From positions 2,612-66,611 of the forward strand of contig QHZE01000451.1 of the NCBI GenBank assembly GCA_003225335.1: a DNA stretch of 64,000 nucleotides, given 5' to 3'. This stretch comes from Acidobacteriota bacterium. GTDB lineage: Bacteria > Acidobacteriota > UBA6911. Positions 1 to 64,000 of the stretch are shown here, in pieces. Position 1 is the first letter of the stretch, and every line of letters begins with the position of its first letter. The notes under the pieces were generated by a model, which saw only the letters and a list, made by a program, of their open reading frames with translations, was not told the origin of the DNA and ran no database searches. The translations under genes and the position numbers were made by a program.

Positions 1-289
1 TCTTCTGAGCGGGGTGGCTTACAACGCGTCAAAGTTCGCGGCGACAGCGCTCGGCACGTCTGTCGGGCTGGAAGAAGGTAACAATGGTATTCGTGTGACG
101 AATATTTATCCAGGTGAGGTCAACACGCCGATCCTGGACGAACGCCCGCAACCCGTCAGCGAAGAACATCGAGCGCGAATCTTACAACCCGAAGACATTG
201 CGCTGGCCGCCGTGATGATCGCGCGCCTTCCGCCGCGCGCCCACATCCCGGAGCTCGTAATCAAGCCGACGCATCAGCCCTACGCATGA
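1..289 (+). CDS. short-chain dehydrogenase/reductase (SDR) family oxidoreductase, C-terminal fragment; gene starts upstream of the window
   Basis: The open frame runs from the window edge. The C-terminal SDR-like segment reads ...NIYPGEVNTPI... and stops at 287-289. Confidence 0.55.
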   Translation, partial: LLSGVAYNASKFAATALGTSVGLEEGNNGIRVTNIYPGEVNTPILDERPQPVSEEHRARILQPEDIALAAVMIARLPPRAHIPELVIKPTHQPYA

Positions 290-292
290 TTT

Positions 293-372
293 CGGATTGC
301 GGATTGAAAGACTGGGAAGAAAGCGATCTCGTATTTCAAATCCGCAATCGGAAATCCGCAATCGCCAATCGG
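293..372. repeat. family E palindromic element (AAATCCGCAATCG units) between convergent genes
   Basis: GGATTGCGGATT ... AATCCGCAATCGGAAATCCGCAATCG inverted and tandem units. Further copies at 22975-23016 and 32512-32563. Confidence 0.7.
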
Positions 373-373
373 G

Positions 374-1792
374 CTACGGGAAGATGCCCAGCTCCATGTA
401 GGCGCGGGCTATCTTCTCGATGGCGTTGAGAAAGGCAGACGTCCGCAGATCCTTGATCTTGGGGTTCCTGAGCTGCGTATCGCGCATTTCATGATATGCG
501 ACGGCCATGGTCTCTTCGAGTCCTGAGTTGACGAGGTCGAGCTCGTCCGCCCCTCGGACTATGGCCGAACGGTCACTTTCGCTGAACTGCTTTCCCGTGG
601 CAATCTCGATTGCCCGGAGCATCCGATTCTCCATGGTTTCCTGGTAGCGCTTCCCCATGCGTCCGAAACGAACGTGCGACAGGTTCTTCAGCCACTCGAA
701 GTAGGATACGGTCACGCCGCCCGCATTGGCGTATATATCCGGGATGACAAAGACTCCCTTTTCCTGAAGAATCGCCTCCCCCTCTGGGGTGGTTGGACCG
801 TTGGCCGCTTCGAGAACAATCTTTGCTTTGATTCTGGGAGCGTTCTCCGCCGTAATCTGATTTTCAAGGGCGGCGGGGATCAGGACGTCGCATTCCGATT
901 CCAGAACATCGTTGCTTCCGGGCAAGTTCGTGGCCCCGGGAGAATTGAGAATCGACCCTGTCTCTTTCTTATGCTGAAGCACCTGATCTTCATTGAGACC
1001 GCGGGTATTCAAAATTGCGCCTTCGCGCTCCGCTATCGCCACGACGGTCGCCCCGCCCTCGCGGCAGAACTTGGCGGCGTGATACCCTACGTTTCCAAGG
1101 CCCTGAATCGCAACGCGCTTTCCCTCAAGGCCCGAAGTCAGCCCCAGGGCTTTCATGTCGTCCTTCTGTGCGCACGCCTCCCGGAGAGCGTAAAACACGC
1201 CGCGACCTGTGGCCTCTCGCCTTCCACGGATTCCTCCCTGCGTGACCGGTTTGCCGGTGACACAGGCCAGGGCGTCAAGGTGGCCGGTGTTGATGGCCAT
1301 GTAGGTATCCGCAATCCAGGCCATTTCTCTTTCTCCCGTGCCGTAATCAGGGGCCGGCACGTCGATGCCCGGGCCTATGCAGTTCTTCTTGACCAGCTCA
1401 TGAGTGTAGCGCCGCGTGACGCGCTCCATCTGCTCCGCGGTGTATTTGCCAGCATCGATCTGCACCGCACCCTTGGCTCCGCCAAACGGCACATCGACGA
1501 TCGCGCACTTGTAAGTCATGAGAGCCGCAAGAGCCATGACTTCGTCTTCGTTGGCGTCCGGGCTGAAGCGAATCCCCCCCTTGACCGGCAGCTTGTGGTG
1601 GCTGTGCTCGACGCGCCACGCCGAAATGACCTCCACGCTGCCGTCCGGATTCCGAAGGGGGAACTTAAAGTGGTAAATGCTGTTGCAATACTTGATCTGA
1701 TCCAGAAGACCCTTGGGGAGACCGGTCAGCGCGGCGGCGTGATCAAAGTAGCGGAGCACGTTTTCAAAGAAACTCTGGTTGGATGCCGGCAT
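374..1792 (-). CDS. gdhA: glutamate dehydrogenase (Glu/Leu/Phe/Val dehydrogenase family)
   Basis: The 472 aa translation carries the GGAKG catalytic-lysine region (..[14 protein letters not shown]..) and a C-terminal Rossmann motif [10 protein letters not shown]. It aligns full length to NAD(P)-GDH. Confidence 0.9.
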
Positions 1793-1867
1793 TGCAAACT
1801 CCTCTCAGGACCGCGATTCTGCCATATCCCGGGCACAGAACCCAAGCAAAGAACCAGAGGAGCTCGT

Positions 1868-1930
1868 GGTTCGGAGTTCAGGCTTTAGCCTGCTGCGGTC
1901 CAGCGCAGCCTGAAGGCTGAAACTCCAAAC
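1868..1930. repeat. family B palindromic element (GGTTCGGAGTTCAGGCTTTAGCCTG...CAGCCTGAAGGCTGAAACTCCAAAC)
   Basis: Two adjacent hairpin arms. Copies or half-copies at 4901-4962, 28302-28364, 28388-28448, 30682-30709 and 48199-48230. Confidence 0.75.
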
Positions 1931-1980
1931 TTGTCAATCACGTTTCTGCGGTGGCGTGCGATCAAATAAAACGGGCCCCC

Positions 1981-2011
1981 TTGTGGATAGACAGAAGCAA
2001 CAAAGTATAAT
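1981..2011 (+). promoter_or_regulatory. candidate sigma-70-type promoter (TATAAT at 2006-2011) upstream of the MBL-fold hydrolase gene
   Basis: Perfect -10 TATAAT 25 nt upstream of ATG 2036. Weak -35 (TTGTGG / GTGGAT). Confidence 0.3.
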
Positions 2012-2035
2012 GAGCCACCAACCTGGAGGAACAGA

Positions 2036-3091
2036 ATGCGCAAACTCATTTTAGTGGTTTGGGCGCTGTTGATGATTGGAATATCCGCCCAGCCCCAATC
2101 ACCGCAAAAGGGGCTGGATATCTATTGGTGCGATGTGGAAGGAGGAGCGGCCACTCTTATTGTCACCCCGGCTGGAGAATCCATACTGGTAGATTCCGGA
2201 TGGCCCGGGGAACGCGATGCGGCGCGCATAGCGAAGATCGCGAGGGAAGTTGCCGGATTGAAACAGATCGATCACCACCTCACGAGCCACTGGCACACCG
2301 ACCACTTCGGGGGCATCAGCGCTCTGGTGCAACAGATTCCCGTAAAGAACTTCTACGACCACGGGTTTCCGGCGTTGCCGGTCTCGGATATCCCGCCTGA
2401 GCTGGTGGAAGCCTATAAACGGGTCACCGCAGGAAAAACAACGGTGCTCAGGCCGGGGGATGGGATTCGACTGAAGCAGGCTCCGGGCAGCCCCCCGGTC
2501 TCGTTAAAGGTCGTGGCTTCGCACGGAGTGGTTTTGGGGGAGAAGGACGGCGCGCCGCAAGTGCGAGCCTGCAGCCCGGAGGCCAAGCACGAAGCCAGGG
2601 CAATCGACACATCCGACAATGCCCGCAGCCTGGCTTTCGTCCTCTCCTTTGGAGACTGGCAATTTTTCGACGCGGGAGACCTGACCTGGAATGTGGAGCA
2701 TAAACTCGTCTGTCCCCGAAACCTGGTCGGCACAGTCGACGTGTATCAGGTCACACACCACGGCATGGACATAAGCAACAACCCGGCGCTCGTGGAGGCG
2801 CTCCGGCCGCGCGTGGCCGTCATGAACAACGGCGCCAGCAAAGGCGGGTCTCCGGCCGCCGTCCGCATCGTGAAGGCATCGCCAGGGCTCCAGGGATTCT
2901 TCGCGCTTCATCGCAACATCCAGAGCGGGCCTGAGGACAATGCGTCTCCCGAGCTTACCGCCAACGACGAAGAGCAGTGCAAAGGGGAGTACGTGAAACT
3001 TGCGGTAGGCCCCGACAGCAAGTCCTACACGGTGAGCATCCCGTCCAAAGGAACCACAAGAAGTTACACGACTGCGCGCATTCACCGCTAA
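2036..3091 (+). CDS. MBL-fold metallo-hydrolase, secreted
   Basis: N-terminal signal peptide MRKLILVVWALLMIGISAQP. Metallo-beta-lactamase motif HHLTSHWHTDHFGG. Preceded by an AGGAGG RBS at 2025-2030. Confidence 0.7.
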   Translation: MRKLILVVWALLMIGISAQPQSPQKGLDIYWCDVEGGAATLIVTPAGESILVDSGWPGERDAARIAKIAREVAGLKQIDHHLTSHWHTDHFGGISALVQQIPVKNFYDHGFPALPVSDIPPELVEAYKRVTAGKTTVLRPGDGIRLKQAPGSPPVSLKVVASHGVVLGEKDGAPQVRACSPEAKHEARAIDTSDNARSLAFVLSFGDWQFFDAGDLTWNVEHKLVCPRNLVGTVDVYQVTHHGMDISNNPALVEALRPRVAVMNNGASKGGSPAAVRIVKASPGLQGFFALHRNIQSGPEDNASPELTANDEEQCKGEYVKLAVGPDSKSYTVSIPSKGTTRSYTTARIHR

Positions 3092-3140
3092 GACGCAAAA
3101 GACGCGAAGACGCGAAGAACCGCAAAGAAACGAAGAATCG
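3079..3140. repeat. family A element (GACGCGAAGA core), half copy
   Basis: ..TTCACCGCTAAGACGCAAAAGACGCGAAGACGCGAAGAACCGCAAAGAAACGAAGAATCG. Confidence 0.7.
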
Positions 3141-3156
3141 TCGCCAGGAGGCAGGA

Positions 3157-4749
3157 ATGATCAGACGCATTTTGCGGCTTGTCGCTGTGATTGCAGTGGC
3201 CGCCTTCGGGGCGCCGGCGCAGCCCCGGCAGAGTGATGCGAGGCTCGGGGCGCTGAAAGACGAGGCGGCGCAGGAAGTCGATCGGATGAAGGAATTCACC
3301 CAACAGGCCGTGGACCAGATCTTCAGCTTTGGCGAGCTCGGGTTCCAGGAATTTGAAACTTCACGTTATTGCATCAACATCCTGAAGAAGAACGGGTTCC
3401 GCGTGGAGGAGGGAATATCCGGCATGCCCACCGCGTGGATGGCGACCTGGGGATCGGGCAAGCCCGTCATCGCCCTGGGTTCCGACATCGACGGCATTCC
3501 GCAGGCTTCCCAGAAACCCGGCGTCTCTTACCGCGCGCCCCTTCTCCCCGGGGCGCCGGGCCATGGCGAAGGGCACAACAGCGGTCAAGCGGTCAACATT
3601 ACCGCCGCGCTGGTCGTGAAAAAGCTGATGGAGCGGGAGCGCTTGCCGGGGACCCTGAAGCTATGGCCGGGCGTGGCGGAAGAGCAGCTGGGCGCCAAAG
3701 CGTATTACGTTCGAGACGGATATTTCAAAGACGTGGATGCCGTGATCTTCTCCCATGTGAGCGACAACCTGAGCACCTCCTACGGTTCTGCGAACGGCAC
3801 CGGTCTGGTCTCGGTGCAGTACTCGTTTCAAGGAGAGAGCGCTCATGCCGCAGGAGCGCCCTGGAGAGCCCGCAGCGCTCTGGACGCCGTCGAGCTGATG
3901 GACATCGGCTGGAACTTCAAGCGCGAGCATCTGCGGCTGCAGCAACGCTCGCACTATGTCATCACAAACGGCGGCGATCAACCCAACGTCGTCCCGCCCA
4001 ACGCGTCGGTGTGGTATTTCTTCCGCGAGACGGAGTACCCGCGCATTCGAGAGATGTTTGAAATGGGCAATACCATCGCACAGGCGGCCGCAATGATGAC
4101 GGGCACCCAGGTCTCCTGGCGTCTCCTGGGCTCCGCCTGGCCGGCCCACTTCAACAAGGTCGTCGCCGAAACCATGGACGCGAACATCAAGAAGGCGGGT
4201 CTTCCGGTCTGGAGCGAAGCCGACCAGACCCTGGCGAAGGCGGTGCAGAGAGAGGTGAAGTCTGAAGAAAAGGGGCTCAGCAGCGAGCTTGCGCCCCTTG
4301 AAGCGCCCGTTAAAGACGAGGACAAACGAGGAGGCGGCTCGGACGATATCGGGGATGTGTCCTGGAACGTCCCCACGGTCACGCTGCGCTACCCATCCAA
4401 TATTCCCGGACTTCCCGGGCACAACTGGATCAACGCCGTGTCCATGGCGACGCCCATCGCCCACAAGGGAGCCACGGCGGGAGCGAAAGTGGCGGCGATG
4501 ACTGTGCTCGATCTCTTGATCCGGCAGGACCTCGTGCAGCAAGCCTGGGAGTATTTCCGGAATGTTCAGACCAAGGATGGGAAATACATTCCTTTCGTGA
4601 GTCCCGAGGACAAGCCGGCGATCGAGCTAAATAGGACGATCATGGAGCGCTACCGCCCGGAGATGCGGAAATACTATTACGATCCATCCCGGTACAAGAC
4701 GTATCTGGAGCAGCTGGGAATTTCCTACCCCACCGTACGCAAGGAGTAG
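3157..4749 (+). CDS. M20-family amidohydrolase/peptidase (AbgB/aminoacylase-like), secreted
   Basis: The ORF call at 2977 runs through a family-A repeat. The true start is ATG 3157, behind RBS AGGAGG, followed by the signal peptide MIRRILRLVAVIAVAAFGAPAQ. M20D-type motifs are present (GSDIDGIPQ.., HGEGHN). Confidence 0.75.
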   Translation: MIRRILRLVAVIAVAAFGAPAQPRQSDARLGALKDEAAQEVDRMKEFTQQAVDQIFSFGELGFQEFETSRYCINILKKNGFRVEEGISGMPTAWMATWGSGKPVIALGSDIDGIPQASQKPGVSYRAPLLPGAPGHGEGHNSGQAVNITAALVVKKLMERERLPGTLKLWPGVAEEQLGAKAYYVRDGYFKDVDAVIFSHVSDNLSTSYGSANGTGLVSVQYSFQGESAHAAGAPWRARSALDAVELMDIGWNFKREHLRLQQRSHYVITNGGDQPNVVPPNASVWYFFRETEYPRIREMFEMGNTIAQAAAMMTGTQVSWRLLGSAWPAHFNKVVAETMDANIKKAGLPVWSEADQTLAKAVQREVKSEEKGLSSELAPLEAPVKDEDKRGGGSDDIGDVSWNVPTVTLRYPSNIPGLPGHNWINAVSMATPIAHKGATAGAKVAAMTVLDLLIRQDLVQQAWEYFRNVQTKDGKYIPFVSPEDKPAIELNRTIMERYRPEMRKYYYDPSRYKTYLEQLGISYPTVRKE

Positions 4750-4758
4750 CCCGCCGTT

Positions 4759-4812
4759 TAGCCACAGAGCCACGGAGACACAGAATCTCTGTGTCTCCGT
4801 GGCTCTGTGGCT
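4759..4812. repeat. family C perfect palindrome (AGCCACAGAGCCACGGAGACACAGA / TCTGTGTCTCCGTGGCTCTGTGGCT)
   Basis: 25 nt perfect arms around ATCTC. Related copies at 24673-24735, 40838-40896 and 41020-41040. Confidence 0.8.
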
Positions 4813-4900
4813 AAACATTGGATTTGCCTCGATCCACTAGGCCCTCTTGGTGGACACAAAGTTCACAAAATGGTCAAATTTTTGCGTCATCGCGGGCGCA

Positions 4901-4962
4901 GGTTCGGAGTTCAGCCTTCAGGCTGCACTGGCGCCGGGCAGGCTAAAGCCTGAACTCCAAAC
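4901..4962. repeat. family B element
   Basis: GGTTCGGAGTTCAGCCTTCAGGCTGCACTGGCGCCGGGCAGGCTAAAGCCTGAACTCCAAAC. Confidence 0.75.
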
Positions 4963-4984
4963 GGGCCGTGCCACGAAGCCATCG

Positions 4985-5075
4985 TGTCACGGGCGTCTCG
5001 CCCGTGACTGACTGGGCGGTATGAGGCTCACTCGCTATGAATAGCGAGCAGACCTCATACCGCCGAGGGTAGGGA
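4985..5075. repeat. family F element (CACGGGCGTCTCGCCCGTG hairpin plus TGAGGCTCACTCGCTAT..ATAGCGAG hairpin)
   Basis: Second copy at 55296-55445 in the opposite orientation. Confidence 0.7.
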
Positions 5076-5225
5076 ACCGCCGATGCACGCCGATTAACGC
5101 CGATGGAAACATCCGCGTCCATCGGCGTTCATCGGCGGTTTCAAACTCTCAGACTGCCCTTCTCTCAACCATGGCTCTCGTACGAAACTTGACCAGTTTG
5201 TGAACTTCGTAGCTGGCTAGTCTGG

Positions 5226-5783
5226 CTAGGCCCGAGATTGCTCCACTTCGGCTGTGCAGATACGCAGGGACTTTGCGATGGGCGTCAGATGAGTTTTCAG
5301 AGCAGTTCGCCCACGATTCAGCCGCGACATAACGGTTCCGAGCGGTATGCTCAGCATGGCGGCTATTTCTTTGTAGGAGAACTCCTGGACGTCGGCGAGG
5401 AGCAGTACGGCGCGGAAGTCTTCGGGCACCTTCTTAAGAGCGGCAAGAACATCCTCGTCCGTGATCTGCTCGGGTGTCGGGGGCTCATAGGTCAGGAGGT
5501 CTTCCAGCGCATTCTCGCTCTCTCTGCGCAACCATAATGAGAACCATTTCCGCCGATGATGGTGGATGACGTGAAACAGGATCTTGAACAACCACGCCCT
5601 GCAGTTCGTTCCGGGCGTGAACCGATGGAAAGACTTCCAGGCTTGTAGATACGTCTCCTGCACCAGATCTTCCGCTTCAGTCCGGTTCCCTATGATCTTG
5701 GCTGCGGTCCTGTAAAGAGAATCCAGATGAGGCAACGCCGCGCTTTCAAACTGTTCGAGACTGGCCTTCTCGGTGGTCTCCAT
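5226..5783 (-). CDS. ECF-type sigma-70 family RNA polymerase sigma factor
   Basis: 185 aa. Region 2 reads ..DLVQETYLQAWKSF... Region 4 HTH reads ..FSYKEIAAMLSIPLGTVMSRLNRGR.. Confidence 0.85.
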   Translation of the reverse strand: METTEKASLEQFESAALPHLDSLYRTAAKIIGNRTEAEDLVQETYLQAWKSFHRFTPGTNCRAWLFKILFHVIHHHRRKWFSLWLRRESENALEDLLTYEPPTPEQITDEDVLAALKKVPEDFRAVLLLADVQEFSYKEIAAMLSIPLGTVMSRLNRGRTALKTHLTPIAKSLRICTAEVEQSRA

Positions 5784-5896
5784 GATTTCACGCTAGACGA
5801 TCAGGTTTGCGAGCGCGGAACGTTCCCGGCTGTAGTGATCCTGTCTATGGTTTTCGAACGCCTTTCGGAGTGATGAATGCCGGTACGCTGGGGCGC

Positions 5897-6175
5897 CTAT
5901 GCCATTCGTCCGGTGCCGTCCGTTCTCAGCATTTCAGCAAGGAACGATGAGCAGTTGGTCAGATTCACCTGGCGCTCCAAGAGGTTCCTGAGGAGCCTTA
6001 GCCCGTCACGGTCCGCAAACGAGACTTCACCAATGTCCAGTGTGAGTTTGTGGCCGCCTTGGAAACGCCTTTCACAGTATGTCGCAACCTCCGTAACCCA
6101 CGGACCAATCAAATCACCTTCCAGTTTCACAACGACTCGGTCGCCCGAAAGGCCGCCTTCTGAGATTCTCACCAT
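5897..6175 (-). CDS. STAS-domain protein (anti-sigma-factor antagonist-like)
   Basis: 92 aa. Pattern VVVKLEGDLIGPW...LTLDIGEVSFADRDGLRLL is typical of SpoIIAA/STAS. Lies immediately upstream of the ECF sigma gene on the same strand. The frame stays open upstream of the annotated ATG, so the start is uncertain. Confidence 0.5.
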   Translation of the reverse strand: MVRISEGGLSGDRVVVKLEGDLIGPWVTEVATYCERRFQGGHKLTLDIGEVSFADRDGLRLLRNLLERQVNLTNCSSFLAEMLRTDGTGRMA

Positions 6176-6379
6176 CTGCTGTTTCCCACTCTTTCCACTT
6201 GGTAATGGAACAGATGCAACTGGCCTGCCAATCCGGCGTCATCGGCTCTACTCCTCTCGTAACCCACAAGTCTAGAGAGATTTGATCGAAGCAAGGCAAC
6301 ACGCGACCCGTCGGCGGGCCCTCGAAATTTCGTGGAAAGGAGACTCGTCCATCCACGCGTGAGGCCAAAACTACGATAT

Positions 6380-6426
6380 TTTGTGGGTGAAAAGAAGGGC
6401 GCCGCCTCCAAGACGCGAAGAATCAC
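6380..6426. repeat. family A element, half copy
   Basis: TTGTGGGTGAAAAGAAGGGCGCCGCCTCCAAGACGCGAAGAATC. Confidence 0.6.
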
Positions 6427-6438
6427 TAAGGATTCTAT

Positions 6439-7894
6439 TCACGGCTTTTGACGGGTTACTCGGCGGTGGATGCCGAGTTTCTTCATCCTGCTGCGGAGTG
6501 TGTTGGGGTGGAGGTTGAGAATCTTTGCGGCGCCTCTGGGGCCTTCGATGACCCACGCTGATTTCTCGAGGACTGAAAGAATGTGGTGGCGCTCGACATC
6601 CTCGAGGGTGCCGGAACCTGGTGCGCTTGAGGCGTGGTCCGCCTGCACGGCGACCTCCTGGGCCACGGCATGGGTCCCAGGGGGTTCCGCGGACATGGCC
6701 GAAGGGGAAAGGGACGGGGAAGCGGAAAGTGTGGGAAATAGCACACGTTCGAGCTTGAGAACCGGTCCGGTGGACAATACTGCCGCGCGCTGCAAAACAT
6801 TTTGGAGCTCTCGAATATTGCCGGGCCAGGAATAACTGGCGAGGAGGTCCATAGTGTCCTGAGCAACCTTGTCAATCTTCTTTCCGATCCGCTTCGCAAA
6901 ACGGGTCAGGAAAAACGTCACGAGTTGGGGAATGTCCGACTGGCGTTCCCGAAGCGGCGGGATCGTGAGAGGAAACACGTTAAGGCGGTAGTACAGGTCG
7001 GCACGGAGCTGCCCTGCCGCGACCGCCTGGGCAAGGTCGCGATTGCTGGCAGCGATAATGCGCACATCCACTCGAAGGGTGCGGCTGCTCCCCACGGGCT
7101 CGAATTCCTGTTCTTGCAGGACGCGCAGGAGCTTGACCTGGGTTTCCAGCGGGAGCTCCGAGACTTCGTCCAGAAACAGGGTGCCTCCGTTAGCCAGCTC
7201 GAAACGCCCCGTGCGAGCAGTGATAGCGCCGGTGAAAGCTCCTTTGACGTGACCGAAGAGCTCGCTTTCGACCAGGCCCGCGGATATGGCGCCGCAATTG
7301 ACCTTCACGAGCGGCCGATCTTTCCGGGCGCTGCGGGCATGGATGGCGCGGGCTATAAGCTCTTTGCCGGTTCCTGTTTCGCCGTAGATCAGAACCGTAG
7401 AGTCGGTCGGGGCCACCCTTTCCACCTGACCCAGCAGGTCCAGCAGGGCAGGGCTGCTTCCCACGATCTCTTCGAAGTTGTGCTCGCGCCGGATTTCCTC
7501 CTGCAGGTAGATATTTTCAGCGCGAAGCCGGTTCTTGAGCGTTTCGACCTCTGCGAGCGCTGCGCGAAGCTCCTCTTCGGCCCGGCGCCGGAGGGCGACC
7601 TCCTGCTTCATCTCTGCGTAGAGACGGGCGTTTGTGAGAGAGATGGCGGCTTGAGACGAGAGTATGTGCATGATCCTGATGCGGTCGGCTGTGAAGGCGT
7701 CCGTCGTCAGGTTGTTCTCGAGGTACAGAATCCCCCCGAACTTTCCCTGGTGAACTACCGGCACGCAAAGGATCGATTTGGGCCGCGCCGAGCAGATGTA
7801 GGGGTCCCCCCAAAACCTCTCATCAACCGGGGCATTGCCCAGAACGATGCTCTCTCCGGTTTTGCGAACGTAGTGGACGACGGCCTGAGAAAAA
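6439..7894 (-). CDS. C-terminal part of a giant regulator: GAF (C-terminal half), sigma-54-interaction AAA+ domain and Fis-type HTH. The frame is open upstream of the annotated ATG at 7764 and joins the upstream ORF through a frameshift near 7890-7895.
   Basis: Walker A GETGTGKE, the GAFTGA loop and ESELFGH are all present. The C-terminal HTH reads ..[21 protein letters not shown]. Translating upstream of the ATG gives GAF continuation [29 protein letters not shown].. Confidence 0.8.
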
Positions 7895-10800
7895 AGATCC
7901 GAGGAAGAACCCTCTTTGCGCGCCGGCTTTTTCCAGAGCGATCTTCATGAGTTTGCGCAAGAGATCTTCGAGGACGATTTCGACGGCGATGACGTGGGCA
8001 GCTTTTGAAACGGTAGAAATGTCGAGGGGAGAAGGTTGCGGATCTCTTTCAATCCCGGCAACCGACGGCTCTCCTGGCGATGTCCCGCCGTAGGGTCGGC
8101 CCTGTGTGGCCGCCCGATCTGCCGACGCAGGGGCGCCCCTACGGCCACTTTCGTCTTCGTCTCGATCACACCCTGAACCGGCAGGGAAAGCCGTGAGCTC
8201 CGAGTCGAGCAGGTCCCGTGCCAATAAATTCGGATACTTTTCCTCCAAAGCTTTCACTTTAGCCGCGGCGCCCCACTCCTGGTAAAGACGGCGGGCCCGG
8301 CGAAGGTAGAGCGCAGCGATTTCTTCGTTGCTTTGCTGCAGCCAATATCGGGCATAAAGCTCGTTTGCGATGGCCTCGTTGGGAAGGTTTTGCGTCTCGC
8401 GCGCATACCGAAGCGCTTCCTGGTACGTATCCATGGCCGCGACCTCATGCCCGCAGACACGCTCCAGCTCGGCTCCAAGCAGCAGGGAATAGCAACGGAA
8501 ATTCTCCGGACAATTCTCTGCGAGGAAAGCCAGAGATTTCGCCAGCCGCTGAAGTTCTTGCTCCGAATCCCGGCGTTCCGCATGGCCGGCATGGGAGCAG
8601 CGTGCGGCCAGCGTGACGCCGTAGAGAAAGTCCAGCAGAACCGGCCAGATCGTTCCACCGAGAGAGTGTATTACCTGGCGGGCGTTTCGAGCGTTTTCGT
8701 AGGCCTTCTCGTATTCTTCGAACAGGACACTGAGATGAAGCTTGACCACGTAAAGGAAGGTCATGAAGAAAGGGTTGTTGCTGTAAGCCCGGACATAGGC
8801 ATCCTCGTCAAAGTCCTCGGCGGTAAGTTGGAGCGCGGACGAGGTCAGGCCCTGGAGGGCCCGCGCCCAATTCAGAATGACCTTTTGAGCGTCCACGAAG
8901 CTGTCCATCTTGAGCTTCTTGATCAGTTGCAGGTTCGGCGAATAATCGCGGACAAAGAGGGCCAGGTCCCGGCTGGTGAGGAACGCGGGCCAGGTCTCGG
9001 TGAAGGCCCCGTAGTTTGCGTAAGTGAAATCGCCGGTCTCCAGGCCGCTGCGGCAGGCTTCGCGCGCATGCGGGATGCAAGTCCGCATCGGCCGCCGCCA
9101 GAGGTTGACATGGGCGTTGAATTGCTGATGGACTTTGGCTCGCCGCTTGCGATCGTTGAGGCGTTCATTGACGCTCAACGCAAGCCTCCCGAACCGGTAC
9201 GCAGACTCGTAGTCTCCTCTGACGGGACCCACTGTGATCGCGTGAGTCACATAACCGTACGCGGACTCCTCGATGTTTCCGTGCGTCAGTGAAAGGCGGA
9301 CCATCGTTGCGGAGATAAGGCGGGTGAGAGCCTGATCTCCCAAGATATAGGCAGGCGCCCATAGGGCGGTGAGGATTCCCATCACCAACCGGATCTCCGG
9401 ATCCGCCATCACAGGCAGATCGACCAGGGAATCAATGGTCCGGTTGCCGAGGATGCTCCGGATGCCGTTCAGCTCGGCCTCGAGCGCGGATTCCTTGCCG
9501 GCCTCGGAATCGGGAAACGTAACACCGAAGAGCTCAAGGCCCTCCTTGCCGGCCTGAACGGCGAGAGCGTAGCGAGACATGTTCTCGTACTGGACGACTT
9601 TCAGATTGCAGACCTGAGCCTTGTCCAATCGCGTTCGAGCTCGTTGAAGGATATGGTCGAAGCAGCGCTGCGCCTCGTTGAAATGGCCGCACAGGTACGC
9701 GCATTCGGCAGCCTCAATCTGGAGGTCGAACATGAGCTGATAATCGGAATTCCACGAGTCTTCCGTGAGGAGATCCCTTCCTGCTTTGAGATAGGTCAGG
9801 GCGGCCTCGTAGGCGGTCGAGAACTTCGCCTTCCGGCCGGCGTTCAGGTTCAGCCGCGCCAATTGAAGGCGCTCGGCATCGTCCGTAATCAAACCCGCGC
9901 CGCGGTTCAAGTGGTGGACGATGTCAAAAAGCTTCTCGTCCAGGACGGCGGGATCGGACCGCTCCAGGAGCAGACGGCCGACAGTACCGTGGATGAGCTG
10001 TTTTTCTCCGTCCGGGATCAAGGCGTAGGCCGCTTGCTGAACACGGTCATGCAGAAATGAGTATGCGGGGATGGGATGGGCGACGTCCTCGGACTGCTCT
10101 GGAGACGCATCGTACGACGGTGCAGCCGGCAAGAGCAGCTGCTCATCAAAAACTTGCTGGAGATCGTTTGCGGCCGCGTCGCGTGATTGCTGGCTGACGA
10201 TGGCAAGCGTGGACAGGTCGAAAGGGTTTCCAATGCAAGAGGCAAGCGTCAGGGCGCGCTGAGTCTTGGGCGAGAGGCGCTGGATCTTCCGCGTCATGAG
10301 GTCGATGACGTTGTCCGTCATTGCCGCTCCTACAATGGCATCCATCTGAAAAATCCAGAAGCCGCGGTCGTAGTCGAACTCGAGCAGCCCTTCCTGACGC
10401 AACGCCTTCAAGAACTGCTGCACGAAGAAAGGGTTTCCATCAGTTTTCTGCAGAACCAGACGGGCGAGAGGCTCGGCCTCCTCGAGTTTTCGATGGAGGG
10501 TGTCGCCGATCAGGAGAGTAAGATCTCGAAGTCCCAGCGCATTCAGGAAGAGGCGCTGTATCGGAGCGCCGGCCGATTCCAGCGCGCTTAGCGTTCTCGT
10601 CAACGGATGACTGGCATCGACTTCATTGTCACGGTAGGCGCCCATCAAGAAAAGGTGCCCGATGTCGGAGCTGGTGAGGAGCGGTCTCAGCAGACCCAGT
10701 GTGGCCGCGTCGGCCCATTGCAGGTCGTCCAGAAAAATGACGAGCGGATGGTCCCGGCGCGCCAGTGCCGTGAGCAGGTTTTGGAATACGAGCTGAAATC

Positions 10801-12100
10801 TGTTCTGCGCCTCGATCGGTCCCAACGGGGGCGGCGGTGTCTGCTCGCCCAGGATCAGCGCAATCTCGGGGACCACCTCGGCCACCACGCCGCCGCCGGT
10901 GCTGCCGAGAGCTTCTGAGAGCCGGGCGCGCCAGAGGCTTAGCCGTTGCTCGCTTTCGGTGAGTAACTGCTGAACGAGTGCCCGCAACGCTTGAATCAAG
11001 GCGCCCAAAGGGATGTTGCGCACGACCTGGTCGAACTTCCCGGAAATGAAGTAGCCTTTTTGACGAACGATAGGCTTGTAAAGCTCCTGAATGAGAGACG
11101 TTTTTCCTATCCCGCTGTAACCGGCCACAAGCATCATGGCGGTGGATCCCTCGCAAACGCCTTCGAAGGCCTGAAGCAATTGGGATAACTCCGTCTCTCG
11201 TCCGTACAGTTTCTGGGGAATCAGGAAGCGGTCGGAAACGTCGCGCCGCCCGAGAGTAAACGCGGCGATGGAAGCGCGAGAATTCCACTCCTGCTCGCAG
11301 TGCTGGAGGTCTTCGTTGAGTCCGAGCGCGCTCTGGTAGCGCTCCTCGGCAGTTTTGGCGAGCAGTTTCATGACAATCTGAGAAAGGGGTTCGGGGATCG
11401 TCGCGTCAAGATGGCTGGGGGAGGGAGGCGTCTTGGCGATGTGACCGTGAATGATCTCCAGGGTGTCGCCCGACGTGAAGGGAGGCGCTCCGGTCAGGAA
11501 CTCGTACAGGATGACGCCGAGGGAGTAGAAATCAGTGCGATAGTCAATCGCGCGGTTCATGCGGCCGGTCTGTTCCGGCGAAATATACGGCAGCATGCCC
11601 CTCATGAGATGGACAGGCATCAGTGCCTGGAAATCGGCGGAGGACCTGGCCGCCAGACCCAGATCGGCGAGAGTCACCTCCCCCGTGGCAGGGAATACGA
11701 GAATGCCCTTGGGGTTGAGGCCTCTGTGTGCGACCTTGCGCCGATGCAATTCGGCCAGGATAGTGCAAAGCTGAACGGCAATTCTGAAAAAGAAGGCGAG
11801 ACTCGGTCGCCGGCTGCCGCGCAAGGAGTGGAGCGGCGCCCCGCCGCGATCTTCGAGCACAAGACAGCAGCGCCCATTCATCCGAAACATCTCGTACGGA
11901 CGCAGGACACCCGCAACGGAGAGGTCCTTCAGGATCTGGAACTCCCTCTCGAGCAACTCGATGTCGGTGTGGTTTGGCGGTTGCCGGTGCGGGACCTTCA
12001 GGAGGACCGGCCTTTTGTCCTTCAGGCTCCGGCCGCGCTGGAGAGCGTGCCAGTCATTACGCGTGAGCTCCTCGATGAGCTCGTAACCAGGAATCGTCAA
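7823..12100 (-). CDS. N-terminal part of the same regulator: Ser/Thr protein kinase domain, STAND/AAA NTPase (P-loop GYSGIGKTS), TPR-like helical region and the start of GAF. Probable TTG start at 12100; the ORF track start is 12166.
   Basis: Kinase motifs: [10 protein letters not shown] (catalytic loop), DLGLA (DFG-like) and PYISPEQ (APE-like). AAGGAGG sits 6 nt upstream of TTG at 12100. The frame terminates at 7823-7825, in a different frame from the downstream sigma-54 ORF. Confidence 0.8.
7890..7895 (-). other. A6/T6 homopolymer: most probable site of the single-base frameshift splitting the kinase-sigma54 regulator gene
   Basis: The frameshift must lie between the frame-A stop (about 7938) and the frame-B stop (7823). 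This is the only homopolymer of 6 or more in that interval. A 1-nt change here fuses ..[10 protein letters not shown] to [12 protein letters not shown].. Confidence 0.55.
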
Positions 12101-12236
12101 GAAAATCCTCCTTGGACGTCGCCTGCCGGATAGAAACCCTAAATGTGTGAGCGGAGTATGCCACAAGAGGAGTCCCTTGCAAAGAAGAGACGGTTTGACC
12201 GGGAGGAACCCTGGAGACTACATTGACAGAGAAAAA

Positions 12237-12340
12237 CTTGCCACGAATTTCACGAATTAAACGAATTTAATCCGCAAACCCGAAATCGGGGGTCCGGCGC
12301 TGGCCTGTTTTTTTCGTGTAATTCGTTCGTGTTTTCCTTA
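12237..12340. repeat. family D element (GCCACGAATTTCACGAATTA ... TTCGTGTAATTCGTTCGTG)
   Basis: Inverted arms. Other copies at 14440-14475, 22952-22985, 24741-24785, 45296-45374 and 58297-58365. Confidence 0.75.
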
Positions 12341-12568
12341 CAAGATTTTGCGTGTCTTCTTTGGAGTGCGCAAGCTTGCTTGCGCTTTAAGGGCGATGGA
12401 ACATTTCCATCCGCACCAAAGCGGCAGCAAGCTGCCGCACTCCAAAGAGCGCAGTGGCGTGTGATTTTACTTTTGGCTGCGGCTATGCTGTCCTATGTAA
12501 TTCGTGGCCGTTTTTTTCAGCTCTTCCAACGGTTTTGAACGCGTGGGAAGGCGAATTGCCGCAGGTTT

Positions 12569-13222
12569 TCATCGTGGAAGCGCCGGTAAGGAAGTCGCTC
12601 GGGGTTCTGAATCATTCTCTTCGACCCGGTGTGCCGTCACGACAAAACGCTTTGGAGCATCCCCGATGAAGTAGAACGGGTAACAGGTGACAAGCGTGAT
12701 TTCCGGCTTTGGAGAAGGCGCCAGAACCCTGATGTCTGTGGGCTCGACAATCTGAATCTTGTCCACGCGATACTGGTAGGTTCCCTTGAGCGTGGTCACC
12801 CGGATAAGGTCGTTTCGGGATATTCCTTTCAGTGGCCGGAACATACCGTCCCGATGCCCGGCAATCGCAAAATTCCCCTGCTGCCAGGGGAGGGCCGTTC
12901 CTTCTATGTGTCCTGCCGCCCGGTTGAGCGTCCATTCATTGGTTCCTCGCAGGACCATTACGGAGAGATCAATTGCAGGGATTTCCAGCCGGCCTATAAC
13001 TGAAGGGATTTCTAGAATGTCCTTCGCGGGACTGTTCTCGCCGTTGAGAGTTCCCCGGAAAGTCCACCTGTCATAGATCTGGAACACCTTCGAATGGGCA
13101 AGCATGACACCATAAGCGGCTAGAGCCGCCAGGCCTATCACCATGCAAAGACGTTCCGCTGTCCGCAGAATTGCGTGGAAAGTTTCCTTCGGCCAGGTCT
13201 TAAGATGAATTCGGATCTTCAT
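12569..13222 (-). CDS. sortase-family transpeptidase
   Basis: N-terminal TM helix. Catalytic His in AIAGHRDG, Cys in ITLVTCYPF, Arg in KRFVVTAHR. Confidence 0.8.
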   Translation of the reverse strand: MKIRIHLKTWPKETFHAILRTAERLCMVIGLAALAAYGVMLAHSKVFQIYDRWTFRGTLNGENSPAKDILEIPSVIGRLEIPAIDLSVMVLRGTNEWTLNRAAGHIEGTALPWQQGNFAIAGHRDGMFRPLKGISRNDLIRVTTLKGTYQYRVDKIQIVEPTDIRVLAPSPKPEITLVTCYPFYFIGDAPKRFVVTAHRVEENDSEPRATSLPALPR

Positions 13223-13393
13223 AGTCGTTGCGCATCAGCCGTACGACGTTGCTCCCTATGTGGCCAAAAAGTCTCTGGGCTTGGCGGCCACCAAGTAGGT
13301 CCAGGTCGTCTCCAGCACAGCTCGGTGTGGTCACAGCTTGCGACGAAGGAGCAGGGCCAGGGCCGGCTTTCCGCTCCCTCGCGCATGAAGCTT

Positions 13394-14155
13394 TTAGGAG
13401 GACCAATTCCTCAGTGTGCGGAAACTGTAAGCCGCTCCCAACGCCAGGAGACCGACGAGCCCCAAGAGTGGATAGGGGCTGCCTGTTTTAGGCAGTGATG
13501 CAGACTCTTGAGTCGTCGCAGACTCTTGAACCGTTGCCGGCGGTTGTGCGGTGTCCAGCGTGCTCTGAACCGGATCCGTGCTCGGCTGGATAGCAGCGCT
13601 TTCAGGCTCAGGGGACTCGACGGGATCCTTTTCTGGGGCGGAGGGCTCGTTGACCGGCTGAACGGAAGCCGTTTCGGCCGCGGTGCTGGGGACTTCCTTC
13701 ATCTTCGTATCGGAAATGCTGGGCGCCTCCTCCTTGACCTGGGCGGCAATCTGGGCGGTTTCGCTCTTTGAGTAGACGAACTCTTGGCCGAAAGTGTCCC
13801 CCGGATAGAACCACGCCTTTAATGCCCGCGGGGAGCCCTTGGGTGTTTCCCAGAGCGCGAATTGATTGTCCCCCGCGGGTTTGAGTCGACGGTTGGGTAA
13901 AGCCAGGATCGTTGCATGAATCTGCGTTTCGTCTTCGTTCAAGACCTGCACGATGTTCCGGTCGGATACAGAATCAACCAGTTTGAAAACATACTTCCCT
14001 GGGGGCAAGGTAGCCCCGGGAACGCGCAGGGGTTGATTCGTCGTCACAACGGTCTTCTTGTTCCTCGTGTCTGCTGAAGCATAGTGTGCGTTAACGATGA
14101 TACCTGCAATGAGTATGATGCAGGCTACGATCGTGAGAACTTTCTGTCGGTTCAT
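13394..14155 (-). CDS. LPXTG-anchored secreted protein; candidate substrate of the adjacent sortase
   Basis: Start ATG 14155 behind RBS GGAGG; the ORF track start at 14257 is an artifact. Signal/TM segment MNRQKVLTIVACIILIAGIIVNA. A Pro/Ser/Thr/Glu-rich linker. C-terminal sorting signal SLPKTGSPYPLLGLVGLLALGAAYSFRTLRN. Confidence 0.75.
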   Translation of the reverse strand: MNRQKVLTIVACIILIAGIIVNAHYASADTRNKKTVVTTNQPLRVPGATLPPGKYVFKLVDSVSDRNIVQVLNEDETQIHATILALPNRRLKPAGDNQFALWETPKGSPRALKAWFYPGDTFGQEFVYSKSETAQIAAQVKEEAPSISDTKMKEVPSTAAETASVQPVNEPSAPEKDPVESPEPESAAIQPSTDPVQSTLDTAQPPATVQESATTQESASLPKTGSPYPLLGLVGLLALGAAYSFRTLRNWSS

Positions 14156-14252
14156 CTGATACCTCCGTTTTCCAATGGGAGCCGATGCGTTGTGGGAGGA
14201 TTGTCTACAGCGGCCTTGAATTACAAATGTTTTGACAATCTGTAGTATCCGT

Positions 14253-14268
14253 TGCAACAGCCGTGCCA
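14253..14268 (-). promoter_or_regulatory. sigma-54 (RpoN) -24/-12 promoter, TGGCACG-N4-TTGCA, reading toward the LPXTG-protein/sortase operon
   Basis: The minus-strand sequence TGGCACGGCTGTTGCA matches the consensus TGGCACG-N4-TTGCW perfectly. The GG-to-GC spacing is canonical. The predicted TSS lies about 85-90 nt upstream of ATG 14155. Confidence 0.7.
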
Positions 14269-14382
14269 GTCTGGGGTTCGTGCCGGTATCTTACACAGGC
14301 TCAAGAGAAGGACACACGAAGCCGGACGAGCCGGGGTACCGCGAGAGTGGGAATCCAGGGAAAATTTCCGCACTGACAAAGG

Positions 14383-14434
14383 TCATGAAGAGTGGGTTGT
14401 TGCTGTAAGCCCTGACATAGGGATCCTCGTCCTA
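14383..14434 (-). pseudogene. about 50 bp relic fragment homologous to an internal segment of the regulator gene (8761-8812)
   Basis: GGTCATGAAGAgtGGGTTGTTGCTGTAAGCCCtGACATAGGgATCCTCGTC matches 8761-8812 at about 90% identity. The translation [18 protein letters not shown] compares with [18 protein letters not shown]. Confidence 0.5.
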
Positions 14435-14439
14435 GCCTA

Positions 14440-14475
14440 TTTTTTTGTAATTCGTGAAATTCGTGGCCTTTTTTT
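14440..14475. repeat. family D element
   Basis: TTGTAATTCGTGAAATTCGTGGCC. Confidence 0.65.
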
Positions 14476-14512
14476 CAGTTGGTGCAAATCCGTGGCGGCA
14501 GGGAATGAATTC

Positions 14513-17461
14513 TCAAAAGCTGTAGCGGAGGGCGACTTCTATTTCCCGGGCTCTCCGGGCGCCGAAGATCTTGCCGAAGAGGGAAGTCCCGAAGACGGCA
14601 TACGGTTGTTCGAAGTTGACCTGATTGAAGGCATTAAAGAGCTCGAGTCGAAACTCAAACAAATGCCCATTCGAAAGCCGGGCCTGGCGGATGACACTCA
14701 CATCCCAGTTATGATACCTGGGCCCGGCGAGTATGTTTCTTCCCGAATTCCCGAAGGCGTAGGCCTGGGGCGCAGCGAAATCTGAGACCGCAAACCATTG
14801 GTTCACGCTGCGCTTGGACGGATCCAACGTGCCGGGACCGAGCCGGTCCGGCCGGTCGCTGGCGACGCCGTCGTTTCCGGGATCGCCTGGGAGCAGCACA
14901 TTGTAGGGAGCGCCCGTCTGGACGCGCGTAATGCCCGAGAGGCGCCAACCTCCTGCGATTTTCTGCACCCACCCTGGCGAGTCGCGACTGAACTTGCCGT
15001 CTTTCCCAAACGGCAGGTCGAAGATGTAACTGAGGAACAGTTCTCTTGCCGGGATGGAATCTGCCGGACCGCGCTCGGCGCGGAGATTCCGCGGGTTCGA
15101 GGGAAAGCTGCGGTAAAGATCATTCAATGTCCGGTTCCAGGCGAACTCCGACTTCAATGCCAGACCTTCCACCAGTCGCCGCTCGGCAGACAGACGCAAG
15201 GCGTGGGCGGTGTACGAACCGCTGGCCGTCAGGATTGCGAAACGCCCGAAGTTCGGATTGGGGCGGCGAGGCTGAATGTCTCCGGGACCCGGGAGCGGAA
15301 CATTAGCCGCGAGGGTCTGCGCAATGTGAGTCCCCTTGCTCCCCTGGTAAGAAGCCGAAAAATTCCAATGCTGGAATGACTCGTTCTGCGCGATGAGATG
15401 CCAGCTCTGTATGTAAGGAGTCCGAAGGTGGGGATCAATCCCGCGCACACCCAGTTCGGCGGCCACATTCGATTCAAAGGGAGTGGCCAAATTGAGCCCC
15501 GCTCTGTCTACGGAAGACTGCGCGGTCTCGACAAAGTAGAAAGGGAAATTGCGTGCCAGATTATTCACGAAGAATCCCGCACCCACGGGAGAATAAAACG
15601 TCGAGTACGAGCTTCGGAGCACCAGGCGGTTGCGGCCGAAGGGGCTATAGGCGAAACCCAGGCTCGGTCCCCAATCGTTGCGGTCAGGGAAGACCAGTCC
15701 GCCCTTCCCTGCGCCATTCAGTCCCAACTGGTGGGCCCGCTCGCTTCCCGCGATAACGATTTCCCCGTCCAGGGGCGGTTCAAACAGAAGGGGAAAGAAG
15801 CCCGAAACGTTGTTGCCCACAGACCTGTAAGGGGAGGCGTAGTTGTAGCTGAGCCCCGTGTTGAGGCTGAGGTTCGGACTGATCTTCCACTCGTCGCTGA
15901 CAAACAGATACCATGACTTCCGCCTCAGGTCGGCGCGGTCCGACCCCACTCCCCTCGAAGCCGTATCCGGAAAACCGAAAAGAAAGTCGGCAAACGCATC
16001 GCCGCTGTAGTAGCCGTCGAATGCGAATCTCCCCTTGCGCAGGCCGTCCGAACGGTTGTTGTTGGTCTGATGCGCCGCGAACCCTCCGCCGATGCGGATC
16101 GAGTGGTCTTCTGGAGCATAGGTCAGCGCGGCATCCCAGGACATCCTGTTGTTCACGCCGGTAATAGGAAAGACCGCATCTCCGAAGGAGGCGTAACCGG
16201 AAAACCGGAAATCCGGGTAGCCTTCGTCCTGCGGGTCTGCCACCGACAAACCGGATATTCCCAGGGAGCCGAGGAGGTCCGCCTTTCCTGCATTTACAGA
16301 ACGAAGGACATCTTCATTGCGGCTGAAATCGAGTCGCAACGAGCCTAGAAGCCGGTTGGTCAGCTTGCGCGTAAACGAGACCGAGGCCGCTTGATCCCGT
16401 CCTTTCCGGATGGATCCAAAGGCCGGCAGGAAGTTAGCCGAGGAGTCGTCGGCATCGGAAAGCTCGTAGCGGACAAAAATCTTGGACGCGTCGCTGAGTT
16501 GGGAATCGAACCTCAAGGAGAAGGAGTCTCGATTGCGAACGACAGGTTTGTTGTTCACGTAGTTCCGATCCGGGTCCGGCTGGTTAGGATCCGGTATGAG
16601 GGGGAGAAGACGCTTTGCCACCGGATGGATTCTGGATTCCGGAATCCGGTTGGCTTCCAGAGGCAGACCGCTGACCGGGTCCCGCAGTTGTGTTGCCAGA
16701 GCGCTAAAGTCGCCGCGCTTCATGGCAGGGTCCGGCACATGCGACACAAGCGTGGATCCCTGGATGATTCGGAGGCCCTCGTAGGTGCCCAGCAGGTTCA
16801 ACTTGCTGCTTAGCAGCGCGCCGAAGGTGACGCCGAACTGGTTTCTCTTGTACTCGGGCAGAGGCTCCCCGACCGGGTCGAAGAAGTTGCGCGCATCGAA
16901 GTTGTCGTTGCGGAGGAACTCGTAGAGAGAGCCGTGGAAGCGGCCGATTCTCTTGGCCGAAAAGGGATTGACGATCTCCGCAATGGAGCGAGGTCCGGGA
17001 ACGTTCGTCCGGGCAGGCTCGGTTTCCTGAACCCTGTAATCTCGAATTGTCGCCAGCGATGGATCTGCCTCGATCGGCGGATCGGGGGCGCCGGTTTCTT
17101 CCCGGGGCGCGGTAAGCTCCATCGCCCGGACGCCCTTCTCGGTCACCTGGATCCGCAAGTGACGCCGCTCTTTGCTGTCGAGCGACAGGAAGACGAGGAA
17201 CGTGGTCCTGTTCTCTTGCTCGGCGTAAACGACATAGTGACCCTTGGGAAGCTCTGCCGTGAAGTTTCCCTTTTGGTTTGTGGCTACAGGGATCCTGTTG
17301 TTGGTTTGCCGGTCCACGATGAAAACTATCAGCGACGCGACCGGCTTGCCTTGGGCGTCCTGAGCGTTGCCGCTCAAGGTGGCTGCTTCGCAAACGAGCG
17401 GGACCCCGGGAAACAAGGAGAATAGAAGCAGGCCGCGCAATGCGGTCGTGCAGCCATTCAT
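14513..17461 (-). CDS. TonB-dependent outer-membrane receptor with N-terminal carboxypeptidase-regulatory-like domain
   Basis: 982 aa with signal peptide and a beta-strand-rich sequence. The C-terminal outer-membrane signature ends in ..ALRYSF. Confidence 0.8.
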   Translation of the reverse strand: MNGCTTALRGLLLFSLFPGVPLVCEAATLSGNAQDAQGKPVASLIVFIVDRQTNNRIPVATNQKGNFTAELPKGHYVVYAEQENRTTFLVFLSLDSKERRHLRIQVTEKGVRAMELTAPREETGAPDPPIEADPSLATIRDYRVQETEPARTNVPGPRSIAEIVNPFSAKRIGRFHGSLYEFLRNDNFDARNFFDPVGEPLPEYKRNQFGVTFGALLSSKLNLLGTYEGLRIIQGSTLVSHVPDPAMKRGDFSALATQLRDPVSGLPLEANRIPESRIHPVAKRLLPLIPDPNQPDPDRNYVNNKPVVRNRDSFSLRFDSQLSDASKIFVRYELSDADDSSANFLPAFGSIRKGRDQAASVSFTRKLTNRLLGSLRLDFSRNEDVLRSVNAGKADLLGSLGISGLSVADPQDEGYPDFRFSGYASFGDAVFPITGVNNRMSWDAALTYAPEDHSIRIGGGFAAHQTNNNRSDGLRKGRFAFDGYYSGDAFADFLFGFPDTASRGVGSDRADLRRKSWYLFVSDEWKISPNLSLNTGLSYNYASPYRSVGNNVSGFFPLLFEPPLDGEIVIAGSERAHQLGLNGAGKGGLVFPDRNDWGPSLGFAYSPFGRNRLVLRSSYSTFYSPVGAGFFVNNLARNFPFYFVETAQSSVDRAGLNLATPFESNVAAELGVRGIDPHLRTPYIQSWHLIAQNESFQHWNFSASYQGSKGTHIAQTLAANVPLPGPGDIQPRRPNPNFGRFAILTASGSYTAHALRLSAERRLVEGLALKSEFAWNRTLNDLYRSFPSNPRNLRAERGPADSIPARELFLSYIFDLPFGKDGKFSRDSPGWVQKIAGGWRLSGITRVQTGAPYNVLLPGDPGNDGVASDRPDRLGPGTLDPSKRSVNQWFAVSDFAAPQAYAFGNSGRNILAGPRYHNWDVSVIRQARLSNGHLFEFRLELFNAFNQVNFEQPYAVFGTSLFGKIFGARRAREIEVALRYSF

Positions 17462-18195
17462 AATAGCGGCTCGCCCTTGACCACCATCCTGGTGACGAAG
17501 AAGTTGGCTCTCAGATCTTGTTCAAACGAAGGGACGTCGAGCTCGAAGCTGACGACCTGATCTTCCGGGATAACTACAGGAACGCCCTGGATCCTGCGTG
17601 GAAAAACAAACTTCGCGCCTACGACATCATCCTGCGGGGCGAAATATGCGGAGAGCTTGACCTGGTGGAATCGAGGCGTGGAGATGAAGGCCCTGGCTTT
17701 CATCGTCTCCGTAGTCTGGCCCTGGAGGAACTGCGTTATTTGAAGCTCGAGACTGGGGTCATTGGATCGAAAGCTCACGGCGACGACGATCCAGTTGCTT
17801 ACATCCATCTTGAGACCGGGGTTCAGGGCGGCATCGAATTTTCGTTTGGCGGCTCTGTCCATCTGGTCGTAGCCCGCCTTAATCTGCTTGACTCGCGCGT
17901 AGGCCTGCCGGACCGGTCGCGCCGAGAGGAAGCGCACAAAGAACGTGCTGTAGATTTCCTTTTCTCCGAGAATACCGCTGCCGATCCCCCCTATTACACG
18001 GGTGAAAGTCTCTTGCCTGGCCCACGGAGATTGATTCAGAACTTCGACGGCTTCTTCCAGCGTCCACGTCGTGTAAGGCTTTCCCAAAATGCCGGCGTCT
18101 GCCGCGAAGGCCGGGAGCGCCAGAAGCAAAATCCAGTAAAAGTATCTCCGTCGATCTCTCATGGAAGCACGTTTCTGATCCGCAGACTTGATCAT
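17458..18195 (-). CDS. secreted hypothetical protein, translationally coupled (ATGA overlap) to the downstream TonB-dependent receptor
   Basis: Signal peptide ..YFYWILLLALPAFAADAG. Stop and start overlap as ATGA at 17458-17461. Confidence 0.5.
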   Translation of the reverse strand: MIKSADQKRASMRDRRRYFYWILLLALPAFAADAGILGKPYTTWTLEEAVEVLNQSPWARQETFTRVIGGIGSGILGEKEIYSTFFVRFLSARPVRQAYARVKQIKAGYDQMDRAAKRKFDAALNPGLKMDVSNWIVVAVSFRSNDPSLELQITQFLQGQTTETMKARAFISTPRFHQVKLSAYFAPQDDVVGAKFVFPRRIQGVPVVIPEDQVVSFELDVPSFEQDLRANFFVTRMVVKGEPLL

Positions 18196-18246
18196 AGATT
18201 CTGTCGCTTGGGCTGATCAAGTGCAGAGTCTGTGGCCCACACCCAA

Positions 18247-18356
18247 ATTCTTTGCTCTCCGGCGCCAAATTCTTTGCGACTCTTTGCGTCTTCGCGTCTC
18301 TGTGGTGAAGCAGGTTACGCCGCATTCACCGCCAAGACGCAAAGACGCGAAGAATC
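18247..18356. repeat. family A palindromic element, full copy
   Basis: TTCTTTGCGACTCTTTGCGTCTTCGCGTCTCTGTGGTGAAG ... TTCACCGCCAAGACGCAAAGACGCGAAGAATC. Confidence 0.8.
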
Positions 18357-18414
18357 ATCAGGAAGATTTTTGGGTTGCGGCTATCCCGCGCCAGGTTTAA
18401 AGGTATGGATTGAC

Positions 18415-20358
18415 ATGAAAGACGAGATCATCTGGCGTCCCCATGGAGACTACGTCACGAAGTCGAATCTGCGCCGTTTCATGGACCGGTGCGGGGCCGG
18501 GGACTACCAGGAGCTTCTGGCGCGCTCCGTCCGCGACAGCGAATGGTTCTGGGACGCCTCCATGAAAGATCTGGGTGTGGAGTGGTACGAGCCCTACACG
18601 CGGGTCCTGGACAGCTCGCGCGGGTTTCCCTGGTGCCGCTGGTTTGAGTCCGGAAAAATCAACCTGGTGCACAACTGCCTCGACAGGCACAGCAGTTCCC
18701 GCCGGGACCAGCTTGCTCTTATCTGGGAAGGCGACGGCGGCGAAACCCGCGAGATGACCTACGGGGAGCTTGACGCCGCGGTTTGCCGAATGGCGAACGC
18801 TATGCGGGACCGGGGTGTCGGAACAGGCGACAGCGTGGGAATTTACATGCCCATGCTGCCGGAGACTGTCGTTGCGCTTCTTGCAGTTTGGAAGATCGGC
18901 AGCATCGCCGTGCCGATCTTTTCAGGTTTCGGCCCGGACGCTGTTGCGGTCCGGCTGCGAGATGCCGGAGCGAAATTGCTCTTTACGGCAGACGCCTCGG
19001 TCCGCAGGGGAAAGCCGCTGCAGCTCAAAGAGCTGGCGGATCAGGCGCTGCGATCGGCGCCGTCGGTGAAAACCTGTGTCGTGTTCCGGCGAACGGGTGC
19101 GAGCGTGAGCTGGCAAGCCGGCAGGGACGCCTGGTGGGATGAGCTTGTGGAAAGCTATCCCTCGCGAGCACCGACCGAGCGCCTCAATTCAGAGGACCTG
19201 TGTCTGAATATTTACACATCCGGAACAACCGGCCGTCCGAAAGGAACGCTGCACACACATGGAGGAGTAATCGCTCAAGTGCCGCGAGAGCTGGCTTACT
19301 TCATGGATGTCCAGGAGCGAGATCGCTTTTTCTGGCTGACCGATCTCGGTTGGATGATGGGTCCCTGGGAAATCATCGGAGTAACTTTCCTGGGCGCAAC
19401 CGTCTTCTTATTTGAAGGAGCGCCCAATTGGCCCAACCCCGATCGCCTCTGGCAAATCGTGGAGCGGCACCGGCTGACGCATCTTGGGATCTCACCCACA
19501 GCCATCCGGCTCCTCTTGCGGGCGGGCGAGCAGTGGGTAGACCGCCACGATCTCTCCAGTCTGCGCATCCTCGGCTCGACCGGAGAGCCTTGGGACCCCG
19601 AGTCCTATCTCTGGTACTTTCGCAAGGCGGGCGGCGAGCGTTGTCCTGTAATCAATATCTCCGGAGGCTCCGAGCTGATGGGTTGCCTGGTCGCCTGTAC
19701 TCCGCTCGCGCCTTTAAAGCCGTGCTCGTTTCAAGGCCCCGGTCTGGGAATGGACGTGGATGTCTGCGATGAGGACGGGAAGCCGGTGCGCGGCGCCGTG
19801 GGTTATCTCGTGTGCAAGAAGCCGGCGCCGTCGATGACGCGCGGGTTCTTGAACGATCCTCAGAGGTATCTGGAAACCTACTTTTCACGCTGGCCGGGAA
19901 CCTGGTACCACGGCGACTGGGCGCGCGTCGACGAAGACGGCTTCTGGTACATCCTGGGGCGAGCGGACGACACCATCAAGGTCGCCGGAAAACGCACGGG
20001 CCCCGCCGAGATCGAAGCCGCCCTGATCTCGCATCCTGCGGTGTCGGAAGCCGCAGCCATCGGTGTTCCCGACGAGGTCAGGGGAGAGACAGTAGTCTGC
20101 TTCGTCGTCCTGAAGCCGGGATTCGAAACGGCGGATGCGCTGACCGGGCAGCTCTCGGACAAAGTCGTGGAGTCTCTGGGCAAGACGCTTCGTCCCCGCA
20201 AAGTGTACATTGTGAGCGCGCTCCCGAAGACGCGCTCCGCGAAGATCGTGCGCGGAGCAATCAAGCGCCGTTATCTGGGACAGGACCCGGGCGATCTCTC
20301 GTCGGTGGAAAACCCGGAGGCCCTTGACGCCATCCCTTCGCTGTTTCCCACCACGTAG
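18415..20358 (+). CDS. AMP-forming acyl-CoA synthetase (acetyl-CoA synthetase family)
   Basis: The ORF track start at 18232 runs through a family-A repeat. ATG 18415 (MKDEIIWRPHGDY..) gives a 647 aa protein. AMP-binding motifs YTSGTTGRPKG and ..GYGQTE-like. ACAS_N-like N-terminus. Confidence 0.8.
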   Translation: MKDEIIWRPHGDYVTKSNLRRFMDRCGAGDYQELLARSVRDSEWFWDASMKDLGVEWYEPYTRVLDSSRGFPWCRWFESGKINLVHNCLDRHSSSRRDQLALIWEGDGGETREMTYGELDAAVCRMANAMRDRGVGTGDSVGIYMPMLPETVVALLAVWKIGSIAVPIFSGFGPDAVAVRLRDAGAKLLFTADASVRRGKPLQLKELADQALRSAPSVKTCVVFRRTGASVSWQAGRDAWWDELVESYPSRAPTERLNSEDLCLNIYTSGTTGRPKGTLHTHGGVIAQVPRELAYFMDVQERDRFFWLTDLGWMMGPWEIIGVTFLGATVFLFEGAPNWPNPDRLWQIVERHRLTHLGISPTAIRLLLRAGEQWVDRHDLSSLRILGSTGEPWDPESYLWYFRKAGGERCPVINISGGSELMGCLVACTPLAPLKPCSFQGPGLGMDVDVCDEDGKPVRGAVGYLVCKKPAPSMTRGFLNDPQRYLETYFSRWPGTWYHGDWARVDEDGFWYILGRADDTIKVAGKRTGPAEIEAALISHPAVSEAAAIGVPDEVRGETVVCFVVLKPGFETADALTGQLSDKVVESLGKTLRPRKVYIVSALPKTRSAKIVRGAIKRRYLGQDPGDLSSVENPEALDAIPSLFPTT

Positions 20359-20375
20359 ATCCCGAGTGCACATCT

Positions 20376-20473
20376 TCTTAGCGATTCTTCGCGTCTTTGC
20401 GTCTTAGCGGTAACAATGGCGTAACCGCTTTCACCACAAAGACGCGAAGACGCAAAGAACTGCAAAGAATTCT
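20376..20473. repeat. family A palindromic element, full copy
   Basis: TTCTTCGCGTCTTTGCGTCTTAGCGGTAAC..GTAACCGCTTTCACCACAAAGACGCGAAGACGCAAAGAACTGCAAAGAA. Confidence 0.8.
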
Positions 20474-20563
20474 CGCCTCAGGAGTGTTATCCGCAGCCAT
20501 GTCCGAGGCGGCCATGCGACGAGGGCGCCGGAGAATTGCCTGGCTTCAATCGTCAATCGTCAA

Positions 20564-21424
20564 TCAAAAGAGGACCATTGCCAGGCGCTTTCGATATTCC
20601 TCCGCAAGACCGCTGCGCTCGCCGGCAAGAGCGAACACGGTGAGCATCGCTTTTCTGGCCGCCTCCTCCCTGAAGTTCCTGTTGCGCGTCACTACAAACA
20701 GAAACTCTTCCAGAGCTCCGCGATAGTCGCCACCGGCTGCAAGGCAGCAGCCGTGAGCATACCGCGCCTCCAGATTCTCGGGTTCTGCCACCGCGCGGGT
20801 CGCGCAGGCCTCCAATCCTCCATTCTGGCCGCAAACGGTGTGGAACTCGAGGGCCTGTTTCAGAGGCTCCGCCTGTTCCTGCTGCGGAGAATCGGACGGG
20901 ATTCGATCCCACAGGGATGCGGCCTCTGCGTCGCCGGCGGCAGCCAAAATCTTTCCGAGCTCTAACAACGCGCCGCCGTGAGAGGGGTCCGCTCGAAGAG
21001 CTTCTTCGAATGCGCGACGTGCTTCCTGCGCCTGGCCGAGGTCCAGGCAAGCTAATCCTTCTGCATACTTCCGGTCGGCGTCGCTGGGACAGTGACGGCG
21101 CAAGAAGTGCCGCGCTTCACCCTCGGAAATCGCGCCCATGAACTCGTCGACCACCGCGCCCCCCTTGAAAACCTTCACGTTTGGAATGCTGCGGATACCG
21201 AAACCTTGCGCGATCTCCGGATTCTCTTCCGTGTTGACCTTGGCCAGGAGAAAATCACCCTTGAATTCCTCGGCCAGTCTTTCCAGCACCGGCCCGAGAA
21301 TCCGGCAGGGACCGCACCACGGCGCCCAGAAATCTACAACCACCGGGCGGCGAAAAGACTCATCAATTACCGACTGATCAAAGTCCTGAATTCCTACATC
21401 CTTTACGTGAACCGCTGTTGCCAC
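20564..21424 (-). CDS. thioredoxin-domain plus TPR-like protein (YbbN/CnoX-like co-chaperone)
   Basis: WCGPC active site followed by a helical TPR-like C-terminal half. The likely start is GTG 21424 behind GGGAGGA; the ORF track start is 21472. Confidence 0.75.
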   Translation of the reverse strand: MATAVHVKDVGIQDFDQSVIDESFRRPVVVDFWAPWCGPCRILGPVLERLAEEFKGDFLLAKVNTEENPEIAQGFGIRSIPNVKVFKGGAVVDEFMGAISEGEARHFLRRHCPSDADRKYAEGLACLDLGQAQEARRAFEEALRADPSHGGALLELGKILAAAGDAEAASLWDRIPSDSPQQEQAEPLKQALEFHTVCGQNGGLEACATRAVAEPENLEARYAHGCCLAAGGDYRGALEEFLFVVTRNRNFREEAARKAMLTVFALAGERSGLAEEYRKRLAMVLF

Positions 21425-21462
21425 GAGCTGTCCTCCCGCACTCAAATTAGAATATTTCCGCC

Positions 21463-21545
21463 TTCCACACAAGATCAGACCTCAGACTTCAGACCTCAGA
21501 CTCCAACTCGCACGTAGTCTGATCCCTGAGGTCTGAGGTCTGATG
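21463..21545. repeat. CAGACCTCAGAC oligo-repeat palindrome
   Basis: CAGACCTCAGACTTCAGACCTCAGACTCC...GATCCCTGAGGTCTGAGGTCTGATG. A related copy lies at 61187-61290. Confidence 0.7.
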
Positions 21546-21548
21546 CCC

Positions 21549-22886
21549 TTAGCGGGGTTCGACTTGCATACGCATGCCATACTTCGGCCGCAGGGTGATC
21601 AGGGGTTGGGGAACGACAGTGTGGTTCGGAACAAGCCTCAGGCGCCAGCGTTGGGCCAGGGTAGCGAGCAGCAGGACTCCTTCCATCCAGGCGAAGGATT
21701 CCCCGATACACACTCGAGGTCCGCCACCAAAAGGGAAGTACGTGAACTTGTGCCTGGCCTCGCGCGCTTCCGTGGTCCAACGAGCCGGCTCGAATTTGAA
21801 AGGATCCGGAAAATAGCGCGGATCATGGTGCATCACGTAGGGACTCATTAAGATAACCGAGCGTGCCGGGATGATGTTGCTGTCGATCGCGTAATCCTCA
21901 AGCGCTCGCCGTCCGATGACCCAGGCGGGCGGGTAGAGCCGCATGGACTCCGCGAAAACCATCTCCGTGTAACGAAGGCGCGCCACGTCGTCAAAGCCGG
22001 GCACTCGCCCTTCGAGCGCCTCATCCACTTCGGCGTGCATTCTTGCTTCCGGCTGGGAATGCTGGGAGAGCAGATACCAGGACCAGGTCAGAGCGTTGGC
22101 TGTCGTTTCGTGCCCGGCGAGGAAAAGCGTCATCGCTTCGTCGCGGACCTGCAGGTCTGACATGCCGCTTCCGTCCCCCTCATCCTGCGCCAGCAGCAGC
22201 ATCGAGAGGAGGTCGCCCCGGTCCTCCCGGTCCTTCCTGCGCTCGTTGATGATCCGGTAAATGGTCGCGTCCAGCCTCTCCCGCGCTTTCTGAAAACGGC
22301 GGTTGCTTGGAAGAGGGAGCTTGTCGAGAAGCTCCGTGAAGGGAAGGGTGACCCGGCCGAACAATTGCATGACCTCGGTCAGCGCCTTCCGGATGTCCTG
22401 CGCCTCACTTTCCACATCCGCGTCGAAAAGCGTTTTGGCCACGATCGCAAGAGTCAGACGCATCATCTCCTGGGCGACATCCAGGGTCATACTGGCCTGC
22501 CAGCGCTCTCTGGTTCTCGCCCCGAAATCCGCCATTACATTCGCATAGCTGTTGATACGCTGCCGGTGAAAGGCCGGCTGAACCAGCTGCCGTTGCCGGC
22601 GATGGAGCTCCCCCTCGCTGGTCAGCAATCCCTCCCCCAGGAAACGCTTCGCCAGCTCGAGGCCACGGCTCTTGACGAAATTTCGATGGCGGGTGACCAG
22701 GACATCCTTGATGTGGTCCGGATGATTGAAAAGATAGACGTCCTGGGGTCCGAGCTTGAAGTGTGCGATGTCGCCGTACGTGCGCGCAAGCCCTGTCAGG
22801 AAACCGAGCGGGTCACGGCGGAACTCAAACAAGCTTCCTACCAGCGGCTTGCCTTTGGGTCCGCGCGTCTGAAGTCCGGCCGCCAT
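21549..22886 (-). CDS. cytochrome P450
   Basis: Haem-binding loop [18 protein letters not shown] motif (ESMR) and AGHETT I-helix motif. Confidence 0.85.
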
Positions 22887-22951
22887 AATGTGACAGGATA
22901 TCACATATGGGAATCACAATGGAACCCCGGGGAACTGACGACAGAAAGACT

Positions 22952-23016
22952 CGCCACGAATCACACGAATTAACGCGGAGATTAATCCGCAGTCCGCAAT
23001 TGGAAATCCGCAATTG
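22952..23016. repeat. composite family D plus family E element
   Basis: CGCCACGAATCACACGAATTAACGCGGAGATTAATCCGCAGTCCGCAATTGGAAATCCGCAATTG. Confidence 0.7.
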
Positions 23017-23018
23017 AG

Positions 23019-23927
23019 TCAGCGGTAGTGCTGGTCGATTTTTTTCTTGAGGAACTGGACGCTGCGGGCCATCTGGGCAAGGCCTTCCATGCCGTCCTCG
23101 ACGGAGATCCAGCCCGTGTAGTTGATCTCGCGCAGAATGCGGAAAATGGCGTCGTAATCGTTCAGACCTTTCCCGATCTCCCCGTGACATAGATCGGGAG
23201 AATACCCCAGCGTTCCGTCCGCCTGTCTGAGGTCTTCGAGCCGGGCATCCCCTTTGAGGTAGCGGTCGGAGGCCTGCATCGTCACCACGCGGTGCTTCAC
23301 CTTGCGCAAAAACGCGACGGGATCCTCGCCGGCGAGGAGCGTGTTGCTGGGATCGTACTGCACCCCGAAGAAAGGGGAGTCGACCTGATCGATAATCTGG
23401 AGGAAGATCTCGCTGCGCTGGGCGAATTCGGGATAGCGCCAGAGACCGTCTTTGTAGTGATTTTCCATGCAAAGAGTGACGCCGCGCGAGGCGGAATATT
23501 TCAGGCTGGCGCTGATTCCCTCGACAGCCCACCGGATACCGTCCTCCAGCGGCGTTTCCGGATGGCGCTGCCCTGAGAGCGTACGGCAATAAGGCGTTCC
23601 GAGCTCGAGTGACAAATCGACAGCGTCCTTCTGGCGCCGGATCTGACGCGCCCGTTCCGCCGGATCGGGATGCGTGAAGTCGGGCGAGAAGCAGAGCATG
23701 GAGGTGCGCAACCCGGCCTTCTTCATAGCGGCCAGTACCTCCCGCAACTCACCGCTGTCCCGGCGGGGGAAAAAGCCGTCGTACATTTCAATGGCTTCAA
23801 TCCCCAGGGTACCGGCCTGCTTGATCCAGTCGAGCAGCGGCATCTTGCCGCTGCAAAGCTCGTCAAAATAAGCTTTGGGAAAAACCGAAATGGACGGTCT
23901 GCCGTCAGGCGGCATTTCACTTCCCAA
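23019..23927 (-). CDS. sugar phosphate isomerase/epimerase (xylose-isomerase-like TIM barrel)
   Basis: 302 aa. The pattern ..LGIEAIEM.. ..CMENHY.. ..GWISVE.. is typical of AP-endonuclease-2/xylose-isomerase-like TIM enzymes. Confidence 0.7.
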   Translation of the reverse strand: MGSEMPPDGRPSISVFPKAYFDELCSGKMPLLDWIKQAGTLGIEAIEMYDGFFPRRDSGELREVLAAMKKAGLRTSMLCFSPDFTHPDPAERARQIRRQKDAVDLSLELGTPYCRTLSGQRHPETPLEDGIRWAVEGISASLKYSASRGVTLCMENHYKDGLWRYPEFAQRSEIFLQIIDQVDSPFFGVQYDPSNTLLAGEDPVAFLRKVKHRVVTMQASDRYLKGDARLEDLRQADGTLGYSPDLCHGEIGKGLNDYDAIFRILREINYTGWISVEDGMEGLAQMARSVQFLKKKIDQHYR

Positions 23928-24549
23928 GGAGTTGCGCGGCCTCTTCTTTGGAAACCGAGCGGATTTTCAGGTTGCGGAACGACACCTCCCCGTGGTCGCC
24001 CTGAAGGCGGAGCGGGCCTGGCGCATCTTCGCGATCGCTGCTGGCGCCCGTCCCCCTGGGGCCTGCGTTCACATGGTCGAGAATCTTCTTGCCGTTGTGG
24101 TATACGGTCAAGCGTTTTCCCACGAAGGTGATATCGAAGACTTCCCATTCGCCCGCAGGGCGGCTAGCGTTGATCGCGGGAGGAATGCGCCGGTACAACG
24201 CGCCGCATCCGCTGTCGCTGGGATCCTTGCCGTAGCTGTCGGCGATCTGAATCTCATAGCGATCCCTCATGTATACGCCCGAGTTGCTCGCCGGAACGAT
24301 CTTGAATTCTACATGGAGCTGGAAATCATAGAACTCTTGATCGGTCTGAATGTCCGTGCCTTTCGCGGCAGTCGTATAGACGCCGTTCTCCACTCTCCAG
24401 AGATTGGGACCATTGGGGTTGCGCAGATGCCAGCCGGCGAGGGTGGTTCCGTTGAAAAGAGGAATCCACCTCTCTTCTGCCGGCGCACCCGGAACCAGAG
24501 TCCATCCCACAAGAAGGCCCAGCATTGTGAAGCGCCTCGTGTTTTTCAT
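23917..24549 (-). CDS. DUF1080-type (3-keto-disaccharide hydrolase-like) secreted protein
   Basis: Start ATG 24549 (MKNTRRFTMLGLLVGWTLVPGAPA signal peptide). Motifs ..WIPLFNGTTLAGW.. and ..GPLRLQGDHGEVSFRNLKIR.. are characteristic of DUF1080. Confidence 0.65.
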   Translation of the reverse strand: MKNTRRFTMLGLLVGWTLVPGAPAEERWIPLFNGTTLAGWHLRNPNGPNLWRVENGVYTTAAKGTDIQTDQEFYDFQLHVEFKIVPASNSGVYMRDRYEIQIADSYGKDPSDSGCGALYRRIPPAINASRPAGEWEVFDITFVGKRLTVYHNGKKILDHVNAGPRGTGASSDREDAPGPLRLQGDHGEVSFRNLKIRSVSKEEAAQLLGK

Positions 24550-24672
24550 GTTTGCGCCCCCGCAAGGAGATTTTCCGCTCACGCCCAGACCGAAGGTCAC
24601 ACAAAAATCGGTTAATGTGTCACAAGCCGTGAAAAAATTCCGTCCGTCCGCTGCTCACGCTCGCGGCGCTTC

Positions 24673-24785
24673 TTCTCTGTGTCTCCGTGTCTCTGTGGCC
24701 AATGACGGTTTTTGGCCACAGAGACACGGAGAAAAAAACTGGCCACGAATTTCACGATTATACGATAACCAGTCGCGAAATCATC
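24673..24785. repeat. composite family C plus family D element
   Basis: CTCTGTGTCTCCGTGTCTCTGTGGCCAATGACGGTTTTTGGCCACAGAGACACGGAGAAAAAAACTGGCCACGAATTTCACGATTATACGA. Confidence 0.7.
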
Positions 24786-24823
24786 AAGAACCGGATTCGC
24801 GCGCGATGGTACCATAACTTTCC

Positions 24824-26014
24824 ATGCGGAACGCGCGAGCCGTAGCAGACTTCCTCGGACTGCGCGGTGACGTCGTCGCGCTGCTGACTGCGATGATTGT
24901 CATTGGGTGCGGCGAAGAGCTCTGGATCCGGTTTGTGCCCAAGTACCTCGACGTTCTCGGAGCTGGCACTCTCGCGATCGGTGTCTACGACGGTCTCAAG
25001 ACGCTGCTGGGGGCTCTCTATGCCTATCCGGGGGGAATTCTCACGGACCGCTGGGGGCATCGAAAGGCGCTGGTCCTCTTTACGTCTCTCTCGATAATCG
25101 GCTACTTGATCGTCTTCGCGATACCGCACTGGCCCGCTGTTCTGGGGGCAACCTTTCTGTTTCTATCCTGGTCGTCGTTCTCCTTGCCCGCCACGTTTTC
25201 CCTGGTGGGAAAGAATCTTGCGCCGGAGAAATACGGAATGGGAATAGCGGTTCAGGCAATTGTCAAACGTGTTCCGATCGTCATTGGCCCCGTTCTTGGA
25301 GGGTTGTTGATCGACCGGCTGGGCTTTCGCGGCGGCATGCGCGTGGCGCTTGTCGTTTCGTCGTTGCTTGGGGCGGCGACCGTGCTCATCCAGCTCCGCA
25401 TCTCCGAAGATGAGAGCTCGAGCTTCCAAAGCGCATCCTGGCGGCGCGGCCCGCGCATCGGCGATTTCCGGCCGGAGTTGCGGCACCTGCTCCTCTCGGA
25501 CATCCTTGTTCGATTTTGCGAGCGCATACCCTTCGCCTGGGTGGTGATCTATGCCATGTCCTATCCCGGAATCGGCGCTCGGGAGTTCGGGTATCTGACC
25601 AGTTTGGAGACGGCTACGGCGATGGTTTGTTTTATTCCCATTGCCTATCTCTCGGATCGGTACGGCCGCGAGACCTTCGTGGTTGCCACGTTCGTTTTCT
25701 TCACTCTCTTTCCTCTCTTTCTGCTTCATTCTCAAACTATTGCCTGGCTGGCTGCCGCATTCGTCATTCGCGGCCTCAAGGAGTTCGGCGAGCCGGCGCG
25801 CAAGGCGCTCATTATTCAATACAGCGCGGGATCCAACCAGGGGCGGGTGATTGGCGCCTACTATTTGATGCGGGACCTGATTGTTACGCCGGGTTCGCTG
25901 CTCGGCGCATGGCTTTGGGAGGCGGGACCGCGGGTTAATTTCTGGGGCGCCTTTGTCTGCGGTCTCGCGGGCACGGTCTACTATGTCTTTCACCTCCAGC
26001 GCCGCACCTCCTGA
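24824..26014 (+). CDS. MFS transporter
   Basis: Polytopic hydrophobic protein with an MFS-like motif (G..TDRWGHRK). Confidence 0.7.
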   Translation: MRNARAVADFLGLRGDVVALLTAMIVIGCGEELWIRFVPKYLDVLGAGTLAIGVYDGLKTLLGALYAYPGGILTDRWGHRKALVLFTSLSIIGYLIVFAIPHWPAVLGATFLFLSWSSFSLPATFSLVGKNLAPEKYGMGIAVQAIVKRVPIVIGPVLGGLLIDRLGFRGGMRVALVVSSLLGAATVLIQLRISEDESSSFQSASWRRGPRIGDFRPELRHLLLSDILVRFCERIPFAWVVIYAMSYPGIGAREFGYLTSLETATAMVCFIPIAYLSDRYGRETFVVATFVFFTLFPLFLLHSQTIAWLAAAFVIRGLKEFGEPARKALIIQYSAGSNQGRVIGAYYLMRDLIVTPGSLLGAWLWEAGPRVNFWGAFVCGLAGTVYYVFHLQRRTS

Positions 26015-26269
26015 AAAGGAATCCAGAATTCAGAATCCAGAATCCAGAAGAAGTGGCATGGCGCTTCCCTGGCACAACAAAGACTGCCCGGTAAAGACCG
26101 CACCAGTCCAGGAAGGGCTCCCGCAACCATTCTGGATTCTGGATTCCTCCGCCGGTGGATAATTGACATCGATGTTTTGTCGCGTCATACTCGCCGTTGA
26201 TTAGACTGCGTACAGTATTAGAGGATTTCAATCATCCGTCCTTTCCCAGTGCCAAGGAGGGTTTGAAAC

Positions 26270-27628
26270 ATGTCGGAAAAAAGTAAGATTAATCGGCGGC
26301 AGTTCATCCAGAGGAGCGCGCTGGGAAGCGCGGCCATGGGAATGGCTCTCGGAGAAGGCCATGGCGAGGCTCCGGAAGTTCCTGCTCGCGTGCCAGCCAG
26401 TGACAAGGTCACTGTCGGCATGATCGGCGTCGGCGCGCGCGCGCAGGAGCTCATGCAGGCAATAATGACGCTGCCCGGCACGGAAATCGTCGGGGTGTGC
26501 GATGCCTACAAGGGCCGGACCGATCGCGCGGTGGCTCGGACAAAAGGGCGCGCGAAAGTCTACAAAGACTACAAGGAGATTCTGGCAGACAAATCCATAG
26601 ACACGGTCGTCATCGCCACTCCGGACCATTGGCACGCAACGATCGCAATCGACGCGGTTCGGGCGGGCAAAGACGTGTACATCGAGAAGCCGATGACCTA
26701 CGCGGTCGAGGAGGGGAACAACATCATCGCGGAAGTAAAGAAGACCGGGCGCATCTTGCAGGTGGGAAGCCAGGGGATGAGCTCTCGCACCCAGCAAAAG
26801 GCCCGGGAGATCATCGCATCCGGCAAGCTCGGTCAGGTGACAATGGTTCGGGCTTTCTATAACCGGAACACCGCCAGCGGCGCCTGGATCTATCCGATCC
26901 CGCCGGACGCGTCACCGCAGACGGTCAATTGGGAAATGTTCCTCGGGCCGGCGCCCAAGCGTTCTGTCGATTACGCGAGATTCTTCAGATGGCGCTGCTA
27001 CCGCGATTATTCCGGCGGAATCGCAACCGATTTGTTCGTGCACCTGGTGACGAGCATCCACTTCATGATGAACGCGAAGATGCCCGCCAACTTCGTCGCA
27101 ATGGGCCAGCTCTACCGATGGAAGGAATCAAGAGACGTTCCCGATACCGTCAACGCGATCCTGGAGTATCCCGAAGGTTTCACGGCCAACCTGAGCAGCA
27201 CCTTCAACAATCAATTGAGCTCTGAGGGAGGCTTCCAGATTCTCGGGACCAAGGGGAGCCTGGTCCTCGGTAACGGCCTTTCCTTCCATCCCGAGATCGT
27301 TAGTGAGGACAATCGCTGGATCGTTGAAAGCTGGCCGGAGACATTGGAAGAAGCCTATTACAAGGATCCCAAGGTGCGCTCCGAAGAGCTTCCCAACACC
27401 CGCGAACCGGAAGTGCTCGCAGGTGAGGAGGAGTTTCGCGAGATCGGATTCGATGCGACGATTCTGCATTTCCGCAATTTCTTTTCATGCGTCAAGACGC
27501 GGAAGCAGCCTTTGCAGGACGCCCTTGCCGGTCACCGCAACGCTGCATGCGCGCACCTCATCAACCAGTCGATACGCGAAAGGAGGATGGTGAGCTGGGA
27601 CGTCGGGAAAGAGACTGCCAAAGCCTGA
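26270..27628 (+). CDS. Gfo/Idh/MocA-family oxidoreductase with twin-arginine signal
   Basis: Tat motif NRRQFIQRSALGSAAMGMA. Rossmann motif MIGVGARAQ. Gfo/Idh/MocA signature ..EKPMT... Confidence 0.85.
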   Translation: MSEKSKINRRQFIQRSALGSAAMGMALGEGHGEAPEVPARVPASDKVTVGMIGVGARAQELMQAIMTLPGTEIVGVCDAYKGRTDRAVARTKGRAKVYKDYKEILADKSIDTVVIATPDHWHATIAIDAVRAGKDVYIEKPMTYAVEEGNNIIAEVKKTGRILQVGSQGMSSRTQQKAREIIASGKLGQVTMVRAFYNRNTASGAWIYPIPPDASPQTVNWEMFLGPAPKRSVDYARFFRWRCYRDYSGGIATDLFVHLVTSIHFMMNAKMPANFVAMGQLYRWKESRDVPDTVNAILEYPEGFTANLSSTFNNQLSSEGGFQILGTKGSLVLGNGLSFHPEIVSEDNRWIVESWPETLEEAYYKDPKVRSEELPNTREPEVLAGEEEFREIGFDATILHFRNFFSCVKTRKQPLQDALAGHRNAACAHLINQSIRERRMVSWDVGKETAKA

Positions 27629-27751
27629 AACAAATGGCTTGCGAAAACTCTTTGCAGACAGGCAGAGAATGCCGATAAAGATTAGGGCGAAGCGTTCTAT
27701 GCGCCTACCTGGTTTTCCAGGTATGATTCTGATCCGGGCAGGTAAGAAGCT

Positions 27752-28291
27752 ATGGTCGAGACAAGAACTCATCGCAGGGTCACTCGAAACCGCAAGAAGA
27801 ACCGCGTTCCTCTGGCGAAGCTGCGGACCGCGGAGGTCGTCAGGACTGTTGTGGACCATCCCGGGCGGCTCAACGAACTGGTCGCTCTGCTGGATGACAG
27901 CGAGCGGGCGTTGCGGGGACGAGCGGCGGCAACGCTGGCCCGGCTTTCGGAATCGCATGCGCATCGCCTCATTCGGGTTGTTGACCGGCTCCGCGAAGCG
28001 CTCTCCGATGACTCCGCTTATGTCCGATGGCACCTGGTCTACACACTCGGCCGGCTTGGAACTTCCTTCCCCGTACGAGCGCCGCTCTTTCTCCAGGAGC
28101 TTCTTGAGCGCCTGGAGGATTCCAACCGAATCGTCAGATCCTTTTCGCTACAGGCCCTGGGGTGCATGGCGGCCCGGGACCCGCGCCCGGTCGAGCAGCT
28201 GTTTGCATCCGCCAAGAAAGACGTTCCTCCGCCATTGCTGCGAATCCTGCGCGCTTCCGGGACCGAAATCCGGAAGCCGGCCGGGAAGTAG
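27752..28291 (+). CDS. HEAT-repeat-like hypothetical protein
   Basis: 179 aa with helical repeats and Arg-rich segments. No catalytic motif. Confidence 0.4.
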   Translation: MVETRTHRRVTRNRKKNRVPLAKLRTAEVVRTVVDHPGRLNELVALLDDSERALRGRAAATLARLSESHAHRLIRVVDRLREALSDDSAYVRWHLVYTLGRLGTSFPVRAPLFLQELLERLEDSNRIVRSFSLQALGCMAARDPRPVEQLFASAKKDVPPPLLRILRASGTEIRKPAGK

Positions 28292-28301
28292 CGCGCAACC
28301 A

Positions 28302-28448
28302 GGTTTGGAATTCAGCCTTCAGCCTGCACAGAGCCGGGCAGGCTAAAGCCTGAACTCCGAACCAAAGCCCACGAGATCATTGCTCACGTTTGGAGTTCAG
28401 CCTTCAGGCTGCACGGAGCCCGGGCAGGCTAAAGCCTGAACTCCAAAC
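28302..28448. repeat. two tandem family B elements between convergent genes
   Basis: Copies at 28302-28364 and 28388-28448. Confidence 0.8.
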
Positions 28449-28455
28449 CAAAGAC

Positions 28456-29127
28456 TTATCGCTTCGCGCGCCGATAAGCCGTTGCCAGCGAATCGGCGTA
28501 CTCGTTCCAGCGATAGCCGGAGTGGGCGGCGATCCAGCACAGTTTCAGCTCGGGACGGCGCTTGAACAAGCCGTACAGTTCCTGCACCAGTTCCAGGTTC
28601 TTGATCTCGCCGCCCTTGCGCCGCCAACCGCGCGCTTCCCAACCCTGGGCCCACTTGTCGATCGTGCTCACGCACAACTGGCTATCGGTGTAAACGACGG
28701 CGGGTGTGCCCTCGGGCACGAGAGAGACACCGGCGATTAAGGCCGACAGCTCCATGCGGTTGTTCGTGGTGTGCGGCTCGTGTCCCCAGCGCTCTGCGAC
28801 GATCTGATCTTCGATCACGTAGACCGCGCCCCAGCCTCCGGGGCCCGGATTGGGATCGGCCGCACCGTCGGTGAAGACTCCAACCTTGGGGCCTGCCTTG
28901 TACTTGGCGAGCACTTCGCTGAGCGTCAGGTTTTCTTCACGCGTTGCCGCGGGTGAACGCAGGGCTTGCCGCTCGCCGGGAATGCGTGTCCTGTTGCGCT
29001 CCGTTGTACCGTTCTGCTTGTTCTTACAGCTCAGGCAGTGCTTGGGCTTCCAACCCGGGTACTTGGCGAGCGTCGCGTCCGGAACCTCGAACGTTTTCCC
29101 GCAGTCCTGGCAGGTGAAGCTCGCCAC
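28456..29127 (-). CDS. rnhA: ribonuclease H (type 1) with N-terminal Cys4 zinc-ribbon
   Basis: RNase HI motifs GVFTDGAA.., ..NNRMELSA.., ..YTDSQ.., ..HSGYRWNEYAD. The N-terminus reads CQDCGK...CLSCKNK. Confidence 0.8.
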   Translation of the reverse strand: MASFTCQDCGKTFEVPDATLAKYPGWKPKHCLSCKNKQNGTTERNRTRIPGERQALRSPAATREENLTLSEVLAKYKAGPKVGVFTDGAADPNPGPGGWGAVYVIEDQIVAERWGHEPHTTNNRMELSALIAGVSLVPEGTPAVVYTDSQLCVSTIDKWAQGWEARGWRRKGGEIKNLELVQELYGLFKRRPELKLCWIAAHSGYRWNEYADSLATAYRRAKR

Positions 29128-29212
29128 GTCTCTGCTTACCCTCCCCGGTTTCCGATCCCCAGCTCAAGCTCCGCGCAGCCCAGATATAGCTGGAAAGAAT
29201 TTTCCCACACCT

Positions 29213-29322
29213 ATTCACCACAAAGACACGAAGACGCGAAGAATCGCAAAGGATTTCTTCGCGTCTTCGTGTTGAGATTTTTTTTGGTTGCGGCTGGGCT
29301 GCTCTGTGTTCATCGGTGGTTT
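29213..29322. repeat. family A palindrome followed by family I element (TTGGTTGCGGCTGGGCTGCTCTGTGTTCATCGGTGG)
   Basis: The same A plus I composite recurs at 62370-62642. Confidence 0.75.
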
Positions 29323-29359
29323 TGTTTCAGCTCTGTTCCGACGGCAACGCCCTGCGGCG

Positions 29360-30655
29360 TCAGGGGCGGTTCAGGTACTTCTGGTAGAGGCGGGTGTGCC
29401 TGGTTTCCAGGCTGACGTTCTTGCCGGCAATGAACAGATTCTTGACTTGTGTACGAATCTCCAGGAGGTCGCCGTCCGTAACGGCCAAGTCAGCAACTTT
29501 TCCAGGTTCGATCTTGCCCATTCGATCCGCGACGCCCAGAATCTCGGCCGGATTCACGGTGACCGCCTTTAGAGCCTCCTCGTGAGACAGCCCGTAGGCC
29601 TGCGCAAACCCTGCTTCGTAGGGCAGGTTCCTGACGTCGGAGCTGCTCGGCGAGGTCAGGGCAAACCTGACCCCCGCTCGGACCAGATCTCTGGGAAGAG
29701 TGAACCTCGCGTCGTACGGGTCGTCCTCCCGCACAGGGAGCGCAACGATGGATTCCAGAATCACCGGGATGTTCTCCTTCTTCAGCAGATCTGCCACCCT
29801 GCTTGCCTCGCGTCCTCCCTGAAGGACCATCTTCAACTTTTCCTTTCTGGCAAAGTCGACGGCATTCTTGATGTCTCGGGCAGTGTCGGCCTGTATGAAG
29901 ACGGCCATTTTCTCCTGAACCACCGGAATCAAAGCTTCGAGCTTGCGGTCCACTGCTGTGGAGGGATTGCTGGTCCGGGCTCGGGAGTAATGGCGGGCGG
30001 CTTCCAGGAGATCGCCGATCTCCCGGACACGTCTCTCGTAATTCCGTTTCCGTTCGGAGAAAGTCTGACGGCGAGTTTCCCGCAACCCGCCCCCGGAGAC
30101 GGTTCGCTCGCTGAGGCTCGGGAACTGCATGACGAGGCCGGCCCTCTCGAGGATGGCCATTTCATTCACTGTCCAGCCGTCCAGGTGCAGCAACACCGCC
30201 TGACCGGAAAGAATCCCGCCGGCAGGCACGCTCAGACTGGCGGTGATCCCGTTTGCCCGCGCGACGGGAATATGCTCGCTGTCGGGATGGATCGCGGTGA
30301 AGGCCAGCAGGTGGGGGTTGTAGTCTCCTATCTCCGAGGCGTCGTTGGTGGCAGGAACGGAGCCGATTTCGGTAAGGCCGATGTTGCTCCAGGCGTTGAT
30401 CATGCCTGGATAGACTTCCAGTCCCTGGCCGTTGATGATCTGGGCTCCCGCAGGGATCTTTACGTTGGAACCCACGGCCGCAATCTTTCCGTCGGCGATG
30501 ACCACCGTGGCTCGCGGGAGAGTTCCCGAGGAAGCCAGGGTATGCACCTGCGCGTCACGTATCGCATAGGTCGGACTCCCTGCTGTGGCCCGCAGCCCCA
30601 GGAGGGCGCAAAACAGCGCTAGCGCCGGAAGATGTTTGAGATTTCTCCTCTGCAT
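29360..30655 (-). CDS. secreted amidohydrolase-superfamily paralogue 1 (COG1228-like), metal-binding HxH degenerate
   Basis: Signal peptide. The fold is conserved with paralogue 2, but HxH is replaced by ..PGMINAWSN.. and further His ligands are missing. Confidence 0.7.
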   Translation of the reverse strand: MQRRNLKHLPALALFCALLGLRATAGSPTYAIRDAQVHTLASSGTLPRATVVIADGKIAAVGSNVKIPAGAQIINGQGLEVYPGMINAWSNIGLTEIGSVPATNDASEIGDYNPHLLAFTAIHPDSEHIPVARANGITASLSVPAGGILSGQAVLLHLDGWTVNEMAILERAGLVMQFPSLSERTVSGGGLRETRRQTFSERKRNYERRVREIGDLLEAARHYSRARTSNPSTAVDRKLEALIPVVQEKMAVFIQADTARDIKNAVDFARKEKLKMVLQGGREASRVADLLKKENIPVILESIVALPVREDDPYDARFTLPRDLVRAGVRFALTSPSSSDVRNLPYEAGFAQAYGLSHEEALKAVTVNPAEILGVADRMGKIEPGKVADLAVTDGDLLEIRTQVKNLFIAGKNVSLETRHTRLYQKYLNRP

Positions 30656-30734
30656 GTTCGTTCCCCTCGGTGTCCAACTCAGGTTCGGAGTTCCGGCTTT
30701 AGCCTGCCCTCCCGTACCCTGACGGCAGCCTAAC

Positions 30735-30790
30735 TACATGATTTCATAAATACGGTAACGTCTTCCGCCCCAGCGGGGCGAAAAGAAATT
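30735..30790. repeat. family H element (TACATGATTTCATAAATACGGTAACG..CGCCCCAGCGGGGCGAAA)
   Basis: Second copy at 49503-49570. Confidence 0.6.
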
Positions 30791-31008
30791 AGCCGGGGGT
30801 GAGCGAAGCGAACCCCCGGGGTAGAAGAGGGACAACGATACGCACCCCGGCAGGGGTTGCAGGACCTCCCCGCCCTTGCCGGGGCGCGTTGGTCACGTAG
30901 GCAAGGGTTCCAGTGGTTCGCAAAAAGCGCTCACCCCTGGCTGAGTTCCTCCCGCTCCGGAGCGAAAGACCCTTTCGAGAAGAACGGCTCTTGTCTCAAT
31001 CGCAGCTC

Positions 31009-32436
31009 TCAGGGTTCATCGGGCGGTTCGACCGCAGTCGTTGTCACATCGGTGGGAGGTGTCCGCCGTCCCTCGGGGCGCCGCTCGCGTTCCCGCTCCT
31101 TTTTATCCTTTTCTTTCAGCGAGGCTCTTTCCTTCTCCAGGCGTTCCCGCATTTCCAGATCCTTCTGAATGTCGAAATAGACCTGGCCGTCGATGAAGAC
31201 CTTCTGAGCTACCGCGTAGACGCTCAGCGGGTGGCGGTTGTAGATGACCAGGTCGGCATCCTTGCCGGGCTCGATCGAGCCTACGCGATTGTCGATACGC
31301 AGTTGTTTCGCCGGATTCAGCGTGACCAGGGCCAGGGCTTCCTGCTCGCTGAGCCCCCCGTATTTCATGCATTTGGCCGCTTCCTGATTCAGATGCCGGG
31401 CTTCTTCCGCGCTGTCGGAATTTATGGAAACAACGACGCCTTTGCGCGTCATGATCGCGGCGTTGTAAGGAATCGCGTCATACGCCTCGACTTTGTAAGC
31501 CCACCAGTCCGAGAAAGTTGAGGCTCCGGCGCCATGCTCGGCGATCTCCTTCGCGACTTTGTAACCCTCGAGGACGTGCTGGAACGTGGCGATCTTGAAC
31601 CCGAACTCATCGGCCACCCGAAGAAGCATCAAGATCTCGTCGGCGCGGTAGCAATGCGCGTGGACCAATCGCTCCCCGCGCAAAATCTCTGCGAGAGTTT
31701 CCAGCTTCAAATCTTTTGCGGGCGGTATGGCTGGCTTGTCTGCCGCCAAGGCTCGTTTCTTGTACTCGTCCCACTTCTCGGTGTAGGTGCGGGCTTCAAT
31801 CAAGGCGTCGCGGATCACGTCTTCAACGCCCATTCGTGTCTGGGGGTAGCGGGCCGGGGAAGTGCCGGGCGTTGCCCGCGAGCGCTTGGGATTCTCACCC
31901 AGGGCAAACTTGATGCCCGGCTTCGCCCCTTCGAAAATCAAACCCTTTGCGTCCTTGCCCCACCGGAGCTTTATGACCTGATTGCGGCCTCCGATCGGAT
32001 TGGCGCTGCCGTGGAGGATGTTGGCCGTCGTAACGCCCCCGGCCAAGCTCCGGTAGATGTTGATATCTTCGGGATCAATCACGTCTTCAATCCCGACCAT
32101 GGCGGTGACCGCCAGTGTGCCTTCATTGACCCCGCCGCTGATGGCGATGTGGGAGTGACAATCGATGATTCCCGGCATGACATACTGGCCCTTCGCGTCG
32201 ATCACCGTGGCGCCTTCGGGCGTAGCAACTTGGGGGCCGATCTCGGCGATTTTGCCCTCGCGAATGAGAACGGACCCTTTGGGAAGGGCAGGGCGCGAGA
32301 CAGGAAGAATGAAGGCGTCTTTTATGATTAAGACGCCGGACGCGGGAGATCGCTGCGGTTCAGAGGCCAGAAGCCAAGCCGCGCACGACGCGAGAACAAT
32401 CGTCGCCATCAAAGCAGTCTTTTTCATACAAATCAT
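31009..32436 (-). CDS. secreted amidohydrolase-superfamily paralogue 2 (COG1228-like), catalytic motifs intact
   Basis: Signal peptide. PGIIDCHSHI (HxH). Downstream His and Asp ligands (..HAHCY.., ..SINSDS..). Lys/Glu-rich C-terminal tail. Confidence 0.8.
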   Translation of the reverse strand: MICMKKTALMATIVLASCAAWLLASEPQRSPASGVLIIKDAFILPVSRPALPKGSVLIREGKIAEIGPQVATPEGATVIDAKGQYVMPGIIDCHSHIAISGGVNEGTLAVTAMVGIEDVIDPEDINIYRSLAGGVTTANILHGSANPIGGRNQVIKLRWGKDAKGLIFEGAKPGIKFALGENPKRSRATPGTSPARYPQTRMGVEDVIRDALIEARTYTEKWDEYKKRALAADKPAIPPAKDLKLETLAEILRGERLVHAHCYRADEILMLLRVADEFGFKIATFQHVLEGYKVAKEIAEHGAGASTFSDWWAYKVEAYDAIPYNAAIMTRKGVVVSINSDSAEEARHLNQEAAKCMKYGGLSEQEALALVTLNPAKQLRIDNRVGSIEPGKDADLVIYNRHPLSVYAVAQKVFIDGQVYFDIQKDLEMRERLEKERASLKEKDKKERERERRPEGRRTPPTDVTTTAVEPPDEP

Positions 32437-32511
32437 CCCCGCCTATTGCGGCTTGCGGATTGAAAAACGCCGGAAGAATTGGGGATTCGCGACTGTGGAT
32501 TGAGAAAACCT

Positions 32512-32563
32512 AGTCGATTTCAAATCCCGATTGTCAAATCCGCAATCCGCAATCCGCAATCGG
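32512..32563. repeat. family E element
   Basis: TTTCAAATCCCGATTGTCAAATCCGCAATCCGCAATCCGCAATCGG. Confidence 0.7.
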
Positions 32564-32564
32564 T

Positions 32565-33941
32565 TCACTCCGGTTCGGGTTCGGTGATGTCATACTTCTT
32601 GCCGTCAATGAACACGTACTTTACGCGGGTGCGGCTGTCGAAAATATCTCCTGTGGCTATGGTCAGATTAGCGGTCTTGCCCTTCTCGATGCTCCCTAAC
32701 TTGCCAGCTACGCCGAAAATCTCCGCCGCCGTCAGCGTTAAAGCCCGCATCGCGATGTCCTTGGGCAGTCCCGCTTCGACGCTCCGGGCGATGTTCCGCA
32801 TGAAGTCACGCGGGCTCGAGATGTCGCCGGATTGAAAGGCGAACTGCACGCCCGCTTTAGCCAGAGCCGCCGCGTTGACCGGAGCCTCCACTCGTCTGCG
32901 GAGGACCGGAAGCTCTTCCTCCAATTCGGGGTCGGAGTCCCGGTCTCGTTCAGGAAACTTCATGGAAAGCAACACCGGGACCCCCTTCTCTTTCAGCAAG
33001 GGCGCTATTCTTGCCGCCTCGCTCCCACCGCTCAGGATGCATTTGAGCTTGAACGATTGGGCCAGTTCCATTGCGCGCTGTATTTGCGCGGGTGTGTCTC
33101 CGGGCACAACGGCGGGCAGTTCGCGCTTGAGCACGGGGATCAGAGCTTGAAGAGAATGGTTGTAATCCGGGCGCACGACACCTGTGTGGACGTTGTAGAT
33201 GTTCCATGCGACGTCGTAACGCTCCGCGTCCAGGAAAGTTTGCTTGACGAAAGCGACGACTCCCATCAAAGAGCTCGGGTAACCGCCGCCGAAGCCCCCG
33301 GCGCTTTGCAAACTGATATGCATGGCCACCGGAGTTTTTACGACCATGGCTCCCACGGAGGCTCCTGAAAGATTCACCAGGGAGCTCTGGCCCTCGAAGA
33401 TTCCTGTTCGCGGCGCTACGAGGGCGGTGGTGATTCCCACGGCGCGCGCGCTTTCAATTTTCCTGTTTGTCGGGTTGATCAGGTCGGCTGCCTGCACATG
33501 AGAATTCAGCAATGGCCTCTCGGCTGCCGGCGGCGCAGGGGCCTGCTGGGTGGGTTGTGCGGGTGCGGCTGGCGGACCCGGACGAGCGGAAGGCGGCCCC
33601 GGCGCCTGGGGAGCGCGCGGCTCCTCAAGGCCGGCGTCACAGAGCCCGTCGATCAGGCCTGGATACACCGTGAGTCCCGTTCCGTCGAGGGTCCTGGCGT
33701 CTGGAGGGATAGGGACGTTGGCGCCCACGGCCTCGATGATTCCGTTGCGCAAGATTACCGTCCCCTTCTCCAACGGCGCCCCGGACACAGGAAAGATCCG
33801 GGCGCCGCTGATGGCGAAGACGGCCGGCTCCTCCGTTCGCGCGGAGACGGCGGCGAAAAGGGCCAGGAGAACAAGAATCAGGGCGATCCGGGAGCGAAGA
33901 AACAATTTTCTGAAAGAGAGAAACCTCATTCGGAATCCCAC
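32565..33941 (-). CDS. secreted amidohydrolase-superfamily paralogue 3 (COG1228-like), HxH degenerate, Pro/Ala-rich insert
   Basis: Signal peptide. ..PGLIDGLCDAG.. replaces HxH. A 40 aa PAPQ-rich insert. Confidence 0.7.
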   Translation of the reverse strand: MGFRMRFLSFRKLFLRSRIALILVLLALFAAVSARTEEPAVFAISGARIFPVSGAPLEKGTVILRNGIIEAVGANVPIPPDARTLDGTGLTVYPGLIDGLCDAGLEEPRAPQAPGPPSARPGPPAAPAQPTQQAPAPPAAERPLLNSHVQAADLINPTNRKIESARAVGITTALVAPRTGIFEGQSSLVNLSGASVGAMVVKTPVAMHISLQSAGGFGGGYPSSLMGVVAFVKQTFLDAERYDVAWNIYNVHTGVVRPDYNHSLQALIPVLKRELPAVVPGDTPAQIQRAMELAQSFKLKCILSGGSEAARIAPLLKEKGVPVLLSMKFPERDRDSDPELEEELPVLRRRVEAPVNAAALAKAGVQFAFQSGDISSPRDFMRNIARSVEAGLPKDIAMRALTLTAAEIFGVAGKLGSIEKGKTANLTIATGDIFDSRTRVKYVFIDGKKYDITEPEPE

Positions 33942-34010
33942 CCTCGATAGCTCTGGAAGGAGCGCATCTTAAACCAATCCGTCCCCTATTCCCATAAAAA
34001 AGCTGGAAAC

Positions 34011-34079
34011 CGCATTCACCACGAAGACGCGAAGACACGGAGAAAGTCTTCTTCGCGCCTTCGCGTCTTCGTGGTGAAA
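34011..34079. repeat. family A palindromic element, full copy
   Basis: CATTCACCACGAAGACGCGAAGACACGGAGAAAGTCTTCTTCGCGCCTTCGCGTCTTCGTGGTGAAAAG. Confidence 0.8.
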
Positions 34080-34082
34080 AGA

Positions 34083-34847
34083 CTACCTTCTGGACTGCCT
34101 CAAGAGCACATAGACCGCGCCGACGCCGCCGTCTCTGGCCGGAGCGGAGGCGTAAGCCACGACGTAGCGAGACATCCTCCGAGTAGCCAGCCAGCGCTGC
34201 AGGCTGTCCTTGAGTATCCCTCTGCCCGTAGGTGAGTTGATGCCTCTGCCGTGAATGACCTTGACGCAGCAAGAACGGAAGCGGGACATCCCGCGGAGGA
34301 AATCTTCCACGACTCTTCTGGCTTCCGCGCGAGTGAACCCGTGCAGATCCACCTGGCCCTGGATCGAATACAGGCCCTCCCGCAAACGCGGAAGGTAGCG
34401 CTTTCCGGCAACCCCTACCCAGCCCTCGATGTATTCCGGATGGTCTACGATCGGTGCCTCACGATCTCCCATCGCCGCCCCCATTAACTTGTGGTCCTCC
34501 AGGTCCCCGTTCGATGCGGGCCGGGGTGACGGCGGCAGGGAAGGCACGGGATCATGACGCCATGTCACCCGCACCACATCGCGCATCGCGCTTTCAAATA
34601 ACTCTTCTTCATTTCCGTCCTCAGCCGCGGCCAGCGAGCCGGTCTGGGCCTCGAGCGGTCGAGGCAGGAGCTGAAAACCTGCCTTGCTCAGAATCTTGTC
34701 CAAAGCTGCAAATGGCCTCTGCGCCGTATGCCTTGAGGATCGCGTGCGGCGATGCGTGGGTTTTGAATCGAACGTACGGCGCGACGTCATCACGAATGAC
34801 GATTGAACGAATGACGATTGAAGGATATGGCACGGCTCACTTGGCAA
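34083..34847 (-). CDS. Smr-domain protein
   Basis: The C-terminal motif ..VDLHGFTRAEA...VIHGRG..LK..L..WL. is the Smr (MutS2 C-terminal-like) signature. The N-terminal start is uncertain. Confidence 0.6.
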   Translation of the reverse strand: MPSEPCHILQSSFVQSSFVMTSRRTFDSKPTHRRTRSSRHTAQRPFAALDKILSKAGFQLLPRPLEAQTGSLAAAEDGNEEELFESAMRDVVRVTWRHDPVPSLPPSPRPASNGDLEDHKLMGAAMGDREAPIVDHPEYIEGWVGVAGKRYLPRLREGLYSIQGQVDLHGFTRAEARRVVEDFLRGMSRFRSCCVKVIHGRGINSPTGRGILKDSLQRWLATRRMSRYVVAYASAPARDGGVGAVYVLLRQSRR

Positions 34848-34895
34848 TCGTCATTGGAACCGGCGGATCCCGTCCCCACATAGCTGTTGCCTCGC

Positions 34896-36005
34896 TTACT
34901 GTATGATGTAGTCCCGTGTAACCAGGTCCCAGTATGTTTCGTTCCTTCCTGCTGCCTCATTGGCCAGAAACGTGTTAAGGGACTGCATTACGGTTGTCAT
35001 GTAAGAACCCGGAACCTGGGCCGGATGAGCCTGCCACATGTTGGCGTAAGACCGGATGATGTAACTGTCCTGTGCCAGGGGAAGCACACGGAGATTGCCG
35101 AGGTACGAATGCCAGCGTTCGGTCCTGAACAGGTAGAACTCCACGTTCGAAGCATAAAAGCATTTCACTTCGAGACCTCTCGAGCGAAGCTCCTGAGCCA
35201 CCTGATGGAATGCGCTCGGACCTCCGAAGTCGCCCACAACCGGAACAATCCGATTCTCTCTGTGAAGTTCCTTTACGGTGCGAAAACGATCCTCCTGCGC
35301 GAGATAGCTCAACTGGGCGCCGTTGGGATCGCGCGCTTCGAGCAGGCTCCGATAGGAAGGATGATGAGGACGGGGCGCCCGATTGTAACTGGTGAATTTA
35401 ATGTCGGGGCCGCCGTTGACAAAAGCGTAGGCTATGTACTCTACCGCCTTGAAGTCCTCGTGTGTGAGTCCGATGTTCCACGCCTGCATGGCTGCGATTG
35501 CTTCGGCAATCTTTAGAGAAATGAAGGCCGGGTCACGGGGGGCTTGGTCACTCCGGCGCAAGAGCTCGGAGATCTTTTCGTTCTTCGCGTGCGGGGCCAG
35601 CAAGCGGCCGAATAGACGTTCCAGGTATTCGTCTCGGTCCCGGCTCAGCTGAAACAGAGCCTTGAAGTAGAGGTGTTGAAGAGCATTTTGCCGGCGAATG
35701 TCGAGGATGACCGCAAGCCTTGGCCGCATCTCCGCGATGTAGGTGTAGTTCTGGTCAGGTCCCACTCCAAGATAGGCTCCACCCCGGATTGCAAGACGAT
35801 TCATGGCGGGCAACACCCGCAGATATGCGGCCTCGTTGGAAACGAAATTGTCGCTGTCAAAATAGCCTTCGGGTTCGGACAACCCTGCGATCAACTGGCC
35901 GAACTTTTCCGTCCCGATGGGCGCGTCGAGAACGCGTTCAGGCTGCCGGAGATACAGAACGCCCGAGGCTATGAAAGCCAGCAGAAACTTGGAAAGAACT
36001 CGCAT
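34896..36005 (-). CDS. secreted hypothetical protein
   Basis: Start ATG 36005 (MRVLSKFLLAFIASGVLYL signal). No recognisable family. Confidence 0.4.
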   Translation of the reverse strand: MRVLSKFLLAFIASGVLYLRQPERVLDAPIGTEKFGQLIAGLSEPEGYFDSDNFVSNEAAYLRVLPAMNRLAIRGGAYLGVGPDQNYTYIAEMRPRLAVILDIRRQNALQHLYFKALFQLSRDRDEYLERLFGRLLAPHAKNEKISELLRRSDQAPRDPAFISLKIAEAIAAMQAWNIGLTHEDFKAVEYIAYAFVNGGPDIKFTSYNRAPRPHHPSYRSLLEARDPNGAQLSYLAQEDRFRTVKELHRENRIVPVVGDFGGPSAFHQVAQELRSRGLEVKCFYASNVEFYLFRTERWHSYLGNLRVLPLAQDSYIIRSYANMWQAHPAQVPGSYMTTVMQSLNTFLANEAAGRNETYWDLVTRDYIIQ

Positions 36006-36250
36006 GGTCACGCGCTTTTCCTGCCACGATGCTGCCCTTGATGATACCACTAAGAAGGTCCGGGCACGACCAGGAGGTCTTGAAGCAGGTTCGCCACGCA
36101 GGAACCCGGTCGCAACCCAAACTATGAACGAGACCACCGATGAACACAGATAAACAGAGATAAACACAGATCTGCGTTCATCCGTGTTCGCCGGCGGTTT
36201 CATTTCGCGCAGTTTCCGCAATGCCGTCCGGGTCACGGGCGTAGCAAACC

Positions 36251-36279
36251 TTGACTTTTGCTAAAGATACTTGTATTGT
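36251..36279 (+). promoter_or_regulatory. candidate sigma-70-type promoter TTGACT-N17-TATTGT upstream of the IscA/ErpA-family gene
   Basis: Good -35 and -10 hexamers with a 17 nt spacer, about 150 nt upstream of ATG 36430. Confidence 0.35.
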
Positions 36280-36429
36280 TTGGAGCTTAAACCGGAGGCC
36301 GAAAAGCAATAATTTGGCAAAACCGAAGGACAGATTCCGGGTCCGGTTGATTTTTTCCTCCGGAATGCGCAAGGCAGTTTCCGAGGATGATTGCTCGTAA
36401 GAATTAACGACGTAACGAAAGGAGATTCG

Positions 36430-36750
36430 ATGCTTACTTTGACCGATATGGCGATCCAGAAGGTCAAATCTATAATGGAGGAGCGAGGGGAGCAAGGAGG
36501 ACTGCGCATTGCGGTAGTCGGCGGCGGGTGCTCGGGCTTTCAATACCAGATGTCCCTGGACAGGGAACCAAGTTCCGACGACCAGGTCATCGACATGAAC
36601 GGCCTGAAGATCTTTGTAGATTCCCGCTCACTTCTGTATCTGAACGGAACCCAGGTGGATTACGTGGATGGCCTGACGGGGTCCGGGTTCAAGTTTGAGA
36701 ACCCTAATACCAAGGGCAGCTGCGGGTGCGGCGAATCCTTCTACGTCTAA
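36430..36750 (+). CDS. Fe-S cluster insertion protein, HesB/IscA/ErpA family
   Basis: RBS AAAGGAG. 106 aa. The C-terminal CGCGESF motif and an internal Cys in ..GGGCSGF.. are the three conserved Cys of A-type carriers. Confidence 0.85.
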   Translation: MLTLTDMAIQKVKSIMEERGEQGGLRIAVVGGGCSGFQYQMSLDREPSSDDQVIDMNGLKIFVDSRSLLYLNGTQVDYVDGLTGSGFKFENPNTKGSCGCGESFYV

Positions 36751-36835
36751 AATTTGGGAGCCGTTATTTGTACCGCTTTCCGGAACGCGGGCGTAAGTGC
36801 CCGCGTTTTCTTTTTGAGCCGAAGGAGAGTACGGA

Positions 36836-37207
36836 GTGTCCTCAAACCCCACGCAGGACCGCATCACGCTTTTCGGAATCAAATTGCAGCCCCGAATCGG
36901 AGTGACACCGGGAGAGAGGCGTTTGCCTCAACCCTGCCAGGCGGACCTGACGGTTTGGGCTGACTTCGAAGCCGCGGCCACAACGGATTCTTTGGACCGG
37001 GCTATTGATTACAGCAGGATGCTTTCTGTCGTCCTGGAGACCGCCCACAGCCGTGAGTACAACCTGCTCGAAACACTCGCCTACCGGATTGCGAAGGACG
37101 TCTTGCAGGCGTTTCCGGCGGAGCGAGTCGGCGTCCGGGTCCGCAAGCGTCCAGCGCCTCTTGCCGATAAGGTGGATTACATCGAGGTGGAGGTATTTGA
37201 GTCTTAG
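36836..37207 (+). CDS. folB: dihydroneopterin aldolase
   Basis: 123 aa. Motifs ..LFGIKL...IGVTPGER..Q and ..DLTVWADF.. Confidence 0.75.
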   Translation: MSSNPTQDRITLFGIKLQPRIGVTPGERRLPQPCQADLTVWADFEAAATTDSLDRAIDYSRMLSVVLETAHSREYNLLETLAYRIAKDVLQAFPAERVGVRVRKRPAPLADKVDYIEVEVFES

Positions 37208-37224
37208 ATTTGTCTTAGATTCCT

Positions 37225-37285
37225 TACGTCTTCGCGGTGGAAACTGAACCCGATTTAGCCGCGCAGACGCGAAGAGCGGAAAAGA
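37225..37285. repeat. family A-like element
   Basis: CTTACGTCTTCGCGGTGGAAA...GCCGCGCAGACGCGAAGAGCGG. Confidence 0.55.
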
Positions 37286-37348
37286 GTCGCGGAGAAGTCG
37301 TTCAGAGGGCGGGCGATTCTTGACAAAGGTGGGCGTTGCAACTAACTT

Positions 37349-37723
37349 GTGTGTTTTGAGGTGGCGACAATAGACGGCGAAAAGGGCAAACGCGGCACGG
37401 GATGCTCCGATGTTGGCGAAGAAGAGTGTGTTCTTTACGAATACGAAAAACTGGTGCCACTCCGCATCGGGGGAATTGACGTTCGCGTACCCGAGAATAA
37501 CAGTCTGCTCCGTTGCTTCCAGTACTTGAAGCTCTACCCCATATCCATGGGGGGGTTCTGCTGGAACGCCGATTGCCGGACATGTGAGGTCGTAATTCAG
37601 GTCGGCACAGAACCCGCGCGGCGGGTGCTATCGTGCCAAACAACAGTCATCCCCGGAATGGCGGTCCTGGAGATGACGGAAAAGCTCAAGTTTTGCCTGC
37701 GGAACCTGGACAGCGAAGATTAG
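37349..37723 (+). CDS. small Cys-rich protein with a 2Fe-2S ferredoxin-like (Fer2_4-type) motif
   Basis: GTG start. ..RIGGIDVRVPENNSLLRCFQYLKLYPISMGGFCWNADCRTCEVVI.. resembles the 2Fe-2S domains of NuoG or sarcosine-oxidase type. Confidence 0.4.
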   Translation: MCFEVATIDGEKGKRGTGCSDVGEEECVLYEYEKLVPLRIGGIDVRVPENNSLLRCFQYLKLYPISMGGFCWNADCRTCEVVIQVGTEPARRVLSCQTTVIPGMAVLEMTEKLKFCLRNLDSED

Positions 37724-37769
37724 ATTCTGTGACACGATGATGCGTGGACGCTCCTTGTTTTCATTGATC

Positions 37770-37832
37770 CGGTCGATCAATGAAAAATGACAAATGACCG
37801 GCGGTCATCTGTCATTCTTCATTTTCTGGAAG
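37770..37832. repeat. ATGACAAATGA-type palindrome between the 2Fe-2S gene and nuoB
   Basis: GATCCGGTCGATCAATGAAAAATGACAAATGACCGGCGGTCATCTGTCATTCTTCATTTTC. Related copies lie at 46868-46960 and 48140-48280. Confidence 0.65.
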
Positions 37833-37846
37833 TGAGGCAAAAGAAG

Positions 37847-38320
37847 ATGGCTGGCGAATCGGGCGCAGGCCCTGGGTTCTTCACTTCAAAACTGGAGCGT
37901 GCCATCGGATGGGCGCGGAAGTATTCCATCTTCCAATATCCTTTCGTAACAGCCTGCTGCGGCATGGAGTACATGGCGACCGCGGCAGGGCACTACGATG
38001 TGGACCGCTTTGGAGCAGGACTGCCGCGCTTTTCGCCAAGACAGGCCGATGTTCTCTTTGTGGTGGGAACCATCAGTCACAAGATCGCTCCTGTCCTCTA
38101 CCGCGTGTACGAACAGATGTGCGAACCCAAATGGGTGGTTGCGTTCGGGGTCTGTACGTGCACCGGAGGGTTCTACGACAACTACGCAACCGTCCAGGGG
38201 ATCGACACTATCATTCCTGTAGACGTTTACATTCCGGGCTGCCCGCCCCGCCCTGAAGCCGTTCTGGACGGGCTAATGAAGTTACAAGAAAAGATCGAGA
38301 ACCAGAAACAGCTTCTTTGA
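37847..38320 (+). CDS. nuoB: NADH-quinone oxidoreductase subunit B (alternative start 37787)
   Basis: N2-cluster ligands CCGMEYMA and ..GCPPRPEA.. The length fits from ATG 37847. Confidence 0.9.
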   Translation: MAGESGAGPGFFTSKLERAIGWARKYSIFQYPFVTACCGMEYMATAAGHYDVDRFGAGLPRFSPRQADVLFVVGTISHKIAPVLYRVYEQMCEPKWVVAFGVCTCTGGFYDNYATVQGIDTIIPVDVYIPGCPPRPEAVLDGLMKLQEKIENQKQLL

Positions 38321-38328
38321 GTCCGCTT

Positions 38329-39669
38329 ATGGATGCCGCAACGTCCGCGCGGGAGACTCGAACCATGCTGGTCAACGTCGGGCCGTCGCACCCGGCGATG
38401 CATGGCGTGATTCGTTTGGTTACGGAGCTCGAGGGCGAAACCGTTGTCAAAGTGGAAGCGGAGATCGGATATCTCCATCGCGCCTTCGAGAAGAGCTGTG
38501 AGAATTCCACCTGGACCCAGAGCATTCCCTATACGGACCGTCTGAATTACGTTTCCCCGCTCATCAACAACTTCGGTTACTGCGCGGCCGTGGAAAAACT
38601 CCTCGGCATAGAAATCACGGAGCGCTGCAAGTACATCCGCGTTTTGATGAGCGAGATCTCACGCATTACGGATCATCTCACCTGCATCGGCGCGTCCGCC
38701 ATGGAGGTGGGCGCCATGACGGCCTTCTTGTACTTCATCAAGGCGCGCGAGTACCTCTACGAGATCGTCGAAGAAGTAACGGGCGCCCGGCTTACCATCT
38801 CCTACGGCCGAATCGGCGGCGTCAAGGCAGATCTTCCCCAAGGACTTGAAGAAAAGCTGGAGACAGATCTCAAGAAAGTCGAGAAGGAGCTTTACCAGGT
38901 AGACAAGCTCCTGACGCGCAACCGCATCTTTGTCGACCGGATGAAGGATGTCGGAGTCCTCACCGCGGAAGATGCCATCAGCTATTCCATTACGGGCCCC
39001 ATGGGCCGGGCGTCGGGAATAAACTACGACGTCCGGAGAGACTTTCCCTATTTTGTTTATGACCGGATGGAATTCGACGTCCCTTTGGGAGAGAAGGGGG
39101 ACAATTACGATCGTTACCTGGTGCGCATGGAAGAGATGCGCCAGAGCGTGCGCATCATACGGCAGGCCATGAAACAAATGCCGGGCGGGGCGGTAAATGT
39201 GGACTCCCAGGGAAAGGTCGTGCAGTCCTTCGAACTTGTGGACCAGGCCAAGATGGGGAGGACCGAAGGACTCGTCGATGTCGTCACCACGGTGGATCCC
39301 ACTCTTGAAGGAACACAGCGTACCTTCTTGAAACGAGTCATGCCCGCCGAGAGGCGAGTGATTCTTCCGCCCAAGGAAGACACGTACGGGAACATTGAGG
39401 GCCTGATGAACCATTTCAAGATCATCATGGACAATCACGGAATCCGGCCGCCCAAGGGAGACACGTACTTCGCCGTCGAAGGAGCCAACGGCGAGCTTGG
39501 ATTCTATGTTGTCAGCGATGGCAAGGACCACCCGTACCGCGTGCGGGTGCGGCCGCCGTGCTTCTTCGGCATGGCAGGGCTGCACAGGATGTTGGAAGGG
39601 TACATGGTGGCGGACATCGTACCCACGTTCGGATCCATCAACATGATTGCCGGAGAATTGGATCGATAA
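38329..39669 (+). CDS. nuoD: NADH-quinone oxidoreductase subunit D (49 kDa) with an approximately 40 aa internal insertion; alternative starts TTG 38317 and ATG 38365
   Basis: ..LVNVGPSHPAMHGVIRL.. and the C-terminal ..ADIVPTFGSINMIAGELDR are NuoD hallmarks. There are no NiFe Cys motifs. Confidence 0.85.
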   Translation: MDAATSARETRTMLVNVGPSHPAMHGVIRLVTELEGETVVKVEAEIGYLHRAFEKSCENSTWTQSIPYTDRLNYVSPLINNFGYCAAVEKLLGIEITERCKYIRVLMSEISRITDHLTCIGASAMEVGAMTAFLYFIKAREYLYEIVEEVTGARLTISYGRIGGVKADLPQGLEEKLETDLKKVEKELYQVDKLLTRNRIFVDRMKDVGVLTAEDAISYSITGPMGRASGINYDVRRDFPYFVYDRMEFDVPLGEKGDNYDRYLVRMEEMRQSVRIIRQAMKQMPGGAVNVDSQGKVVQSFELVDQAKMGRTEGLVDVVTTVDPTLEGTQRTFLKRVMPAERRVILPPKEDTYGNIEGLMNHFKIIMDNHGIRPPKGDTYFAVEGANGELGFYVVSDGKDHPYRVRVRPPCFFGMAGLHRMLEGYMVADIVPTFGSINMIAGELDR

Positions 39670-40698
39670 ATGGCGCTTCTTTCCGTGCAGCTTCGAAATC
39701 GCCTGGGCCTCCTCAAGAGCTACGTGCTCCGCCAGTCTCACGTCCCTGGAGGGCCGCTGACGCTGGCGATTGAGAGCACTGCCAAGTGCAATCTTTTCTG
39801 CCCTATGTGCCCGCGTGAAAGCATTTATTTTCCTCCCAAAGACATGGAGTTGCCGGTTTTCAAGAAGATCATTGACGACGGGAAAGCCTTTCTCGAATTC
39901 GCGGTGCCCTATGGAGTCGGAGAGCCCCTGCTCAATCCTGAAATCTACGACATGATTGCTTACTGCAAGCAGGTGGGGGTGCCTAGCGGAATCTCCACAA
40001 ACGCGACGGTACTTACCGAAGAGGCCGGCCGTAAGCTCATCAAAGCCGGACTGGATTACATCATCCTGGCCTTTGACGGGGCGACGAAAGCGACCTACGA
40101 GAAATACCGGAAGGGAGCGGATTTCGAAAAAGTCCGCGCCAACATTCTGACCTTCCTGCGGGTGAAGAAGGAATTGCGATCGAAGATCTTCTGCATCCTG
40201 CAAATGGTCCGGCTCAATGAAAACCGCGCGGAGATCCCGGACCTGATCCGGATGTGGAGGGTGGAGGGGATCGACGAGATCCGGATAAAAAAGGACGAAG
40301 TCCACAACGAGGGAAGCGCGATCCCGGGCGATAGCGAAGAGCGGCCCCCGATGAAGCACCCGTGTTACCTGCTTTGGCGTGGTCCGATGTACATCCACTA
40401 CGACGGAACAGTGTTCCCTTGCTGCTACATCTATCCGGAAGAACCCATCGGCAATGTCAGAAAGAGCACGCTCCAGGAGATATGGAACTCGGACAAGATG
40501 GTCCAGTTGCGCGAGGCTCACATCCGGGGAGATCTGAGAGGCTACAAGGCATGCCAGAACTGCCCGGCAGCAAGGCCGAAGCTCCCGGTGACCCTGGGGA
40601 GCTTTCTGATAAACACCCACACAGTCAGGAAAACGATTCCATTTTTTGAGAGGCTTGCGCAGCTGCGCAATATTTCGGTTTTTGAGACGCTGAAATAG
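39670..40698 (+). CDS. radical SAM enzyme with C-terminal SPASM/twitch-like Cys-rich domain
   Basis: The start abuts the nuoD stop (TAAATG). CNLFCPMC (CX3CX2C) at about residue 40. C-terminal Cys cluster ..HPCYLL..FPCCYIY..KACQNCP. Confidence 0.8.
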   Translation: MALLSVQLRNRLGLLKSYVLRQSHVPGGPLTLAIESTAKCNLFCPMCPRESIYFPPKDMELPVFKKIIDDGKAFLEFAVPYGVGEPLLNPEIYDMIAYCKQVGVPSGISTNATVLTEEAGRKLIKAGLDYIILAFDGATKATYEKYRKGADFEKVRANILTFLRVKKELRSKIFCILQMVRLNENRAEIPDLIRMWRVEGIDEIRIKKDEVHNEGSAIPGDSEERPPMKHPCYLLWRGPMYIHYDGTVFPCCYIYPEEPIGNVRKSTLQEIWNSDKMVQLREAHIRGDLRGYKACQNCPAARPKLPVTLGSFLINTHTVRKTIPFFERLAQLRNISVFETLK

Positions 40699-40837
40699 CT
40701 AACGCCTGTCCGTAACTCGTCAGCAGCTGTGAAAAAACCGAAGGGATCCTGCGTGGCCACCGATTTTTCATATGTTCTGAGACATTGTATTACTGTGATT
40801 CAGACAGGGACCCTGGATCGGCAAGCCGTCCTGCTTC

Positions 40838-41040
40838 ATCACGGAGCACACGGAGAGGCACGGAGAACGTGATGCCTCTGTGAAATCTCCGTGCACTCCT
40901 TGGTCGTGAGAAAAAATGTATCGCCGGCTTCCAGCCGGCAAAGGTCGTGTTGACCCAAAAGGAGTTGTCGAGGCTCAGATGCCGGCGAGACGCCGGCGCT
41001 ACGATTTTTTCTCACGACCCTTGTCTCCGTGGTGAATAAA
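40838..41040. repeat. nested palindromic element: family C arms flanking a 118 bp hairpin-rich core (40902-41019) closed by a 16 bp stem GGTCGTGAGAAAAAAT/ATTTTTTCTCACGACC
   Basis: Internal hairpins CGCCGGCTTCCAGCCGGCAAAG and GCCGGCGAGACGCCGGCG. It lies downstream of the radical SAM gene. Confidence 0.7.
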
Positions 41041-41219
41041 GCGCTTGAATTCTTCTCGAGCTTGGCTTCTCGCGACTCGTCGGCCTCGTGATGCCTTCAA
41101 AATGTCGCTCCACTCGTCATTCGTCAATCGAAATGTCCCACCCCTGACTGAAGACCATTGCATTACGCGGCTCTGTCCCCAAAAACGCGGTATAATGCAA
41201 ACCCTATGGGAACTGGATC

Positions 41220-41621
41220 ATGAGCGACGGTGCGCAGAAGATCTACAGTTTGACCGAGGCCAATGAGTTGGTCCCTCTGATAGCCGACATCACTGCGGAC
41301 GTTGTCCGGCAGCTGGACGGGATTCGCCAGCGTTACAAGACCGGCGCGGAGGAAGGGGAGCCGGCCGTGCCCGAGTGGGTGCTGAAGGAGATTGAAGACG
41401 CATTGCGCGACTGGTCCAACAGGGTGCTCGAACTGGGCGCGGTTCCCAAAGGCTACTTTACCGTCGATTTTCAGTCAGTGGATCCGGAGCTGCTTTATTG
41501 CTGGACCTACGGGGAAGATAAGATCGCGTACACCCATAAGGTCTGGGAGAACTTCAGCCATCGGAAGCCTATTGCTTCCAGCGCAGAGGCGCCCACAGAT
41601 CACCTGCGATGGATCAACTGA
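41220..41621 (+). CDS. hypothetical protein
   Basis: 133 aa acidic protein with TATAAT 25 nt upstream. No motif recognised. Confidence 0.4.
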   Translation: MSDGAQKIYSLTEANELVPLIADITADVVRQLDGIRQRYKTGAEEGEPAVPEWVLKEIEDALRDWSNRVLELGAVPKGYFTVDFQSVDPELLYCWTYGEDKIAYTHKVWENFSHRKPIASSAEAPTDHLRWIN

Positions 41622-41698
41622 CAGATGTTTCGTGACGCTCCCAGCCTTCGAGTCTTAGGGGTGAACGGCTAAGTCTCAAAGACTCGAATCGGACCTCC

Positions 41699-42448
41699 AT
41701 GGTTACGCTTAAATCCAAACGCGAGCTGGAAATCATGCGGGATGCCAGCAGGATCGTGGGAGAGATTCTGCAGGAGCTGCGTCCACTGGTTCAGCCCGGG
41801 ATAACAACCCGCGAGTTGGATCGAATTGCAGAAGAGAAGACCCTCAAGCGCGGCGCTGCCCCGGCTTTCAAGGGCTATCGCGGTTTCCCCCGCACGCTTT
41901 GCACTTCCATCAATCATGAAGTGGTCCACGGCATCCCCGGCCATCGGGAACTGAAGGAAGGGGATATCGTGGGCCTCGACTTTGGAGTGATTTACAACGG
42001 TTATTACGGCGATTCGGCCATTACCGTGCCGGTCGGTGAAATCTCTCAGGACCTGAAACAGTTGCTGCGCGTAGCCGAAGAGTGTCTGTATCTCGGAATA
42101 GACCAGATGGTCCCGGGAAATCACCTGTCGGATATTTCGCGAGCAATCCAGACGCATGCGGAGTCCCATGGGTACTCTCTGGTCAAGGAGTTCGGCGGCC
42201 ATGGCATTGGCAGACGCCTTCATGAAGAGCCTATGGTGCTCAACTATGTGGTCAACGGTCGCGGCATCAAGCTCAAGCCGGGGTTGGTCCTGGCGGTCGA
42301 ACCCATGGTCAACCTGGGAGGCGATCAGGTCCGTATCCTGAGCGACCGCTGGACAGTTGTGACTGTGGACGGCAAACCGTCTGCGCACTTCGAGCACACG
42401 ATCGCGATCACCGAGCACGGTCCCCACATCCTTACCAAGGTGGCATGA
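41699..42448 (+). CDS. map: type I methionine aminopeptidase
   Basis: 249 aa. Metal ligands in ..DFGVIYNGYYGDSA.., ..HGIG..LHE.., ..EPMV.. Confidence 0.9.
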   Translation: MVTLKSKRELEIMRDASRIVGEILQELRPLVQPGITTRELDRIAEEKTLKRGAAPAFKGYRGFPRTLCTSINHEVVHGIPGHRELKEGDIVGLDFGVIYNGYYGDSAITVPVGEISQDLKQLLRVAEECLYLGIDQMVPGNHLSDISRAIQTHAESHGYSLVKEFGGHGIGRRLHEEPMVLNYVVNGRGIKLKPGLVLAVEPMVNLGGDQVRILSDRWTVVTVDGKPSAHFEHTIAITEHGPHILTKVA

Positions 42449-42462
42449 ACCACAACCATTAG

Positions 42463-42537
42463 CCTTTGCGCCCTTCGCGTCTTCGCGGTTAATTCGGGCT
42501 CAGTCTCACCGCGAAGACGCCACGGGCGCGAAGGGGT
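42463..42537. repeat. family A-like palindromic element
   Basis: CTTTGCGCCCTTCGCGTCTTCGCGGTTAAT..TCACCGCGAAGACGCCACGGGCGCGAAGGGG. Confidence 0.7.
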
Positions 42538-42624
42538 CGCAAGATGCTCGAATCGGTCCTCCCAGTTTTTCAGAATTCTCGAAAAACTGAATTTTCAAGA
42601 CCTGACCCCAAAAGAGGAGAGGCG

Positions 42625-43581
42625 ATGCCGGGAAGAAAGCTGCGAGAAGAAAGAGAGCTTTTCTATACCTACCTGCGTCAGAACGGGATGAAGAAGACCC
42701 GGCAGAAGGATCTTATTCTGGAAGTGTTCCTTACCACGGAAGGACATCTCAGCGTCGAAGACCTGTACGCCCTGGTCAAGAAGAAGGACAGGAAGGTGGG
42801 AATCGTGACGGTCTTCAGGACCCTAAAAACCCTGACGGGCTGCGGCATTGCCCGGGAGATCGCCCTCGGCGACGGGCTCACGCGATTCGAGCACAGCTAC
42901 CACCATCCGCATCACCATCACATCATCTGCACGCAGTGCCGCAAGGCGATCGAGTTCGTTTCTCCCGAACTGGAGAGAATCCAGGAAGAAATCGTGCGCA
43001 AGTATCACTTTCAGCCGCTGCTCCACCGCTTACAAGTCTACGGCATCTGTGAAGATTGCCTGGAACACCGCCCGGCTCCCGAGCCTCCCCGGCTCGACAC
43101 CGAAAAGATCTTTGCCCGGGACGCGCTGAGGATGGCCATTCTGATGGAGACGCGCGGTCTCGCGTTCTACCGGGATGCCGCGCGCCGGAATCTGGATCCC
43201 GACGGCCGTGAAGTCTTGAAAAGGATTGTGGAGGAGGAAGAGAAGCATCTGGCGGACTTACAGGCTGAGCTGAAGCGGTTTTGCCGAATGGAGAAAGGGC
43301 TGGAAACGGCTCCGGTCTTCCTTCATTTTGACCCATGCGAGTTGGAACGTCTGGTGCCGGACCTCGAGGAATATGAAGTCGACGGAACGCTTCGTCTCGA
43401 CACGCGGCGTTCTCTGGAGATGGCCATGGTTCTGGAACGTCGCGCCGCGGAATTCTTCAAGGATTACTCCGCCAAGTTCCTCGAGACCGAAGGCAAGCGA
43501 ATCTTCGTGCAGTTTGCCGAAGAGGAACAGAGGCACTTCGAATCCATTCGCCGCCGCGCCGAAGAGCCCCTCTCCGTCTAA
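42625..43581 (+). CDS. Fur/PerR-family metalloregulator fused to a C-terminal ferritin-like (rubrerythrin-type di-iron) domain
   Basis: RBS AAAGAGGAGAGG plus ATG 42625. N-terminal Fur fold with HHPHHHHIICTQC and ICEDC. The C-terminal roughly 170 aa carries two E..ExxH di-iron motifs (EEEEKHLADL, EEEQRHFESI). Confidence 0.75.
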   Translation: MPGRKLREERELFYTYLRQNGMKKTRQKDLILEVFLTTEGHLSVEDLYALVKKKDRKVGIVTVFRTLKTLTGCGIAREIALGDGLTRFEHSYHHPHHHHIICTQCRKAIEFVSPELERIQEEIVRKYHFQPLLHRLQVYGICEDCLEHRPAPEPPRLDTEKIFARDALRMAILMETRGLAFYRDAARRNLDPDGREVLKRIVEEEEKHLADLQAELKRFCRMEKGLETAPVFLHFDPCELERLVPDLEEYEVDGTLRLDTRRSLEMAMVLERRAAEFFKDYSAKFLETEGKRIFVQFAEEEQRHFESIRRRAEEPLSV

Positions 43582-43588
43582 CCGACGC

Positions 43589-43765
43589 GCATTCACCGCT
43601 GAGACGCAAAGACGAAGATGATAGTTGCCGGCGCACTCGTTCACGCCAGGTGTTATGCAGATTCCAACAGAATTAATGCCGTAGGGCCGACGGCTAAAGT
43701 TGTTTGCTCTTCGACAGAAAATTCTTTGCGATTCTTTGCGTCTTCGCGTCTTTGTGGTGAAAAGC
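43589..43765. repeat. family A element with long (about 85 nt) spacer between arms
   Basis: The left arm CATTCACCGCTGAGACGCAAAGACGAAGA spans 43589-43620. The right arm TTCTTTGCGATTCTTTGCGTCTTCGCGTCTTTGTGGTGAAAAG spans 43706-43765. Confidence 0.7.
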
Positions 43766-43770
43766 AATCG

Positions 43771-45225
43771 TCAGACCCAGGCGCCTTCCGGCAGCCGCTT
43801 GGGATCCCAGCGTCCGGCTTCGCCGCAGCCGGCGCGCCTTGGCAGGACTTTATCCGGATTGCAGAGTCCCTCAGGATCAAACGCGCGTTTCACCTTCGTC
43901 ATGGCGCGCAAATCCTCTTCTGAGAACTGGCGATCCATGTAGTCCCGCTTGTCCAAACCTATGCCGTGCTCTCCGCTGAGAGTTCCCCCGACCGCGAGGC
44001 AAGCTTCGATAATATCGGCGCAGGCCGCCAGCATGCGCCGGGTTTCATGGGGATCCTTCTCGTCATACAGAAGGATGGGGTGGAGATTCCCGTCTCCTGC
44101 GTGAAAGACGTTAGCGACCCGGATGTTGTGAGATTTTGATATTTCGTACACTCGGGAAAGCACTTCCGGAAGACGGTTGCGGGGGACAACAGTGTCGGAG
44201 AGATACATGTTGGGGCTCAACCGCCCGCAGGCGCCAAAGGCGCCCTTTCTGCCGGCCCAGAGCGCGGCGCGCTCTGCCGGGTCCCGCGCCACGCGGATTT
44301 CCGCGCAACCGTTGGCCTGGCAGAGCGCCCGAATCTGTTCTTCGCGCACCTTCAGGCCTGCGTCCAGGCCGTCCAGCTCGATGAGGAGCACGGCGCCGGC
44401 GTCCCTCGGATAACCTGCGCGGTAGTGGGAGTCCTCCACCGCCTTGATTATGGCCTGATCCATCATTTCGAGCGCGACGGGAACGATGCCTGCGGCTACG
44501 ATGTCCGACACGGTCTCGGTGGCCTGCTGGACGTGCGCGTATGCGGCCAGCAGCGTTCGCGTCGCCGGACTCGTGCGCACCAACCGCAGGCGGATCTCCG
44601 TGGCGATACCGAAAGTCCCCTCACTCCCTACAAAGATACCGCACAGATCGTATCCGGGTGGATCTGCGGCGGCGCCTCCCAATTCCATCACTTCGCCGTC
44701 CCCGAGAACGACGCTCAGCGCTAGAACGTGGTTTACGGTCGTGCCGTACTTGAGGCAGTGAGGCCCGCCGCTGTTTTCTGCGATGTTTCCTCCGATGGTG
44801 CAGGCGATCTGGCTGGAAGGGTCGGGAGCATAAAAGAAACCCGCATCAGCGACCCTGCGGGAAATCTCCATGTTGATCACGCCGGGCTGTACTACCGCCG
44901 CGCGGGCCTCGGCGTCTACTTCGAGGATCCGTTTCATGCGGGACGTTTCTATGATCATTCCACCGCGCGCCGCAGTCGCGCCCCCGCTCAATCCCGTGCC
45001 GGAGCCTCGCGCGGTAAAAGGCATCCGGTAACGCCGGGCGAGCTCGACCAGCCGGGAGACCTGGTGTGTAGTTTCCGGGAAGACCACAAAATCCGGCAGC
45101 GAGCGGTGATGGGTGAGGCCGTCGCATTCGTATGCCAGCAGCTCATCGGGGTCGTGCAAAATATAATTGGACCCGGCAATCTCTTCCAGTTCGCGGAGGA
45201 TCTTCGGCTTCGGCTCGGTCTTCAT
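43771..45225 (-). CDS. FAD-linked oxidase (GlcD / D-lactate dehydrogenase-like)
   Basis: 484 aa. FAD-binding PCMH-type N-domain ..RGSGTGLSGGA.. and a C-terminal oxidase domain. Confidence 0.8.
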   Translation of the reverse strand: MKTEPKPKILRELEEIAGSNYILHDPDELLAYECDGLTHHRSLPDFVVFPETTHQVSRLVELARRYRMPFTARGSGTGLSGGATAARGGMIIETSRMKRILEVDAEARAAVVQPGVINMEISRRVADAGFFYAPDPSSQIACTIGGNIAENSGGPHCLKYGTTVNHVLALSVVLGDGEVMELGGAAADPPGYDLCGIFVGSEGTFGIATEIRLRLVRTSPATRTLLAAYAHVQQATETVSDIVAAGIVPVALEMMDQAIIKAVEDSHYRAGYPRDAGAVLLIELDGLDAGLKVREEQIRALCQANGCAEIRVARDPAERAALWAGRKGAFGACGRLSPNMYLSDTVVPRNRLPEVLSRVYEISKSHNIRVANVFHAGDGNLHPILLYDEKDPHETRRMLAACADIIEACLAVGGTLSGEHGIGLDKRDYMDRQFSEEDLRAMTKVKRAFDPEGLCNPDKVLPRRAGCGEAGRWDPKRLPEGAWV

Positions 45226-45295
45226 AAGCTACAGATTACTCATTCGCACGATCCTTTTTCAACTCCCGCGGCACGGATTGCACAACTGGAAAAGC

Positions 45296-45374
45296 CTTGC
45301 CACGAATTACACGAAAGGGCTGCGTCACCGTGAGTGAGCGAAAGCATTTCGTGTAATTCGTGAAATTCGTGGCA
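45296..45374. repeat. family D palindromic element, full copy
   Basis: TTGCCACGAATTACACGAAAGGGCTGCGTCACCGTGAGTGAGCGAAAGCATTTCGTGTAATTCGTGAAATTCGTGGCAA. Confidence 0.8.
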
Positions 45375-45430
45375 AAGGAAGGTCGGTGTCTGGACTTCAT
45401 CCGGGGATTTGGGTAGAATCCGATTTCCTT

Positions 45431-45922
45431 ATGAGACAGCCGGAGCTCGGACCGCTGGAGCGGTTGTACATTACAGAAGTGGTAAAGGGCCTGGTCCTCA
45501 CCGCAAAGCACTTCTTTGTCAATTTCCCTCGTCACCTTCTGCGCGCTTTCGGCTTCAAGGTGGACAAGGGCGAAACAATCACCTACGAGTATCCGGAGGA
45601 GCGGCGGCCGTACGCGAAAAGGCTTCGAACGCGTCACCGCCTCACGATGCGCGAAGACGGAACGCCCCGTTGCGTGGCCTGCATGATGTGCGAGACGGTC
45701 TGCCCGGCGCGCTGTATTCACATTGTGGCTACAGAGCACCCGGATCCGAACATCGAGAAAATGCCCAAAGTGTTCGACATCGATCTGGGCGTGTGTGTCT
45801 TCTGCGGGTTTTGCGTGGAAGCCTGCCCGGAGGACGCGATCCGTATGGATACGGGCATTGTCGAACTCGCCTCATACACCCGCGAAGGCATGATCTACAG
45901 AATGGATCAGCTCCTGGGCTGA
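45431..45922 (+). CDS. nuoI: NADH-quinone oxidoreductase subunit I (2x[4Fe-4S]); alternative GTG start 45386
   Basis: CVACMMCETVCP and CVFCGFCVEACP ferredoxin motifs. The N-terminus aligns with Nqo9/NuoI from M(RQPELG). Confidence 0.85.
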   Translation: MRQPELGPLERLYITEVVKGLVLTAKHFFVNFPRHLLRAFGFKVDKGETITYEYPEERRPYAKRLRTRHRLTMREDGTPRCVACMMCETVCPARCIHIVATEHPDPNIEKMPKVFDIDLGVCVFCGFCVEACPEDAIRMDTGIVELASYTREGMIYRMDQLLG

Positions 45923-46011
45923 TTTCTTGACAAGCCCACCTGATAGCTTTACAGTAAATTTTCCAATCACTTGCAAACACGAGGACTTCGTCGATCTGAA
46001 GGAGGCGCAAG

Positions 46012-46803
46012 ATGGGAGATATTTCCGCAGCGTTTGAAGCCTTGTTTCGATGGATGCACGTCTTTGCTGGAATTCTATGGATAGGACATCTGTATTTTTT
46101 CAACTTCGTGAACGGCCAGTTCGAAGGAAAACTGGACGGAGGAACCAAGAAGACCGTGATTCCGGAGCTGCGGCCTCGCGCTCTGTTCTGGTTCCGATGG
46201 GGGGCTGCCTGGACCTGGGTCACCGGAGTCCTGCTCCTTGGCATCGTCTACTACATGAACGGCGTGGCGGTGGATACCAACAAAGAGTTTACGGCCGGGA
46301 CCATCGTGATGATCGCGGTTACCTTCCTGGCTGTTTTGCTTTACGATTTCCTGTTCAAGAGCCCCCTGGCGCAGAATATCAAGGTGGCCTCCACCGTGGC
46401 TTACGTCCTGCTCGCCATTGTGGTCGTGCTCTTCGCGACTTTCGGGAACTTCAGCTACCGGGGCACGCTGATTCATACCGGCGCCATGTTCGGAACCATA
46501 ATGGCTTTTAATGTGTGGTTCCGCATATGGCCGGCACAGCAAAAAATCATCAAGGCGATCAAGGAAGGCACCGCTCCCGATGCGAACCTCGTGAAACTCG
46601 CCGGACTCCGATCCCGGCAGAACACGTACCTGTCGCTCCCGCTGCTCTGGGCGATGGTGGGCCAGCACACCACCTACTTCGCCGGCGGGAACCTCGGGAT
46701 CTCAAGCAAGTACTACTGGATCGCCTGGCTGGCGCTCATCCCCGTCAGCTGGCATATCATCTTCCAGTGCTACAAGAAGGCAGGGAAGGTCTCCGGTTTC
46801 TAG
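46012..46803 (+). CDS. polytopic integral membrane protein (possibly a haem/cytochrome-associated membrane domain)
   Basis: 263 aa with at least 6 predicted TM helices and a His-containing first helix (WMHVFAGILWIGHLYFF). It precedes the cytochrome c peroxidase gene. Confidence 0.45.
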   Translation: MGDISAAFEALFRWMHVFAGILWIGHLYFFNFVNGQFEGKLDGGTKKTVIPELRPRALFWFRWGAAWTWVTGVLLLGIVYYMNGVAVDTNKEFTAGTIVMIAVTFLAVLLYDFLFKSPLAQNIKVASTVAYVLLAIVVVLFATFGNFSYRGTLIHTGAMFGTIMAFNVWFRIWPAQQKIIKAIKEGTAPDANLVKLAGLRSRQNTYLSLPLLWAMVGQHTTYFAGGNLGISSKYYWIAWLALIPVSWHIIFQCYKKAGKVSGF

Positions 46804-46821
46804 GCAACGTAACTCATTTAC

Positions 46822-46999
46822 CGCTCATTCACCGCAGAGACGCAGAGAACGCAGAGAAAGATTCGGCAAAATGACCCATGACAAATGAAGGATGAAAGAT
46901 TGCACGCGAGGAAACGAATCTGCGAAGCTGTCGTTGTTCATTTGTCATCGATCATTGTCAAACATTCTCCGCGTACTCCGCGTCTCTGCGGTGAGAACG
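46822..46999. repeat. composite: family A-variant arms (GACGCAGAGA) flanking an ATGACAAATGA-type palindrome
   Basis: The left arm spans 46822-46860 and the right arm 46965-46999. The inner palindrome spans 46868-46960. Confidence 0.75.
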
Positions 47000-47038
47000 G
47001 GAATCGCAACTAATGAAAATCTTAATTTTGGAAAGGCT

Positions 47039-48124
47039 ATGAGAAGCGTCTATTCATTGCGTGGTTTCAACATTCGTCTTGCGCTCTCCATCTTCTTCGT
47101 TTGTGCGCTGGCTCTGACTATTGCCGGTTGTGCCAGGAAGGAGCCGGAACAGCCGAAGGAGGAAGCGCCAAAAGCCCCCGCGCCGTATGTGATGAGTTTC
47201 CCGCTGGGCCTGGCTGCGGAGAGCGTCGTTGTCCCCCCTGATAATCCTATGACGGAGGAGAAGATCAAGCTGGGCAAGAGGCTGTTCTTCGAGAAGAAAC
47301 TCTCGACGGACCAATCCATTTCCTGCGCCTCTTGCCACATTCCCGAGCACGGTTTTTCAGACTCGCGCCAGTTTTCGGCCGGAGTCGGAGGCAAAACGGG
47401 AACCCGCCAGTCTCCCGCCGCCATAAACCGGGTTTTCAGCGCAGCGCAGTTCTGGGATGGCCGCGCGAAATCCCTCGAGGAACAGGCGCTCGGACCGGTT
47501 CAGAACCCGTTGGAAATGGCTATGCCGTCCATGGACGTGGTCGTCGAAAGACTCACGAGCGACCCAAGTTACTCCAGCGACTTCAAGGCGGCCTTTCCTC
47601 CGGACGGAGCCATCACGCCGGGAAACCTGGCCAAGGCGATTGCCAGCTTCGAGAGGACGATTGTGTCAGGGAAGAGCCCCTTCGATCGCTTTACGGCCGG
47701 AGACAAGACTGCGATGAGCGAGGCGGCACAGCGGGGCATGAAAATCTTTCGAGACGAGAAGAAGGGAAACTGCGAAACTTGCCATGCCTCTTTCAACTTC
47801 ACCGACGAAAACTACAATAATATCGGTGTGGGTATGGCGGCCAAGAAGCCCGATCTGGGCCGTTACGAAGTCACCAAGCTGGAAGGGCATCAAGGGGCAT
47901 TCAAAACCCCGACGCTCCGCGAGGTGGCCAACACCGCTCCCTACATGCATGACGGTTCTGAAAAGACCCTCGAAGAGGTCGTCGCCTTCTACAACAAAGG
48001 AGGCTACCGGAACAAGTGGCTTTCCCCGAAGATCAAACCCTTGAAGCTGACCAAGCAGGAGCAGCAGGACCTCGTGGAGTTTTTGAAGGCGCTCTCCGGT
48101 GAGGTGACCTGGTACGGGAAATAA
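47039..48124 (+). CDS. di-haem cytochrome c peroxidase (CCP/MauG family), lipoprotein
   Basis: Start ATG 47039; the ORF track start at 46892 runs through repeats. Lipobox LALTIAGC. Two CxxCH sites (CASCH, CETCH). Confidence 0.85.
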   Translation: MRSVYSLRGFNIRLALSIFFVCALALTIAGCARKEPEQPKEEAPKAPAPYVMSFPLGLAAESVVVPPDNPMTEEKIKLGKRLFFEKKLSTDQSISCASCHIPEHGFSDSRQFSAGVGGKTGTRQSPAAINRVFSAAQFWDGRAKSLEEQALGPVQNPLEMAMPSMDVVVERLTSDPSYSSDFKAAFPPDGAITPGNLAKAIASFERTIVSGKSPFDRFTAGDKTAMSEAAQRGMKIFRDEKKGNCETCHASFNFTDENYNNIGVGMAAKKPDLGRYEVTKLEGHQGAFKTPTLREVANTAPYMHDGSEKTLEEVVAFYNKGGYRNKWLSPKIKPLKLTKQEQQDLVEFLKALSGEVTWYGK

Positions 48125-48139
48125 GAAAGCGGAAGAGAA

Positions 48140-48280
48140 ATGCCATTTGTCATTTTTCATTGGTCATTTGTCATTGATCGTATTTCGATCGCTCCAAGTC
48201 TGGAGTTCAGCCTTCAGGCCGCACTGCGCCTCCGTTAAGCCACCAGCCAGAAATGACAAATGACCGATGACAAATGAGAG
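48140..48280. repeat. composite: TGTCATTTGTCATT arms flanking a family B half-copy (48199-48230)
   Basis: ..TGTCATTTTTCATTGGTCATTTGTCATTGATCG ... AATGACAAATGACCGATGACAAATGAGAG. Confidence 0.7.
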
Positions 48281-48366
48281 AAGACTGACTGAAGGATGGT
48301 CAGTCCCCTTCGGGATCCGCACCACCCGTAAGTTAGCGCGGTTACCTCCGTTGGCTTTCTTGCTGG

Positions 48367-49200
48367 TCAGCGGATCGTGGCTACAGGCTTGAGGTAACGC
48401 AGGGATTCCTTCAGGGGCCGGACTTGGAGGTTCTTCTTCACGGCGACCAGCTCTGCTGCGATGCTGATCGCGATTTCCTCCGGGGTTTCAGAGCCGATTT
48501 CAATTCCCACGGGAGCGTAGACGCGCTCGAAATTCGCAGGGTCCATCCCTTCGCGCTCCAGCGCCTCATAAAGAAGTTTTGTCTTGCGCCGGCTGCCGAG
48601 CAGGCCGATGTATTTGGCCGGTGTGTGTAGCGCAAAGCGCAGGCAGGCCAGATCAAAGTTGTGCCCGCGCGTCGCAATAAGGACATAAGAAGAGTCGTTG
48701 ACGGGCAGTTTTCGAAAGTTTTCTTCCCACGGGTCCACGTAAATGGTATCGGCCTGCGGAAAGCGCTCGGGATTGGCGTATTTGATCCTGTCGTCGACAA
48801 CGGCGATCTTGAATCCGATGCTCCTGGCAACCTGCGCCACGCACTGGCCCACATGACCGGCGCCGAAGACGTAGAGAACAGGATCGGGAAGTATCGGTTC
48901 CACGTAAACCTCCATGACGCCCCCGCAGAGAAGTCCGCTTTCTTCCGCGTCATCTTCGGTCAGATCAAACGTCAGCAATTTTGGCTTCTCGATGCGCATC
49001 ACCAGCAAGGCTTCGCGGCAAACCTCCGCCTCGGTGCAGCCTCCTCCGATGCTCCCCCACTGCCGGCCATCTTCATAAACGAGCATTTTTGCGGGGTCTT
49101 TGCGCGGTGTGGATCCTTTGCGCGCCACGATGGTCGCCAGCGCCGCCCGTTGGCCGCGTCGGCGGACTTCAACGATCTCTTCGTACAGGTCCTCAGGCAT
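48367..49200 (-). CDS. XdhC/CoxI-family accessory protein
   Basis: 277 aa. ..GGGCTEAEV.. and a Rossmann-like motif ..YVFGAGHVG.. are typical of XdhC. Confidence 0.8.
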   Translation of the reverse strand: MPEDLYEEIVEVRRRGQRAALATIVARKGSTPRKDPAKMLVYEDGRQWGSIGGGCTEAEVCREALLVMRIEKPKLLTFDLTEDDAEESGLLCGGVMEVYVEPILPDPVLYVFGAGHVGQCVAQVARSIGFKIAVVDDRIKYANPERFPQADTIYVDPWEENFRKLPVNDSSYVLIATRGHNFDLACLRFALHTPAKYIGLLGSRRKTKLLYEALEREGMDPANFERVYAPVGIEIGSETPEEIAISIAAELVAVKKNLQVRPLKESLRYLKPVATIR

Positions 49201-49254
49201 AATGACAAAGCATTATGCCACAAACTACGCGATCGTGTGATCTGCCCGATCTTG

Positions 49255-49470
49255 AGGTAGTGGGTCATTTTGAATTTGAAAAGGGCCCACTACCCAAAAT
49301 TCACTCGACCATCCTGTCCATCCAGTTATCCTGTCTGGCTGTTTAACCCGTCGCAGCATGCGCGGGGCAAATAGGACGGATCGGACAGGATAACAGGATT
49401 TACTGGATTGGGGGGGACAGATGACAAAATTCGGTAGTGGGTCATTTTGAATTGAAAATGACCCAGTACC
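49255..49470. repeat. MITE-like element: 34 bp terminal repeats GTGGGTCATTTTGAATTTGAAAAGGGCCCACTAC flanking about 140 bp with an internal inverted repeat (GGATAACAGGA / TCCTGTTATCC)
   Basis: The terminal copies lie at 49255-49290 and 49433-49470 and are near-identical. There is no coding capacity. Confidence 0.6.
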
Positions 49471-49502
49471 GATCTTGACGGGCGCAATCAGAACTGCGAG
49501 TC

Positions 49503-49570
49503 ACCAGTACATGATTTCACAAATACGCCAACGTATTTTCCCGGCCTTTCGCCCCGCCGGGGTGAAATAC
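49503..49570. repeat. family H element
   Basis: TACATGATTTCACAAATACGCCAACGTATTTTCCCGGCCTTTCGCCCCGCCGGGGTGAAATACG. Confidence 0.6.
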
Positions 49571-49571
49571 G

Positions 49572-49820
49572 TCAGGCAGCCGGTACCAGCTTCTTGTTCA
49601 GGAACTGAATCAGTTTATTGACGGAATCCAGGTTTTCCGGAATGATCTCGTCATCTTGAAACCTGATCCCATATTGTTCTTCAATGAAGGCCACCAACTC
49701 CAGAACGCCGGTCGAGTCAATGAGGCCCTTTTCCAGGAAGGAGTCATCATCTGAAAACTGACTGTCTTCCACACCAAACAAGAAGTTGTCGATGATAAAT
49801 CGTCGCAGTTCTTCTCTCAC
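49572..49820 (-). CDS. acyl carrier protein-like
   Basis: 82 aa acidic protein. ..LIDSTGVLELV.. matches the phosphopantetheine attachment Ser motif (DSx). Confidence 0.7.
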   Translation of the reverse strand: MREELRRFIIDNFLFGVEDSQFSDDDSFLEKGLIDSTGVLELVAFIEEQYGIRFQDDEIIPENLDSVNKLIQFLNKKLVPAA

Positions 49821-49823
49821 ATT

Positions 49824-51761
49824 TCACCACATTAGATGTTCGATGAATTGGTCTACCATGAGCTGAGTAGAAAGGACACCAGCCAGCGCCATGTTGTCTT
49901 TGATTCCGATCGCCAGCCCTCGGCGGAACTTATCAACTAGCTTTTGGACCGCGGCAGGCCGGAAGAGGCCAGTCTTTCGAATTTGCGCCGGGGCCAGAGC
50001 CGCCTCGACATAATCGCGACCTCTGCCGTTGGAGAAGAAGCTTTTTCCCTCCGGAGCGCGGTAAGGTTGCTTCGGTCTCTTCTCGACGGAACGGGGAATG
50101 AGGTGTTCCGCACAGCGCTTCAAAATGTATTTCTCATTCAACACTTTCATCTTGAGATTGGGTGGGATCAATGCCGCCAGCTGGACTACCCGATGATCCA
50201 GGAAAGGGAAGCGTCCCTCGACCGAATGCGCCATTGCCATCCGGTCTCCCTGCGATGAGAGAATGTAACCGGGTAACAGAAACATTGCTTCCAGGTACTG
50301 TGCCCTGCAAAAAGAGTCCCAACGGTAATAGTCTTCGGGTAAATTCGCTTCGAGCTCCGTGTAGCAGTTTTCCGAGCGGAGCTCGTCTTTGACATCGTCC
50401 GAAAAGAGGACTTTGATTCTTGAAGTCAGCATCCATCGAGGAAGGTGCGAGAAGAAGGGGTTCGACAGGTCCTCCGCGTTGACGTGAAAGAACGCCTTGA
50501 GATATTCCGGAGGCTGCTCTTGCAAAATGGGAAGATACGGATAGAGCCGCTTGAGAAGCAGAGGGCGGACCTGAGAATCCGGCTGCACTCCCCAGAACCG
50601 GCGTATCTTGGTCTCCTTGAAGATGTCATAGCCGCCCAGGATCTCATCGGAGCCTTCGCCTGTCAGAACCACCTTGTAGCCCTGCTCCCGGACCAGGCGG
50701 GAAAGAATAAAAAATGGAGAGGGCGCCGTTCGAAGGATCGGCTTTTCCGTTTGCCAGATGACACGAGGAAATACCTGCCCGATGTCGTCGTAGCTGCAAC
50801 GGATCTCGTGACGCTCGGTTCCTAAAAACCGGCTCACCTCTTCCTGATACGGCGCTTCGTTGAATTCCGGATCATCGAACGTGACGGAGAAAGCCTTGAG
50901 AGGTGTGTTCGTAAATCTTCGAACGATTGCTGTGATTATGCCGGAATCGAGCCCGCCACTCAAATAGGCGCCCACCGGCACGTCCGCTCGAAGCCGAATG
51001 CGTGTCGCGTCCACGAGCAGGTCCAGAAGCTGCTCGCTATACTCCTGCTCTTCCCTGCGTCCGATCTTGCGGATTTCTGAAGCAGGCGAATAGTCCAGCT
51101 GCCAGTATCGCTGGGATTTGATGCAGCCGTTCTGAACCGTCATCGAATGGCCCGCAGGCAGCTCTTGAATCCCACGAAAGATGGTCCTTGGGGGCAACGT
51201 GAACCAGAAAGTGAAAACCTGATCCAGCCCTACGCGATCCACCTCGCGTGATACTCCGGGATGGCGAAGCAGCGACTTTATTTCCGAAGCAAAGAGAAAC
51301 ACGCCATTGCAGGTTGTATAGAAGAGCGGCCTAACCGCTAAACGGTCCCGTGAAAGAAATAGCTTCTGATTCTTCGAATCCCAGATGGCAAAGGCCCACT
51401 GGCCGTTAAAGTCCTTGACGCAATCCTCCCCTTTTTCCTCATAGTGGTGCAGGATGACTTCCGTATCCGAGTGGGTTGCAAAACGATGCCCCTTGCGGAT
51501 GAGGTCCTCTCTCAATTCGAGATAGTTGAAGATTTCACCGTTAAAAGTAATCCAAAGAGACCGATCCTCATTGGGCATTGGCTGGTGCCCACAGGCCAAA
51601 TCGATGATGCTGAGCCGGGCGTGCGCCAGCCCGACGTTCCGATCAATATGGATTCCGCAATCGTCCGGTCCGCGGTGCCGGACAGTTTGGATCATCCGGC
51701 GCAGAAGGTCAGGATCGGCGCCCGCATCATCAAAGTTCAGCACTCCGGCTATCCCGCACAT
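49824..51761 (-). CDS. asparagine synthetase (glutamine-hydrolysing) family amidotransferase
   Basis: N-terminal MCGIAG (Ntn Cys2). PP-loop ..YLSGGLDSG... 645 aa. Confidence 0.85.
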   Translation of the reverse strand: MCGIAGVLNFDDAGADPDLLRRMIQTVRHRGPDDCGIHIDRNVGLAHARLSIIDLACGHQPMPNEDRSLWITFNGEIFNYLELREDLIRKGHRFATHSDTEVILHHYEEKGEDCVKDFNGQWAFAIWDSKNQKLFLSRDRLAVRPLFYTTCNGVFLFASEIKSLLRHPGVSREVDRVGLDQVFTFWFTLPPRTIFRGIQELPAGHSMTVQNGCIKSQRYWQLDYSPASEIRKIGRREEQEYSEQLLDLLVDATRIRLRADVPVGAYLSGGLDSGIITAIVRRFTNTPLKAFSVTFDDPEFNEAPYQEEVSRFLGTERHEIRCSYDDIGQVFPRVIWQTEKPILRTAPSPFFILSRLVREQGYKVVLTGEGSDEILGGYDIFKETKIRRFWGVQPDSQVRPLLLKRLYPYLPILQEQPPEYLKAFFHVNAEDLSNPFFSHLPRWMLTSRIKVLFSDDVKDELRSENCYTELEANLPEDYYRWDSFCRAQYLEAMFLLPGYILSSQGDRMAMAHSVEGRFPFLDHRVVQLAALIPPNLKMKVLNEKYILKRCAEHLIPRSVEKRPKQPYRAPEGKSFFSNGRGRDYVEAALAPAQIRKTGLFRPAAVQKLVDKFRRGLAIGIKDNMALAGVLSTQLMVDQFIEHLMW

Positions 51762-53002
51762 ACTGCCGCCTGTCTCGCTCCGTTATTTGTGCCCTGACAC
51801 CCTTTTTGTGCCCAGTCATCCGCAGCTGAACCAGTCGATGCCCCGCTTTTGCTGACAGTCCCGTTGACTGCGGCTCTCCGGAACGAGGAGATCTGCTTAT
51901 CATTCCCTGTCTCTGAGAGGTCACAGAACCGCATCCACCATTCTCCTTCCAAGCGTGTGAGGAAGGCGTTTCCCCGATGGATCACGTCCAGAATATCCTT
52001 GTTTCGCGACTGTACTAACACTCCGCCGGGCCAGGTAAAGCCACAATGGCTGCTTGACAGTTCCAGAGCGAACTCCGGCTCTGTTTGCCCGGAAACTGCG
52101 ATCGCCCCTTGCTGCCACGCCTGGTAGAAGAGATGATTTAAGACATGAGCGATTGAGCGAACTTTGCCTCCGATTTGCAACACCTGGCTTACCGCGCCCG
52201 GTTTTGCGTAATACAAATACCAGCCCAATATTTCTCCCTTGACACTTTGAACCATTCCTTTCCGAAGTTCCCCGTGCTTCTTCTGTTCCCCCGCCTTTTT
52301 CAGAAGCCACTTGAGTGAATCGAGGTCGTATTCGGGCTGCAATGCCCGATGCCCGGCCAAATGGCGAAGGCACCAAATAATAGCCTCTTCAGCGGGCTCT
52401 GCTTCGATGCTTTCAGGCTCCGAAAAGCAATAAGGTCCGTCCGCAATCCGAACAGCCGCGGCATCCAGGGCCCAAGAGATCGGGCGCGAAGCCTTGGCAA
52501 CAGTTCCCAGCAGCCTCCGGTTTTCACAAAGATTCACCAGGTACTGGGCAGGCCGCAGTATCCGGGTCCACAGCGGGGAGTACAACATCGCGACACTTCC
52601 CCCCGCAGCCTCCCAGACTCTCCGGGCCAACCCGTTTGCTCCGTCGGAAAAGGATAAATCCTGCGGTCCGGAAAAGAATTTCCGGAATAGTTCTAGCGCA
52701 GCAAACGGAAGGCCTTTGCTCCGATCCACCACGATCTGTGAAGCAACCGCCGCCTTAATCGACTTTCCCATGAACCTCATAGGGCGGGGCATTACACCTA
52801 CGAAACCGGCAATTCGCCGGTCGGAGTTTTCATAGACCAAGGACGGGAAATCCCCTGACTGCCAAGGATTCAAGAAAAAGACTTCCTCAAGATAGCGGCT
52901 CAGCGAATCCAGCGGAACTGATTCCCGGAGGTGAAACTCTTTCGCCCAAAGCTCAGCAACCTCGCCAGTATCGTCCTTCTGAAACTCTCTTACTCGGCCC
53001 AT
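51749..53002 (-). CDS. GNAT/FemAB-like acyltransferase-fold protein (tentative)
   Basis: 417 aa. A weak GNAT-like segment (..IAGFVGVMP..). It overlaps the asnB-like start by 13 nt. Confidence 0.35.
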   Translation of the reverse strand: MGRVREFQKDDTGEVAELWAKEFHLRESVPLDSLSRYLEEVFFLNPWQSGDFPSLVYENSDRRIAGFVGVMPRPMRFMGKSIKAAVASQIVVDRSKGLPFAALELFRKFFSGPQDLSFSDGANGLARRVWEAAGGSVAMLYSPLWTRILRPAQYLVNLCENRRLLGTVAKASRPISWALDAAAVRIADGPYCFSEPESIEAEPAEEAIIWCLRHLAGHRALQPEYDLDSLKWLLKKAGEQKKHGELRKGMVQSVKGEILGWYLYYAKPGAVSQVLQIGGKVRSIAHVLNHLFYQAWQQGAIAVSGQTEPEFALELSSSHCGFTWPGGVLVQSRNKDILDVIHRGNAFLTRLEGEWWMRFCDLSETGNDKQISSFRRAAVNGTVSKSGASTGSAADDWAQKGCQGTNNGARQAAVCAG

Positions 53003-53250
53003 CCTGGATTAGCCGCTCCAATCTGCCAGTTAGTTTCTGTCGCAAGACCAAGGATCCCGAAGGGGGTCCAGCAGGAAAGCCCAGGGCGCAAGCCTTGGGT
53101 TCAAGGTCCGGATTGCAGCTTGAAGTACAAATTCACCTCATAAGAACCCCAATGCAAAAACAGAAAGCAAACAGATGAAAGGCTACGAAGCAAACAGCAT
53201 GCCAGCTTTGCTTTGGAAACGAGGAAAGGTAAATTCCGAAATTCGAGCGG

Positions 53251-53279
53251 CCTGGAGCCAGGAAGCTTCTGGCTCCAGG
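53251..53279. promoter_or_regulatory. perfect 29 bp palindrome CCTGGAGCCAGGAAGCTTCTGGCTCCAGG in an otherwise gene-free 740 bp spacer
   Basis: Exact dyad symmetry centred on AAGCTT. Either an operator-like site or a hairpin. Confidence 0.3.
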
Positions 53280-53739
53280 CCGGGCTGAAGCGGCAAAGAT
53301 TTACCATCAGTGGAATTCAAGTACCGTGGGCTGTGAGCCGACTGCAATGCTTTGCGGTTGGCCTGGAGGCGTAGTCCATTCTGGATCATCGGCTGATCGA
53401 AATTCGCCGCGAAGATTCGGCCAAATACAAGATGCGGGAAAAACACGTACTCAAGGAAGGTTTCCGCGATCTCGTGACGGAGGTATTGCAGCGGGCCGAG
53501 CAGACCTATGGCGCTCCCGTCAGTCCCTGTTTCGTGAATCCGGAAGCAGGCCGGGCGCATGAAACGCTCTCCACTTGGAGCGGCGCTTGCATGCGGATAT
53601 TTCGATCCCGGCGCCGTGGAACCATTGGTCCCAAGCTGAAGAAAAGCGGCGGCGCATCCGCCGGGGCTTGCGAGGACATGTCCGCGTTGGACATTGTTTC
53701 TGTGCAGTTACTCACCATCAGTTCTTGACGACAGATCTG

Positions 53740-55290
53740 ATGCTGATCCCAAACCTTTTGGAGTCCACCGCTGGCCGGTTCCCGAACAAGGACGCGCTGT
53801 GGTACAAGCAGGAATGGATGACCTATGCGCAACTGGAAACGTATGCCAATCGCCTTGCGCGTGCCTTGAGGAAGCTCGGAGTGAAACAATGCGACCGCGT
53901 AGCCTTGCTGTATGAAAACTCTTTTTACTACGTCATCGCCCACTTCGCCATCTTCAAGGCCGGGGCCGTAAGCGTTTCCTTGAACACCGAGACTTCGGCG
54001 CAATCACTGGCGTATTTGCTCCATGATTGCGAAGCCAAAGCGATTTTTGCCGCTGGAAAATATTTGCCGCTGCTTGCGCAAACGGAAGCCCAGCTCTCCC
54101 ATCTCGAACATGTCTTCACGGACCGGGATGCTTTGGCGTTTCCTCCGGGGTTCACGCGCCTTCGCGCGGCGGCCATCGAAGATCTATGGTCCCAAGGCCC
54201 GGGTGACCCACCTTCGTGTGAAGTAAGGGAAGCGGATCTCGGTTCGCTGGTGTATACCTCCGGTAGTACCGCCAAGCCCAAGGGCGTGATGCTGTCGCAT
54301 CAAAATCTCGTCAGCAATGCCCAAGCTGTGCTGCAATACATGCAGTTGACGCCGGAGGATCGAGTTCTCTGCGTCCTGCCCTTCTACTACATCTATGGCA
54401 CGTCGCTGCTTTATACCCATTTCGCGGCGGGCGGCTCAGTCGTCATTGAAAACCGTTTCGCGTATCCCAACGTGGCGCTGGATACCTTAGAAAAAACCGC
54501 GGCCAGTGGTTTCGCGGGCGTTCCTTCCACCTTCGCCATTCTGCTGACCAAATCCACGCTGCGGAGGCGCGTTTTTCCCAGCCTTCGCTACGTGACTCAG
54601 GCGGGAGGGGCCATGGCGCCTGCGCTGCAAAAGGAGGTGGCCGAAGCATTCCAACCAGCGCGGCTTTTCATCATGTACGGGTGCACTGAGGCCGCGCCAC
54701 GCCTTACCTATTTGGAGCCTGAGGCCTTGCCCTTGAAATGGGGTTCCATCGGCAAGGCCGTTCCCGGCGTCGAAGTCATTGTCGCGGATGAACGCGGAAA
54801 CCGGCTTCCGCCGGGAAAAACCGGGGAAATAGCGGCGCGTGGGCCGAACATCATGATGGGTTACTGGAAGGACCCGCAGGCCACCGCCGAGGCCATCCGC
54901 AACGGCTGGTACTTCACCGGCGATTTGGGTCGCGAGGACGAGGAAGGATATCTCTTCGTCGTAGGCCGCAGCAAGGACATGATCAAGACTGCCGGCAACA
55001 GCGTCAGCGCGCAGGAAATCGAAGAAGTGCTGATGGAATTGGAAGGCGTTTCCGAGGCCGCCGTGATCGGCATTCCGGACGCCATTCTCGGAGAGGGCAT
55101 CAAGGTTTTTGTGGTCCCTAAGCCAGGACGAGCGCTTGATCCGGAAGCGATAAAGGCGAAGCTGAAAATCCGTCTGCCCGTCTTCAATCAGCCGGCGTGG
55201 ATAGAAGTACGGGACGATTTGCCTAAGAGCGTGGCGGGGAAGGTTTTGAAGACCATCCTCAGGGATGAGGCCTGCTCATCGCTGGGATGA
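53740..55290 (+). CDS. AMP-dependent synthetase/ligase (acyl-CoA/acyl-ACP ligase)
   Basis: Start ATG 53740; the track start at 53575 is an artifact. Motifs YTSGSTAKPKG and ..GYWKD.. ..TGD.. Confidence 0.85.
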   Translation: MLIPNLLESTAGRFPNKDALWYKQEWMTYAQLETYANRLARALRKLGVKQCDRVALLYENSFYYVIAHFAIFKAGAVSVSLNTETSAQSLAYLLHDCEAKAIFAAGKYLPLLAQTEAQLSHLEHVFTDRDALAFPPGFTRLRAAAIEDLWSQGPGDPPSCEVREADLGSLVYTSGSTAKPKGVMLSHQNLVSNAQAVLQYMQLTPEDRVLCVLPFYYIYGTSLLYTHFAAGGSVVIENRFAYPNVALDTLEKTAASGFAGVPSTFAILLTKSTLRRRVFPSLRYVTQAGGAMAPALQKEVAEAFQPARLFIMYGCTEAAPRLTYLEPEALPLKWGSIGKAVPGVEVIVADERGNRLPPGKTGEIAARGPNIMMGYWKDPQATAEAIRNGWYFTGDLGREDEEGYLFVVGRSKDMIKTAGNSVSAQEIEEVLMELEGVSEAAVIGIPDAILGEGIKVFVVPKPGRALDPEAIKAKLKIRLPVFNQPAWIEVRDDLPKSVAGKVLKTILRDEACSSLG

Positions 55291-55295
55291 ACACA

Positions 55296-55445
55296 GGCCC
55301 GTGGCACGGGCGTCTCGCCCGTGGGAAACGAGGATCTAACCTGGGTCCGGGACGGCATGCCACGGCTCGCTTGTGAATGCCTTGGGTTCGCCGCTACTAA
55401 TAGCGAGTGAGCCTCATAGCAGTCATTCACGGGCGGGACGCCCGT
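55296..55445. repeat. family F element
   Basis: CCCGTGGCACGGGCGTCTCGCCCGTGGG ... CTAATAGCGAGTGAGCCTCATAGC ... CACGGGCGGGACGCCCGTGCC. Confidence 0.7.
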
Positions 55446-55512
55446 GCCAGGATAGCTTCGTCGCAGGGCCCGGCCATGATACGAACCAACCCATGACAAT
55501 GGGAATCGGCTC

Positions 55513-56505
55513 ATGACGACAAAGACCTTTTCCAAGGACGTCTTGCAACTGGACTGCGCTGCCGAGGTGGAGCGCATCTCACGCGAGCTTCGGGACTTCG
55601 CCCAGAAATGCCGCAAACGCGGCGCGGTGGTGGCCCTGTCCGGTGGCATCGACAGCTCGACTACGGCAGCTCTGTGCGTCGCAGGGCTGGGCAAGGAACG
55701 GGTTTTCGGTCTGCACATGCCGGAACGCGATTCCTCCGGGGAAACGCCGAGGCTGAGTCAGGCGGTTTCCACACAGTTCGGGTTCGCCTCGGTGATGGAA
55801 GAGCTGACCCCTATATTGGAATCGCTGGGCTGCTATGCCCGCCGAGACGAGGCCATCAGCTCCGTGATCCCGGAGTACGGACCGGGATGGAAGGCCAAAA
55901 TCGTCCTGCCCAAGGTGACCGAACACACGGGGTTCAACTTTTATTCCATCGTGGCCCAATCCCCTGACGGCGCGCTGATCAAAGAGCGGCTGCCACATGA
56001 GGCCTATCTGCAAATCGTGGCGGCCACCAACTTCAAGCAGCGCGTGCGCAAGATGCTGGAGTATTACCACGCAGACCGGCTGAACTACCTGACCACAGGC
56101 ACCCCGAACCGGCTGGAATATGACCAGGGATTTTTCGTCAAATTGGGCGATGGCGCGGCGGACATCAAGCTCATTGCTCATCTTTACAAGTCCCAGGTCT
56201 ACCAGTTGGCCGAATATCTCGGCGTGCCCGAAAAAGTCCGGAAGCGGTCTCCGACCACGGATACCTATTCCCTGCATCAAAGCCAGGACGAATTTTACTT
56301 CTCCCTGCCTTATGAGCAGATGGACCTTTGCCTGTACGGCAAGAACAACGGAATCCCGGCCGCGGCCGTGGCCGAGCTGATCGGCCTTTCGGAGGAACAG
56401 GTGGAGCGGGTATATAAGGACATCGACGTGAAGCGGCGATCCACTCTCTACCTGCACTCGAACCCCCATTTAGTGGCCGCGATCCCCGAGATCCGGGGTA
56501 TTTAG
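55513..56505 (+). CDS. NAD+ synthetase-like PP-loop ATP pyrophosphatase
   Basis: PP-loop ALSGGIDSS. NadE-like overall. 330 aa. Confidence 0.7.
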   Translation: MTTKTFSKDVLQLDCAAEVERISRELRDFAQKCRKRGAVVALSGGIDSSTTAALCVAGLGKERVFGLHMPERDSSGETPRLSQAVSTQFGFASVMEELTPILESLGCYARRDEAISSVIPEYGPGWKAKIVLPKVTEHTGFNFYSIVAQSPDGALIKERLPHEAYLQIVAATNFKQRVRKMLEYYHADRLNYLTTGTPNRLEYDQGFFVKLGDGAADIKLIAHLYKSQVYQLAEYLGVPEKVRKRSPTTDTYSLHQSQDEFYFSLPYEQMDLCLYGKNNGIPAAAVAELIGLSEEQVERVYKDIDVKRRSTLYLHSNPHLVAAIPEIRGI

Positions 56506-56524
56506 GGCTTCAATCGCGGCCTTT

Positions 56525-56600
56525 TTCACGACAAAGACGCGAAGACACGAAGACTCACACAGACATGATCGTGGTGGATCTTCGTGTCTTTGTGGTGAAG
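56525..56600. repeat. family A palindromic element, full copy
   Basis: TTCACGACAAAGACGCGAAGACACGAAGACTCACACAGACATGATCGTGGTGGATCTTCGTGTCTTTGTGGTGAAGG. Confidence 0.8.
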
Positions 56601-56799
56601 GCCGGATGCGTGCGCTCCCAGGAGCAGGAGGACTCTTGCGCTCGACCCTTTGCCCCTACCATGATTACAATGATTATGATTACACCCGTGGTTGACTGGA
56701 TTCTTTCGGCGGTGATACTATTCGCCTTTTGTTTGACCCCTCGGGACTCTTCACCGAAACTTCGTATGAACGACTCATCTGATCCAGAGAAGGTGAACT

Positions 56800-58203
56800 T
56801 TGAGTACAGAGCCCATTCTTTACGACGTGGCCGTGATCGGGTCGGGCCCTGGAGGCTACGTCGCAGCCATCAAGGCCACTCAGCTCGGCCTGAAAGTCGC
56901 CCTGATTGAGAAATACGCCAAGTTTGGCGGCACCTGTCTTCATTGGGGCTGCATACCCACAAAAGCCCTCCTCCTCAACGCCGACCTCTACGAAAAGGCC
57001 CTCAACGGTAAAGAGTTCGGCATTCTTTACAAAGACATCAACCTGGACTTTCGCCTCGTGAAGGCGCGGAAGGACAAAATCGTCAAGAAGCTGGCTATGG
57101 GAACCGACTTCTTGATGAAAAAAAACAAGGTCGTCACCTTTCGCGGCAAGGGAACGATCACTGGTCCCGGCGTGATCCAGGTCGAGGGGGAAACGGTCCA
57201 GGAAGTTCGGGCCAGGAACATCGTCGTGGCCACCGGGTCGGAGGCCAAGCTGTTTCCCGGAATAGCACTGGACGGGCAGTGCCTGCTGACCAATAAGGAG
57301 ATCCTCGATCTGGACGGGATCCCCAGGTCGCTGCTGGTCATCGGCGCAGGCGCCGTGGGCATTGAGTTCGCATCGATCTTCTCCCGAGTGGGAACCGATG
57401 TGACAGTTGTTGAGATGCTGCCCCGAATCCTGCCTGTGGAGGACCATGAGATTTCCGAAGAGCTCAAGAAGATCCTTGGCAAGAAGAGAATGAAGCTGCT
57501 TACGGACGCGCGTCTGGACAATCTTCAGGTGCAGGACGGCAGGGCACACGCCACAGTGACTCTCCCTGGGGGCGAAGTCAAAACAATCATAACCGAGAAA
57601 GCTCTGATTGCCGTCGGGCGGCGTCCCGTTAGCGAAGGGATCGGGCTGGAGAAGCTGCGAGTGGCTACGACGAAGGGATTCATACCGGTGGACGAAAGAA
57701 TGGAAACCAACGTCCCGGGTATTTTTGCAATCGGCGATGTGGTGCCCACACAGCAACTGGCGCACCTCGCCTCTCACGAGGGCATGCTCGCCATGAGGCA
57801 TATCGCCGGCGAGAGCACCGAGCCGATTAACTACGATCTCGTGCCCAACTGCACGTACTGCAGCCCGGAAGTCGCGAGCGTCGGTCTTACGGAGAATAAG
57901 GCGCGAGACAGGGGATACGACGTCGTAACGAGCAAGTTTCCGTTTGCCGCTATTGGCAAAGCCACGATTCTGGGCGAGAATGAAGGGTTCGTCAAGTTCG
58001 TCTGCGACAGGAAGTATCAGGAGATCCTGGGTATCCACATGATCGGGCCGCACGTGACGGAACTGGTCGCAGAGGCTACCGCCTTGATTGGACTGGAAGC
58101 CACGGCTGCGGACGCGTGCCATTTGATTCACGCGCACCCCACGGTCTCCGAAGGAATCATGGAAGCCGCGCACGCCATCTACGGCGCCGCGATCCATTTA
58201 TAG
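56800..58203 (+). CDS. lpdA: dihydrolipoyl dehydrogenase (E3)
   Basis: GGTCLHWGCIPTK redox disulfide. FAD- and NAD-binding GxGxxG motifs. C-terminal HAHPTVSE. Confidence 0.9.
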   Translation: MSTEPILYDVAVIGSGPGGYVAAIKATQLGLKVALIEKYAKFGGTCLHWGCIPTKALLLNADLYEKALNGKEFGILYKDINLDFRLVKARKDKIVKKLAMGTDFLMKKNKVVTFRGKGTITGPGVIQVEGETVQEVRARNIVVATGSEAKLFPGIALDGQCLLTNKEILDLDGIPRSLLVIGAGAVGIEFASIFSRVGTDVTVVEMLPRILPVEDHEISEELKKILGKKRMKLLTDARLDNLQVQDGRAHATVTLPGGEVKTIITEKALIAVGRRPVSEGIGLEKLRVATTKGFIPVDERMETNVPGIFAIGDVVPTQQLAHLASHEGMLAMRHIAGESTEPINYDLVPNCTYCSPEVASVGLTENKARDRGYDVVTSKFPFAAIGKATILGENEGFVKFVCDRKYQEILGIHMIGPHVTELVAEATALIGLEATAADACHLIHAHPTVSEGIMEAAHAIYGAAIHL

Positions 58204-58296
58204 AAGACACAGCTACTGTCTGAATCGCAGTTGCAAGAGGTGCAATTAGACTGGGGGCCAAATTTTTCCGGGCTACCGTGAGGTGAGCTCTTGATC

Positions 58297-58365
58297 TTTT
58301 TCGTGAAATTCGTGAAATTCGCGGCGGTTTTTACTGATTACTGGCCACGAATTCCACGAATTAAA
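58297..58365. repeat. family D element
   Basis: TTCGTGAAATTCGTGAAATTCGCGGCGG...CTGGCCACGAATTCCACGAATTAAAAC. Confidence 0.75.
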
Positions 58366-58445
58366 ACTCTCCACAGCTTGCGAGAGAGTTAAGGGCCGCA
58401 TCAATTGACTCCCACTTCTAATTACACCCAGTTGCAGGAGGGGAC

Positions 58446-59165
58446 GTGACCTCCGCCGGCAAGACCTGCTACGCGCTGTCGCTGGGCTCGGTGGAATACC
58501 GCCGGGCGCTCGAGCTGCAAATGCAGGTTTGCGAAATGAAAAAGAAAGGCTTCCGGGAGGATGTCCTGCTTCTCCTGGAACACCCGCCGACGATAACACT
58601 GGGCCGGAACGGCGGGTGGCATCATCTTCTGGCTTCTAAGGAGGGGCTGGCGGCCCGAGGGGTCGAATGCTTTGAAGTCGATCGTGGCGGCGACATTACG
58701 TTCCACGGCCCGGGACAAGTCGTCGGATATCCTCTGCTGCAGTTGGAAGGGCGGGAGCGTGATGTTCACCGCTACATGAGGTGTCTCGAGGATGTGCTCC
58801 TACGGGTGCTTGAAGCCTATGGAATAGAGAGCGCGCGGCGGGAAGGCCTCACCGGAGTATGGACCGGCCAGGGGAAGATCGCAGCCATGGGCGTTCACAT
58901 CAGTCGCTGGATCACGCGTCACGGTTTCGCCCTTAACGTGCGGACGGACCTTGCGTATTTCGACCTTATCGTTCCCTGCGGCATCGCAGGGGCGGGCATC
59001 GCATCCATGAGCTCTATTCTCCGGCGGAATGTTGAAGTCCAGGAGGTGGCCGATTTGCTGGTGGAGGAGTTCGGTTCGGTTTTCGAGCGCCGGGTGGTCC
59101 GAGTGAGCGAAGGCGATCTCTACAAAGCAATGCAGACGCATGCCCACCAAAACGCAGTTGCATGA
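58446..59165 (+). CDS. lipB: lipoyl(octanoyl) transferase
   Basis: ..RGG..T.HGPGQ.VGY.. and ..GVW..KIAA.G.. are LipB motifs. 239 aa. Confidence 0.8.
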   Translation: MTSAGKTCYALSLGSVEYRRALELQMQVCEMKKKGFREDVLLLLEHPPTITLGRNGGWHHLLASKEGLAARGVECFEVDRGGDITFHGPGQVVGYPLLQLEGRERDVHRYMRCLEDVLLRVLEAYGIESARREGLTGVWTGQGKIAAMGVHISRWITRHGFALNVRTDLAYFDLIVPCGIAGAGIASMSSILRRNVEVQEVADLLVEEFGSVFERRVVRVSEGDLYKAMQTHAHQNAVA

Positions 59166-60105
59166 GCTTTACTACTGGATGCAATTGACCCGCATCCTGG
59201 AGGAAAAGCTGGTCGCTCTCTACCGCACCGGCAAGGTGGTAGGGGGTGTTTACACGGGCCGGGGACAGGAAGCTATCGCGATCGGGACCGCGTACGCACT
59301 CGAGAAGGACGATCTGCTTGCCCCCATGATCCGGAACCTTGGCTCCTTGCTCGTGCGCGGGTTTTGCCCCGAGGATGCCCTGGCGCAGTACCTGGCGCGT
59401 GCCACCAGCCCAACCCGCGGACGCGATTGCAACTTGCACATGGGGGACTTGGGAAAGGGCGTGATCGCGCCGATAAGCATGCTGGGAGCGCTGATCCCTG
59501 TCATGGCTGGGGCGGCTCTGGCGGTCAAGATTCAAAAAAAGAGGAGCGTGGCTCTGACCTACATAGGGGACGGCGGCACGAGCACGACCGATTTTCACGA
59601 GGGGCTCAACTTTGCCGCCGTCCGCAAAGTGCCTCTGGTTCTGGTGATCGAGAACAACGGTTGGGCGTATTCGACTCCGGTTGCCAGGCAAACAGCCAAT
59701 CCCGAGTTCGTGATTCGGGCACAGGCATACGGCGTGGCAGGGTTTCAAGTGGACGGAAACGACGTGCTCGCAGTGTACGAGGCGGCGTGCAAAGCCATGG
59801 ATCACGCCCGGCAGGGAAACGGGCCTGTTCTTATCGAAGCCAAGACCATGCGCATGAGGGGGCACGCCGAACACGACGACGCGTGGTACGTGCCCAGAGA
59901 CGAAATCGAACACTGGAAGACCCGGGACCCTGTCGACAGATTCGAACGTTACCTGCGCGAAACCGGATCGATGTCTGAGGAAGAACGGAATACAATTTTG
60001 CGCCGGATCAACGGCGAAGTGGACAGGGCCGCAGAGCTTGCCGAACAGGGCCCGTTGCCGTCGGGAGAAGACGCGGCAGGTGGTGTGTATCATGAGACAA
60101 CATGA
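59140..60105 (+). CDS. 2-oxoacid dehydrogenase E1 component alpha subunit (TPP-dependent), copy 1
   Basis: TPP motif ..IGDGGTSTTDFHEGLNFA...NN. It overlaps the lipB end by 26 nt. Confidence 0.85.
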   Translation: MPTKTQLHELYYWMQLTRILEEKLVALYRTGKVVGGVYTGRGQEAIAIGTAYALEKDDLLAPMIRNLGSLLVRGFCPEDALAQYLARATSPTRGRDCNLHMGDLGKGVIAPISMLGALIPVMAGAALAVKIQKKRSVALTYIGDGGTSTTDFHEGLNFAAVRKVPLVLVIENNGWAYSTPVARQTANPEFVIRAQAYGVAGFQVDGNDVLAVYEAACKAMDHARQGNGPVLIEAKTMRMRGHAEHDDAWYVPRDEIEHWKTRDPVDRFERYLRETGSMSEEERNTILRRINGEVDRAAELAEQGPLPSGEDAAGGVYHETT

Positions 60106-61180
60106 CAAAGATCTTCATCCGTCCGCGAAGGTTCCTTCCGTGCGCGAGGAGAAATTGACGGAGGGACGGGAGAGCGTCGGCGTGGCCCTGCAGAGCGCCC
60201 TCGTCCACTCCATAGGCGCGGAACCGCTGCGGCGAATGCTCTACTACATGATGCTGACGCGCGAGCTGGAGAATCGAATCGAAAGAAAGCTGTACCGCCA
60301 AGGGAAAATTGTGGGCGGCGTGTATGTCGGCCGCGGGCAGGAAGCCATCAGCGTCGGGTCCTGCACCCTCACTCGGCCGCAGGATGTCGTATGTCCATCC
60401 CATCGCGATATGGCAGCATTTCTGATCCGGGGCATGACCCCGCCGAGGATACTTGCGCAGTACATGGGCAGGCGCGACGGCTACACCCGCGGAAGAGACG
60501 GCAACATGCATATGGGAGACCTCAAGCTGCACGTGATTTCGTTTGTCAGCATGCTGGCCGACAACGTCCCGGTCGCGGCCGGAGTCGGGCTCGCGTTCAA
60601 GATGCGCAAGGAAGACAGGGTGGTCCTCTGCTATTTCGGCGATGGCGCCACCAGTCGCGGAGACTGGCACGAGGGGCTGAACTTTGCCTCTGTCGAGAAG
60701 TTGCCGGTCGTTTACATTTGCAACAACAATCAGTTTGCGTATTCGACGCCCGTGCAATTACAGATGGCGGTGGAGAACGTGGCCGATCGCGCTCCGGCTT
60801 ACGGGATGCTGGGAGAAATCGTGGACGGCAACGACGTTCTCGCCGTTTATGACGCGACCCGAAGAGCGATCGAACGGGCGCGCGCCGGGCTCGGACCCAC
60901 TCTGCTCGAATGCAAGACGTTTCGCATGACTGGTCATTCCGCCCACGATGACGCCTCGTATGTCTCCAGGGAGGTCTTCGAAGAGTGGGAGCGAAAAGAT
61001 CCTATTTCCCGCTACCAGCGGGTTCTCTTGCAGGAGGAGATTATCTCGCAGGAGAAGATCGACGCGATGCAGCGGCAGGTAATTGAGGAGATAGACCAGG
61101 CAGTAGATTGGGCGGAAAGCAGCCCTTATCCGGAGCCGGAGGATTGCTTGCGCGGAGTCTATTATGAGGATGACGAATAA
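60092..61180 (+). CDS. 2-oxoacid dehydrogenase E1 alpha subunit, tandem paralogue (copy 2) with about 45 aa N-terminal extension
   Basis: Start ATG 60092. TPP motif ..FGDGATSRGDWHEGLNFA..NN. About 45% identical to copy 1 by eye. Confidence 0.85.
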   Translation: MRQHDKDLHPSAKVPSVREEKLTEGRESVGVALQSALVHSIGAEPLRRMLYYMMLTRELENRIERKLYRQGKIVGGVYVGRGQEAISVGSCTLTRPQDVVCPSHRDMAAFLIRGMTPPRILAQYMGRRDGYTRGRDGNMHMGDLKLHVISFVSMLADNVPVAAGVGLAFKMRKEDRVVLCYFGDGATSRGDWHEGLNFASVEKLPVVYICNNNQFAYSTPVQLQMAVENVADRAPAYGMLGEIVDGNDVLAVYDATRRAIERARAGLGPTLLECKTFRMTGHSAHDDASYVSREVFEEWERKDPISRYQRVLLQEEIISQEKIDAMQRQVIEEIDQAVDWAESSPYPEPEDCLRGVYYEDDE

Positions 61181-61186
61181 CGAGAC

Positions 61187-61290
61187 CTCCGACCTCAGAC
61201 CTCAGACCGCGCGGAAGCAGTCTCAGGTCCGAGGGTCTGACCCCTGAGGTCTGACTTCTCGTCATTCGTCATTCGTCACTCGTCATTCCA
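61187..61290. repeat. GACCTCAGAC palindrome plus TCATTCGTCA tandem units between E1-alpha copy 2 and E1-beta
   Basis: CGACCTCAGACCTCAGACC...GTCTGACCCCTGAGGTCTGAC then TCGTCATTCGTCATTCGTCACTCGTCATTC. Confidence 0.7.
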
Positions 61291-61291
61291 T

Positions 61292-62266
61292 ATGAGTCCG
61301 ACAACGTACCTGGAGGCGATTCGCCAGGGAATCTGGGAGGAGATGGAGCGCGATGAGCGCGTCTTCATCCTCGGAGAAGACGTAGGAATCTACGGAGGCG
61401 CCTTCAAGGTCACAGAGGGGATGCTGGAGCGCTTCGGCGCCCATCGTGTGATCGACACGCCTATTTCCGAGTCTGCGATCGTGGGAGCCGCTATCGGCGC
61501 CGCTTACATGGGTCTGCGGCCGATCGCCGAAATGCAGTTCATTGACTTCATTTCCTGCGCTTTTGACCAGATCACGAACTTTGCCGCGAAGTCCCGGTAC
61601 CGCTGGGGCGCCGGAGTTCCCATGGTCATCCGGGGGCCCTCAGGGGGCGGCGTGCACGGCGGGCCGTTCCACTCGCAAAACCCCGAGATGTACTTTGTCC
61701 ATACCCCCGGCCTTAAGGTGGTTGCGCCCTCCACCGCCTATGACGCGAAGGGATTGATCAAAGCTGCTATCCGTGACGAGGATCCGGTCATTTACCTGGA
61801 GCACAAGTTTCTCTATCGCAGGGTCAAGGAAGAACTGCCCCAAGACGACTACACAGTCCCGATCGGGAAAGCCGTCATTCGCCGTCCGGGGCGGGACCTC
61901 GTGGTCTTGACCTACGGCGCTATGGTCTACATCGCCATGGAGGCGGCCTCCGAACTGGTTAAAGAGGGTATCGACCTCGAAGTGATAGATCTAAGAAGCC
62001 TGCTTCCGCTCGATAAGGAAACCATCCTGGAGTCGGTGAGGAGAAACAACAAGGTCTTCGTCTTGCACGAGGACACGCGAACAGGAGGGATTGCGGGTGA
62101 GATCGCTGCCGTCATTTGCGAGGAGGCCTTCGAGTATCTCGATGGGCCTGTCTTGCGCGTAACGGCCCTGGACACCCCCGTTCCGTACAGCCCTCCATTG
62201 GAAGAATTCTTTCTTCCAAAAGTGCCGGACGTTCTCAAAACGGCGCGGATGCTGGCTTCGTATTAG
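61292..62266 (+). CDS. 2-oxoacid dehydrogenase E1 component beta subunit
   Basis: Transketolase-like pyrimidine and C-terminal domains (..FLLGEDVG..). 324 aa. Confidence 0.9.
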   Translation: MSPTTYLEAIRQGIWEEMERDERVFILGEDVGIYGGAFKVTEGMLERFGAHRVIDTPISESAIVGAAIGAAYMGLRPIAEMQFIDFISCAFDQITNFAAKSRYRWGAGVPMVIRGPSGGGVHGGPFHSQNPEMYFVHTPGLKVVAPSTAYDAKGLIKAAIRDEDPVIYLEHKFLYRRVKEELPQDDYTVPIGKAVIRRPGRDLVVLTYGAMVYIAMEAASELVKEGIDLEVIDLRSLLPLDKETILESVRRNNKVFVLHEDTRTGGIAGEIAAVICEEAFEYLDGPVLRVTALDTPVPYSPPLEEFFLPKVPDVLKTARMLASY

Positions 62267-62369
62267 GCCGGACGCTGCCGGAAAGAATTTTCGTCTGCCT
62301 GGACTGCGCAAAATGAAACCACAGATGAACGCAAATTTACACAGAGCAGCCAAACCGCAACCAAAAAAC

Positions 62370-62642
62370 CTCACCGCAGAGGCGCGGAGAACGCGGAGGT
62401 CATCCCTCGGGGCGTCCCGCAAGGCGGGACTCAGCGTTTCTAACTCCCCGCACTCCCAGGAGAACGCACAAAAAATCCTTTGCCGGCAGGAAAGGATTTT
62501 TCTTCGCGGAATCTTCGCGCTCTTCGCGGCTTCGCGGTGAATCCTGGGCTGGACTTTCACCGCGAAGGCGCGAAGCACGCGAAGAAAACGCGAAGGACTT
62601 TAGTTTGGTTGCGGCTTTGCTGCTCTGTGTTCATCGGCGGGT
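62370..62642. repeat. composite family A-variant arms plus family I element
   Basis: TCACCGCAGAGGCGCGGAGAACGCGGAGG ... CTTCGCGCTCTTCGCGGCTTCGCGGTGAATC ... TTTCACCGCGAAGGCGCGAAGCACGCGAAGAAAACGCGAAGG, then TTTGGTTGCGGCTTTGCTGCTCTGTGTTCATCGGCGG. Confidence 0.75.
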
Positions 62643-62691
62643 TCATTCATGCTTTGCGAAGCGTGAAATTCATTAGGAGACTTACGATCTC

Positions 62692-64000
62692 ATGGCCACA
62701 AAAGTAATCATGCCCCAGATGGGGGAATCCATATTCGAAGGGACCATTACCAAGTGGTTGAAAAGGGTAGGCGACCGGGTGAGCCGGGACGAGCCTCTGT
62801 TCGAGATTTCTACCGACAAGGTGGATTCGGAGATTCCTTCGCCTGCCTCCGGGGTTCTGACTCAGATTCTCGTCCCAGAAGGCCAGACAGTGCAAATCAA
62901 CACTGTGGTTGCGGTCATCGACGGAGACGGAACGCAGCCCGAAGTTGAAAAGGCAGAAGCCCCTGCGCCGGCGAAGGCTGAGATCCGAGAAGCTCCGGTG
63001 GAAAAGCCCAGACCTGTCGAAGAGAAGCCCAAGCCTGTCGAGGAGAAGCGAACGGTACAGGAGTTCAAGCCTCGCACGGAGGCGAAGCCCCCAGCGCCGC
63101 AGCCCAAAGCAGTTTCGGAACTTGCGTACGCACCACTGGAAATCCGCGCCTCGCCTCTGGTGCGGCGCCTGGCTCGAGAACACAACATCGACCTGTCCCA
63201 CCTTCAGGGCACGGGCCTGGGCGGCCGCATTACCAAGCAGGACATACTGAGTCATATAGACCAGGCGCGTGAAGCCGGAGCCGTGTCGGAGCCTGTGAGA
63301 ACTGCCGTCCCACGCGCGGAAGAGAAGGCAGCAGCGGCCGGCGCCGAGGCCGCAAGAACCGGACCCGCAGTGGAAGTCCCGAAGTTCTCCGAAGACACGG
63401 AAATCGTGCCGATGACGCCGATGCGAAAGGCAATTGCCGAGCACATGGTGCTCAGTAAGCGCACGTCCGCTCATGTGAGCACAGTCTTCGAGGTGGACAT
63501 GACCCACGTCGTCCAGCTCCGGGAACAACATAAAGAGACGTTCGAAGACAGGGAGAAAATCAAGCTGACCTATACGCCCTTCTTTGTGAAGGCTCTGGTG
63601 GATACGATCAGGGAGTTCCCGATCATGAACTGCTCCGTGTCGGGCGATGCTATCGTTTACAAGCGTCCTATCAACGTGGGAATCGCGGTTGCGTTGGAAA
63701 CGGGACTGATCGTGCCTGTCGTAAAAGATGCGCATCTCAAGTCCTTCACCGGGCTGGCGCTGGCAATTCACGACCTGGCAGAGCGGGCGCGCACGAAGAA
63801 ACTGAAGCCGGAGGACGTGCAGCACGGGACCATTACGGTGACCAATCCCGGGATCTACGGTCCCCTCTTCGGCACTCCGATCATCAATCAGCCGCAGGTC
63901 GCAATCCTGGGAGTGGGGGGCATCGAAAAACGACCGGTGGTAATAAACGATGCCATCGCCATTCGCTCCATGGTTTACCTTTCCCTCACTTTTGATCACC
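62692..64000 (+). CDS. dihydrolipoamide acyltransferase (E2), 5' portion; continues beyond the window
   Basis: RBS AGGAGA. Lipoyl domain ..ISTDKVDSEIPSP.. A Pro/Ala/Glu linker. E3-binding domain. Start of the catalytic domain. Confidence 0.85.
   Translation, partial: MATKVIMPQMGESIFEGTITKWLKRVGDRVSRDEPLFEISTDKVDSEIPSPASGVLTQILVPEGQTVQINTVVAVIDGDGTQPEVEKAEAPAPAKAEIREAPVEKPRPVEEKPKPVEEKRTVQEFKPRTEAKPPAPQPKAVSELAYAPLEIRASPLVRRLAREHNIDLSHLQGTGLGGRITKQDILSHIDQAREAGAVSEPVRTAVPRAEEKAAAAGAEAARTGPAVEVPKFSEDTEIVPMTPMRKAIAEHMVLSKRTSAHVSTVFEVDMTHVVQLREQHKETFEDREKIKLTYTPFFVKALVDTIREFPIMNCSVSGDAIVYKRPINVGIAVALETGLIVPVVKDAHLKSFTGLALAIHDLAERARTKKLKPEDVQHGTITVTNPGIYGPLFGTPIINQPQVAILGVGGIEKRPVVINDAIAIRSMVYLSLTFDH

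Follow-up and report, generated by a model that had tools for sequence, protein, structure and literature searches.

REP elements are imperfect palindromes of 20-40 nt. Another described system, the intervening sequences (IVSs) of 23S rRNA, consists of selfish elements that have terminal inverted repeats, carry an S23p open reading frame (ORF) and form a stem that is cut by RNase III (PMC4990558). The protein family PF13366 has been described as of unknown function and subject to "multiple transfers" (PMC3424549). The palindromes in a 64-kb stretch of a soil Acidobacteria genome (the window) resemble REP elements or MITEs in their behavior, but in place of a Y1 transposase their partner genes appear to specify a PD-(D/E)XK nuclease and a four-helix-bundle protein. 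In contrast to REP elements, they have arms that consist of units repeated in tandem and that reach up to ~40 nt.

Intergenic hairpins with tandem-unit arms

The window carries ~50 palindromes, which fall into at least 10 families (Table 1) and occupy 32-34 of its 42 intergenic regions. Intergenic sequence makes up 12.8% of the window. Stems of at least 12 bp cover 19.4% of intergenic bases versus 1.8% of coding bases, and the 71 intergenic hairpins observed compare with a mean of 2.7 and a maximum of 7 in dinucleotide shuffles. The best 25 non-overlapping hairpins are all intergenic (25/25), and a repeat search of the window returned 74 inverted pairs along with 33 families of direct repeats.

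These counts bear out the first-pass annotation, which had described a dense, multi-family and often nested system of intergenic palindromes; repeats at the positions it named are present, far above chance. Its composites at 46824-46995, 48142-48277 and 40838-41040 are all real, its pairing of families A and I is found at 29210-29335 and again at 62500-62645, and the half-site at 3081-3135 does overlap the MBL stop codon. False N-terminal extensions suspected at 2977, 18232 and 46892 agree with gene calls in strain loci, which start at 3157, 18415 and 47039. Gene and Pfam annotation of the window and strain loci confirmed that the window has no transposase or RAYT gene. The families are dispersed rather than locally duplicated; their motifs are also present in viral contigs and in genomes of other phyla. 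The proposed concentration at convergent gene ends was refuted: all 6 convergent intergenic regions are occupied, but so are 4-6 of 6 divergent and 22 of 30 co-directional ones. The genes flanking 62267-62691 are co-directional (E1-beta to E2), not convergent.

The first-pass annotation missed the architecture of the arms, which are tandem arrays of 7-, 8-, 9- or 10-nt units. Families A and C have a period of 8 and family F one of 9; family G, like four others, has a period of 7, and the decamer element has one of 10. Short ends without repeats, for example TTCACC...GGTGAA, cap the arrays, and the octamer arms of families A and C share the consensus TTCACC-(CRCRRAGA)n. RNA folding, suggested earlier as a check, gave z-scores of -4.3 to -16.1 for 14 of 14 representative copies, with 0 of 200 shuffles folding as well; the stems are very stable.

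Table 1. Repeat elements in the window, with the evidence for each and the variation seen among close strains (L numbers denote strain loci)
Positions	Element	Evidence	Strain variation
288-373	Family G heptamer hairpin, GGATTGC/GCAATCC units	dG -31, z -4.3	2 to 6 units; interior replaced
1866-1930	Family B complex palindrome GGAGTTCAGGC..GCCTGAACTCC, between divergent genes	direct repeats, folding	1, 2 or 3 tandem copies in window, L003, L002 respectively
3081-3135	Family A solo left arm TTCACCGC-(AAGACGCN)n	repeat search	+/-8-nt unit
4756-4816	Family C, perfect 29-bp stem, CCACAGAG/CCACGGAG units	dG -59, z -16	missing from L003 as part of 81-nt block
4899-4963	Family B palindrome	direct + inverted repeats	
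4985-5007	Short GC hairpin CACGGGCGTCTCGCCCGTG; again at 55305	repeat match	
5012-5067	Palindrome GGCGGTATGAGGCTCACTCGCTA..; half copy again at 55392	inverted repeat	inner 27 nt deleted in L004
5073-5142	Decamer hairpin, CCGATGNACG units	z -9.6, period 10	one 10-nt unit deleted in L004
6408-6434	Family A fragment (AAGACGCGAAGAATC..)	direct repeat	
12238-12330	9-mer family F hairpin, GCCACGAATTN-CACGAATTA units	period 9	
12358-12448	Complex palindrome, 44-nt arms	z -9.8	
12470-12512	Family I motif (TTGGCTGCGGCT..) joined to family F right arm	motif match	
14440-14474	Family F solo arm	direct repeat	
18268-18367	Family A hairpin, inward polarity (..GGTGAA-loop-TTCACC..), between divergent genes	z -7.8	
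20372-20471	Family A hairpin, inward, 3' of acs stop codon	inverted repeat	
20547-20566	TCGTCAA heptamer solo array	direct repeat	
21474-21544	Heptamer hairpin, CAGACCT/AGGTCTG units	z -6.9, period 7	left arm: 4 units in window vs 9 in L013/L014
22941-23016	Family F solo arm, then family G solo arm	direct repeats	
24673-24760	Family C hairpin (inward), then family F solo arm; between divergent genes	z -9.4	
26017-26148	Heptamer hairpin, CAGAATC units, ~90-nt loop, directly 3' of MFS stop codon	period analysis	unrelated hairpin (GGGGACAGTCACCGAAATCCCC) instead in L008, L010, L011, L012
28300-28449	Two tandem family B palindromes (28300-28364, 28385-28449)	direct repeats	single copy in L009, L011, L012
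29210-29276	Family A hairpin, outward polarity	z -7.8	region 232 or 240 nt
29278-29335	Family I element (TTGGTTGCGGCT..CTCTGTGTTCATCGG)	direct repeats	
30680-30710	Family B half copy	direct repeat	
32442-32563	Family G heptamer hairpin, long loop	direct repeats	region 130 or 137 nt
34011-34080	Family A hairpin, outward (TTCACCAC..GTGGTGAA)	z -8.8	GGGGCAA/GGGGTCA-unit hairpin in place of right arm in 8 strains
36111-36202	Family I-like hairpin (CCGATGAACACAGAT units), at/upstream of DUF7790 gene start	inverted repeat	
37779-37823	Heptamer hairpin, ATGACAA units, upstream of nuoB	z -6.3	center 15 nt shorter in L016
40838-41040	Family C hairpin (outward, ends ..GTGGTGAA) + nested 121-nt palindrome ~40901-41021	stem detection	simple hairpin without 121-nt insert in L016, L019, L021; CCT common to junction
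41108-41130	TCGTCAT heptamer solo array	direct repeat	
41645-41690	Small family A-like hairpin	direct repeat	
42463-42534	Family A hairpin, inward	dG -46.5	
43588-43762	Family A arms, outward, ~100-nt loop, between convergent genes	direct + inverted repeats	
45295-45377	Family F hairpin between divergent genes	z -5.3	empty site in L019, GGAA on both sides of 89-nt element; loop inverted in L016
46824-46995	Family A arms (outward) around ATGACAA-type hairpin (46870-46956)	inverted repeat	
48142-48277	Heptamer TTGTCAT/ATGACAA arms around family B (GGAGTTCAGCC palindrome) half copy (48195-48225)	direct repeat	region 242, 249, 256 or 263 nt
49256-49472	Three palindromes: GGTAGTGGGTCATTTTGAA.. x2, CCTGTCCATCCAGTTATCCTGTC..GACAGGATAACAGGATT x1	stem detection	
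55300-55451	CACGGGCGTCTCGCCCGTG-type 24-nt arms around half copy of 5012 palindrome	inverted repeat	
56521-56603	Family A hairpin, outward	z -5.3	
58298-58362	Family F hairpin	direct + inverted repeats	
61168-61285	TCGTCAT/ATGACGA arms around CAGACCT hairpin (61190-61256); left arm overlaps gene end	stem detection	region 87, 105 or 111 nt
62330-62645	Composite inside E1-beta/E2 operon: outer family I arms (62330-62368, 62599-62645); interior family A-like arm (62370-62400), two GC hairpins, family A inward hairpin (62500-62597)	z -10.2, repeats	

Rapid turnover among close strains

The first-pass annotation had also proposed a comparison with related genomes, and 30 loci from ~99%-identical strains were used for this purpose. 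Repeat-bearing intergenic regions have alleles that differ in length by whole units (242/249/256/263, 57/65 and 232/240 are examples), and repeat-free intergenic regions show no length variation among the strain loci. Turnover within this one species is very fast and proceeds by unit slippage, inversion of loops between arms, tandem duplication, presence/absence, nesting and allelic replacement. Among the presence/absence cases is the nested palindrome at 40838-41040, which is polymorphic among strains.

The presence/absence events could equally be deletions rather than insertions. No target-site duplication was found, and empty and filled sites share only 1-4 nt of microhomology.

Cassettes with related arms in other genomes

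The pattern TTCACCRCNRAGACRCRRAGA matched at least 117 stretches from more than 10 phyla. These include Acidobacteriota, Chloroflexota, Planctomycetota, Armatimonadota, Verrucomicrobiota, Bacteroidota, Gamma- and Betaproteobacteria, Desulfobacterota, Nitrospinota and others, and a Methylobacter tundripaludum isolate is represented. A partner arm pairing over at least 14 bp from the TTCACC end accompanies 40 of the 122 matches listed, versus 0 of 116 controls. All six GxxExxY genes or remnants in the matched loci are bracketed by octamer arms. The bracketed genes were identified as TIGR04256/PF13366; their product is a ~120-aa PD-(D/E)XK nuclease in which D, E-x-K and GxxExxY are invariant. Among independently sampled metagenomic GxxExxY genes, 50 of 76 have a bracketing inverted repeat (score of at least 14), nearly all of the octamer type, and 0 of 38 control windows do. 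Intact arms persist around a gene remnant in decay (L081) and around a copy with a frameshift (L120), and solo arms of the same variant adjoin cassettes in L178, L201, L215 and L059. The TTCACC-octamer arms are, on this evidence, the terminal inverted repeats of GxxExxY genes, and the 9-mer family F probably belongs with them.

Tandem 7- or 8-mer arms bracket both of two four-helix-bundle genes in genome loci and ~19 of 23 such genes in viral contigs. The product is S23p/Avd-like, S23p being the ORF of 23S rRNA IVSs. One Pyrinomonadaceae locus (L147; Acidobacteriota) has both cassette types, 1.4 kb apart. Neither mini-gene was found in the heptamer, 9-mer and family B loci from viral contigs (2.6 Mb); therefore, the link of these families to cassettes rests on architecture, not sequence.

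We favor, with a probability of roughly 0.6, the reading that the window hairpins are MITE-like and belong, as members without a gene, to a class of inverted-repeat cassettes that spans phyla. A full-length cassette holds one mini-gene between arms of the same kind as those of the hairpins: octamer arms (families A and C) go with the GxxExxY nuclease, and heptamer arms of many sequences with the S23p/Avd-like protein. Solo hairpins presumably derive from cassettes or are propagated by them in trans. We infer, as the likely route, that the nuclease cleaves a hairpin or cruciform, and that recombinational repair follows with the arms as homology. Such spread would be homing-like and would occur without target-site duplication. 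However, searches of the window and of all 30 loci from close strains detected no GxxExxY or four-helix-bundle gene or remnant, even with a threshold of E <= 50, which counts against this reading. The relationship may also run in reverse, with mini-genes colonizing pre-existing hairpins.

Proposed terminator and REP roles

A terminator role, raised in the first-pass annotation, is not supported. In the 10 nt after hairpins, the number of T is at the background level on both strands (2.24), and at least 5 T are present there for only 3 of 25 hairpins. Stem mismatches comprise 6 sense G-U, 7 antisense and 16 other, with no sense-strand excess. Because they lack a U-tract and a sense-strand wobble bias, and also reside between divergent genes and inside operons, the elements are rejected as canonical terminators. 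The window does have a classical hairpin-plus-T-run site (36782-36819), which is not a repeat. Instead of working as intrinsic terminators, the long perfect stems would, when transcribed, be cut by RNase III or block 3' exonucleases. Cutting by RNase III is known for IVS stems.

The proposed REP-like membership is not supported either: GTAG and CGTC tags are absent from the elements, their arms are built differently, as tandem-unit arrays, and a tblastn search of 1.3 Mb rich in these repeats gave no match to RAYT/IS200.

The commonest hairpin family of the window has arms like those around this small, uncharacterized nuclease gene in more than 10 phyla, so that the window hairpins resemble copies of a widespread selfish element that lack its gene.

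Density and architecture of the intergenic hairpins

The window originates from a soil Acidobacteria MAG, has a GC content of ~58%, and encodes proteins identical to PYU88633.1 and PYU92230.1. Its Pfam matches reveal an ordinary housekeeping gene content (gdh, acs, P450, amidohydrolases, nuoBD, map, NAD synthase, and a 2-oxoacid dehydrogenase operon). Intergenic DNA makes up 12.8% of the window. Stems of at least 12 bp cover 19.4% of this intergenic DNA, versus 1.8% of coding DNA, and the intergenic segments contain 71 hairpins, versus a mean of 2.7 (maximum 7) after dinucleotide shuffling. All 25 of the best non-overlapping hairpins of the window are intergenic. A repeat search of the window recovered 33 direct families and 74 inverted pairs, and we count ~50 elements, belonging to at least 10 families, in 32 to 34 of the 42 intergenic regions that are at least 15 nt long. 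RNA folding of 14 representative copies gives energies of -20 to -68 kcal/mol and z scores of -4.3 to -16.1, with no shuffled sequence as stable. These results confirm the dense, multi-family intergenic palindromes described in the first-pass annotation, and the nested composites and false N-terminal ORF extensions (2977, 18232, and 46892) that it attributed to them are also present.

The families have a common plan: short units repeated head to tail make up each arm, which often ends in a short non-repetitive cap. Unit periods correspond to the peaks of arm self-similarity. Because the units repeat, several pairing registers are possible for each hairpin. Family A, whose variant in the source species is AAGACGCG/CACGAAGA, occurs in two polarities, with its TTCACC caps facing outward, or facing inward as GGTGAA-loop-TTCACC. 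Family B and some other complex palindromes have no obvious units. Families with conserved non-repetitive caps recur at 5 to 12 unlinked sites within 64 kb. Classification as CRISPR was rejected, because such arrays consist of direct repeats at regular intervals separated by unique spacers, and the copies lack this arrangement.

The elements had been described as concentrated between convergent gene ends. Hairpins are indeed carried by 6 of 6 convergent intergenic regions, but they are also found between divergent genes and inside an operon. Genes neighboring the elements have no common theme.

Other repeats were also observed. A ~60-nt motif (TACATGATTTCAYAAATACG..AACGT..CTTYCGCCCC..CGGGGYGAAA) common to two intergenic regions forms a repeat of its own and includes a small GC hairpin. 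A 53-nt repeat pair with 92% identity is not a tandem-unit hairpin. A perfect 16-bp GC-rich hairpin (CGGCCTGGAGCCAGGA..TCCTGGCTCCAGGCCG) in the long 53003-53724 region has no family match, and is overlapped by a minus-strand ORF (53183-53560).

Repeat families and related features of the window
Feature	Unit, sequence, or length	Position
Families A and C, period 8	TTCACC(A/G)C-(AAGACGCG / CACAGAGN / CACGGAGA)n	
TTCACC-octamer hairpins, outward		4756, 29210, 34011, 40838, 43588, 46824, 56521
TTCACC-octamer hairpins, inward		18268, 20372, 24673, 42463, 62500
Family F, period 9	GCCACGAATTN-CACGAATTA	45295
Heptamer families, period 7	GGATTGC, CAGACCT, CAGAATC, TCGTCAT, ATGACAA	
Decamer family, period 10	CCGATGNACG	
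Family B, complex palindrome	GGAGTTCAGCC..GGCTGAACTCC	1866, 28300
Other complex palindromes		12358-12448, 5012-5067
Hairpins starting a few nt from a stop codon		3081, 4756, 20372, 21474, 26017
Hairpins between divergent genes		1866, 18268, 24673, 45295
Hairpins inside the E1-beta/E2 operon		62330-62645
Length alleles among strains	242/249/256/263 nt	48125-48366
Length alleles among strains	57/65 nt	3092-3156
Length alleles among strains	232/240 nt	29128-29359
Length alleles among strains	130/137 nt	32428-32564
Unrelated hairpins at one position, by strain		305-345, 26015-26150, 34040-34080
Separate repeat, small GC hairpin	~60 nt	30735-30795, 49511-49575
Repeat pair	53 nt	8757-8809, 14379-14431
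GC-rich hairpin, no family match	16-bp stem	53248-53282
Intrinsic-terminator-like site	GGAACGCGGGCGTAAGTGCCCGCGTTTTCTTTTT	36782-36819

Turnover of elements among strains

Look-up of exact protein matches produced 30 loci of the same species from other assemblies, with DNA identities of 98.6-99.8%. Repeat-free intergenic regions have a single length across all strains. Repeat-bearing regions have alleles that differ in unit steps, and head-to-tail units of 7-8 nt (periods 7-10 overall) vary in number between close relatives, as in STRR sequences. The TTGGTCA-like units of the window presumably resemble STRR2. The unit number of the heptamer arm at 21474 is 4 or 9, the 80-nt family B element at 1866 is present in 1, 2, or 3 copies, and the family B pair at 28300 is represented by one or two copies, depending on the strain.

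Whole elements also come and go. The 89-nt family F hairpin at 45295 is missing from strain locus L019, leaving GGAA/GGTCG, and its loop in strain locus L016 is exactly reverse-complemented, a sign that the two arms have recombined. A third strain locus, L003, is without the element at 4756. In most strains, a 121-nt palindrome resides within the right arm of the 40838 hairpin; it is cleanly absent from three, with CCT common at the junction. Empty and filled sites have only 1-4 nt in common. The insertion polymorphism that the first-pass annotation proposed to look for is thus found as presence and absence of elements, but each event may equally be a deletion.

At some positions, unrelated hairpins are found in different strains. 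Solo arms, which had been called half-sites, are left over because unrelated hairpins swap in at the same site. For example, the family A right arm at 34040 is replaced in eight strains by GGGGCAA/GGGGTCA units, which are similar to the arms of L147, a Pyrinomonadaceae locus. Changes in unit number and loop flips would result from replication slippage and from template switching or recombination between arms.

Two differences in gene content were observed among strains. The repeat-bearing region at 42449-42624, between the methionyl aminopeptidase and FUR-rubrerythrin genes, has an extra methyltransferase gene in L016 (10846-11634) and L019 (6510-7181). At 7902, the window has 95 nt fewer than 6 of 6 strain loci, which encode a single 1918-aa Pkinase-AAA16-GAF-Sigma54_activat protein. 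The window has this gene as two minus-strand ORFs (6439-7764 and 7823-12166), and the split reflects either a frameshifting deletion that creates a pseudogene or an assembly error.

Related arms and the mini-genes that they bracket

The family A consensus, TTCACCRCNRAGACRCRRAGA, was scanned over 185,579 species genomes and produced at least 117 stretches; ~35 chance matches are estimated for the whole collection. Among the matches listed are sequences from Acidobacteriota, Chloroflexota, Planctomycetota, Armatimonadota, Verrucomicrobiota, Bacteroidota, Hydrogenedentota, KSB1, Poribacteria, Nitrospinota, Desulfobacterota, and Gamma- and Betaproteobacteria, including a Methylobacter tundripaludum isolate. 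The matched stretches consist of TTCACC, CRCRRAGA-type octamers, a loop, complementary octamers, and GGTGAA, and the octamer variant is genome-specific. Pairing extends at least 14 bp from the cap in 40 of 122 listed matches, versus 0 of 116 control positions. Octamer hairpins in other phyla number 41 with outward and 1 with inward polarity. IMG/VR stretches with heptamer, 9-mer, and B motifs number 104, 90, 74, 20, and 4, the last being B. With the family A motif in more than 10 phyla and the other motifs in viral contigs, the families are dispersed, and do not reflect the local duplication that the first-pass annotation had set against this interpretation. Loci from the same soil metagenome series (L150, L160, L173, L177, L202, and L221) contain neither a same-species GxxExxY cassette (see below) nor the other families of the window, and a literature search for the octamer strings gave no match.

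In two phage-like IMG/VR contigs (L326, 6560-7160; L285, 12980-13740), GGATTGC heptamer hairpins occupy gaps between structural or other phage genes; thus, heptamer hairpins also populate phage or prophage DNA. In four viral contigs (L471, L473, L475, and L483), solo family F arms of the form (T-rich)-ACCACGAATTNCACGAATTA lie directly upstream of the RBS and start codon of phage genes, which hints at a 5' UTR or promoter-proximal role.

In six of the octamer loci listed, the "loop" is a gene, and in 6 of 6 cases this gene belongs to the GxxExxY family (TIGR04256, PF13366 PDDEXK_3, ~116-127 aa). Two of these six loci had been fetched for another arm pair; one gene is a decayed remnant (L081), and one is frameshifted (L120). 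When the ORFs near the cross-phylum matches were clustered all-against-all, they fell mostly into common housekeeping families, and only the GxxExxY cluster was tied to arms. Starting from the gene, we used a GxxExxY alignment to scan metagenomes; 586 relatives were found and 80 retained, 76 of which have enough flanking sequence. An inverted repeat brackets 50 of these 76 genes at a score of at least 14, and 38 at a score of at least 18, whereas none of 38 control windows from these loci reached 14 (maximum 10). The arms around the sampled genes are nearly all octamer-type and begin with (T)TCACC. A further cassette (that is, a mini-gene between inverted tandem-unit arms) resides between tyrA-like and ABM genes in a 4.7-Mb contig, and solo arms of the same variant adjoin cassettes in four octamer loci (L178, L201, L215, and L059). 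The cassette boundary is T/TCACC...GGTGA/A in A/T-rich DNA, and no target-site duplication was found around 30 cassettes.

PF13366 is listed as a family of unknown function that underwent "multiple transfers" between divisions (PMC3424549). "GxxExxY" appears in three papers, and the two listed name it once each, as a passing mention. No sequence relative of GxxExxY was found in the PDB, even at E = 10. An AF2 model from a diverse alignment has a pLDDT of 93; a shallow-alignment model (pLDDT 52) was discarded. PADLOC assigned no defense system and showed only weak similarity to the Cas4 core.

The window copies have the inverted, TTCACC-capped CRCRRAGA octamer arms of GxxExxY cassettes. No GxxExxY gene or remnant was detected in the window loops or in the 30 strain loci, down to E = 50, and the window copies are therefore classed as gene-less relatives and not as cassettes.

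MITEs (for example, Correia, RUP, and Nezha) are non-autonomous derivatives of IS elements. As with MITEs, the short inverted-repeat elements outnumber their gene-bearing parent, by ~20:1 in the sampled loci, and exhibit nesting and presence/absence polymorphism. Families A and C have an autonomous parent with the same termini in the GxxExxY cassettes of other species. However, the inverted repeats lack target-site duplications, loops are as short as 3 nt, and the parent encodes a hydrolytic nuclease or four-helix bundle, rather than a DDE/HUH transposase.

A second gene family has the same layout. In L147, from Pyrinomonadaceae (Acidobacteriota), a four-helix-bundle cassette (2433-2892) and a GxxExxY cassette (4253-4732) lie 1.4 kb apart, each with its own arm type. 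The L147 four-helix-bundle gene (PF05635/PF22296, a relative of PDB 2gsc) has arms of the GGGACAAGGGGCGAG type, and that of another locus, L129, resides between CCAGTNG heptamers. Tandem 7-8-mer arms bracket ~19 of 23 four-helix-bundle relatives in viral contigs, with many unit families (TAGGGTG, TTAGCTTT, GGAGTCT, TGAGGCN, GGGCTTT, and TAGGCTG). These heptamer-type arms do not match any window family in sequence. No S23p/PF05635 ORF was found in the window by jackhmmer, and 2.6 Mb of IMG/VR loci with heptamer, 9-mer, or B motifs contain no GxxExxY or four-helix-bundle genes. The searches for these two gene families found 4,000-8,000 relatives each from candidate lists alone. Contigs with either gene are mostly 1-2 kb, which fits cassettes that break short-read assemblies.

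The four-helix-bundle protein corresponds to S23p, the ORF carried by 23S rRNA intervening sequences (IVSs). IVSs, such as those of Leptospira, Coxiella, and Xanthomonas (XCC0516), similarly consist of one ~120-aa ORF between inverted repeats that form a ~28-bp stem cut by RNase III, and are regarded as selfish and horizontally transferred, with origin and mobility unknown (PMC4990558). The four-helix-bundle genes found here match the same PF05635/PF22296 families and PDB 2gsc and likewise have inverted arms. Unlike IVSs, the cassettes are in ordinary intergenic DNA instead of rRNA, their arms are arrays of 7-8-nt units, and an unrelated second gene, encoding the GxxExxY nuclease, has the same layout. 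The window holds gene-less hairpins only.

We conclude, with a probability of roughly 0.6, that the window hairpins belong, as gene-less members, to a class of cassettes whose inverted repeats are tandem-unit arms. Membership is directly supported at the sequence level for families A and C, because they have the same cap, unit, and layout. Family F probably belongs by resemblance, as CCAC is followed by units that start with CAC, and the shared architecture suggests that the heptamer, decamer, and B families may be included by analogy. The elements would spread by hairpin or cruciform cleavage, followed by recombinational copying with the arms as homology. This route is favored because a hydrolytic nuclease is incapable of strand transfer and because target-site duplications are absent. 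Alternatively, the order could be the reverse, with mini-genes colonizing pre-existing hairpins.

Competing explanations and biologic significance

It seems unlikely that the hairpins are host RNA elements, such as selected terminators or 3' mRNA stabilizers, that evolved in place and whose likeness across phyla is convergent. Like Rho-independent terminators, they are GC-rich stem-loops 3' of genes. Their stems are very stable, every convergent intergenic region has them, many begin close to stop codons, and a lost hairpin is often replaced by another at the same site. However, they lack a U-tract: the 10 nt after the stems have a mean of 2.24 T on either strand, versus a background of 2.1, and at least 5 T occur in only 3 of 25 hairpins. 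The stems are 15-30 bp, are palindromic on both strands, and are also located upstream of genes. Stem mismatches include 6 sense-strand wobbles, 7 antisense wobbles, and 16 others, small numbers that show no bias. Given the missing U-tract and the divergent and intra-operon positions, canonical terminators were rejected, and the terminator role suggested in the first-pass annotation was not upheld. A canonical intrinsic-terminator-like site that follows an erpA-like gene is not part of a repeat family; thus, classical non-repeat terminators exist in this organism. Moreover, elements are simply missing from some strains, and convergence would not explain why more than 10 phyla share one identical TTCACC cap and octamer, invariably paired with a single gene family. 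The 64-kb window has no Rfam match at gathering score, and a tRNA/tmRNA search found none.

A REP/REPIN-type origin, in which extragenic palindromes are copied by tyrosine (Y1, HUH) transposases (RAYT or TIRYT) whose genes lie at other loci of the genome, is improbable. The resemblance is real in that both kinds of palindrome are dense, extragenic, and divided into several families per genome, form clusters and doublets as in BIMEs, differ in copy number and presence between strains, and are often but not only 3' of genes. In addition, Acidobacteria and Planctomycetes have their own TIRYT or class 3 TnpA-Y1 clades with atypical flanking hairpins (PMC3733652, PMC6006769). However, the hairpin feet (TTCACC, TTGCCAC, GATTTCGG, GGTTCGGAG, and GTTTAGCC) lack the GTAG/CGTC tag, and CGTC is confined in window elements to the TCGTCAT unit. 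Instead of forming imperfect palindromes of 20-40 nt, the arms consist of tandem units and extend to ~40 nt. A tblastn search for RAYT/IS200-like proteins (E <= 1) gave no match in the window and 147 loci (1.3 Mb), although it is a weak test. No Y1 transposase (PF01797) appears in the Pfam lists of the window and strain loci, in agreement with the earlier statement that the window has no transposase or RAYT gene. The gene associated with window-type arms encodes a PD-(D/E)XK nuclease. Thus, of the REP-like character noted earlier, the intergenic, multi-family, clustered distribution stands, but the tag, the arm structure, and the partner gene found here differ.

Heptamer long simple-sequence repeats (LSSRs) are over-represented in many bacteria (PMC4692102, PMC4679880), and inverted heptamer pairs have been noted in Xanthomonas (PMC4692102). 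TAACTGA arrays are common to Beggiatoaceae, Cyanobacteria, and Bacteroidetes, with "no mechanism evident" (PMC4679880), and paired tandem octamer/heptamer arrays of Geobacter are annotated as regulator sites (PMC2700814). Cyanobacterial STRR, the GGGAATC arrays of Xanthomonas and Nostoc, and the Beggiatoaceae and Geobacter arrays share with the window elements intergenic tandem units of 7-8 nt, length variation between close relatives, and some inverted pairs, and their patchy phyletic spread suggests transfer by no known vehicle (PMC4692102, PMC4679880, PMC2700814). Unlike our analysis, these reports interpret such arrays as SSRs, G-quadruplexes, or regulator sites, with no link to bracketed mini-genes or non-repetitive caps.

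The hairpins could be viewed as a pure mutational by-product of slippage-favored LSSRs and arm-copying template switching, with no mobility and no function. The general LSSR excess, the unit-step length changes, the flipped loop in one strain, and the perfect complementarity of arms with heterogeneous units (4756-4816) fit this view, but we give it little credence, as the same capped families occur at many unlinked sites, the same cap and unit recur in other phyla and in viral contigs, one arm contains a discrete 121-nt palindrome as a nested element, and arms are tightly linked to two mini-gene families. Finally, periodic 7-10-nt units would suit cooperative binding by a global DNA- or RNA-binding regulator, a role suggested for the paired octamer and heptamer arrays of Geobacter metallireducens and for Beggiatoaceae TAACTGA arrays (PMC2700814, PMC4679880), and solo arms lie just upstream of starts (3081-3135 before 3157, and also in viral contigs), but this role is very improbable when one genome has at least 10 unrelated unit sequences, strains of ~99% identity differ freely in copy number per gene and have entire sites exchanged for unrelated ones, and neighboring genes share no theme.

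In themselves, the window hairpins are REP/MITE/STRR-like intergenic palindromes of a known kind. The link to cassettes may be the new part; our literature search found no report that connects tandem arrays to bracketed mini-genes. Because they are among the fastest-changing sites of ~99%-identical strains, the hairpins are useful as strain markers and may modify operon expression. The elements also break metagenome assemblies and create false ORFs and false N-terminal extensions.

A bolder proposal, conceivable but short of probable, is that the hairpins are debris of unrecognized, pan-bacterial minimal selfish elements that spread without a transposase by recognizing their own arms. Such an element would consist of one ~120-aa gene (GxxExxY PD-(D/E)XK or four-helix-bundle S23p/Avd-like) between tandem-unit inverted repeats. 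The gene product would recognize its own hairpin or cruciform arms, and structure-targeted cleavage with recombinational copying, which leaves no target-site duplication, would seed thousands of gene-less hairpins. Arrays (STRR, GGGAATC, TAACTGA, and Geobacter "regulator sites") and 23S IVSs have separate literatures that go back 15-35 years and give neither a source nor a mechanism, and the PF13366 and S23p four-helix-bundle families have thousands of members each and no known function. The pairing of gene and tandem-unit arms ties together the arrays, the IVSs, and the two gene families, and is testable by asking whether the proteins bind or cut their own arms. If true, the proposal would jointly explain why intergenic heptamer and octamer repeats are, as long noted, in excess in many phyla, where 23S rRNA intervening sequences come from, and what the two very large gene families do.

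Follow-up and report, generated by a model that had tools for sequence, protein, structure and literature searches.

An LPXTG protein/sortase cassette behind a sigma-54-type promoter in Acidobacteriota, and the probable separate target of the giant activator beside it

In a 64,000-nucleotide stretch of the genome of a soil acidobacterium (hereafter the window), the gene for a giant kinase-fused activator of sigma-54-dependent transcription lies next to a gene pair encoding a small LPXTG protein and a sortase, which has a sigma-54-type promoter of its own. Does the activator drive its neighbours, as a sequence-only reading of the window had proposed, or does it act elsewhere? The answer that we find probable, from motifs and gene order, is that two independent sigma-54 modules stand side by side here, the giant activator most likely controlling a STAS/ECF-sigma pair and not the cassette. 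The features on which the argument rests are collected in Table 1.

Table 1. Features of the two modules and of the region between and around them (window coordinates).
Feature	Position	Strand	Basis or remark
Dispersed repeat with half-site CCACGAA/TTCGTGG	14448-14467		180-200 nt ahead of the LPXTG promoter
53-nt fragment with 92% identity to giant activator codons (8757-8809)	14379-14431	-	Just upstream of the cassette regulatory region
Palindrome GGAAATTTTCC, candidate activator or architectural site	14359-14369	-	About 101 nt upstream of the -24 element
Sigma-54 (-24/-12) promoter TGGCACGGCTGTTGCA of the LPXTG/sortase cassette	14253-14268	-	The window's one exact match to the consensus
Secreted LPXTG protein, 253 aa	13394-14155	-	ORF and profile searches
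Membrane-anchored sortase, class C/D-like	12569-13222	-	Pfam Sortase match, catalytic residues
Inverted repeat, 44-nt arms, sortase-activator intergenic region	12358-12448	.	-61.5 kcal/mol, z = -6.0
Giant activator, N-part: Ser/Thr kinase, AAA_16 STAND NTPase, helical repeats, start of GAF	7823-12166	-	Frame lost near 7902
Giant activator, C-part: C-half of GAF, sigma-54 AAA+ with GAFTGA, Fis-type HTH	6439-7893	-	Different frame
Two CCACGA-N4-TCGTGG palindromes (6320-6335, 6371-6386)	6320-6386	.	Inferred giant-activator sites
Second sigma-54-type promoter TGGCAGGCCAGTTGCA	6215-6230	-	40 nt upstream of the STAS gene
STAS-domain protein, 92 aa	5897-6175	-	First gene downstream of the giant activator; profile match
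ECF-type sigma-70 family sigma factor, 185 aa	5226-5783	-	Profile match, conserved synteny

The LPXTG/sortase cassette and its promoter

Behind its signal peptide, the LPXTG protein has a conserved, beta-rich domain (about 100 aa) with the motif WFYPGD..EF.Y.K, then a Pro/Glu/Ser-rich linker, LPKTGS, a transmembrane helix and a basic tail. Its sorting signal, LPKTGSPYPLLGLVGLLALGAAYSFRTLRNWSS, has the canonical order of motif, hydrophobic helix and basic tail (RTLRNWSS); it scores above the cut-off of TIGR01167 (17.1 vs 15.9) and slightly under that of Pfam Gram_pos_anchor (19.3 vs 20). The gene had been described as coding for a small secreted protein that ends in LPKTG with a hydrophobic and basic tail, and this description stands. 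So does the remark that its N-terminal domain matched nothing recognisable: profile searches found no Pfam family for it, no pilin domain of the Cna or any other type was detected, and no structural match rose above noise.

The sortase, on the same strand after the LPXTG gene, matches Pfam Sortase (PF04203; 9e-34, 116.3 bits, cut-off 26.6) and TIGR01076 (90.9 bits, cut-off 39.35), and the catalytic residues already noted from sequence, His (AGHRD), Cys (TLVTC) and Arg, line up with their counterparts in sortases of known structure. Among these, the pilus sortase of Corynebacterium diphtheriae (5k9a) gives the best match (2.8e-18); the next best are also class C/D enzymes. The subclass assignment that had been called for succeeds only in part, since the enzyme is class C/D-like while scoring under every NCBIfam class cut-off. 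Class D is rejected at 128.5 against 165 (NF033746) and 135.4 against 140 (SrtD, NF058671), the homologue at locus L004 passing the latter narrowly (143.5). Class GN, the 'marine' sortases, is rejected too: the score on TIGR03784 is 86.9 for a cut-off of 158.25, and the substrate has no match to TIGR03788. The enzyme's sequence was also read for the class C 'lid' motif (DPW/DPF), and none was seen.

A perfect sigma-54 promoter had been claimed upstream of this pair, with a consensus search as the proposed check. Scanning the 64-kb window for TGGCACG-N4-TTGCW returned TGGCACGGCTGTTGCA as its one 12/12 match, and four sites with at most one mismatch (0.5 expected). The 3' end of TGGCACGGCTGTTGCA lies 97 nt from the ATG at 14155, which has GGAGG 8 nt ahead of it, and the element is unchanged in L080, a contig 99.6% identical to the window. 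Upstream of homologous LPXTG genes, a -24/-12 element matching at least 9 of 12 positions was found in 43 of 81 regions (5% of shuffles), mostly 80-130 nt before the start codon. These observations support a sigma-54-type promoter for the cassette. That the match is idle, and that a sigma-70-type promoter or read-through from the upstream outer-membrane-protein gene transcribes the cassette, would be compatible with a consensus scan that cannot model acidobacterial sigma-70 promoters. We nevertheless regard it as highly improbable, given the full 12/12 match at a typical spacing to the start codon, the retention of the elements in most homologous loci despite protein identities of about 40-55% and different upstream genes, and the activators that often adjoin the cassette.

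Further upstream, the palindrome GGAAATTTTCC may, as a weak candidate, be an activator or architectural site of this promoter. In L002 and L054, the nearest relatives, GGAAAT-N-TTCCC stands at -98 and -80, and most other cassette loci carry GGTAAAACTTTCC at a fixed position between -63 and -71. Overall, an additional motif at a constant distance from the promoter was found in 29 of 62 loci, compared with 1.2% of shuffles.

A protein search for the LPXTG family gave 1931 matches, and a genome scan confirmed 581 loci; both the matches with source names and the scanned loci come almost entirely from Bryobacterales/Terriglobia/Acidobacteriota. A same-strand sortase follows the LPXTG gene in 62 of 71 informative loci, usually with a gene for a TIGR03436 VWA protein, itself devoid of a sorting signal, in between. 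The -24/-12 elements upstream of most homologues and the sortase downstream in those loci indicate together that the cassette is real and conserved, and support the view of LPXTG gene and sortase as a conserved unit behind a sigma-54-type promoter. The copy in the window (module 1, 14369-12569) is a minimal version of this widespread acidobacterial cassette, of which we found no description as a sigma-54-driven system in the literature searched. The pairing of a sortase with a single substrate had also been singled out as unusual for Gram-negatives. One substrate per sortase is not the rule in the family, some genomes having three paralogues (L012, L044 and L059 in one MAG), and dedicated single-substrate cassettes of Gram-negatives are already described (PMC3237569).

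The giant activator and the genes downstream of it

The activator had been read as one protein of roughly 1890 aa. Its domains are indeed all there, with profile matches to Pkinase, AAA_16, Sigma54_activat (PF00158, 1e-71, with GAFTGA) and HTH_8 (5e-8), but the window does not hold them in a single frame: compared to L080, 94 nt are missing at about 7902, which removes some 31 GAF residues and shifts the frame. In L080 the N- and C-parts are contiguous in an intact protein of 1918 aa (P0121). The deletion is either a real loss in the strain or an assembly error.

This domain architecture is not rare. Nearly all of the best 120 of 8000 scored matches show the full kinase-STAND-GAF-sigma-54 set, and many are annotated 'sigma 54-interacting transcriptional regulator'. 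The same search also matched kinase-AAA_16(STAND)-repeat-GAF proteins with other outputs, alike over the N-terminal 1300-1400 residues (35-46% identity); among them are P0189, P0193 and P0198, which end in HisKA/HATPase domains where the giant activator has a sigma-54 AAA+ domain and a Fis-type HTH. Our literature searches, which were not exhaustive, found no report on kinase-STAND-GAF proteins with either the sigma-54 or the histidine-kinase output.

In 8 of 10 lineages from three phyla, the next genes after the giant activator, which in the window lie on the side away from the cassette, encode a STAS protein, an ECF sigma factor or both. The arrangement is present in window/L080, L082, L085, L087, L088, L167, L168 and L169, lineages that include Acidobacteriota, Nitrospirota and Methylomirabilis, and absent from L086 and L170. 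Searching the window for CCACGAWATWTCGTGG with up to three mismatches gave the two sites at 6320-6335 and 6371-6386 alone, and palindromes of this type together with a -24/-12 element are kept in the intergenic regions of the window, L082, L085, L167 and L169. In L087 and L088 the palindromes beside the -24/-12 element are different or weaker, and L168 gave none. We infer that the palindromes are binding sites of the giant activator, and synteny and motifs point to the STAS/ECF-sigma pair as its conserved partner.

One circuit or two

Both regulatory assignments rest on synteny and motifs. The competing reading holds that the adjacent activator, when intact, also switches on the LPXTG/sortase promoter, so that the three genes form a sensory-output unit in the lineage of the window. 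The layout is suggestive: the activator gene comes next after the sortase gene, with the same orientation, an arrangement retained in L080, and it is, as first noted, the sole enhancer-binding protein in the window, hence the only activator within 64 kb of the LPXTG promoter, a fact that counts against the two-module view. In other genomes the cassette often has an activator beside it. Activators of the response-regulator type adjoin it directly in about 30 loci, in three different arrangements, and none of 79 acidobacterial cassette loci has a kinase or STAND neighbour. Conversely, the 87 loci of the kinase-STAND family include the near-identical L080, and in the other 86 no gene for an LPXTG protein or a sortase was found. 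The synteny comparison that had been suggested therefore goes against the proposal, with activator and cassette occurring together solely in the window and L080. L002 and L054, moreover, share the motif upstream of the window's promoter, yet lack such an activator within 10 kb.

The palindrome of the activator family is absent upstream of the cassette promoter, even when three mismatches are allowed. The family also has a well-conserved alternative target, the STAS/ECF pair, on its other side. A repeat bearing the half-site does lie about 190 nt upstream of the promoter and could be counted in favour of a single circuit, but it is a dispersed intergenic element with seven copies in the window, and the other copies are all more than 4 kb from any -24/-12 match of at least 10/12. 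The gap of about 400 nt between sortase and activator holds a very stable hairpin that probably marks a boundary between transcription units. The duplicated activator fragment just beyond the regulatory region of the cassette is the trace of a past rearrangement.

Taken at its word, the claim that the giant activator controls the LPXTG/sortase pair thus finds no backing in the 79 cassette loci or in the promoter region, and we consider the single circuit unlikely. As the activators next to the cassette vary in type and orientation, a swap of partner to the giant activator in the lineage of the window is conceivable.

What the two modules might do

Starting from the observed sequence features, conservation and synteny, binding, activation and sortase chemistry can be predicted for the two-module reading. 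In module 1, an enhancer-binding protein encoded elsewhere in the genome, probably of the response-regulator type, would switch on the LPXTG promoter in response to a cue from the envelope or the environment. Sec would export the LPXTG protein, whose C-terminal helix would keep it in the inner membrane until the sortase cuts LPKTG between Thr and Gly and passes the protein to a periplasmic amine acceptor, most likely a peptidoglycan precursor. In module 2 (12166-5226), the giant activator would bind the two palindromes just beyond its own stop codon and fire the TGGCAGGCCAGTTGCA promoter of the STAS and ECF sigma genes, giving a cascade from sigma-54 to an ECF sigma factor.

The acceptor might instead be another copy of the protein. 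Here the LPXTG protein would be a pilin-like subunit, the sortase joining the Thr of LPKTG to the Lys of a Y-P-K motif in the next copy to form a covalent fibre. In the family the folded domain ends in EFAYPK, with Y128 and K130 invariant and P129 nearly so, which we take to resemble the Gram-positive pilin motif WxxxVxVYPK. A pilus sortase is the nearest solved relative, sortase and substrate form a dedicated cassette, and in most genomes it also encodes a protein with a VWA domain, as is typical of pilus tip adhesins. The window protein itself has YSK rather than YPK, however, the VWA protein lacks a sorting signal, no pilin domain was detected, and a class C lid was not seen. A fibre would also have to cross the outer membrane, and the cassette encodes no secretin or usher. 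We deem this reading quite improbable. As a proposal on what module 1 does, it fits either regulatory model.

More broadly, a sigma-54-inducible periplasmic sortase may tether a small protein to peptidoglycan or, via the Y-P-K Lys, to itself, while the giant activators act as STAS/ECF regulators across phyla. To this full combination we give a small chance; if true, it would give a diderm the sort of covalent tether or fibre so far known from Gram-positive cell walls alone.

The closest precedents of module 1 are the Gram-negative dedicated cassettes of a class GN sortase (TIGR03784) and a single VWA-containing LPXTG target (TIGR03788) (Pallen 2001; PMC3237569). They too place the sortase beside its LPXTG substrate in a diderm with few substrates per genome, and the VWA domain is a further likeness, a VWA protein belonging to most acidobacterial cassette loci. 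In contrast, the acidobacterial sortase is closer to classes C and D (86.9 vs a cut-off of 158 for class GN), its substrate is a different small protein without Pfam family, and the VWA domain sits on a separate protein without sorting signal. The passages on class GN that we consulted in PMC3237569 mention neither sigma-54 promoters nor adjacent activators. Compared with the class C/D enzymes of Gram-positives that are its best sequence matches (C. diphtheriae SrtA, 5k9a; B. anthracis class D, 2ln7), the triad and TLxTC align, but here the enzyme belongs to a diderm, its substrate is devoid of pilin and spore-protein domains, and a class C lid was not seen.

Sigma-54 control of the substrates of a sorting system is known from PEP-CTERM/exosortase with PrsK/PrsR/PrsT (Haft et al. 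2006, PMC1569441). There, a conserved upstream motif and a -24/-12 element likewise precede genes for C-terminally sorted envelope proteins, under a sigma-54-dependent response regulator and with a similar distance from promoter motif to start (about 70 nt on average). The likeness is functional only, and membership of the acidobacterial cassette in that system is rejected: its enzyme is a true sortase and not an exosortase, its signal is LPXTG, it contains no EPS genes, and the activators adjacent to it score 332 on the PrsR profile TIGR02915 (cut-off 502.6), on which the scores overall ran from 296 to 332. For module 2, the inferred route from giant activator to STAS/ECF pair parallels that of Pseudomonas syringae, in which HrpR/HrpS, encoded beside the ECF sigma gene hrpL, drive its -24/-12 promoter (PMC5263251). 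No homology past the shared domains is implied; the giant activator has kinase, STAND, repeat and GAF sensors, its predicted target includes a co-transcribed STAS gene, and there is no type III secretion context.

Two neighbours named in the sequence-only reading turned out differently. As to the di-haem cytochrome c peroxidase, just one ORF of 150 aa or more in the window has two CxxCH motifs; it lies at 46889-48124, some 32 kb away, and so is no immediate neighbour. The supposed TonB receptor, an ORF of 982 aa, is an outer-membrane barrel of the OMP_b-brl_4/CarboxypepD_reg type.

The LPXTG/sortase cassette across Acidobacteriota

The sequence-only reading had proposed a perfect sigma-54 promoter in front of an LPXTG gene, a product whose N-domain resembled nothing recognisable, and a sortase with its catalytic triad, and all of these were borne out. 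The promoter, TGGCACGGCTGTTGCA, is the sole exact TGGCACG-N4-TTGCW in the 64 kb and lies 97 nt from the ATG of the LPXTG gene, where a GGAGG ribosome-binding site is found. The encoded protein starts with a signal peptide, passes TIGR01167 for its sorting signal (its C-terminal end being LPKTGSPYPLLGLVGLLALGAAYSFRTLRNWSS) and has no Pfam family for its N-terminal part. The sortase matches Pfam Sortase at 9e-34, and its His, TLVTC Cys and Arg align with those of solved sortases; class D and class C are its nearest NCBIfam classes, although it scores below every class cut-off, the Gram-negative 'GN' class included. Simple terminator and sigma-70 scans stayed at background level, and an Rfam search of positions 5000-15000 gave no match.

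Coordinates of the cassette, the giant activator, its downstream genes and the associated repeats
Feature	Position	Strand	Remark
Outer-membrane beta-barrel gene	17461-14513	minus	OMP_b-brl_4 + CarboxypepD_reg
Intergenic region			357 nt, between beta-barrel gene and 253-aa ORF in minus-strand reading order
Cassette promoter TGGCACGGCTGTTGCA	14268-14253		
LPXTG protein	14155-13394	minus	253-aa ORF
WFYPGD..G.EF.Y.K motif	13766-13813		LPXTG protein residues 115-130
Sortase	13222-12569	minus	
Intergenic region			~400 nt, between sortase and 1447-aa ORF
Long hairpin	12358-12448		44-nt arms; -61.5 kcal/mol, z = -6.0; between sortase and activator gene
Giant activator, N-part	12166-7823	minus	1447-aa ORF
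Giant activator, C-part	ends 6439	minus	ORF in different frame
Palindrome 1	6371-6386		reverse-complement coordinate 57615
Palindrome 2	6320-6335		reverse-complement coordinate 57666
STAS/ECF promoter TGGCAGGCCAGTTGCA	6230-6215	minus	-24/-12 element
STAS protein	6175-5897	minus	92 aa
ECF sigma factor	5783-5226	minus	
Copies of TAATTCGTGAAATTCGTGGC	12240-12259, 14448-14467, 22953-22972, 24742-24761, 45354-45373, 58306-58325, 58344-58363		
53-nt direct repeat	14379-14431, 8757-8809		

The LPXTG protein belongs to a large family, with 1931 matches in a protein search and 581 confirmed loci in a genome scan, nearly all of them in Bryobacterales, Terriglobia or other Acidobacteriota. Its alignment shows a strongly conserved domain of ~100 aa, a near-invariant motif WFYPGD..G.EF.Y.K (with Y128 and K130 invariant, the Lys ending the folded domain), a variable Pro-rich linker, and, ahead of a helix and a basic tail, LP[KR]T[AGS]SPYPL. 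The invariant Lys of the motif recalls that of the Gram-positive pilin motif YPK; the window protein reads YSK.

For synteny we fetched 79 cassette loci, 71 of which had enough downstream sequence. A sortase follows downstream on the strand of the LPXTG gene in 62 of these 71, so the pairing holds in relatives: 57 have a ~1-kb gene in between, and 5 are directly adjacent, like the window. In one homologous locus, L004, the intervening gene encodes a TIGR03436 acidobacterial VWA protein and overlaps the sortase start. The usual upstream neighbour elsewhere is a 505-aa Thy1/ThyX-like protein (L004 8270-9787 and 39 other loci), which in L004 matches PF02511 at 1e-27 and falls under the thyX equivalog cut-off. 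A search of the window for remnants of VWA, upstream ThyX-like and response-regulator activator genes found none, so that the cassette here is a minimal one in another genomic setting. One sortase for one substrate, as had been stated, describes the pair in the window but not the whole family: locus L077 (10001-20672) carries three tandem LPXTG paralogues with two sortases, and a single MAG (L012, L044, L059) has three dispersed LPXTG copies, of which just one is accompanied by a sortase, so that the ratio of sortase to substrate is not always one to one.

Homologous loci carry a -24/-12 element, typically TTGGCA-N7-CTGC, 80-130 nt upstream of the start codon; at least 9 of the 12 consensus positions were matched in 43 of 81 upstream regions vs 5% of shuffled controls. 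A second motif, GGTAAAACTTTCC, was present at 10 or more of 13 positions in 29 of 62 loci (1.2% of shuffles), and in 25 of these 29 its distance upstream of the -24 element is nearly constant, at 63-71 nt (L004-L073 and related loci). Its GGTAA, in some loci, also supplies the upstream ThyX-like gene with its last codon and stop. A variant, GGAAAT-N-TTCCC, is found at -80 to -103 in the window as well as in L002 and L054, its closest relatives; a MAFFT alignment of their three upstream regions showed nothing informative past this short motif. The sigma-54-driven LPXTG/sortase unit is hence real and conserved. It parallels the pattern that Haft et al. described, with PrsR, in front of PEP-CTERM protein genes (PMC1569441): an upstream motif plus a sigma-54 site before genes of C-terminally sorted proteins. 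Sigma-54 control of sorted envelope proteins is an already known idea, and so are sortase cassettes dedicated to a substrate in diderm bacteria (PMC3237569). The literature searched on sortase with Acidobacteria or sigma-54 described neither acidobacterial sortases nor a sortase cassette under sigma-54 control.

The giant activator and its candidate target

All the domains claimed for the activator were found (Pkinase, AAA_16 with GYSGIGKTS, helical repeats, GAF, Sigma54_activat with GAFTGA, and HTH_8). The features read from the sequence were thus essentially correct, except that the two activator ORFs do not form one frame: the first ends out of frame, and the GAF match in the second begins at profile position 55. 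In L080, a contig 99.6% identical to window 5226-22229 and with the same gene order, the activator is a single ORF of 1918 aa (P0121, representing 37 member sequences). Relative to it, 94 nt (L080 14200-14293) are missing from the window at ~7902, with REENGALRIEAEGAVDRDEVRVLEATRLEER lost and the frame shifted; either the deletion is real and inactivates the gene, or the assembly is in error here. The kinase-STAND-GAF-sigma-54 architecture is common, with 8000 scored matches; the best 120 of them are nearly all 1800-2100 aa long with the full domain set, and source-named members among these 120 come from Acidobacteriota, Nitrospirota and Methylomirabilis, many being annotated as sigma-54-interacting regulators.

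This protein is the only activator in the window, as had been noted, and was proposed, partly on that ground, to control the LPXTG promoter, a circuit that we consider improbable. LPXTG and sortase genes lie upstream of the giant activator only in the window and L080. No kinase or STAND homologue occurs in any of the 79 cassette loci, and of 80 metagenome loci from the wider kinase-STAND family, none has LPXTG/sortase genes upstream. (Scanning metagenomes with the kinase-STAND part gave mainly distant paralogues with other outputs; it served as negative control and provided L087 and L088.) In favour of the circuit, the cassette tends to adjoin activators of varying kinds. In ~27 loci the sortase is directly followed by a convergent gene for a 464-aa activator whose N-terminus is receiver-like but degenerate; L001, L015 and L055 have an activator with a canonical receiver domain immediately upstream, on the cassette strand, and L079 and L070 have one in divergent orientation. 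About half of the loci have no activator within 10 kb. A repeat ~190 nt upstream of the LPXTG promoter, TAATTCGTGAAATTCGTGGC, does hold the half-site CCACGAA. As a binding site of the giant activator it was nevertheless rejected, being a half-site only, with six mismatches to the 16-mer palindrome; its seven copies are dispersed through the window, and the other six are all more than 4 kb from any -24/-12 match of at least 10/12. The sortase and activator genes are, moreover, separated by ~400 nt containing the long hairpin. The proposed link is therefore not supported, and there is a better-supported candidate target.

On its other side, the giant activator is part of a second sigma-54 module that is conserved independently. 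Ten lineages with downstream sequence were examined. STAS and ECF-sigma genes directly follow the activator in the window and L080, in L082-84, in L085 (with a zf-HC2 anti-sigma gene) and in L169 (with two ECF sigmas). L087 has a STAS-like ORF and an ECF sigma, and L088 a STAS gene, in the same position; in L167 the pair comes after an inserted HTH gene, and in L168 an uncalled STAS-like ORF precedes the ECF sigma. L086 and L170 have neither gene. The stretch from the activator's stop codon to the STAS gene carries CCACGA-N4-TCGTGG palindromes, then a -24/-12 element. L167 has three palindromes, L169 a perfect one, and the window, L082 and L085 two each; the more distant L087 and L088 keep the promoter with other or weaker palindromes, which fits expectation if the HTH diverged. 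Allowing up to three mismatches, the palindrome occurs in the whole window only at its two sites in this stretch. The combination of palindrome, promoter and STAS/ECF output is conserved across Acidobacteriota and Methylomirabilis, with ECF-sigma synteny reaching Nitrospirota, and palindrome and promoter recur in several of the loci. Together, synteny, palindromes, their restriction to this site and the promoter make the STAS/ECF-sigma pair the best-supported predicted target. This looks like an undescribed cascade from sigma-54 to an ECF sigma factor, for which HrpR/S to HrpL is a precedent (PMC5263251). Gene adjacency alone would have given the wrong target here, and a very large, uncharacterised activator family gains a concrete, testable predicted regulon, with the palindrome as binding site, a sigma-54 promoter and, as output, the STAS/ECF-sigma pair.

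Repeats and probable traces of rearrangement

The 29-nt inverted repeats that flank the cassette (12231-12259 and 14448-14476) were considered as transposon ends, a reading rejected because TAATTCGTGAAATTCGTGGC recurs, dispersed, in intergenic regions throughout the window, in 7 copies where 0 are expected and often with A/T runs at its flanks. It contains direct TTCGTG repeats, the half-site of the activator's inferred palindrome. The 53-nt direct repeat (92% identity) is a duplicate of 19 codons of the giant activator, and this fragment adjoins the upstream end of the cassette's regulatory region; it is probably the scar of a past rearrangement at this spot. A long inverted repeat similar to the hairpin, of unlike sequence, lies at 5065-5150. 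The window and L080 also differ by an intergenic indel (20610-20839, ~230 nt, vs L080 1391-1490, ~100 nt), and a 46-nt element from this area (L080 1626-1671) matches window 43717-43762 at 93% identity.

Possible function of the cassette

Sortases are textbook Gram-positive enzymes, and to our knowledge their role in diderm bacteria is essentially without experimental test. The N-domain of the LPXTG protein is predicted to be beta-rich (residues 34-103, pLDDT 77-91); no PDB entry was significantly related to it in structure or sequence, and its only family signal was a weak but recurrent one to DUF2911. From established sortase chemistry, the most economical mechanism would be transfer to a peptidoglycan precursor: the protein would be exported by Sec, kept in the inner membrane by its C-terminal helix, cleaved by the sortase at LPKT|G and transferred, so that a small domain would stand in the periplasm on a long flexible stalk. 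A possible alternative is that it self-polymerises through the invariant Lys of its Y-P-K-like motif, since the nearest solved relative of the sortase is a pilus-polymerising enzyme, although there is no evident pilin domain, lid motif or outer-membrane conduit. With its clear inducible-type promoter, compact substrate and small sortase, the cassette, present in the genomes of hundreds of soil Acidobacteriota, offers a tractable way to learn what a periplasmic sortase attaches, and to what.

Elsewhere in the window, a sigma-54-like site, TGGCATGCTGTTTGCT (11/12; 53189-53204, minus strand), lies ~190 nt upstream of a 417-aa ORF of no NCBIfam family. The next gene codes for an asparagine synthase similar to the XrtA/PEP-CTERM amidotransferase (470 bits, under the cut-off of 817).

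Follow-up and report, generated by a model that had tools for sequence, protein, structure and literature searches.

The locus examined here raises the question of why the gene for a very large regulator of a soil bacterium of the Acidobacteriota lies in two reading frames. A sequence-only reading had placed the break at an A6/T6 homopolymer and had offered three causes for it: a sequencing error, a pseudogene or a phase-variable switch. The window, which is the whole stretch of DNA analyzed, comprises 64,000 nucleotides of contig QHZE01000451.1. The comparison with orthologues that the sequence-only reading had called for did reveal intact, single-frame alleles; their T6 tract is identical to that of the window, and it is a segment of 95 nt that is missing from the window instead.

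Organization of the disrupted gene

A frame break is indeed present in the regulator gene. The minus-strand open reading frame (ORF) 12166..7823 terminates at a TGA codon (7825-7823), and the coding sequence resumes in the +1 frame, which stays open from 7937 down to 6439. The description of a giant regulator broken into two frames inside its GAF domain thus holds, although the cause given for it, a 1-nt indel, has to be replaced by a 95-nt deletion. In the NCBI annotation, produced by an automated pipeline, both ORFs of this 5.8-kb regulator gene (DMG10_23055 and DMG10_23050) appear as "hypothetical proteins"; they should be treated as one disrupted gene. Its features are as follows:

7823..12166, minus strand: upstream ORF of the broken regulator (NCBI DMG10_23055 / PYU99860.1, 1447 aa), encoding the two domains listed next, a long TPR-like region and the start of GAF (first helix and beta1), then a 25-aa out-of-frame tail
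~11333-12025, minus strand: kinase-like domain (Pkinase, 3.9e-23)
~10646-11212, minus strand: AAA_16/STAND NTPase (AAA_16, 9.2e-45)
7901..7972, minus strand: N-terminal remnant of GAF in frame A (24 residues), with helix alpha1 and the start of strand beta1
7901..7902, minus strand: deletion junction (..TTCTTCCT|CGGATC..), where 95 nt present in all relatives are absent
7826..7900, minus strand: out-of-frame tail of 25 codons, followed by the stop at 7825-7823
7890..7895, minus strand: T6 run (plus-strand A6), read in the true downstream frame as part of CTT TTT TCT (Leu-Phe-Ser)
6439..7902, minus strand: frame-B continuation (Sigma54_activat, 1.1e-71; GAF profile 50-133 only)
~7636-7896, minus strand: C-terminal two thirds of GAF, then a coiled-coil linker, within frame B
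~6967-7467, minus strand: sigma54-interaction AAA+ domain with GAFTGA (Sigma54_activat, E 1.1e-71)
~6742-6951, minus strand: AAA lid, within frame B
~6475-6609, minus strand: HTH_8 (E 5e-8)
6439..7671, minus strand: downstream ORF (NCBI DMG10_23050 / PYU99928.1, 410 aa, ATG 7671), spanning the last GAF helix, the linker, AAA+ and HTH

The true start of the upstream ORF is likely TTG 12100, which gives a product of 1425 aa. Its kinase domain is probably a pseudokinase, because HRN/HRG replaces the catalytic HRD. Judged from its domains, the intact gene is a single giant sigma54-dependent activator of ~1,918 aa, composed of a pseudokinase, a STAND/AAA_16 NTPase, a TPR-like region, GAF, AAA+ and HTH. 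With GAFTGA and HTH_8 present, the broken gene retains the AAA+/HTH features of a sigma54 activator (bacterial enhancer-binding protein), but in the window this half and the upstream ORF are read in different frames, so that a translatable protein with its regulatory domain is absent. Frame B has no in-frame start codon ahead of GTG 7764, and the first in-frame start for the C-terminal half lies 59 nt past the stop. No convincing Shine-Dalgarno sequence precedes GTG 7764, nor was a convincing ribosome-binding site found for ATG 7671, where an AGGA lies just 2 nt before the ATG.

A 95-nucleotide deletion accounts for the frame change

Relative to an intact allele, P0001 (98% identical, 1918 aa), the broken gene lacks 95 nt, mapped to the base; the gap is exact against the intact allele at 98-99.6% identity, and T6 is the same in both. 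Since 95 nt amount to 31 codons plus 2 nt, the reading frame shifts. In the intact sequence the segment runs GAGAGAGCAGAATGG...GGAACGAT. The microhomology at the junction is 1 nt (T), so 7903|7902 is an equally valid position for the break. All 12 close-relative contigs that reach the site (~99-99.9% identical) continue into an extra stretch of 95 bases between window positions 7902 and 7901, and 10 of them are contiguous and intact across the segment (L001-L006, L108, L116, L117 and L118). In protein terms, ~31-32 residues between "..AQRGFFL" and the next GAF half, found in every homologue, are lost between the frames, and the two GAF halves do not adjoin. As in a deletion pseudogene or split gene, the lesion can be recognized as an indel by comparison with full-length intact orthologues.

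The deletion allele was seen in this record only, an NCBI Acidobacteria metagenome-assembled genome (MAG) with the loci DMG10_23055 and DMG10_23050. A 26-mer spanning the junction had no matches in metagenome contigs, an exact look-up of the 1425-aa product returned no record, and a query with the 177-aa tail found the tail peptide in no other protein. The sister MAG DMG09 is without the deletion, its 410-aa ORF lying on an intact contig. A scan of genome contigs did not return the species of the window itself, the best match being 57-67% identical. It is virtually certain that the sequence carries this deletion with exactly the limits given, that no other record shares it, and that the segment described below is what it removes.

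No direct repeats of at least 10 nt occur at the breakpoints, where only the single nucleotide of microhomology was found. A hairpin spanning the deleted segment was considered and rejected (DNA fold of the intact allele, z = -0.79). Apart from the deletion, a single SNP within the gene, at position 8125, is private to the window, and the sequence gives no sign of long-standing decay of the gene. A cluster of private non-synonymous SNPs near the deletion had appeared with six relatives, where four of six private SNPs fell within 225 nt and the ratio of non-synonymous to synonymous changes was 5:1 against 3:10 (Fisher P = 0.04). It dissolved when closer relatives were added: the changes are sub-lineage alleles common to L097 and L109, and only 8125 is private.

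Loss of the GAF core

In an AlphaFold model of the intact GAF domain (pLDDT 89.8), strands beta1, beta2 and beta3 occupy residues 39-46, 49-57 and 64-70, respectively. Residues 44-74 of this model are lost with the deletion, and with them the last part of beta1, the whole of strands beta2 and beta3 and a short helix. The Pfam GAF profile (133 positions) matches the intact allele over 2-133; in the window, frame A accounts for positions ~2-25 and frame B for 50-133, which leaves ~26 positions (31 residues) without a counterpart. A complete six-stranded GAF sheet, taken as a full-length profile match, is therefore not found in the window.

Any single-base removal within 7826-7937 yields a continuous ORF of 1908 codons, and in this sense it is correct that a 1-nt indel restores a continuous protein. 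The GAF domain of that protein is nonetheless incomplete, matching the profile over 52-133 only, and the spacing between ENAGA and LYLEN, which is 96-109 aa in 83 of 83 homologues, is 68 in the window repaired by 1 nt. Because the end of beta1, both following strands and the short helix are lost, a frame-restoring event could not rebuild the sensor; such a repair restores the ORF and not the GAF domain, and from the sequence and the model the sensor would stay unfoldable.

The A6/T6 tract and recoding

The tract reported at 7890-7895 exists, as T6 on the coding strand, but it is not the only homopolymer in the frame overlap, where a 5-mer also occurs at 7928-7932. It sits 6-12 nt downstream of the 7902|7901 junction, and the change of frame does not come from it but is explained exactly by the deletion, which ends 6 nt upstream of T6. 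Its sequence, CTTTTTTC (Leu-Phe-Ser), is identical, length included, in all 10 contiguous intact alleles, among which no variation of one nucleotide in either direction was seen. The only variant in tract length, a T3 in L097, is in frame and belongs to a dubious patch beside an N-gap.

A switch in which slipped-strand mispairing at A6/T6 toggles the regulator and the operon downstream had been suggested by the position of a 6-nt homopolymer inside the overlap, where a 1-nt change formally rejoins the ORFs. Such a switch is very improbable and effectively refuted already: the deletion fully explains the frame shift, the tract is invariant in the intact alleles, and the product of a slip would be without three GAF strands. 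The 64 kb contain 40 runs of at least six, roughly one every 1.6 kb, and the chance of finding one within the 112-nt overlap is ~7%. Six nucleotides is also short for a contingency tract. Variation of the tract by one unit, a frame shift caused by the tract and a functional "ON" protein, as expected of a phase-variable locus, are all lacking, and on sequence grounds the tract is an innocent bystander. Reads with A5 or A7, proposed as a test, would be uninformative because the frame change comes from the 95-nt deletion.

T-rich runs can promote slippage, and a +1 shift anywhere within 7826-7937 would join the frames, so that programmed +1 ribosomal frameshifting or transcriptional slippage might be thought to yield a full-length protein. 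This is the least probable reading of all. A single frame is used in 120 of 120 homologues among the matches listed and in all near-identical alleles, a two-frame organization is thus not conserved in orthologues, no conserved shifty stop or stimulator was found, and the fused product would still be without 31 core GAF residues.

Real allele or assembly error

A sequencing or assembly error and a pseudogene, both named in the sequence-only reading, survive as live explanations, with slippage removed as the cause of the break. The analysis leans to a real deletion allele over a local misassembly, and we infer that the deletion exists in cells and not only in the assembly, with the regulatory consequences set out below. 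The whole of this explanation, including a real strain-level loss-of-function allele, is considered probable, with a good deal of doubt attached. The window has no Ns and, over ~15.6 kb compared with relatives, no private 1-nt indels, and no direct repeat is able to collapse a de Bruijn graph; the short-read IDBA-UD assembly of the source pipeline, with its subsequent automated error correction (PMC6784897), is counted on this side as well. Counting against a real allele, searches located the junction and the tail peptide in no other sequence, and the gene, with one private SNP besides the deletion, gives no sign of prolonged decay. Moreover, L097 and L109, which belong to the same sub-lineage and share the K/V/W alleles of the window, contain the 95-nt segment.

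It is quite possible, if short of an even chance, that the strain has an intact gene and that the 95 nt were lost during assembly or automated correction of a strain-heterogeneous spot that is hard to assemble. The deletion is unique to this record among 12 related contigs, the segment being present in the nearest relatives, L097 and L109. At this very place the scaffold of L097 is interrupted by an N10 gap, beyond which the sequence appears chimeric; L109 breaks off at the same nucleotide as the L097 gap, and the contigs L098 and L110 stop after 36 and 32 nt of the segment. Each of these four assemblies is thus interrupted within the 95-nt stretch, by a contig end or by an N-gap, so the locus is hard to assemble and a local error in the MAG is plausible. 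Four of ~17-20 contig ends in the 5.76-kb gene falling within this stretch has a binomial P of ~1.5e-4 under a uniform model, but contig ends cluster elsewhere in the gene too (e.g. ~8640 and ~7750), which inflates this "hot spot" statistic, and the ends at +32, +36 and +92 nt are not at the deletion breakpoints. The bins of the source study underwent automated correction of "scaffolding error" (PMC6784897), and "..._curated" stands in the titles of other entries from this WGS series. On the other side, de Bruijn assemblers require reads that contain the junction, neither a repeat at the breakpoints nor a spanning hairpin is available to mislead them, and the rest of the contig is clean.

The sequence of L097 to the right of its N-gap had been considered as a divergent "allele C" cassette and was set aside, being found only in that scaffold. 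It begins QELPQYAQPRFVRVLD, which we take to be an acyl-CoA-synthetase-type motif, and because of this resemblance the patch is probably a chimeric contig end.

A second, independent disrupted allele was recovered in two assemblies (L117 and L118), where a 1-nt deletion at the window-equivalent position ~8333 produces a GTGA-coupled two-gene arrangement; loss or fission of the gene therefore does occur in the population, which speaks for a real allele over an artefact. The second allele also bears on a sub-case of the real deletion, compatible with it, in which the gene has undergone functional fission and a re-initiated C-terminal fragment of 410-441 aa acts as a signal-independent activator similar to NorR lacking its GAF domain. 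In NorR, AAA+ is repressed by GAF, and a protein without its GAF domain is constitutively active (PMC2941729). Here AAA+ with GAFTGA and HTH_8 are intact, a sigma54-like promoter lies just downstream, and the L117/L118 allele splits the gene by a GTGA stop/start overlap that leaves a complete GAF-AAA+-HTH ORF. Such fission is nevertheless improbable for the window, given the distance from the stop to the first start, the poor initiation signals at GTG 7764 and ATG 7671, the single occurrence of the allele, and negative control by GAF that is assumed. A broader proposal is a shade less probable still: that separate events are repeatedly splitting or inactivating the regulator in a natural population of soil Acidobacteria, that uncoupling of its output from the pseudokinase-STAND-TPR sensor, or silencing, would be selectively favored, and that the AAA+-HTH fragment would be an unregulated activator of the STAS and ECF-sigma genes.

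For the favored real deletion, the following course is proposed. Illegitimate end-joining or slippage with 1 nt of microhomology may have removed 95 bp from the GAF core. Translation would then run out of frame for 25 codons and stop at 7823, and the output half (the rest of GAF, AAA+ and HTH) would be stranded in the +1 frame without a start or ribosome-binding site of its own. The allele would be null or, at best, weakly expressed and unregulated, and sigma54-dependent activation of the targets of the regulator would be lost in the deletion strain.

Candidate targets and neighboring genes

The likely targets of the regulator are the adjacent STAS/ECF-sigma pair and, possibly, an LPKTG-protein/sortase operon:

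6215..6230, minus strand: sigma54 promoter-like site (TGGCAGGCCAGTTGCA), differing from TGGCAC-N5-TTGCW by one mismatch and followed 40 nt downstream by the STAS gene
6175..5897, minus strand: STAS_2 anti-sigma-antagonist-like protein, 92 aa
5783..5226, minus strand: ECF sigma-70 factor, 185 aa
14268-14253, minus strand: perfect sigma54 promoter consensus
14156..13395, minus strand: 253-aa protein ending in LPKTG plus a hydrophobic tail
13144..12569, minus strand: sortase

From its sequence, the site at 6215..6230 is a candidate target of the regulator. A sigma54 promoter downstream of distant orthologues was found at 5 of 25 loci only, which is suggestive only. Rfam and tRNA scans of the window gave no matches.

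Relation to known systems

The C-terminal 560 aa have the same GAF, sigma54 AAA+ (GAFTGA) and HTH_8 architecture as the GAF-containing enhancer-binding proteins NorR, NifA and FhlA, and their best match among solved structures is a Nif-specific regulatory protein (9qq6_C, E 1.5e-88), with ZraR, NtrC and FleQ next in order. In contrast to that type, GAF is here preceded by ~1,350 aa of pseudokinase, STAND and TPR-like sequence, and the lesion does not take the domain out cleanly: it removes an internal piece, shifts the frame and in addition interrupts translation before the output half. The N-terminal half, with AAA_16 (E 9e-45), helical repeats and a kinase-like domain, resembles STAND NTPases with TPR-like arms (MalT, AfsR and PknK-type proteins), whose outputs are LuxR or SARP DNA-binding domains whereas the output here is a sigma54 activator module. 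To our knowledge no member with this domain architecture has been characterized, and a literature search on the architecture found none.

The likeness to the contingency loci of Neisseria, Haemophilus and Campylobacter (poly-G/poly-A) is limited to a coding homopolymer near a frame change; the tract here has only 6 nt and does not vary among 10 intact alleles, and the frame changes at another place. Ordinary deletion pseudogenes or split genes in draft genomes and MAGs share with this locus a private internal deletion of a length not divisible by three, near-identical relatives in which the orthologue is intact, and annotation as two adjacent "hypothetical proteins". Nothing essential separates the present gene from these, the only special point being the second frameshift allele of L117/L118.

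Significance

The gene either is broken in an ordinary way or has been locally misassembled, and it does not act as a genetic on/off switch. The main value of the analysis is as a correction: the "phase-variable switch" that had been flagged is absent, and the record holds either a dead allele or a 95-bp assembly error. Homopolymer slippage deduced from a two-frame overlap is unsafe without comparison of orthologues, and it was domain arithmetic, the 32 missing residues, that exposed the true lesion. If the deletion is real, the strain would be without a sigma54 activator whose likely targets are the STAS/ECF-sigma pair and the sortase/LPKTG-protein operon, and the second frameshift allele would hint that part of the population can do without the regulator.

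Reading frames of the regulator

The giant sigma54 activator gene on the minus strand is broken into two reading frames, as the sequence-only reading had claimed. An ORF opening at 12166, upstream of the TTG at 12100 used as start in the orthologues, is ended by TGA at 7825-7823, and the +1 frame is open from 7937 onward. The two ORFs are identical to the NCBI entries PYU99860.1 (DMG10_23055, 1447 aa) and PYU99928.1 (DMG10_23050, 410 aa), respectively, which share one 91,131-nt contig of an Acidobacteria MAG; DMG08 and DMG09 (GCA_003224555.1, QHZF01) are its sister MAGs.

Features of the regulator gene
Upstream ORF, minus strand: protein-kinase-like domain (Pkinase; Pfam E 3.9e-23)
Upstream ORF, minus strand: AAA_16/STAND NTPase (E 9.2e-45)
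Upstream ORF, ending at 7823, minus strand: long helical region, then the beginning of GAF
7937 to 6439, minus strand: open +1 frame with the rest of GAF, AAA+, AAA lid and HTH_8
7890-7895, minus strand: T6 tract (A6 on the plus strand)

The GAF portion in the +1 frame covers Pfam profile positions 50-133 only, and the sigma54-interaction AAA+ domain (E 1.1e-71) carries GAFTGA. In the window the kinase-like domain (about 11333-12025) has HRG in place of the catalytic HRD motif, and most homologues have either HRN or HRG; the family's N-terminal "kinase" is therefore probably a pseudokinase.

The T6 tract, to which the break had been attributed, is present, and removal of a single base from it yields a continuous ORF of 1908 codons. 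It is not the sole homopolymer of the overlap, since a 5-mer lies at 7928-7932, and it is statistically unremarkable because the window holds 40 runs of at least 6 nt.

A missing 95-nt segment

A search with the 1-nt-repaired protein as query recovered thousands of single-frame homologues sharing the regulator architecture, mainly from Acidobacteriota and other soil phyla. P0001, an intact homologue of 1918 aa encoded on the related contig L001, is 98% identical to the repaired protein and has intervening residues where, in the window, GFFL joins directly to (S)DLFSQ. The DNA of L001 and the window is 99.5-99.6% identical on either side of one gap of exactly 95 nt (L001 14199/14200 to 14293/14294), missing between window 7902 and 7901, with one shared T as junction microhomology. 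As 95 nt equal 31 codons plus 2 nt, this gap accounts for the observed +1 relation of the frames. The intact gene has the identical T6 (CTT TTT TCT, Leu-Phe-Ser), which in the window lies 6 nt downstream of the junction, so the break is caused by the gap and not by the tract.

The identical segment and T6 occur in all five further metagenome contigs chosen by a shared 28-mer downstream of the junction. When contigs retrieved via neighbouring genes are included, the segment is entered by 12 of the 12 related contigs that reach window 7902, ten of them (L001-L006, L108, L116, L117 and L118) being contiguous and intact across it. The ENAGA-LYLEN spacing, examined in 120 family members, is 96-109 residues in all 83 with both anchors findable, versus 68 in the repaired window. 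Segment and spacing together indicate that presence is ancestral and that the window carries a deletion. Comparison with orthologues, a check proposed by the sequence-only reading, argues against the tract as the lesion. An apparent private non-synonymous SNP cluster around the deletion vanished after closer relatives were added.

Effect on the GAF domain

AlphaFold2, given an 18-sequence alignment, modelled the intact GAF region with a mean pLDDT of 89.8; in the model a helix (20-35) is followed by strands 39-46, 49-57 and 64-70 and a helix at 71-74. The deletion corresponds to residues 44-74, so that beta1 loses its end while beta2, beta3 and the short helix are missing altogether. Pfam GAF coverage is 2-133 in the intact fragment versus 52-133 in the repaired one; the proposed 1-nt indel thus restores one ORF but not a complete GAF, and slippage at the tract, even if it restored the frame, would not rebuild the sensor domain. 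The idea of a phase-variable switch was rejected, given that T6 is invariant in the ten contiguous intact contigs and is not the lesion, and that its "ON" state would not function. Programmed frameshifting was ruled out because all orthologues are single-frame.

Real allele or assembly artefact

We lean slightly towards the deletion being a real allele, and a local assembly artefact is a serious, if less probable, possibility. In favour of an artefact, searches found the junction in no further public contig and no second protein with the out-of-frame tail, and the two contigs of the window's sub-lineage, L097 and L109, which share its Lys, Val and Trp alleles, hold the segment. An N10 scaffold gap interrupts L097 exactly here, with apparently chimeric sequence behind it; L109 terminates at the very nucleotide that borders this gap on the left, and L098 and L110 stop 36 and 32 nt inside the segment, respectively. 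Of the roughly 17-20 contig ends in this gene, four fall within 95 nt out of 5757 (P about 1.5e-4 assuming uniform ends), although ends cluster at other gene positions too. De Bruijn assembly, however, requires reads holding the junction, which counts towards a real allele, and no repeat or hairpin able to collapse the graph was found at the deleted segment or its breakpoints. The window contig is also clean: it contains zero Ns, and about 15.6 kb of comparison with relatives showed no 1-nt indel private to it. An independent disrupted allele exists, moreover, in L117 and L118. We infer that the record is a product of the Angelo grassland study, which used per-sample Illumina assembly by IDBA-UD and automatic correction of bins for scaffolding errors (PMC6784897).

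In L117 (8564) and L118, two assemblies possibly of the same reads, one A is absent from CAGCAAAGC, giving CAGCAAGC (window-equivalent about 8333). The gene is thereby split into an ORF of 1281 aa (pseudokinase-STAND-TPR) and a second one (GAF-AAA+-HTH) beginning at a GTGA stop/start overlap, an arrangement that looks like gene fission.

Beyond its N10 gap, the closest relative, L097 (19642-19750; ERZ28573583 scaffold_214), contains about 50 nt encoding QELPQYAQPRFVRVLD, presumably acyl-CoA-synthetase-like and probably a chimeric contig end. Its tract beside the gap is T3 in place of T6.

Consequences and candidate targets

Should the deletion be real, a protein of the 1,400 N-terminal aa, extended by 25 aa of nonsense, may still be produced. 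The first in-frame starts for the AAA+/HTH half are GTG 7764, 59 nt beyond the stop, and ATG 7671; no convincing ribosome-binding site was found before either. A null activator would be the simplest outcome. A fragment made by some re-initiation would have no functional GAF and, by analogy with the signal-independent NorR-deltaGAF (PMC2941729), could be signal-independent.

Candidate targets of the regulator
6230-6215, minus strand: sigma54-like site, 40 nt upstream of the STAS gene
14268-14253, minus strand: perfect sigma54 promoter consensus, TGGCAC-N5-TTGC (TGGCACGGCTGTTGCA)

The STAS gene is followed by an ECF sigma factor gene, and downstream of TGGCACGGCTGTTGCA come genes for an LPKTG protein and a sortase and then that of the regulator. 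Within 12569-14268 on the minus strand, the LPKTG protein (253 aa, with a hydrophobic tail after LPKTG) and the sortase thus form a pair of enzyme and single substrate in an Acidobacterium, which sigma54 may control along with the pair's own activator. A sigma54-like site lies 150-250 nt downstream of the regulator in 5 of 25 distant orthologous loci. Another match, TGGCACGGGACCTGCT (one mismatch; 8208-8223, minus strand), about 300 nt upstream of the deletion within the regulator CDS, is probably due to chance.

Directly downstream of the ECF sigma gene, at 5012-5222, long imperfect inverted repeats with arms of 27-41 nt and repeated CGCCGATG units form a cluster that may be a REP/MITE-like insertion. 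L006 lacks about 178 nt of it (5045-5222), and several related contigs end there. Other length differences, all apparently intergenic, are a block at 20609-20840 (about 230 nt versus 100 nt, compared with L001), 8 nt at 13258-13260 between the LPKTG gene and the sortase (versus L097), and one G at 12204, upstream of the regulator start, common to five relatives.

The regulator gene shows a commonplace disruption that reflects either pseudogene formation by deletion or a local error of assembly, in keeping with two of the origins offered by the sequence-only reading. The chief value of the case is a corrected annotation and a lesson in method, and the family to which the gene belongs is one of uncharacterised yet widespread giant sigma54 activators.
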